Shown: positions 1 to 53,364 of the stretch, in pieces
Layout: the number at the start of each line of letters is the position of its first letter
Position numbering within the stretch: the first letter of the stretch is position 1
Position numbers and translations under genes: made by a program
Source: Girardia tigrina
Lineage: Eukaryota
Direction: 5' to 3'
Assembly (NCBI GenBank): GCA_001938485.1
Contig: MQRK01209551.1
Span: forward strand, 19,758-73,121
Length of the DNA stretch: 53,364 nucleotides
The notes under the pieces: model-generated
Databases searched by the model: none
Told to the model about the DNA's origin: nothing
What the model saw: the letters and a program-made list of their open reading frames with translations, nothing else

Positions 1-95
1 TTTTAAAAATCGAAACATGTCCAATAGTTGTATTAAAAAAGCTTTAATCAAATTATATTTTCGAAATACTAAACTTGCGTTCACAAGACTCAATA
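1..95 (+). ncRNA. 3' half of the same hammerhead motif family plus conserved downstream tail, truncated by the window edge
   Basis: atc-GAAA-CATG-TC-caata (9-26), then aaaaaagctttaatcaaattatattttcgaaatactaaact (near-identical to ~8571-8611), then (TA)n. Confidence 0.55.
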
Positions 96-349
96 ATATA
101 TATATATATATATATATAAGAAATTTCTTCTTGTCAAATAACTTATAATAAATGTAGAAAATTCAAATTTTATAAAAAAATAGCAATTTCAAATTACAAT
201 AATTAAAACATGTTACTTCAATATATTTAAACGTAAATATTAAAAATCAAAAATAAGTAAATTTAAAACAACATAAAAATGGAAATATTATGTGTTTTTC
301 AAATTCTCATAAATGAATAAAAAATTTAAAAAAATTAACTGCACCACTG

Positions 350-1140
350 CACAGTGGGCCAGAGACCGGTAAAACCTAAATAATGAAGTTAATAATTATA
401 CTCTAATATATGAATAAGACATTAGCTTTGATGTCAAATTATTTAAAACCAAAGATTTTATTCGCCGCCTTAGGCACAAGCTGACCGTTTTGATAAAACT
501 ATGTATAGGATATTTCCCTGGGACATCTTTCGGCAAATCATATTTTTTTTGAGAAAATGGGACATTAAAATAAATTAAAAATGAATATACATAATTTTAT
601 AAAATATACTATACTTTTTTTCAAAAAAAGTAATTTTGAGAATGTTAGATGTTTTTTGGAACATCTTCCACGCTATCAATATTAGAAGCCGACATCCGTT
701 TTTCACATTTTATTTCTCTACAAAAAAATGTCTAATACTTTTTATTCAAACAAATTTAATCGAAATTAAATTCATTTATTTTTTTTTACTTTTGAGGAAT
801 TATTTATTCCATAAATCTCAAACCGGTATTATAAAAATAAATATAGTATTAATAATCCATTTGACTTTTTGTAATTTCTGACAATTAAATAATTTTCATT
901 TACATTTACAAAATTTTATCATAGTTAATATAACTTTATTTAGTTCTTGATTTTTTTTGATTTGAAAATGATACTTTGAATTCAATTATTATTTCAAAAA
1001 TTTTCAAAACATTTCATAAAAAATTCTTAACAGAGAAGATTTCCGAAAATAATCCCAGCTAAAAATACGGTCATGGGCTTATTTTTGCGGGAATCCAGTA
1101 CTGTTTGTCAGAACTTTCTGGCAGCTAAAATCTGCACTAT
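350..1140. mobile_element. Degenerate non-autonomous TIR element, possibly Transib-like
   Basis: Begins CACAGTGGG at 350. Subterminal inverted similarity between tatttccctgggacatctttcggcaaatc (~511-539) and gatttccgaaaataatcccagctaaaaata (~1038-1067). The right end is uncertain. Confidence 0.35.
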
Positions 1141-2361
1141 ATTTAAAAGCACTTTTAAGGAGAGTAACCTTAATTGATTAGACCCATTCTCTTACTTATT
1201 AAATATGTATGTACTTTATGCTTTCATATATATGCATTTTATTAAATCCTTTTTAATAGGATTTACAATGAATTACTTATGTATCCTAAATATTCAGAAA
1301 AAATATAATCTTTTCATAAATTATGGTAATTAGTATTAAATCAATCCACATCAAGCCTTGATATTTAACACGATAAGGTTAACTGCGATCAAAATTGGGA
1401 AAGTGTTCACATAACTAAATGTTGCTATGTTGATTTTTGATTACCAGAGAAAGCGGTAGTCAATCCAATAGGCTCACGTTAAAGAGCATAGTTGAATTAG
1501 GGTGGGTGGTACCTCAGGTGGAATGATATACTTTACGGATTGGTAACCATTATTTTTGTCCATATAAACTAAATTCTGATCCACTATGCCCTGGATGAAC
1601 TTTTATACTCTTAACATGTTACTCATAACCCTCTTTCTTAATTAATTACAAATATATTCAATAACATACTTAAGATATATTTTCATGGAACGAGTAAAGA
1701 AACGAAAGAATTTTGATAAGGTGTACATATGATACAAATAAAATAATTCTGGAAAATCGAAAAACTGTGTATTTGCTCAAGATTTCGTTATTGAAAGCGT
1801 GATGTCGTTGTTTTAAGTCTTGCTTAACCAGAATATCTTTTACATTCGAGGAAATAGAGACTAATTGTGATTATATCATACCAATAAATCTTTCACTATG
1901 TTGCTCAAATAGTGGAAAATCAGCAGTGCAACAGTTGAGACGATAATCATAAATTTCACCAAAAAGAATTTTAAGAAAAAAATCGAATTCAAAGACTTTT
2001 AAGAATGGCAAATTTAGTAATTTTAAGACGTTACACGAGCTTGTTCCAATAAATTTTTCTCTTTGTTGATTATTTTAACAAATAATTTCTGTTTTCCTTC
2101 GCAAAACTCCAAGTCTCAATTCGATTGTAGATGTTCCCGTACGATAGACAACAAGTCCTAAAGGCCTCTGTAGTTGATCAGAAATGTCGGCACAGTAAAT
2201 CTTTCTGTGAAAAAAGACTTTTTTTCACAAAAAAAACACTGTGATAACACTTCTGTACTCAACCCCGGTAAAGTCATTTTATACTGAAAATGAGTTCAGT
2301 TATATCTCTAACTGTGTATGCATTATAAGTGTGTGTGTTCCACATCGTTGCATACGACGAC

Positions 2362-3163
2362 GACATATCCCCATAACAGCGAATCCCAAAATAGCGATTT
2401 ACTTTCCAAATAGAAAAAAAGTCAATTAAATATAAAATTTTATTTTAAGGAAATTCAAAATTTAAATACACTGTCAAAATGTAATTGGTATGCTTAAACT
2501 GAAAGAAATTCCACGAATAAACTCCTGCACACCGATTTCACCATTATCAAAACGAAGTTGCAAGTTTGAAATACGTTTAGTTATTAAATTATAATTTTTA
2601 TTCGTTTTGTTAATAACTTGCCCAGCATTAATTTGTGTCATCAATTATCTGTAAATCCTTGTTTTTTTATTATGATATTAAATCATAAATATTCGGGTGA
2701 TGCTTAACAACTAAATTATTGAAACGGTTGTGCCACCCTTAAACATCATTGTTAGAGCGTCGTCTGATGCCATACATATTCCACATTTCTTTTTTAATAT
2801 TTTGAAACCAGTGCTGGTGGAAGTACTGATATGAAGGTCTAATAAGTAGCGGTGTCTCGTTCCTCAGACTGTCGAAAGTTTGCTGAACAATTTGTTATGG
2901 AACAAACTCCAAAGCCATAAGCATACGTATTTTCGTTCTAAGTTCCTGATTATTACCATAATAATATATTTCTCCAATTTAAATGACAAAAATATAATTT
3001 TAAAATAAAAAATATCTTATTAATATAAATTTCTCCAATTTAAATGAGAAAAATGTAAATTTTAAAATGAAAATTTTCTTTCGCTTTTTGCGGAATTTGC
3101 AATTTTGATGAATCGCTGTTTTGAGAATTCGTGTTTTGGGAATCGCTGTTTTCGGGTATAACC
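2362..3163 (-). mobile_element. MULE/Mutator remnant with C-terminal transposase fragment
   Basis: Minus strand ~2930-2680 reads MLMALEFVP..YFHQHWF..MWNMYGIRRRSNNDV*GWHNRFNNLVVKHHPNIY (MULE RTNNxxEGWH/HPNI motif). Both ends carry inverted ~15-bp aaacagcgattccc-type subterminal repeats. Confidence 0.7.
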
Positions 3164-3638
3164 ACAACGACATATATACATGATAGGCATTGCCATCGTT
3201 GACACATTCATTTAGAGGATATTATAAAGTATTACCGACCGCACCACATATCAAGAGCAGCATGAATACTACTAAGACATTGCAATAAGAATTGTTTTCG
3301 AAAATTGCATTAACAATTTTAACGCTCCTTATATTTGATAAAGCAATGATCATTCAATTTTAGGTTGCTTAAATAAATTAGTTAGTTATTCAAATTTAAT
3401 TAACTTCAACTTTCTTTAATTCAGTTATAATTAAAATAGCCGTATGATTTGATATATCGATTAACAATTATGGTTAAGGGAGACATTACTCTAAAGCAAT
3501 TGCAACATACACAAAATACATGGTCATCCTGCTCAATTAAATTAAAAGTGTCTAATTAAAACAATTTTTCTTCTACCATGACTCATAATTTTTTCGATAT
3601 AATATACTAAGAGATAGAGAGTTCTTTTGTTATCTTAA

Positions 3639-4579
3639 TACGTTGACTACCGGAGACCCGTATATGGGTTTACTTTTGAATGAGAGGAATTTTTTAATGC
3701 GGTTTTTTTCAAAATATTGCTACTAACTTTTCTAGTCCAGCTCTCTCGCTCTCTAGTTCAACTCTATTCAATTTATTGCATCAGAACAAAACTGGAACAT
3801 GTGGAACAGTGAGAAAAAATCGTAAAGGATTGTCAAAATTCACTGGAAAATCAGGAAAAGGAGATGTTCAATGGTTTTCGTCTTCAGGTCTTCTAGCAAT
3901 GAAATGGAAAGACAAACGAGATGTCTACATGTTATCGACTGTAAATAGTACAAATTTCTTGAACAGTGGAAAAATTGATAGATCAAACGGAACAGAAATT
4001 ATGAAGCCCGCTCTAGTCGTGGAATATTCGCAAAAAATGGGAGCTGTTGATGAAACTGACATGCTGATACCATTCTCTGCTTCAATTAAGAACATTTTGC
4101 AGTGGTATAAAATACTGCAGAGAGAAATATACTTGGTAGACCTTCTAATGCTCCTACACCTTTGAGATTAGTTGCTCGTCACTTTCCCGACAATGTTCCA
4201 AAAGATCCAAAGAGTAGAGAACGAAGTAGAAGATATTGTATTGTTTGTAGTGCGAAACAAATTCGACAACGAAGTTACTTCATGTGCCTTGACTGTAATG
4301 TATCATTATGCGTATCAAATTGTTTCCGAATTTACCACACAAAGCTTCATTTTGATGAAGATGAGTGATCAAAAACAATTCCAATCAGTAAAATATAATA
4401 ATATTGCAATATTCATTAAAAACTCTTGTTTGTAGCTCAAGAAACTCATTCTTGTAACTCTTATGTAATAAATATTTCTAAGACTTTTTTTAAAAATTTT
4501 TCATTTTGAATTACTTGTGTTACGTCTAAAACTTCAATAAAATTAACATATCTCAAAAACAAATTCGGTAGTCAAAGGG
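3639..4579 (+). mobile_element. Internally deleted piggyBac element (PGBD4-like transposase C-terminus)
   Basis: TTAA at 3635-3638, then tacgttgactaccg ... cggtagtcaaaggg TIRs. ORFs CGTVRKNRKG, KWKDKRDVYMLST, KPALVVEYSQKMGAVD, and a C-terminal Cys-rich domain CIVC..CLDCNVSLCVSNCFRIYH. Confidence 0.88.
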
Positions 4580-5510
4580 TTTTTATTACTTATTTCTGTG
4601 TTTTATGATAAAGCGTTGAGGTATTATTAGTCAATGAAATTCGTGACATCAATGCATGCTTAATCAGTGATCCCGCTGATAAAATTCAATGATCAGTAGC
4701 TCATTTATTTGAATTTTTCGATCAAAAATTTCTTTCTCTATATTTATATATGCACAGTAACGGTCAAAAGTATTTGCTCATCGTGTTTTTAATAACTTAT
4801 CAAAATGAAGTATTTTTGACACTAAACTATGAAAACGCGTTGTTAACTTCTTTATGTATGAATGTTGTTTGTATTAGCATCTTTAAAGTAGTGCCTCTCC
4901 CAAGCTCTTAATGCTCATAAAATTCGCTGCAGATCTTATTAAGTCTCAGTACAAGAAATTTTCACAAGAAATCTCAACAATTACAATTGCCAATTTATTA
5001 ACGAGCGCATAAAAGACGATATCGTTCAATAAGAATTTAAAATGTTTATGATCTAAAGCACATTATATATAGTAAAATAAATGAAATAATAAAGCAAGTC
5101 TTCGTATACCAAGATATTTTACTAGAATAGATCCGAGAATATAGAGTAGTCAATAACTAAAAAAACGCTCGTGTTGAAAGAAATTGTTTCAGTTTAATTA
5201 TATTGGGGTCATCTACAGATTTAAGATGTACTGAAGATACTTATTCGAATTAACATATTTTTGCAAACAAATTAGTAGCGAAAAAATAAAGTAAAAGTTA
5301 ATAATGATCATCTGAAAGTATTTAGTTTACCAAAAAAGATGAGCAATGAACGCTGTTAATAGGAAGCAATTTATTCTTTCACATAAGCAAATAATACTTA
5401 TACCAAGCCCGAAGGAAAGAAATAAAATTTTCCTAGCATTCAATTAAACCAAATTGGTTCCGTTGGTATACGAAGAATTACTTTTCAAATCAAATGACAA
5501 TGAACCTTAC

Positions 5511-26748
<21,238 letters not shown>

Positions 26749-28219
26749 TGGTAACGAATTGTCGTGTGAGTGTGTAACTAATGGTGAATTGTCAAACTGA
26801 ATATTTGAATTTGAATCGATATTCAATGTCGATCATTAAAACAAAACCCGAACGAGAAGAAACTAAAAATTTTCACTGGTTTTTTTTCAAAAAAAAATTG
26901 ACAAAATTAAAAAAATTAGTCAAAAAAGAATTTTGATTCTATAAGAATTTCTGTAATATTTTCGCGGCAAGTTTTTTTACTATTCATTTTGTTTGAAAGA
27001 GAACTCACACGTTTATTACTCTATTTATAGCAATTAAAATATGGATCATCATTATGATAATCAGCAGCTCACTTTCATCGACCAAAGTTAAATAATTTTC
27101 ATCTCGAAATCTGAACTAATTTGAACCTTTATGTTCGTTAAAAATAATGACTATAAATGTATTTGGTTTAAATTAAAATTACTATTTATCATTTGATTTA
27201 CAAAATTAAAATTAATAAAATCATTAAAACTTTAGAATTAAATTAAATATAAATTTGAATATTAAATTTAAATTTGAGGAAATTAGTTTCATCTACTAAG
27301 GTATAAAATATTGCAAACCATCTGAGTAGGAACGACACTATCTAAAATCAACCGACAACGTTTTCAAACACGAATCATCAACATTCCAAATATTTCTCAC
27401 ACTTTATTAATTTTCTTATGTAGGTTTTTTCATCCATTTCCCTTGATTTGCTTGAACAAATTGCCAAAATGTGTTACTCTGATGACAATGCATGAATCAA
27501 ATAAGCATTAAAAAACAAATATATGATTAACCTGCTAATCATTATGCATTTATAAATTAAATCGAAAGCAAAATAAATTAGAATTCGGTTTACTTTATGA
27601 ATTGTCGGTTATTTTCGTAAAAACATTAATTTTAAAATTTTCTAAAATCCTTCCAAACCTATTCCTATTATTTTATTTGAATACATTCTTGGCATGAAGA
27701 ATTTTCAAAAAATGTTTTTGTTGGGATATTTGGGGATTATTAAATTCAAACAGGAAGACAAAACAATAAACTTTTATAAAAATATTTATTGGTAATTACA
27801 ATGATAACAAGCATTTGGATCAAAATTGTTTAAGTACTTATCCTATTAATGAATTTACAGTTTAGGTAGTGTGAGAAAAGATGATTCTTTTGCCCACGAA
27901 GAATTTTAATAAAAAGGTATATATAGCAATATGTTACGGAAAATATATCGGCTTTTAGCACCTTGGTATTTCTCTGTGATTTTCTTTAATTTTCTCTCTC
28001 AATTTTGTAATAGCTTGAGTTCTTTCACGTCTTCCACTTTTGTAATAACTGAGCTCTTATATATTCTCGAGCAGGTGCTATGTGTTTCCCACTCAAGTAC
28101 ACTTCAAGCTTTTCAAATTTTCTTTCAAACTTTAGAAATCAATACCAGGTGTTCATGGCGTTTCCCTTAATTAAAAATATTTATTTTCTTAATTAATTAG
28201 GATTTGTACTTTCCCTTCT

Positions 28220-29125
28220 CTTTGATGTTGAATGAAAAGTCTCATCGTAACATGAAGTACGTAATCGATAAAATCCAGTATGGGCAGGACCAATGAATGA
28301 TCTACGTCGACTTAAAGATGGGGAACTTTCTTCTTGATCTGCAGTCCAAGTTCACGAAGGCCGACATTTTCGATGGACCCCAGATACGACAGCTCATTAA
28401 GACACAGAGTTCCAAAATTCCATGAACACTCTAGAGCGCGCCGCGTGGAAATCGTTTGTGCAGTTGTTGAGCAACTTTCTGAGGAATACGAACGTAGCAA
28501 ACCCCACCAGACTCATGAGTAGCGTGAAATAGGCCTTCCAAAAACTCGGTTGCTTGATGAGTATAAAGATCCACTTCCTGTTCTCACAAATGGAGAACTT
28601 TCCTGAAAACCTGGGACGTTGAGAAAGAAAAAAAAGCAGGGAGAAAGATTCTATCAGGAAATGCACCAAATGGAGGAAAGGTACCAGGGGAGGTAGGACG
28701 AAATCATGATGGCGGAATACTGTTGGTCGCTGAAGAGAGATAACCCAGCAGCTGCTCATACACGGGAATCGAAGAAACGCCGATTTATGCCATGAGTGGT
28801 GAACTTTTGTATCACGTAACGCTCATTTCTTTTACTATTGTATAATTATGCTTATCAAATTTAATGGACTAAATAAAAACTGAATGAATTTGGATACGTG
28901 AACTTTCATTTCTTGAAGACATAGGTAAAAATCATCAGGGGTTTCTTTGCTGATGATCCGCAGAAATTTCTTTTCAAGAAAAATCGATATTTTAAAAATT
29001 TCTGTAACAAAAAACCTGACTTGATTGAGAAAAACCAAGGTAATTTTCGGACTCAGATTATCGAAATTAGTCTAATTCAGCTGCAAAAACCTTGGACGAT
29101 TTAAAAAAACGTTTTTTGCACAGTG
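28220..29125 (+). mobile_element. Chapaev3-like (CMC) DNA transposon remnant
   Basis: NMKYVIDKIQY..IYVDLKMGNFLLDLQSKFTK / ADIFDGPQIRQLIK / MSIKIHFLFSQMENFPENLG..GERFYQEMHQMEERYQGR..MMAEYCWSLKR. Right end ..gcaCAGTG at 29125. Family assignment is from recalled motifs. Confidence 0.7.
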
Positions 29126-29372
29126 TTTTTATTTTACTATTTAGTCAATATTAAAATAAGTAAAGCAGGGCCATGTATTTGATACTTTGATCAATATAAT
29201 ATCAATCATAATTAATCAGAACGTCTGTATCTATCATCTTCGTTTATCATTGATTCTCTTATCATAAATATTTGAGTAAATCTGTAGAAATGAATTCTTG
29301 GATATTGAATTTAGGAACATGGTATCTTAATAATTGCACATACCACGTAACTCTCTCTCAATAACTGTTATA

Positions 29373-29545
29373 CAGTCGACTCTCAGTAATCCATGCATTA
29401 TTGGATAGTGTTAGAAAAACATAATTCATTTCATTCGTTTTTTATTTTTTCAAAACATTTTACAACATTCTTTAATCGAATTCGATAAATCACCCAAAAC
29501 ACGTTTTTTCTCAGTCCCATAGCACGGATTAGCTAAAGTCAACTG
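29373..29545. mobile_element. pogo/Tigger-like MITE (173 bp)
   Basis: TA-CAGTCGACTCTCAGTAATCCATGC ... GCACGGATTAGCTAAAGTCAACTG-TA imperfect TIRs. Confidence 0.7.
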
Positions 29546-29712
29546 TAATCGTAACATTAAAATTTAAAAATTATAAAAAATTTTATTTTCTTTTCGAAGC
29601 AGAGTTATTTAACCAATTCTTCAACTTTCTTCTTCTTTCAGTAAATATAACAAGTATGTAATCGACTTTTCTTAATTTTACAAACTGATTTGCCGAAATT
29701 AATGTTTATATA

Positions 29713-30061
29713 CAGGGTGCAGTACCTATTTGAGAACAAAATGGAGTTCATGGGAAAGAAACGAAAAGATAAAAGAAAAAAAACATTTATTAGGTATCAA
29801 AGTTTTGTAGAGATGAACACATACATAAAGAACTTCATCACACAATGAACCTACCATCAGCCCAATAAAAACTTCTATACGCTGTCGAAACCGACTGCAG
29901 CTAGTAATGAGATGGGTCTTTTGCATGTTTGCAATTAGACCACTACAACAGCTCTGAGAGCTGAGTAGGCTTTGTCATACATACCTGCAACAGAAAAAAA
30001 CTGTTCCTATAACACACAGGAAAGTATATATTGTGTGTTCTCAAATAACTGCTGCATCCTG
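29713..30061 (-). mobile_element. Internally deleted maT-like element (349 bp)
   Basis: TA-cagggtgcagtacctatttgagaaca ... tgttctcaaataactgctgcatcctg-TA. Residual CSRFRQRIEVFI..DG transposase tail. Confidence 0.8.
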
Positions 30062-30323
30062 TATTTAATGAAATATAAAATAAAATCCTCATTTAACAAA
30101 TGTTTATTAACAAAAGTATTTTTGTGTTCCATTTATGCTATTTAATTAATGGTGTATTTCATGGGATAAACGGAATTTATATAACTCAGACTTTAGCGTT
30201 TTTCGTGGAACACCTGGTAGCTACATTCAATAAGACTGAGTCTGAAAAACTTTTGAAAATCCGTTTCAAAGAAATAATTTATTATCAAAAAATCATTGTA
30301 ATATTTCAAAGAATTTTCCAGTT

Positions 30324-33300
30324 TTACTTGTTTCTTGAAACTTTCGTCGGTTTTGTATCAGAACCAACAAGCAAGTCAATCATTTGAAGGGTTCTGCGAA
30401 GTCGTTCATGTAACTCGACTGGAACACCGAATTTCTTAAGATTTGTGAGAGAAAATGTTTTGAATCGTTTCTTTTCATCAATAAAGGACACGGCTCCCAT
30501 CACAGGACAAATAATTAATTTTGAGTGATCATTCATAAAATTTATCTTAATGAAAAATAAATAAATTAAAAAATTATGTAACATTATAAAACAGGTTGTT
30601 TTAAAAAAACTAATTAATTATTTGCACTTAATTCATTAAGTTGCGACTATGTTTAATATTGTTCCCATCCCTTGGATCTGGATATCGGATACGTCTTTAA
30701 AATTGCGTCAATTCCCTTTGTAGATTTGGACAAGAAACATCATTTTTTTATCTTTAAGTAAAAGAGACGATATGAAGATACTAAAAGGACACTTGGTTTA
30801 AAGTACAAGACAAATCCTTCACTTTATCAGAACTGTTAAATGATGCTAAATTTCAAATGTAACTTATAATAGAGAAATAAATCTTTTGAGTCATACGTTA
30901 ATAATTAATGTATCAGATAATAAATTTTATTTTCTTATAATATGTAGAGAAAATAATAATAATGAAGAACATTTTGAAATTGGTGTGCTAAGATTCATAA
31001 AAAATAGCTTATATCGGTAATCGAAAACGTTTTTTAATCCTGTTGAATTTTCTTGAGCGACGATTATCCATTAACAATACGTGTAATAGGTTCAATATTA
31101 CTGAGATAAATGAGATTTGGAAGTCTCACCAATGTCCCTGGCGTTACACTCATTTCAAGTATATTTGTATTTGAGATTTGAACACTCACATATAAATCCA
31201 ATGGTTTACAAATATACACATCTAATGAGTGTTACATAACATACATTGAATAGACTTTCCATCATCTCTGCAATATTGATGAATAAAATAAAAATTGTAA
31301 AAAGAAAGTAGAAGAAAGAGATTTTAAAATTCTGTACAATTTATTAAAAAAATATTGGTAAAGGACAGAGGTGGTTAACTCGGGGCCCGCGAGATTCATC
31401 ACACTTTTAGAAAATATATTTTTACAAATTTGATAAATCTGGCACTAAATGTTGTTAGCTCTTTTGGTTCAACTTACACCTGCGAATCGTTCGAAAATGA
31501 AAATGTCTAAACACAAAACACTGTGAAACATAGCGGACGCTAACATTCAAACCCAATTACGATGTGCAAATACCCAAATAAAAATCAATTTGCAAGGGCT
31601 AAGTTGAAAAATGGAGAAACAAATATCACAATAGTAAAATAAATATGTTTTAATGACTTCCTTTTTTTTATTTTTTTATATTTATGTATTTGCGTTTATT
31701 ATCTGTATTATTATATAATCTATGTTAATGTGTATGAATATTAGTAAACAAAATAAAAATAAATTATTATATTTCATTTTCTAACTCCAAAAATATCTAT
31801 AGTAGGTTAAAATCTTATATATTCATTTTAAATGCGGCCCGCAGAGTTATGATAGTTTTCCAAAGTGGTCCGAGAGATCATTTAAGTTAGCCACTTTTGG
31901 TAAAGGGTGACGTGCGAGGCCTTATAAGTAATTTTTGTTGATCCGAAATTCATATTCAAACTTACGCCGAACTTTCCAACTAAGTATTTCCTAAAAGAAC
32001 TTGTCGACATTATTGATTAAATATCGATTTCTTTATTACATTTTCTTTTGTATAAATTTTTGTTTTTAACGATTGGGGATATTTTTTTATTCGTCAGAAA
32101 TCATAACGTAAATTATGAGATTGTACGCTAAATTGTGATCTTTCGTTACATGGTTTGTATTTAATAAATATTTTTGAATCCAAGACTTACCTGTGTTATT
32201 CCATTGCTCAGATGCAAAATAATACAATTTTTATCCCTGAACCAGGATTTGAGGAATGGCAATCTGATGAGGGACTCTTCTTCTGTATTCTTTTTCGGAT
32301 CTCCGGTCTTTAGAAAACATATTTTATTAAATTTTCATTAATTAGTATATTTTTATACCGTTGATAAATTTTCTGTCATGTAACGTTGAAAGTTTTGAAA
32401 TAACTCTATCGTTTTGTTCAATGTTTGAGGGTAGTTGTCAATTGTATGAAGACTCTCAATTCCTTTCACGTCAATGAACTGTAAATTCTGGTTGTTTCTG
32501 GTTGATATCATGTAAGTGTTGTCTTTGAATATTACCCCCGTTGAGCCATCATTCAGTTGGTACCCAAAACCAAATCTTTCAGCGTCGACCCATTTAGCAA
32601 TCCAAAAAACTGGAGACAAAAATACGTCTTCCGTTTTCTCCATCAAATCTCTCATAAATTCCGCTGTTTGAGTTTGTGTTACAATAATATTTATATCAGC
32701 CATCAAGTTATTAATTTGTTTGGATAAATCTCTCAAATAGTAATTATTAACTTCCTTTTCAGTCTTTCTTTTTTGACTACTAAGTACAGGTTTTGGGGGG
32801 ACGAACTCATTAATCGTGGACAGATAAATTGCCGTTTCATTAGTCAGGATGTTCTCGGGAAGATTATCAAATCTCGGAACCAAATCTAATACCGAAGTCG
32901 GCAAAGACTCTGGGGTATATTCTTTGAAAAATTTCATTGTTAACAAGTTCTTCATGGTCGGCCTGGATGAGGGATTTTTATGAAGAAGAGATCGTATGAC
33001 TTGTTTGGCAGAGTCAGTGATGTTGTTCGGGATCAGGTATTCAACTTTCTTTATTTGAGAATAAACTTCACTAGTCTGACTTCCACAGAAAGGAAAATTT
33101 CCCGTAAGTAAGGCATATCTAAATACATAAATTATTGAAAAAGACAAATATTTAATTCTTTTTACAAAGCCACTCCAAGAGACCATACATCAGCATCAAA
33201 ACTATAAGGCTTCTTAAGGATGACCTCCGGGGAAACATAATTTGGTGTTCCACAGATTGTTTTCCTTTTGTCCTTGCTATCTTTCAACTGAACTGCCAGT

Positions 33301-33873
33301 CCAAAATCTCCAAGCTTCACAACCATCTTTTCATTAAGAAATATATTATCCAATTTCAGGTCCCGATGGATGATGTTAAGATCATGAATATAGATACAAG
33401 CGCTGATTATTTGTTTAGTAAAGTATCTCGTTTCCGGTTCCGTTAGATGCTTCCTACGTTTAATCAACCCTCTCAAAGTCTAAAAAATAATTAAAAAATT
33501 TATTTTAAAAATAATAATTATTATTACTTGTTTCTTACATAACTCTAAAATTAAATAAAAACATTGTGCATCTTCAAAGTTTTCATAAAATTTAACAATA
33601 TTTTCGTGATTTAATTTTTTATGAATTATTATTTCCTCTTTTAACAGATTTTGATAATTCGGATCGAGATTTGTTTTAACAATTTTTTTAACAGCGAATT
33701 TTTGTTTGGCTCTGTTAGAAACTTCATAGCATCTTGCGAACCCCCCCTGACAAGTATAATTAAAAATAAAATAATATTATTCATCATTCATAAATTACTC
33801 TAGCAATATATTCTCCAATGGCATATGTCTCCTTGGTCGAAGGATTCACAATATTATCAAAACTTTCAAACAT
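30324..33873 (-). CDS. PLK1: Polo-like kinase 1 (kinase domain + two polo boxes), ~568 aa. Exons: 33873-33799, 33746-33528, 33479-33166, 33118-32359, 32307-32191, 30545-30324
   Basis: Kinase motifs GGFARCYE, HRDLKLDN, KLGDFG, T-loop KTICGTPNY. PB1 FWIAKWVD..GFGYQL; PB2 LPFLKSWFR..LHLSNG..Q|INFMNDHSKLIICP. All five introns are GT-AG and phase-consistent. Confidence 0.93.
31366..31899 (+). mobile_element. Non-autonomous hAT (Charlie/SPIN-like) element in PLK1 intron 5
   Basis: cagaggtggttaact..agttagccacttttg TIRs; 8-bp TSD gtaaagga/gtaaaggg; gcggcccgc motifs; residual SSFGSTYTCES..QLRC hAT dimerisation motif. Confidence 0.85.
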
Positions 33874-36800
33874 TTAAGACGAAAAAATATTTTATATTAT
33901 TTTAAAAAAAATTAATATATTTAAACAAAATATTCAACAAATTACAAAAAAAATAAAAATGTTTAATTTTAGAATTTATTGAAACATATTTTTTTAGAAA
34001 AAAATATTTATAAAATTTGTCAACTCAAATGTTATAAAAATATATTTTATTAATATATTTAAATAATCTTTTTTTAATTATTTGTTTTATTTTCCAAAAT
34101 ATATAATTTAAAGATTAAAAGAAGTATTTTTAGGGATTTTAAGACACGTTTTATTTGTATTTTATTTTTATAATTATTAAACTAAAACTGATTAAAATAT
34201 TTCTTTTTGGGATTAAAAAAATTTTATTCAGTAAAAAACAAAAAAAACATTTGCAAAATTCGTGAAAGAGGTAATTTATTAAAATTATCAATTTTTCGTT
34301 TAAATTGAAGAAACTAAATGCTAAAAGGAAGACAAAATGAATATTTATAAATATTTATTTTTGTTTTTGAAACATTTAATATCTTTATATTATATCAGTA
34401 AATATTTACAAAAACACAACTTTAATTATTAAAGAAATATTGTTTATATCTATTAAAAAATGCGAATGATTAAAACAAAATATATTTAAAAATTTAAATT
34501 TTCTATTATTTATCATATTATTTAATGAAATTAATTTAGTTTTTGACATTAAAATGTATTAAAAAATATTAAAAATATATTCACAATATAAATTATAAAT
34601 TAAATTCCAAATTATTTGAAACTAGAAAATGTTTCTTAAAAAGTTTAATAAATAAAATGATTTCTTTTAAAACCAAAAAATAAATGATGTATAATTAATA
34701 AATATAATATCTTTAAAACCAAATTATTCTCTCCCTCTTCTCTCGCTACTTTTACAACGATCATAGCGATCCAAAAGAACATCGATTTATCCGAATATAA
34801 CACGTTTTTTGTTGCTATCAATTAACACATAAAATCAAAGAAAAATAAACATTTTTTATAAAATTACAAGTAAAACAAATTTTTAATACTTTTAATAAGT
34901 ACTTTAGCTCGTTGTGTTGAGGGGGTACTGGCGTGATTTGATTTATTTTATGAAGAATAACAAGAATGAAAACAACGTTTCGTTTTATGAATGTTTATTA
35001 AATCACAATTCGCAAGGAAATTTACAGTTGAAAAACTTAACTCAAGATTTTATGATAGGAAATTGGAATAAATATTATCACTATCTTTTACATTAATAAA
35101 AATAAAAATCATTTCAAACTTCCCTCAAATTCGTACTTTTCGTATATTAGATCAGTTCGGATTAGTTCTGTCGTTTGCTCCCTTTCTCTCTCGTTAATCA
35201 CTTTCAAAATTGTTCTCGAAATTAGCATATGTCAAAATACAATTCGCGATGGTCAGGGTTCAATTATGACCCTGCCAGAATGTTGGTCGAAGTCCGAAAG
35301 TAATTAAATAATTCTTGTTTTTGTTCAATTCTTTCAAAATTTTCTTCTTTTTACACTTTTTGATTAAATAATATTTATTTTTATTTACAAAAATTTATAT
35401 CATATGATTATTTTTTTTTGTTGTAAATAAATTACTGTTTATTTTCTTCTTATTTCCTTTTAAACATTTTTAATTTGTTTTTATTAACTCAATTTATATA
35501 AATAATTTAACAGTAATGTAAATAAAATATCTTTTATTTTAAAAAATTAAAACAAAATTTTATTTAAAATATTTTATTAATATATTTTAAATATACCTTA
35601 TACCTTGATTTTACTAAGCCTTCAAAAATGTTAAGGTTGTCTCTTTTAACTGATGTGTAATGTTGGCATTAAATTGATAATACGTTTTGTAACGAATACA
35701 TATTGTTGGGTATTACAATTAAATCTCGTTTTTATCTTTGCTTATATTAAACTAATAATCTGACTCCAAATCGACCAAAAGGTTTCTTCCAACAATAATA
35801 TATAAAGAATGAACATAAATCGTTTTAATAAACTTTATTTGCAAATGACAACTTAAGCACAAAACTGAAATTGAATCTTTATCACTAAATCAAAAGTTTG
35901 AAGCACACTCAATCAAGACAAATCAATATTAATTTATAACGAGCAATATCTGAACATTAAATTTCAATCTTTCTCCCATACAGGATATTCGATTTGTAAA
36001 TAAAAAGATTACCGTAATTCATTGAGTTTAAAACTTCAATTTATATTTTTTGTCCGAAATTTTTTGTGTGAAAAATACTAAAATAATAATTGTTTATATA
36101 CTAGTTTTTTCTAACCTTGAAAATTAGTTTGCTGAAACAAATCTAAAAATATTTACAAATATTATACAAATTTTATTAAAAATAATGTAAATCGAAAATT
36201 ATTGATTTTTAACAGAAAATTATTTTTTAATTAATTTTTTTTACAAAAACTTTTGATTAAAAATTTAAATTCATATTTTGAAACCCCAACAATATGAAGG
36301 ACTCAATGTGTTTGTAATGAAGAGTAAGAATGTAAGCAAAATGTCCCTACTCAAACACCTAACGAGATGCCATATTCACTATTTGCGGCATTACCAAATA
36401 AAAAGCAAAATATATTGAAGTTCAATTTACAAAAAAATTCATTGAGAGAGATTCTTAAGAGGCGTAAAGTTGACTAAAGGGTATTGATGAATGATTTTCC
36501 TTGAATGATTGTGAATAAAATATAAAACGGAATTCTTAACTCATGACAAGATGTGGAATTAGTTCCGTGAATTGTTTTAGTAAAGAAGTTGATTCTGGAT
36601 AGTTTTGTCGAGCTGAAATATATGAAATAAGATACGAAAGAAAGATTTGTCATTTAAAATTTTAGTCAAACAGCTACTGAATAAAGTCTTGTCCTCGGAC
36701 CTCAGTCGACATCAAATTGTGAATAAATTTTTAACAAAACTGAGAAAAAAAACCTGTTTGGTAATTTCAGGTGGGGAAACAATGCTTCATAGACCGGACC

Positions 36801-38644
36801 ATCGAAATAAGCAATCGAATCTCAAATAACCGGTCAAAAGTTTTTGAGTAATACTAAATATTTTGAGATTCTACCGGAATCCTACAGTTAGACCACTCTA
36901 AAAAGTATACCAAAATACTCCAATGAAGCGTTCGGTCATTTTTGTATTTGAAAAACTCAATCTAACAACTAGTTCGAGTTGGCAAACTTTAGAAATCGGT
37001 ACAGTTCTATCCATTATGAAACCACATTTCAAGTGAGGCTGCGATCTGAGAAAAACCGTGGAATTTTACTCAATAAAAATTTTAGTTTTTCTTTGTCCGC
37101 AGTTTTCCCCCGTAGAAGCAATGAAAACATAAGTGGTTTTTAAGATAGTATTCTTTATATTTTTTTCTTGTCACATTATTTTATTTTTTTTTAATTACAC
37201 ATGGATTAATTGTAATTTGGAGATAATTTGAATACAGAGTCTTTTTTAAAAGGCCAATTTATAATTTCTGAGTTTGTTTTGTCTAAAATAAAAAATTAAA
37301 TATAATATATGATTTTCTGTAAAGGAACTCATGAAATAATTTAATGTGTTGTTTAAAGAAAATATTTCCGATATGATAGTCATTTAATTATAATTTATTA
37401 ATTAAATAATTTAATTATCTACATATCACACTGCTGCCTTATGGAAGATTGAGTTAAGGTGATTATGGCAACGGTTGACAGTTGTATCTGCACGGCAGCC
37501 ATAAGCCAAGTAAATAGTGCAATTGTGAGCAAACATGGAAGCCACATTCACAAACTTTTCAAACGCTCTATATTTCACATATTGTGTTTTACACTTTCTT
37601 TCAGCATGTGCTAAAATATATGCTTCAAAGTAGTCATTAATATTTTCTACTTACCATTTTACATTCACTTTCTGTGCTTGTACCATTTCATAGTATTTTG
37701 AAAAGTGCTGATAGTGGATTTTTCTGTTGCGAAAGAGCCAATGTGTGTATTTGTGATTGAGTCTTCTATTATAACAGCGAAGTTTAAATCTTCTGTTGTT
37801 GCAAAAGCGTCTGGTTATGATCACAAAAAATAGAAAGAATTATAAATATTTTATTAACATTTTATTGACTTTGGAGGTTTTACTGTGACTTTTTTGATGT
37901 TTCTTAATGACAGGTTGGAGAATGTCTTATCAATAGAGATGCATAGAACTGCTGCTCGTAATTAGTAATTGCTTACTAATTTGGGTTTTTCATTCCAAAT
38001 GAGCCAGAGTTACGATGATACAGTCCGTGATAATTAAATTTGTAAACCAAATAGGTTGTCTGTTCACAAACTCTTTTCGATTAGTTTAAGATGATTCTTT
38101 GTAATTTGGAATTGATTAAAACCACTTTAACACTAAATATTTCTATACATCCTCTTATTAAATATTGAAAAAATCCCTTTAGAATATTATCTTTAAAGGA
38201 TTTGTTTGTGCACTTCAATACTTTCTTACTTTAAAACTATTTTAACCCGTATCTATGCATATTATTTGTTCAGTGTTATCCTTAGTTATGCATTATATGC
38301 TTCTTTGTTTTCCTTTTGTTCCTCAAGCGTCCCAAAAAATATTCAAACAATTAGATGGGATTTAAAAATCAGAAGACAGATTTCAAAATTTTTGGACTAT
38401 ACCTCTCTCTTTATTTTTCATCACAATAGATCTTTGATATTGTATAAAGTAAAGGTTGTGTAGTAAGAGTACAACCTTAACAAAATGGTTTTGATTACAA
38501 GATACAGTTCTGTGCAGCACTGTTGATAAGAAACAATCCAATCAATTATTAATTAACATTCGAAATAGGCAAAGTAAAGCACTCCAATCGATTAAAGATT
38601 AACAAATTTGACCAATAAAATTCTGATTAATCTGTATTATTGTA

Positions 38645-38690
38645 TAATTGCTGATGATGAAATAAGAAAGTTCATCGGAACATGTCCCAT
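38645..38690 (+). ncRNA. Degenerate hammerhead motif (same family as 8498-8539)
   Basis: attg-CTGATGA-t-gaaataagaaagttcatc-GGAA-CATG-TC; core GAAA mutated to GGAA. Confidence 0.5.
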
Positions 38691-38862
38691 GATCGATCAT
38701 ATTTTCACAAATGCTTTAATTAATTAATAAATAATAATGTGATGAATAATAGTAAACTAACAATCTTTGTATATAAATATATCAAAAACAGTGAGACAGT
38801 AAGATCGATATGTATATATTTACGCAATAAAATACAAAATAAATCCTTTTTATTGGTTATTT

Positions 38863-41800
38863 TTATGTTTTCTTTCCTCCTTTTTTCTTTTTCTTCGACC
38901 CAGGAGCTAGTTTGCAAATATTGTCATACATATCTTGATTCAATAGATGACACATTCGAACTCCAATTTGAGGAAATTTATTAGCTTTTCTCTCAAGCAA
39001 TCCCTCCAGTATTAGCCGGGCAGCCATATCACTTACGTCACTTCCATAAAGATCAATTTCTTCCAAATCTTTACATGAAATAATCAATCTAACAAGAATA
39101 TTACAAAACAATTGCTAGGAAATATAAGCCACACCTTTTTATTTGCTGCATCGCAATCATGGGTGTAAAGGTTTCCCAGAGTCCATATCGGCCAATTTTA
39201 TTATTTGCCAGATTTAGTTTGCATATTTCCGGTCCAGGTAAAAGCATTACTTGTTTTGTTACTTTTGGTTTTTTCTTCTTTTCTGATATCTTTAAAGGTA
39301 AAAAAGTAGACCCGAATAATAAAAAATACTTTTAGGTTTTTCAACTACAACCGGTTCTGATTCCGGAGAAGTACCATCAGGATTGAGAACAGGTTCAGTT
39401 GGAACTATTTCTAGTAATTCTAAAAAGAAATTTATTTTATAATGACAAATATTTTGGATCAATTAAAACCAGTTTGTTTAAAATATCAAAACACAATATT
39501 TTCTAAACAGTGATATTATTAAGATATCTAATTTTTCCAATCTTTTTAAAATCTTTGATAATTTTAAATCGATTTTTGTTTAAATAAAAAAATTCATAAA
39601 TCAGATTTCAGATAAAATAATATCGTTAATCTATTCAAAATTTTGTATTCATACAAAGTGAATCAGTGATTTTAAATCATGAGTGACAAAGTTCGCTCTG
39701 ATTGGTTGACCAATGAGAGCGAGTCAATCGATTCAAATTACAATCATTACCCACATACAATGCCATCCTGATAATGATAGTAGGTAATAATGAATCCTCA
39801 AAATATCGAGACAAAGAAGAAAAAATTAATTAATTATTTAAATTTAATTATTATTTTTTTAATATTAATTTAAACTATTTCACATATTATTATATATAAA
39901 AAGCTAGCAGCAATTCAGCAATGAACAGAAATAGAAATAATTTAAAAAATATAAATAAGAATTTTTGCGTATCTTTCGCAATCAGCGCGTATACACAAAT
40001 AAATGAACTACGCCCTTTTTATGAAGCTGAAAAATTCTGTAAGAAACCACATTCCATAACACAACATGCGAGTCCCATCACGTCACTGAGCATTTCTACC
40101 AGTTACAAATAATTGAATCTCGTGTTTAAATGCGAGTCACACTAAGTTATAAAAAATAAGTGGTACGATACCTCAAATACTTCTCCAAAAATGAATGTTC
40201 GTTAATTACGCACCAAATACAATACAGACTCCAAACAGAATTCAAAATTACTTACTAACTTCAGGTATTGAGAATTTCACTGCTGCAGCAGCAGCGGCGG
40301 CAGCAGCTGCAGCCTCTCTTTTGATGGCATCAGATATTTCTCCAACTAGAGCTATTACACCTTCATTCTGCAAAAAATTCTGTTCCAGAGATAATTCTCT
40401 AAAGACATTAATGTCATTTAAATATATTAATAATGAAAATAATGTATTATTAAAAGACAAATAATGCCTATGAATTTGAATTGTAATCGATTTGTGGTTA
40501 TGTCTGCAAATTAATCCCAGAGTATAATAAAGGGTGGACCAAAAGTAACTACACAATTTATTTAACTTATATTTTCTTTTCATTTTATTAAATTTAACAA
40601 ACAATAAAACAAAAATAAACTTTAAAAGTTATATTTTATTAATTTATCTTTTAAAGATTACATTATTTAGGTGTTTTCCATTTCCCGATTGACAAATTCT
40701 ANNNNNNNNNNNNNNNNNNNNNNNNNNNNNNNNNNNNNNNNNNNNNNNNNNNNATCTTATTTCCTCGGTTATAATTTTCTTTAGATCTGATATTGAACTT
40801 GGGTTTCTTTTGTATACACAGTCTTTTAGATAACCCCATAAGAAGAAATCAGGTGCGTTAAGATCTGGAGATCTTGGACGTCACTCAATGTTACCACATC
40901 TTGAAATAATTCTGTCACCAAAATTATCTCTTAGCAAATTCATAGTCTCATTTGCAGTGTGACATGTGACCCCGTCCTGTTGGAACCACATATCCGGTTT
41001 ATTTTTGATGAATAGTAAAACAATCTCTCTGATCATTTGACGATATCTTTTTTCCATTCACATTGATTTGGTAACCATCAGTATCTTCGAAAAAACAAGG
41101 CCCAATTATTGCTTCAGAAGTAATACCGCATCACACTGTGCATTTTTGGGGATTTGAAGTTCGTTCAATAACCTCCATGGGATTTTCTGAACCCCAGAAC
41201 CTCCAATTTTGCTTATTTATATACCCGTCCATCCAAAAGTGAGCCTCATCAGTCANNNNNNNNNNNNNNNNNNNNNNNNNNNNNNNNNNNNNNNNNNNNN
41301 NNNNNNNNNNNNNNNNNNNNNNNNNNNNNNNNNNNNNNNNNNGTTGAAGTTTTTGGCAGATCTGAATTTTGTAGGCTTTCATTTTCAGATCAATTTTTAA
41401 AATTCGCCTAAGAGATGTCCTCGAAATATTCAGATGACTCGAACGTTTTCTTGTCGATAATGTTGGTTTGAATTGAACATTTTCTTCTACGCGTTGGATA
41501 TTTTCTTCGGATCTCACAATCTTAGGACGCCCAAATCTTGACAAATCTACCACACATCCAGAAGTCAAAAATTTATTTAAAATATTTAAAATTGTTCTTC
41601 TCTCTGGAACATTTTTAGTTTTATAACGCTTTTGAAATTCGCACTGAACAGAAATAATTGAATTATTGAATTTTATTGAAGATTCGATCATAAAAATTCT
41701 TTGCCCCGTTGTGTATCTTGGCATGATAAAAATTCAAGGCCCATGGAATAAAATAATTTTAAAAATTTTAAACAAAAGTAAACCTGAAAAAAAATTTAAA

Positions 41801-44800
41801 CAGAATAAATTGTGTAGTTACTTTTGGCCCACCCTTTAGAAAGGAAAGTAATAGTAATATTACATCAACACATAAAAAGTTGCTAATTGGTAAAGTTGAG
41901 ATAAGTAATATATTTGGAGAAGATCATCCATGATAAAATATTTGATCCAGAAATCAAATGCCAAAATGTCTTCTTCTTCCTTAACTTTAATGAATATACT
42001 TTTATGATTTAGATGTGTACAATGATTTCATGAAAATCACTTTGCTTAATAAATGCTTACATGAATCATTGTCAGTTTTGTCTGATGATTGTGGTTAATC
42101 CGTCGAAGTCAAGGATTATCGAACTGGATGGGCCTTATTTGTCTTTAATAAATTGATAAATATTTAATTAGAATATTAATACAGAACTCAAAAATCCTTT
42201 GTCCATAATATTGGAAAATATTCAAGAATAACAGTTCATAATGAAAGAAGAGTGGGGCCATAAATGGATAAGAGAGAAGTCGATCAAATGGACATATGGT
42301 GTTATTGATTGGGAAAATATGCCATAATTAAAAGGAGTGGTTTCAGTAACAATCGCAACTTATGGGGAAGTAACACAGGTTCCACTTGACTCATGTTAAT
42401 ACCAAACTTAAAATTTGCATTTGAGAAATAGACATTATTTTGATATTTAATACATATTTAATAATTCATTTAAAAAATCATAAATAATTTAGACGAGTTA
42501 AAAATTGTAAGGATGAAACAAACAAACATTCATATTACTTTTTTTCTTAAAAGCAAGACAGTTTATGTCTGTATTAGGAGGTTGTAAAAAGAAATCACTA
42601 AAACAACATAATACGTTTATTAGATCATTTTGTGAGACAATGTTTGAAATTCTCTTTTTGGGTTTGAAAAAATACCACAAGTTTCAAGGGAAATAACGAA
42701 AGCGAGTCTCAAGAGACAGATTTTAAAAGATATGAATTAGGGAAGAGAGATATCTGTGACGTAAATACGGAGACAAACAACTCTCATCTCATTGCTTGTA
42801 CAACCCCGAATGAATAATTTGGTGACTACATTATGTCCTTAACAATGTTCCATGATGAAAGTATAATATTTTTTTCCGGATGTCATTAGAATAGCCCAAA
42901 GAAATCTTTCGCAAGGGCAAGCTAACCTAGAATCTTACGCAAAGTATTTCGCTTTTTAAAAATGGATAAAACCCTTCTCTCCAAGGAGTCATCATCTTTA
43001 AGAGTCATCATCTATAAAGAGAAAATTCATTTTTTATGTCGAAAATTCCGCATTAAAATAAAAGCAATTGAATCAAGTAAATCAATTGATTCCAAATTTG
43101 TACAAGTAAATTAAATTATCCTTAAAATTACACAAATACATAAATTAATCGCAGGATCATTTTATCAACTTGATCCAAAAATAAAATATAAATTATTAAC
43201 AACATCAATATGAGGTTTACAACATTTATTAATATCACAAGCGCATTCACTGATTGACATCTCTCTTGATCAATATATTTCTGAGTTCAAACTAATTATT
43301 TTCAATAAATGAAAATCTGTTAATAAAAATTATTAATTATAAAGAATCTAATTGGTTGAAATTAAATCTAANNNNNNNNNNNNNNNNNNNNNNNNNNNNN
43401 NNNNNNNNNNNNNNNNNNNNNNNNNNNNTCAAAAATTATTTTAAATCTTTTTACTTTAAAATTAAATTAAATTATTTTTAATTAGTAAGAATCAAAGAAA
43501 ATATCAATCATCCATCTGTGTAGGAGAGGCACAATCCGAAACAACATATAACATGCACAATATCAACACGCAATTCAAAACATTCCTCACACAAATATCA
43601 ATTAATCTAGTTTTATTCTGAAAAAGGCTGCATAACTTTTACTACTAGTACATTTAGTGCTAGACAAAACATCAAATGGACAATCCATAGAATGTTTTGC
43701 TCATATGAAATTTTGCTGGGACTAAATGTCATACCACTGGAGAACTAAGGGGCTCAAGAAGAACGTCTTATCTAAGAAAAGGTTTTGGAATACTTTCCAT
43801 ACTGCAATAACTTAAAGAGAATTTTAATATTGATATAAGATATAAGACTATTTTATAAGTTTTAAGACTTTTTACATAAGGATAACATATTAGGTCTTGT
43901 ATTTTTTATTTTTAAAATGAAAAGTTTTTCCACTTTTTGATGAAGAATATTGTTCAATATGATTACGTCTGGATCTATAGCGATAATTGAAATGTCAAAA
44001 TAATCTAAAGGGTACGGATATTGCTGGGTATTTGAATGTTTCGATCATGGTGTGATTCAACTTTCTCTGTTTATTTTTTGATTCAATAAAACCTTTACCA
44101 GCGACAATAAACATCCTTTCAGTTTGGCGTAAACATGTAAAGCCAGATATTTTCCACGTCATCTTGCTTCTTGGGTATACCATGTTAAATCAGATATTTC
44201 CGAGTTAGAATATCATTCTTCGACTGAGACATACTCCCAATTTAAAGCATTGTTCCTTCAACTGATCTACCTTCGACGAGAGTATGACTTTAGAGTCATA
44301 TCTCAAGCAATTTACGTGTTACGCATTTAAAATTTATTATCGTCTACTTGTACAGCAAACATTATCCATTAAAATACTAAACCTGATTGAACCACATCAA
44401 TTTCACGCCATCTATCATCAGTTGTAAGCATTGGTCCTTAGTAATCGCGTACTTGACATAGATCCCATATCGTCTTAAATCAAAGAATGAAAATTAAATT
44501 TAATTGAAATTGTAAATTAGTCAATAATCGATGAAGAGCTTGTACACACTTTACTGCAACGGGGAATACAATGAAACTGGAGGTTGTTAGATAGATGGAA
44601 GAATAGCCACATATACCTCAAGGCCGCATCTCAATTGAATTCAATGTAAACAGAATGATGAAGAGTCTAAAATACAATATTCTAAACTATGTTGGTGAAG
44701 ACCGGCACAAAGAATTTTGTGATGTTATGTTAAAAAATTAAGAGAAACCTGAACAAAAAGAAAATATAACTTTTCCGATGAAGCCACCGTTCATTTTTCT

Positions 44801-47800
44801 GGCCATATGAACAGACATGGTCTTCATTGTTACGCTGAAGAAAACCCTCATGTTGATTATGAAAAGTCAGCCAAGCATTAAAATTTGGGCAATGATTGAT
44901 TCAAAATGAATATGCGGTGTACACATCACTTTACTCTCCCTATTCGGAACATATTTGAAAACCCATTGTTTGACCATATCTTCGTTATCCTCGAACAAAA
45001 TATATTCAACATGATGGAGCTCCATCAAATTAATTTTCGGCTTGTCACAATATTTTAGATGACATTGTCAAACTAATGGATTGGTAGGTGTGGGTCCTTT
45101 GTTGGATTTGATCGGAGACAGAAATTATTTAAGATTCTTTTAGAATTTGTTTTGTGACCCGAATTTTTATCAAAAAGAATTTTGGGACTTTTGCAGTGAT
45201 TTGATGTTATTATTTAATATTAATGTTACAAACTGAAGTTTGCCTCAGGCACAATTACCACTAATAATTATTAAATAATTTTTAAAATTATGCTTATTCA
45301 AAATTTTATAAAAATTTAATTTTCAAACGAAGATGATTACCGGATATTGCTCTTTGCGATGACCTCACCTAACATGAACCCGCTCTCTTTTCCCAGACAG
45401 CAAGCGTTCAGACTTAAAGTATACAAATACGTACTTTTCTTCAGTTCTTGACAAAGAATTTCACATCCTTCATCGCCAAATCTAGAATTGGAAGATCAGT
45501 TTAGATTACATGAGAAATTATTTGAACTCATTAAAGTCCAGCACAAGTTCTCTGAGAGTGGGACACTTGTTGATTGAGGGTGCCAAAATAGTAAGGCATT
45601 TGACATCAAGGAAACAGTCTATTAATTCTAGTTTTATAAAATTATATATCTTTCGATGCAGAAGATATGCCTTAATGAACAAAAAATAAATAAATTATTT
45701 GGTTTTGTAAATTTAACAAAAAATGAAATTAATTGTAAAATTAACAAATTTTATTTATTAAAATTAGCGTCTAGAAATTGCGACCATCAAAGATAATAAC
45801 ATATTTGATTCATAGTTTAATCTTGTGAGTAACATATGTACTCAGGTGATGCTATAGCTTTTGAATGATTACAAATTTAGTAACTATATGATTCTATACC
45901 TACAAAAAGTCAAGTCATTATAAAAAATAATTTCTTTGCTGAACATTGATACTTTGACAGCGACATATGAGAAAAAATTTTCTATCCAAACGTGTTTTTA
46001 TAAATATATTTCTACAACAAATTTTCTGTCCAAGCGAAAAGTAGGTATAACTAAAGCAGAAGTACAAACATTTTATTTATTTAATTAAGCACGGTATAAA
46101 GGTGTGATTGAATGCCTCTGATTGGTTGATATTTCTGTCCCATAATTATATAGCACATGCCATGTTTCATTTATTTCTCTTAAGAAAATAGCTCCACAAT
46201 TGACTGATTTTCAACAAAGTATTAAATCTCTTTTTAGGAAGGAAGAGCTTATCTGGGGAATTCTTCTTCAACTCTTGGAAACAGTTTGCATTGATATTAC
46301 AACTCTTGATGAACTTAAAAGTGCTTTGCCAATCGCATGGAAGAACATCGACATGAAAATAATTTTCAAGGCCAAAGCTTCCTGGATTCCACGTCTTCGA
46401 AAGTGTTGTAACAATGACGAAGGACATTTTGAACATCTCATAACAGCAAGCTTATTTATGTAAATATAATTGTTTGTACTTATCACGTGTTTAATTAAAT
46501 ACACTTTGGTTTCATAAAATCATTTCGTTTTCTACTGGGCACCCTGTAGTATGTCATATCAAAGTATGTATTGAAAAAGGTATCAGTCTGCTTTAAATGT
46601 AATATTATTTAAACAAATTATTTAAAGTTTTATTATAAAAGTTTATTTAAAACGTTTTTAATAATTTTTTTCTTAGATTAGTTCTAATTTAATTAATTTA
46701 ATTAACAGAATTTTCAAAAAAAACGCATCCGACTAAGAATATACACTAATTAAATTGTAAACTTGTGAACGATCTTCCGGAAGCAGTCACGGAGACTACC
46801 CCTATTGTTTTACAATGAATGCTATAAAATAATTGCGTCTGTATTCTTAACAATTATTATTATTAATATTATTATTATTATCATTATTATTGGATTTTCG
46901 AAACAATATCCTTAATGTTCTAACCATTCCTTCCACAGAAACAATAAGATTATTTTGTTAAACTAAAATAGACTCAAAATAGATTAAAAGGAATAAAAAC
47001 CGAAAAGACAATTTTACAAAATTTACCAAAAGAAACTTTAATTAATCGAAAAATCAACTTATCGTCAATTTATATTTTACTATAACGAATAATTTTTAGT
47101 TCCTTACCTGACTTTCTCAGAATTTATTTACTGAATCACTTAATGAGAGTGTCGAAAGGAATATAAGTAAAACGTATAATAAATCGTTGCTATGGTACTT
47201 ATTCTATAGACAATTAATTGATGATATTTGAGTGAGTGTGCAAAATAAATCATTCCTCATCGCCGAATGCAAGGGACGCATTTGCAGCTTGGATATACGC
47301 GAGTCGCACGTCCATTGAAGTATGCCTCTGTGGGATGTAGAGCAAGTCCCTTCGACTCTCAAACAGAATAAAATCAAAATTACCTATGTACAAAAATTGC
47401 AAGTTTATTTCCCTCTGTTGGGAAATTCACGACAGCCTAATGAGAAATCAAACAATGAATATTTTCTTTAAACAGTCAAAAATTACAAAAAATTCTATTT
47501 GTACAACTCGAACGAGAAATATATTTTTTTTGAGAAAATATTTTTTTATCGTTGTATTTCAATTTGAGTAACGTGAGACGCCTATTTACGTTGACATGAA
47601 TCAGAAGGCTCTAAAGAGGGGTCCGCGGAGACATGGGAAGCAGGCGAATCATTGTGTATTAAAAAGGGAAACGCCCAAAAATAAGTAAATACATTAAAAT
47701 TATTCTTTTACAATAATTTATAAATAAATTAAATTAAAAATTTCCCATGTTTTCTAACATTCAATTTTTGATCCTGTCACTGCGCAATACTATGTGACAA

Positions 47801-50800
47801 TTTATGTACTGCGGGTTCATCCGGGTTGAGCAGTCTAAAAAATGTTATACACTTATGTAGACTTTTTGTTTATGTTGAACAGGAAAATTCTTGTTGAGCA
47901 GGATATTAATTTAAAACATGTCTTATAAATAAACGTTCCGAGCATTTGGGACAAATTTGTTTTACATTTATGTATGTGTTGAGCAGTGAAAGGGTTACGT
48001 TTTATTTAACGATAGTTTCTTATGTGTCTTTTGATCGAAGAGGAGCACCAATATCCTAAAAAGCATAAAAATCCTACCAAAGGTGATACAGAAAATTGCC
48101 ATTGGCTGCTCAGTATCAAACGTAAGATACTCAGCATCACAATGGTTGCATCACAGAGATGGTGTGATTCTTCAAGGCACAAAAAGAAAAAGAAAAATAG
48201 TGGTCGAAGAAATAGAGGAGTCTCATGAATCAATGATCATGATGGAAGAGATTGAATATGAGCATGTGGAACCTCAGGTCACCGAGGACTTTGATCCAGC
48301 CGCCCTGAATGTACTCTTACTATCATACAAGAGTCGAAGGGACTTGCTCTACATCCCACAAAGGCATACTTCAATGGACGTGCGACTCGCGTATATCCAA
48401 CCTCCAAATGCGTCCCTTACATTCGGCAATTTTGCACACTCCCACAAACATCATCAATTAATTATCTATAGAATAAGTAGCATAGCAACGATTTAGTATT
48501 CGTTTTACTTATATTCCTTTCGACACTCTCATTAAGAGGATAAAGTCCAAGGCCACGAATCATCCTAAGACGAAGAAGCATCTTTCCCATATAACAGGCG
48601 GGTTGGAGACTCGTCTGAGGATGAAAACAACTCATCATTGGAGGAAGATTTATCTTCTGATAGTGAAAGTGTGGGGCATGGTGGAAACGATCACCCAATT
48701 GAAGGGTGCCGGGGGAGACCACGAGTAAATAACCCCTGTGAAAACAAGGGCACATGTTGACGACGGCTTCGGACCGAAACATGGTGCGAATACATTCATG
48801 TACAAGCCGGGCTTTTTTGCTCACTGACAAAAAAAATATTTACATATTATTTAAAGACAGTTTCTTATGCGTCTATTGATCTTATTCTAGTATATTAATA
48901 AGTTTAAACCCAATTAAAATAATTAAACAGAAGTATTCGAACAAAATTCCACTAACAATCCTTTAAGTATTATAAGTATTGCCCTAATATAAATCAATTT
49001 TTATCTCTCTCTTTAACACATGAAGAAACTGATGGTAGCAGAGATATTGTGGCAGCATAATAAAAGTTTTAATAATCGGACATGAAGTGAGAAATTCTAG
49101 AATCGGAAATTGTAGTGAAATAAACGGGTTTGCATTTGTCTTCAAATTGTTCTTTGATCTTGTGCCACAGATATGTTAATTGAACTTTCGTATAAAAATC
49201 ACTATTCCAATTCGTTTCTTGAGAAATTTACTAATTAATTAACACTAAATATTTGCTATTATTTTTTAGTGAACGAATTCAAAATATTTTTATTAGAACT
49301 AATTAATATCATTTAAATATTAAAAATGGTACACATTTTAAATGATAATAAAGGATTGCAACGTGCTCGCCATTTAAAAATAAATATATCCGTTCCAAAA
49401 TTGTTAGAAATATTATTTCAAACTAAATCGAAATTTTCATTTGGGCCTAACTTAAACCCTTGCACACAATTATACACAAACCTTATGGCTTGGTTTTCGC
49501 ATTTTTTGAGCGTTTTAGTATGCAAGCAACCTTGAGGCATCTATCTTCTCTCAATGTATGAATGGCCGTTGGCTCCAAGGAGCTCATCCGTCCTTTGTCA
49601 GGTTTTGTTTTTCATCCTGTTGGGTGTCAACACACCCTCTTCACGCATGTAGTTCTGGGTGAGGGAGCCGATTGATTTGCAAACCATCTGACCATTTGAC
49701 AGCTAGTACAGGTTTACATGGTATCTGCTGCAGACATGCTTGCCTGACCTTACCTGAATAGTCAATGGCCCTGCAAATTCCCAATAAGTCACCTAAATAA
49801 GTATTAACGCGGTCGTTGTGTGCTTAATTTCGGAGATAAAATAAATCAAAATTTTTCGGTTCAATTCAAAATACGAAACTTCAATCAATAAAATAATATT
49901 TTCAATTAAAATTACGGATTGTTTCTGCAAAGGTTATTTTCCCGTATAATTCGTGATGACACCGTAAAACGAACGCCATTAATAACTCCCGGAATAAAAA
50001 TGGATTTGATTTTTAATTGTATCAAATTAATATTGACACAAAATTCCGAGTCCCAACATGTTTTAGTAAACATTTACCGAAACATTAATCGAGCAAAAGC
50101 AACATCGATTTCGAGGGATGGGTTGTTTACTTTTTATCTATTTGCTGGGGTTTGAAATATTTTCTATTAGTTTGGATTTATTTCGAGAAATTATATCAAT
50201 AATACTTGCCCTCTTCCGGTTGAATCCATGGATGTTTTCAAGTTTAGTGGTGTCGAAAAGGTAACCTGTGCCCCTCAAAAATGATTCTAAAGAGAGGATA
50301 TGAAATTTGTGTCTTTAGTTTTTATTTAAGAGGGTGAAATTGGACATGTCATTAAAATTTTGCAGGAAACTGTTTGAATATGTAATGAAGAATAATTTTA
50401 AACAATCAAATGGTTTGTTACAGCTATGGAAGGAAAGCGATAACATAATTTTTCAGTCGATTAAAAATGGAAATGTATCATCACTGTTGGAAGACAATAT
50501 TCCACACTAAAATATATTTGAATAAAACTAAAATACCTACCAGAGTATATTACAAAGATAAATCGTTTATATTACAAATAAAAGAAGAATCAAGTGTAAA
50601 CTCTGCTCTCAACCATGTAATAGTTGTGTAATACAAGTTTTGAAAATTACTAATTTTTTTGATTATGTAATATTTTATTTAATTAATTATAATTTAATTT
50701 TGTAATATATCACAATCACAATTTGAAAACATCCTCAGTCCTCTAATAGCGTTTTAAAACAACAAAAATGCATGGATCACCGTAAGTATATAGAAGGTGT

Positions 50801-51932
50801 GAGTAATTTTTGGCAAGCAGCTTCAGTTGCAAAGACGATAGATTTATATTTTAAAGATAATTCTACAAATTATTAGACATCTAAATGACTAAAACCGAAG
50901 ATGTTATTTACCTCCAATTATGTTTTGCTTGATCGAGCTATCAGATCAAGATCATATCAAGAATACATGGACCAACTACCAACAGTTACTTCTTTAAAAG
51001 TAGCTTATTGTTATTGAAAGCTGAAAATTATTAATCGATATCGTAAAGTTAGTAAATGATACATCTTCTGAAGAATGCTTAGACTAAAGAAAAACTTGAA
51101 AATTCCAAAACCAATTTTGTAAAGCAGAGTGAATGACGATGATTTCCATAAATAATTTTTGTGATGAAAATCTTAAATGAAATGACGATTATCAGGATGA
51201 TGAACCCTGTAAAACCATCTAAAATGAAGCTATAGCAGACATTGTAACCCTACATGCATACTTTGAGGCTGAACTTGGAGAACATCTTCAAGAACTCTAC
51301 TCAGTTGAAAAGTGAGTGATGGAACATACTTTTTCTAGTCTATTGTAGTCCAAGATTTATTTATGGAATTATAAATCAAGTAATCAACATCCAAATTATT
51401 TCCGTACATTTCAATCTTATAATATTCTTTGTATTACCCATTGAAGATCAGATTTTTTAGAATTATTAAGCTAGGAAATTTAATAACCGCCCTATGACAA
51501 CCATGGCCGCTAATAGTTTAATATAGTACATGAATTATTACTTATTGTGATATTTTCGTGAGTTTTTCCAAATCAGTTCAATCCGAATGTAAGAGGAACC
51601 CGGGCGTAAGAAAATTTAAAACATTCCTGTTGAATTCTCTTACATTTGGATTCAACTAAATAAACTGAAATATAAAAGTAAATATTCTTGAAAAGTCTCA
51701 CCAATGCTCCTATTTCACCAGGTTCAATCATTGCTCCCCAGACCAACAATTCTTGAATATAAATATACCGAACAAGTTTTATAGACTCGAGCAGCGGTAA
51801 TATTCTCACCAAATTTGGAAGAATTTCTTTTTTACGTTTCTTCTTAGGTTTTTCTTCTTCGTTGAAAATATCAGGGAGCATTTCATCCTCCCAGAAATGC
51901 GTTACGGTACGATCTGCTGTGTCAACCATGAA
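38863..51932 (-). CDS. Uncharacterised RNI-like leucine-rich-repeat protein with Lys-rich patches (~372 aa from ATG 51929; possibly 5'-incomplete). Exons: 51932/51929-51702, 45670-45528, 45481-45341, 40398-40256, 39419-39330, 39282-39135, 39088-38863
   Basis: LRR units LELIDCFLD, LRELVLDFNE|FGDEGCEILC, LSLNACCLG, RELSLEQNFLQNEGV, KLNLANNKIG, LEEIDLYGSDVSDMAA. GT-AG joins keep frame, with 46-47 bp mini-introns. The exons at 45.3-45.7 kb and 39.1-39.4 kb are absent from the ORF track. Confidence 0.8.
40530..41836 (-). mobile_element. rosa-type (DD41D) Tc1/mariner element, full-length with gaps, transposase from 41724
   Basis: TA-flanked TIRs aagggtggaccaaaagtaactacacaatttatt / aataaattgtgtagttacttttggcccaccctt. 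TDEAHF; 41 codons between WFQQD and the D of SPDLNAPDFFLWG; in-frame stops. Confidence 0.9.
41850..42110 (+). mobile_element. PLE 3' end with hammerhead motif (42082-42108)
   Basis: KYFDPEIK-like segment and SSSSLTLMNILL*, then CTGATGA-t-tgtgg-ttaat-ccgtc-GAAG, homologous to the 16.9 kb motif. Confidence 0.55.
44500..45110 (+). mobile_element. Degenerate rosa/Tc1-like transposase remnant
   Basis: FSDEATVHFSGHMNRHGLHCYAEENPH and FQHDGAP motifs. Confidence 0.7.
46200..46546 (+). mobile_element. maT/Tc1-like 3' remnant
   Basis: LDELKSALPIAWKNIDM..WIPRLRKCCNNDEGHFEHL; ends gggcaccctg-TA at 46546. Confidence 0.75.
47139..48536. repeat. Pair of ~210-220-bp inverted repeats (47139-47359 and 48330-48536)
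   Basis: High-identity reverse-complement match; TTAA at both outer ends. Confidence 0.85.
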
Positions 51933-52160
51933 CTAGAACAACAATTTTCATTTAATCTTAGTTTAAATTTTCTCGCAGTTTTGATTGACTATTGTGCAAT
52001 TTATTAATCTCAGTAAATGTTGTAATTGGTGAAATGAACAATAAAGTTAATTTTAATAGTTTTTATGTTAAAATAAGGTATCTTACATTGCGCGGTAGAG
52101 ATATTTCTGTTGATAAGATTTAGGCAAATTTCGTCTTCAAAAAGTAATTGATAAAAAAAA

Positions 52161-52360
52161 TATTAAAAAGTGAACGCCATTTTTCACAATTTATTTTCGT
52201 AATTAATTTCGGCGCATTACCTTACATGATTGATTACATAATCACCTTTCTCATATATAAGCTTCAAAAAGCCAGTGTTAATTTAGTCTGAAGATGGCGG
52301 GTAATCTGCCGAAATTAATTACGAAAATAAATTGTGAAAAATGGCGTTCACTTTTTAATA
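52161..52360 (+). ncRNA. 53-bp perfect inverted repeat enclosing/overlapping a hammerhead motif (52288-52328)
   Basis: Arms 52161-52213 and 52308-52360; tttagt-CTGAAGA-t-GGCGG-gtaat-CTGCC-GAAA-TTAA-TT-acgaaa. Confidence 0.65.
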
Positions 52361-53249
52361 ATGAATATCAATTGCCATTATTTTTTAAATTCCTTGGTAA
52401 AAAAATTATTTAGACTAAAGTTATCGTCTATTTATACTTATATTTGTAAAAAAAATATTTTTTGTGGTGTGCTATTGGAGAGAATTCAGCACTATTTGTC
52501 GATAAATTGTGATAAAAAACTGTTAATAATATGCAAAAAATAACAAAAAAAAGAATTGTTTGTATAAATAAAAAATTAATTGTAAATAAAGTTAATATAA
52601 ATTGTGTTCATTCTTTTTTCAACTGTAAGAATAAAATCACTGAATACGTAATTCTGTTAATGAATGCTCTCAAAACCGAATCATCTGTCGATGACTTCAA
52701 ATCGAACATTTTCAAATGTCCAGTTTGTCGGACGGAATATTATAACTCGAAACAATCACTCAGTGATCATTTAAATTCATGCGAGAAAATCAAAAGCAAC
52801 TTTAAAATAATAAATCAATAAATATTAAAACAAAATCGCTAAGTTTTCTTTCACAATCGTTTAATTGCTCAAATGCCTAGATCGATGAATAAGCGAACGT
52901 TAATCATTCATTATTACATACGAAAAAATGGAGTATCCAATGAATAAATCATCGTGTGACGTTGTTGCTATCGCCTCTGTCTAACAAGTCAATCAGTCTC
53001 TGAAATTACTTATTCTTTTACCATCAAAATTTTGAACGTTAATTTTAGGATCTAAAGATCTTATATATAACGCTTCACATGTCACTCTCTCCCAGTAATT
53101 CTTAAATCGAGTGCACAGAATTTTAAATTTATGGATGTTTATTTCCCATTTGCAATGTTTACTATGTTCAGCAATATTACTTCCACTTTCCTTACGACTG
53201 TGTTCTTAGATTCTTTTACAGAGATGACGTGAAGTCTCTCCAATCGATT

Positions 53250-53364
53250 AACCAGACGATCTGCGTACAGCCAACTGATTAATTTGAAATATTACGAAGG
53301 ACAAACTATTGACGATTACGTTTCTCAAGTAAAGATGTTGGCATCAAAAATCGACGATCTGACC
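53250..53364 (+). mobile_element. Possible LTR-retrotransposon gag fragment running off the window
   Basis: RRSAYSQLINLKYYEGQTIDDYVSQVKMLASKIDDL resembles the retrotransposon gag AxxxLxxL..(Q)G.sv.eY..L pattern. Confidence 0.4.

Follow-up and report, generated by a model that had tools for sequence, protein, structure and literature searches.

Metazoan Penelope-like elements (PLEs) carry minimal type I hammerhead ribozymes (Cervera and de la Pena 2014; PMC4209133), and the supplement of that paper lists a planarian case whose core, extra U and UA-rich palindrome match those described below. In its main text AUG, start codon and TATA go unmentioned, and the role of the PLE hammerhead has been stated as unclear (PMC8557442). 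The window, a 53,364-nucleotide stretch of Girardia tigrina DNA, was reported in a preliminary description to hold nine strings resembling these ribozymes, and every one of the nine is present at its position. That observation is largely right, and what it describes is an already known phenomenon, the published minimal, dimer-type PLE hammerhead. Added here is the overlap of start codon and ribozyme in three families (likely in one of them), together with a TATA box upstream in some clusters.

By sequence alignment, eight of the nine motifs are PLE pseudo-LTR (pLTR) termini of four families, left by truncated or inverted insertions (Table 1). PLE hammerhead identity thus stands for these eight and is weak for the ninth, at 10690. 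For this site no DNA-level match to the families was found, the genome search returned just a flanking repeat end, and the GIY-YIG remnant about 110 nt upstream is weak (5.9 bits, against 4.0 for the best reversed control).

Table 1. Positions of hammerhead-bearing termini, associated remnants and the host gene in the window.
Position	Strand	Feature	Details
1..98	+	Family C terminus, hammerhead 3' half and tail into (TA)n	GAAA 12-15, CATG 16-19
5512..15045	-	Host gene, ARM-like	Exons 15045-14848, 9018-8794, 6071-5856, 5805-5512
6290..6485	-	Old family D terminus	GIY-YIG frame end, TATA box, core 6341, helix II deleted
7528..7997	-	Old family A 3' end	GIY-YIG remnant 7997-7690, decayed hammerhead core 7609
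8438..8549	-	Family C terminus	Core 8535, helix I ATTG/CAAT, loop CATG, ends in (TA)n
8560..8612	+	Inverted partial copy of family C tail	Without core
10660..10895	-	Uncertain: CTGATGA at 10690	Weak GIY-YIG-like remnant upstream, without pairing or family match
16852..17020	-	Inverted family A pLTR	Core 16917
17026..19110	+	Rearranged, broken family A body	RT pieces, endonuclease missing; head-to-head with inverted pLTR
37910-38464	-	Inverted RT/EN remnant	Beside the 38651 copy
38481..38690	+	Old family C-like 3' end	GIY-YIG C-terminus, decayed hammerhead core 38651
41975..42110	+	Old family D terminus	Core 42082, several substitutions
52146..52221	-	Inverted half copy of family B terminus	GAAA side and tail
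52222..52390	+	Family B terminus, sole complete window motif (99% identity)	TATA box 52254-52261, Inr-like A 52285, core 52288, AUG 52294-52296, helix II, GAAA-TTAA-TT, predicted cut after 52320, tail

The full core (CUGANGA/GAAA/U-H with the extra nucleotide and G10.1-C11.1) is found in the families and in the 52288 copy, and is incomplete in the copies at 6341, 7609, 8535, 10690, 38651 and 42082. The 8535 copy is 96% identical to family C, with G10.1 changed to C, and the 7609 copy is 81% identical to family A, with helix II and the GAAA region broken. The 42082 copy retains 76% identity to family D, and that at 38651 is decayed and family C-like (nhmmer E 2e-5), with GAAA changed to GGAA. 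At 16917 the core is retained and helix I is absent, a deletion of 15-16 nt from the cleavage site onward having taken out its 3' strand. The site at 12-21 is 100% identical to L362 over 100 nt, with predicted cleavage after position 21; its 5' half is lost in an assembly gap, N standing immediately before window position 1. Since the window copies, all but one, are damaged or cut short, they are likely inert where they lie. In read-through RNA, a long hairpin is predicted between the half copy at 52146..52221 and 52300-52360.

GIY-YIG C-terminal sequence, claimed upstream of at least four motifs, is seen at 6341, 7609, 16917 (last codons only), 38651 and 42082 (at the DNA level), and is absent at 8535 and 52288. 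Elsewhere in the genome, family termini are joined to RT/GIY-YIG ORFs, a linkage whose absence would have counted against the PLE assignment. One ORF (L023) carries RVT_1 (E 1.6e-8) followed by a C-terminal GIY-YIG domain (E 4.3e-5) and ends before the motif, and a family C fragment (L061) has a tblastn match and no Pfam match. The proteins have a DKG motif and an endonuclease CCHH motif, with the extra Zn linker absent, as read directly from the sequences. Some scaffolds with seemingly long open frames turned out to contain N gaps. The pLTR structure also agrees with that of PLEs, for which partial tandems, an inverted 5' copy and a tail of 30-40 bp are expected; sampled copies show partial tandems and inverted junctions, and inverted pairs lie in the window at 8.5, 16.9 and 52.2 kb. 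The 3' ends of termini form, by eye, two clusters near +68 and +100, about 31 nt apart.

Helices I-III covary over the 22 sequence clusters recovered from a genome sample. Pairing is above shuffles in helix I (19/22, 20/22 and 14/22 clusters), in helix II beyond the fixed G-C (21/22, 20/22 and 20/22) and in loop 3 (20/22 and 22/22), although the clusters are related and so are not independent trials. Paired cells amount to 86.8%, against 63% when shuffled, and 9/11 pairs show two-sided change among these related clusters. The contrast of GGCGG/CCGTC with GGCGG/CTGCC, offered in the preliminary description as helix II covariation, does not hold, since both are one-sided G-U changes; the family majority forms are GACGG/CCGTC and GGCGG/CCGCC, and the true compensatory change is between families. 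Helix III is self-complementary as described, but its extent is A-TATA-T and A-TTAA-T rather than AA-TATA-TT and AA-TTAA-TT, the outer A and T being core A14 and cleavage-site U17. Loop 3 is palindromic in 82/94 sampled motifs (CATG 30, TATA 20, TTAA 18, CGCG 10, CTAG 4), and helix I of family B has 2 bp only. Of the motifs, 40,030 have U as the extra nucleotide and 1,119 have one of the other three bases there. In folding predictions the dimer is 12-20 kcal/mol better than two monomer hammerhead folds; compared with twice the best alternative monomer fold it is predicted to do better in 0/6 comparisons, being level in 1 and worse in 5.

The ORF of families A and B, as read in the copies, opens at an AUG made up of core A9, the extra U and G10.1. 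This AUG is in the ORF frame in family A, where the frame is kept in 6 of the 7 copies that have both core and ORF (internal stops occur in some), and in family B (L075). In family C the CAUG of helix III, which opens the ORF frame (L344, L366), is the likely start. TATAWAWR occurs at -41..-30 of the core in 9/22 clusters and in 0/14 control windows, and the pattern TATAWA-N24-34-CTGAHGATG has 35,017 matches, some of them double counts, versus 441. A strict TATA box is missing in families C and F7, and family A has a near match only. With 9-12 nt, the predicted leader is very short for a translation start. A possible intron acceptor in family A, at TACAG, was considered and is unsupported. All 24 RNA runs listed were contigs, and none of them contained half of the words sought; in the four that were examined, depth tracks terminus copy number and there is no clear GT-AG joint; contigs cannot show transcript ends.

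The best overall explanation, given a probability of about 0.8, is that eight of the nine motifs are PLE termini, mostly broken here, with an overlap of promoter, ribozyme and start codon in the source element. The pseudo-LTR of that element is likely its promoter. Judging from the spacing, the TATA box and initiator-like motif would place the RNA start on the 5' strand of helix I, 3-6 nt ahead of the catalytic core. The ORF opens inside the ribozyme in families A and B, and likely in family C as well. The minimal hammerhead is predicted to cut only as a pair, two motifs exchanging strands via the 6-nt palindrome, likely aided by the element's protein. From the overlap of core and AUG and the position of the TATA box, cleavage 27 nt downstream of the AUG (5 nt in family C) would strip cap and start codon from the mRNA; precedents exist in anole and rotifer PLEs (PMC11167929, PMC3846280). 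The hammerhead would then be an off-switch of the mRNA rather than a step of insertion. Since new copies extend 70-100 nt from the AUG and so run past the cut site, uncut RNA is likely the template. A tentative extension to many PLE families, which is rather doubtful at present, makes the hammerhead a cap-proximal translational off-switch, with the extra U kept as a letter of the start codon. Transcription would start on helix I, and protein-assisted dimer cleavage would amputate cap and AUG, a negative feedback sensitive to element copy number; start codon and ribozyme would be locked together even where the AUG is the helix III palindrome.

Of the alternatives, a protein-binding or structural signal over the start codon that seldom cuts in vivo survives best and is possible but not probable. 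The predicted fold stability is marginal, in vitro activity is low, anole RNA-seq has no reads ending at the cut site, and hammerhead-free PLE clades proliferate (PMC8557442). However, over clusters with unrelated flanks, helix I, palindrome and U-H triplet are conserved jointly, as cleavage requires, and the anole motif does cut when protein is present.

It is unlikely that cutting at both pseudo-LTRs frees a unit-length or circular RNA as insertion template, as in the model of Cervera and de la Pena. The same palindrome does lie at both ends of a tandem unit, and of 30 copies carrying an ORF one (L250) starts approximately at the cut site. However, 82 family A copies that break just upstream and have a changed CG dinucleotide 10-11 nt before the cut do not pile up at the cut itself, and their 5' junctions show no trace of cleavage, most keeping 6-9 upstream bases (by eye). 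Copies also end 40-75 nt past the cut, and core mutants of the anole element left in vitro insertion unchanged (PMC11167929). One in-frame loss of 15 nt recurs (101 copies, versus 2,963 that are intact), and its placement can be made to coincide exactly with the cut site, but it is flanked by 9-nt direct repeats, so slippage suffices. Several subfamily backgrounds carry this deletion; it may be a cleavage scar, slippage being the simpler reading.

The copies at 6341, 7609, 8535 and 10690 are sense-intronic in the ARM-like gene, whose consecutive exons were mapped with a homolog (P0035), and that at 16917 is likely so, as had been proposed under the name TTC12. The name itself is unconfirmed: a Pfam search of the ARM-like exons gave no named family, and a homolog search with the TPR exon at 19932-20300, which likely belongs to this gene, gave generic TPR proteins only. 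The combination of TPR and ARM-like exons presumably fits TTC12 architecture. That the decay stems from lying sense to the pre-mRNA is not borne out, with 0/5 sense copies free of lesions against 2/4 others (Fisher p=0.17), the gap-cut copy at 12-21 being counted as intact. Host selection against copies sense in these introns accordingly appears improbable, even with a lesion in 5/5 of them, two otherwise young (8535 and 16917): the copies at 6341 and 7609 are decayed over their entire length (81-82% identity), the 16917 deletion recurs genome-wide, and copies outside the gene (38651 and 42082) are equally broken (70-76% identity).

A genome-wide search, suggested in the preliminary description, shows the motif to be abundant, the exact core pattern having 40,030 matches versus 17 for the reversed control, at a density of 28 per Mb that is inflated by duplicated contigs. 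The window is ordinary and not enriched, with 2 exact matches against 1.5 expected (P=0.44). Local saturation by two or three families, as had been thought, is not supported; the window contains at least four, at average density. A descriptor of the type I hammerhead with palindromic loop 3, run at three stringencies against 30 block-shuffles, finds 1, 2 and 3 window sites versus shuffle means of 0, 0.03 and 0.13; with one core mismatch allowed there are 4 sites versus 1.2, not clearly above chance. An Rfam scan of the window gave 5 matches at E up to 5, none a hammerhead, likely because helix III is nearly absent. Chance matching in AT-rich DNA, which might draw on this Rfam result, the 1.2 matches per shuffle and the 35 CTGANGA heptamers in the window, and which is plausible for 10690 alone, is refuted for the other eight sites by their alignment to repeat families carrying intact motifs, and with the reversed-control count is highly improbable overall.

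Across 20 or more families the genome thus holds some 40,000 copies, which run in a fixed order from TATA box through likely start site, core and start codon to cut site; copies this numerous and this regular make the role of the hammerhead simply testable. It also follows that many host introns hold such motifs.

In their pLTR location, short helix I, extra nucleotide between 9 and 10.1, G10.1-C11.1, palindromic 15.2-16.2 with loop 3, many families and mostly solo copies, the motifs are the same as those in the portions of PMC4209133 covered here, which give at most about 9,000 against 40,030 here, duplicated contigs included. Non-LTR retrozymes (PMC7229834; bioRxiv 10.64898/2026.07.22.740005) likewise have type I hammerheads in animal repeats, related to those of PLE pLTRs, but are short non-coding tandem repeats, whereas the window motifs are single termini joined to RT/EN remnants and not ORF-free short tandems. 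In Drosophila virilis Penelope (Schostak et al. 2008, PMC2377424), promoter and start site likewise lie in the pLTR, with a small palindromic helix III and a 2-bp helix I; its internal promoter is TATA-less and a 75-bp intron precedes the ribozyme, whereas here a TATA box is present and nothing points to an intron. As far as the covered portions of Arkhipova et al. (2013, PMC3846280) go, the pLTR of Adineta vaga Penelope likewise includes a putative TATA box with an Inr, the ORF's first 12 codons and a 31-bp tail, and an inverted pLTR occurs, but TATA and Inr are given as 20 bp apart and promoter and start codon are not related to a ribozyme. In the green anole Poseidon element PAc (Frangieh et al. 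2024, PMC11167929) the ORF starts at the start of stem II, as here, the cut falls 26 nt after the start codon (27 here), the tail comes from two RT start sites and RT is followed by GIY-YIG. PAc is one element, with in vitro tests and the promoter not mapped, whereas here the overlap appears in three families, in one of which the helix III palindrome likely supplies the AUG.

The motif-bearing elements are Penelope-like elements (PLEs). The frame of family A, one of four terminus families in the window, encodes RVT_1 and GIY-YIG domains and stops some 80 nt short of the hammerhead core, and a reverse transcriptase query gave 31,817 first-look candidates. In the whole genome (1.43 Gb), the pattern CTGAHGATG-N9-16-CGAAA-N4-TH has 40,030 matches, about 28 per Mb, against 17 for the reversed control; both the total and the density are inflated because some contigs are near-identical duplicates (e.g. 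C156101/C156102 and C136017-C136019). The window holds 2 exact-pattern matches where 1.5 are expected (P=0.44) and therefore is no hotspot. It is ordinary, at the genome average, and the local saturation by PLE families proposed in the preliminary description is not supported. Partial tandems and head-to-head inversions occur among the copies. In L002 (1281-1420) and L232, a deleted family A hammerhead fragment and a nearly intact one stand in tandem, some 95 nt apart.

A sample of 94 distinct motifs from 90 loci was taken from the first 95 of 100 listed matches, in contig order. Loop 3 is a four-base palindrome in 82/94 (CATG 30, TATA 20, TTAA 18, CGCG 10, CTAG 4), upholding the palindromic helix III described earlier, although its boundaries had taken in one base too many at either end. 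Helix II has at least five pairs in 69/94 (five in 45, six in 18, seven in 6). For pairing, 196 motifs, enriched for families A-C by targeted searches, were grouped into 25 clusters and pooled to 22, whose majority lines were anchored on the core and compared with 10,000 column shuffles; the clusters are related and so are not independent trials. Pairing exceeds the shuffles at helix I positions 1-3 (19/22, 20/22 and 14/22 clusters), helix II positions 2-4 (21/22, 20/22 and 20/22) and both loop 3 pairs (20/22 and 22/22), while helix I position 4 (9/22) is at chance level. The G10.1-C11.1 pair is imposed by the search pattern. In a 28-row alignment including six window copies, 86.8% of cells are paired, against 63% when shuffled and 28-48% when slid; two-sided changes occur at 9/11 pairs, a count not above shuffles (143/500). 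Helix II does covary across clusters, as had been claimed, but the two examples offered are one-sided wobble changes.

In 9/22 clusters, most copies have a strict TATAWAWR between positions -41 and -30 relative to the core; 14 other 12-nt windows give none. The looser TATAWA is found at -41 to -30 in 12/22 clusters, with at most 1 in other windows. Genome-wide, TATAWA-N24-34-CTGAHGATG has 35,017 matches, some double-counted, against 441. The TATA box of family A is no more than a near match, and family C has none. At 28-34 nt past TATA, and 3-7 nt ahead of the core, comes an initiator-like TCAGT, TTAGT or TCAC, and we infer that transcription starts there.

The core itself contains an AUG, formed by A9, an extra U and G10.1. 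Of 30 family A loci with the N-terminal region, seven have the core just upstream, and this AUG is in frame with the ORF in six, with a frameshift in the other. Over the stretch read, the frame is stop-free in L248 and L251, and kept save for single stops in L246, L247, L258 and L266. In family B, a homologous protein is read from the same AUG at L075, and in the window copy 52288 it opens the homologous frame up to the tail end. At the extra base, 40,030 motifs have U and 1,119 have A, C or G; the exceptions listed look like point-mutated members of the same families. In family C this AUG gives a 13-codon frame only; the ORF frame of L344 and L366 (the latter spanning N runs) starts from the CAUG palindrome, which lies 5 nt ahead of the cut. 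The family C core CUGAUGAUGAUG (e.g. L060:1029-1078, minus strand) has three AUGs in one frame, and the short frame they open overlaps, in another register, the probable true start, which could damp translation. In clusters F9 and F12 (e.g. L086:859-903 and L125:1493-1537, both minus strand) the core AUG frame closes immediately, as judged by eye, and translation may instead begin at a loop II AUG.

Two motifs would form a dimer, modelled as more stable by 12-20 kcal/mol than a pair of monomer hammerhead folds; by energy estimates it is not better than alternative folds. By analogy with an anole element (PMC11167929), the element's own protein would assist cleavage, and the predicted cutting would remove cap and AUG. 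A search for a genomic trace of cutting was negative: in 82 copies of family A with breaks a short way upstream of the cut, no pile-up is seen at the cut. In 101 copies, versus 2,963 intact, 15 nt are deleted in frame from a point that can be placed at the cut; this deletion occurs on several backgrounds, and its flanking direct repeats explain it more simply.

All nine motif strings in the window had been placed correctly. A descriptor for type I hammerheads with palindromic loop 3 was compared with 30 block-wise dinucleotide shuffles. The strict form matches 52288 alone (shuffles 0 hits); permitting one helix II mismatch adds 8535 (0.03), and waiving helix I adds 16917 (0.13). With a core mismatch there are 4 hits versus 1.2 in shuffles, and the two extra sites were taken as chance. 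An Rfam scan of the window gave five matches with E up to 5, none a hammerhead. As the window has 35 CTGANGA heptamers, bare ones such as 6341 and 10690 need outside evidence. Site 10690 is uncertain since it has no DNA match to PLE families, and the GIY-YIG-like remnant upstream, in the right register, scores just 5.9 bits against 4.0 for the best control. Around 52288, the only complete motif, an inverted half copy lies 78 nt upstream, and the 3' half is predicted to be buried in a long hairpin in any read-through RNA (-95.6 kcal/mol over 221 nt). No recognisable hammerhead lies downstream of the five other GIY-YIG remnants in the window. Family C termini often continue into (TA)n (e.g. L057, L064, L065), which suggests a target preference absent from families A and B.

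Hammerhead motifs and other features of the window
Position	Feature	Remarks
12-21	Family C (loop CATG, helix I ATTG/CAAT)	Genomic relative 100% identical; interrupted by N gap
8535	Family C	
38651	Family C	More distant
7609, 16917	Family A (loop TATA, helix I GAC/GTC)	
52288	Family B (loop TTAA, 2-bp helix I)	
6341, 42082	Family D (loop TTAA or TTGA)	
10690	Motif	
85-118, 8403-8460	(TA)n	Adjoining family C
11311-11626 (-)	PLE RT remnant	Upstream of 10690; mariner-like piece between
53250-53029 (-), 29372-29271 (-), 31110-31367 (both strands), 31889-31954 (+), 6506-6637 (+)	Other PLE GIY-YIG remnants	
22004-22684 (-)	AAA ATPase frame, 226 codons	AAA, AAA_lid_3, Vps4_C; C-terminal part only; presumably p97/VCP-like
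32353-33749 (-)	Polo-like kinase frames	Pkinase, POLO_box
3698-4368, 9412-10600, 13551-14500, 21118-21802, 22909-23872, 40528-41838, 47139-48536	DNA-transposon remnants	DDE, mariner-type frames, terminal inverted repeats

The protein homolog P0035 maps to four consecutive minus-strand exons of an ARM-like host gene; the name TTC12 given to it earlier found no confirmation in homolog and Pfam searches. By this exon map 10690, 8535, 7609 and 6341 are sense and intronic, and 16917 falls between the mapped exons and a TPR exon. The suggestion that selection acts against sense-intronic copies is not supported: 0/5 sense copies vs 2/4 others are free of a visible lesion (p=0.17), and identity between old copies and their best relatives is 70-82% whether the copy lies inside the host gene or outside.

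The PLE hammerhead observation is real, well supported and of a known kind. In a library with few subscription papers, no literature combining Penelope, retroelement, TATA box and hammerhead was found, nor any that, in the passages covered, joins start site, core and AUG in PLE hammerheads. The findings are of modest value, owing to a very high motif density and to the arrangement of promoter, core, AUG and cut across families, through which the function of PLE hammerheads can be put to the test. Every component has published precedent: the motif and dimer model in PLEs (PMC4209133), a pLTR (the pseudo-LTR terminus) with TATA, Inr and first codons (PMC3846280), and an AUG at stem II with the cut 26 nt after and protein-assisted cleavage (PMC11167929). 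Copies also have tails past the cut site, and their 3' ends, which by eye gather around +68 and +100 relative to the AUG, match the tail signature described in PMC8557442 and PMC11167929.
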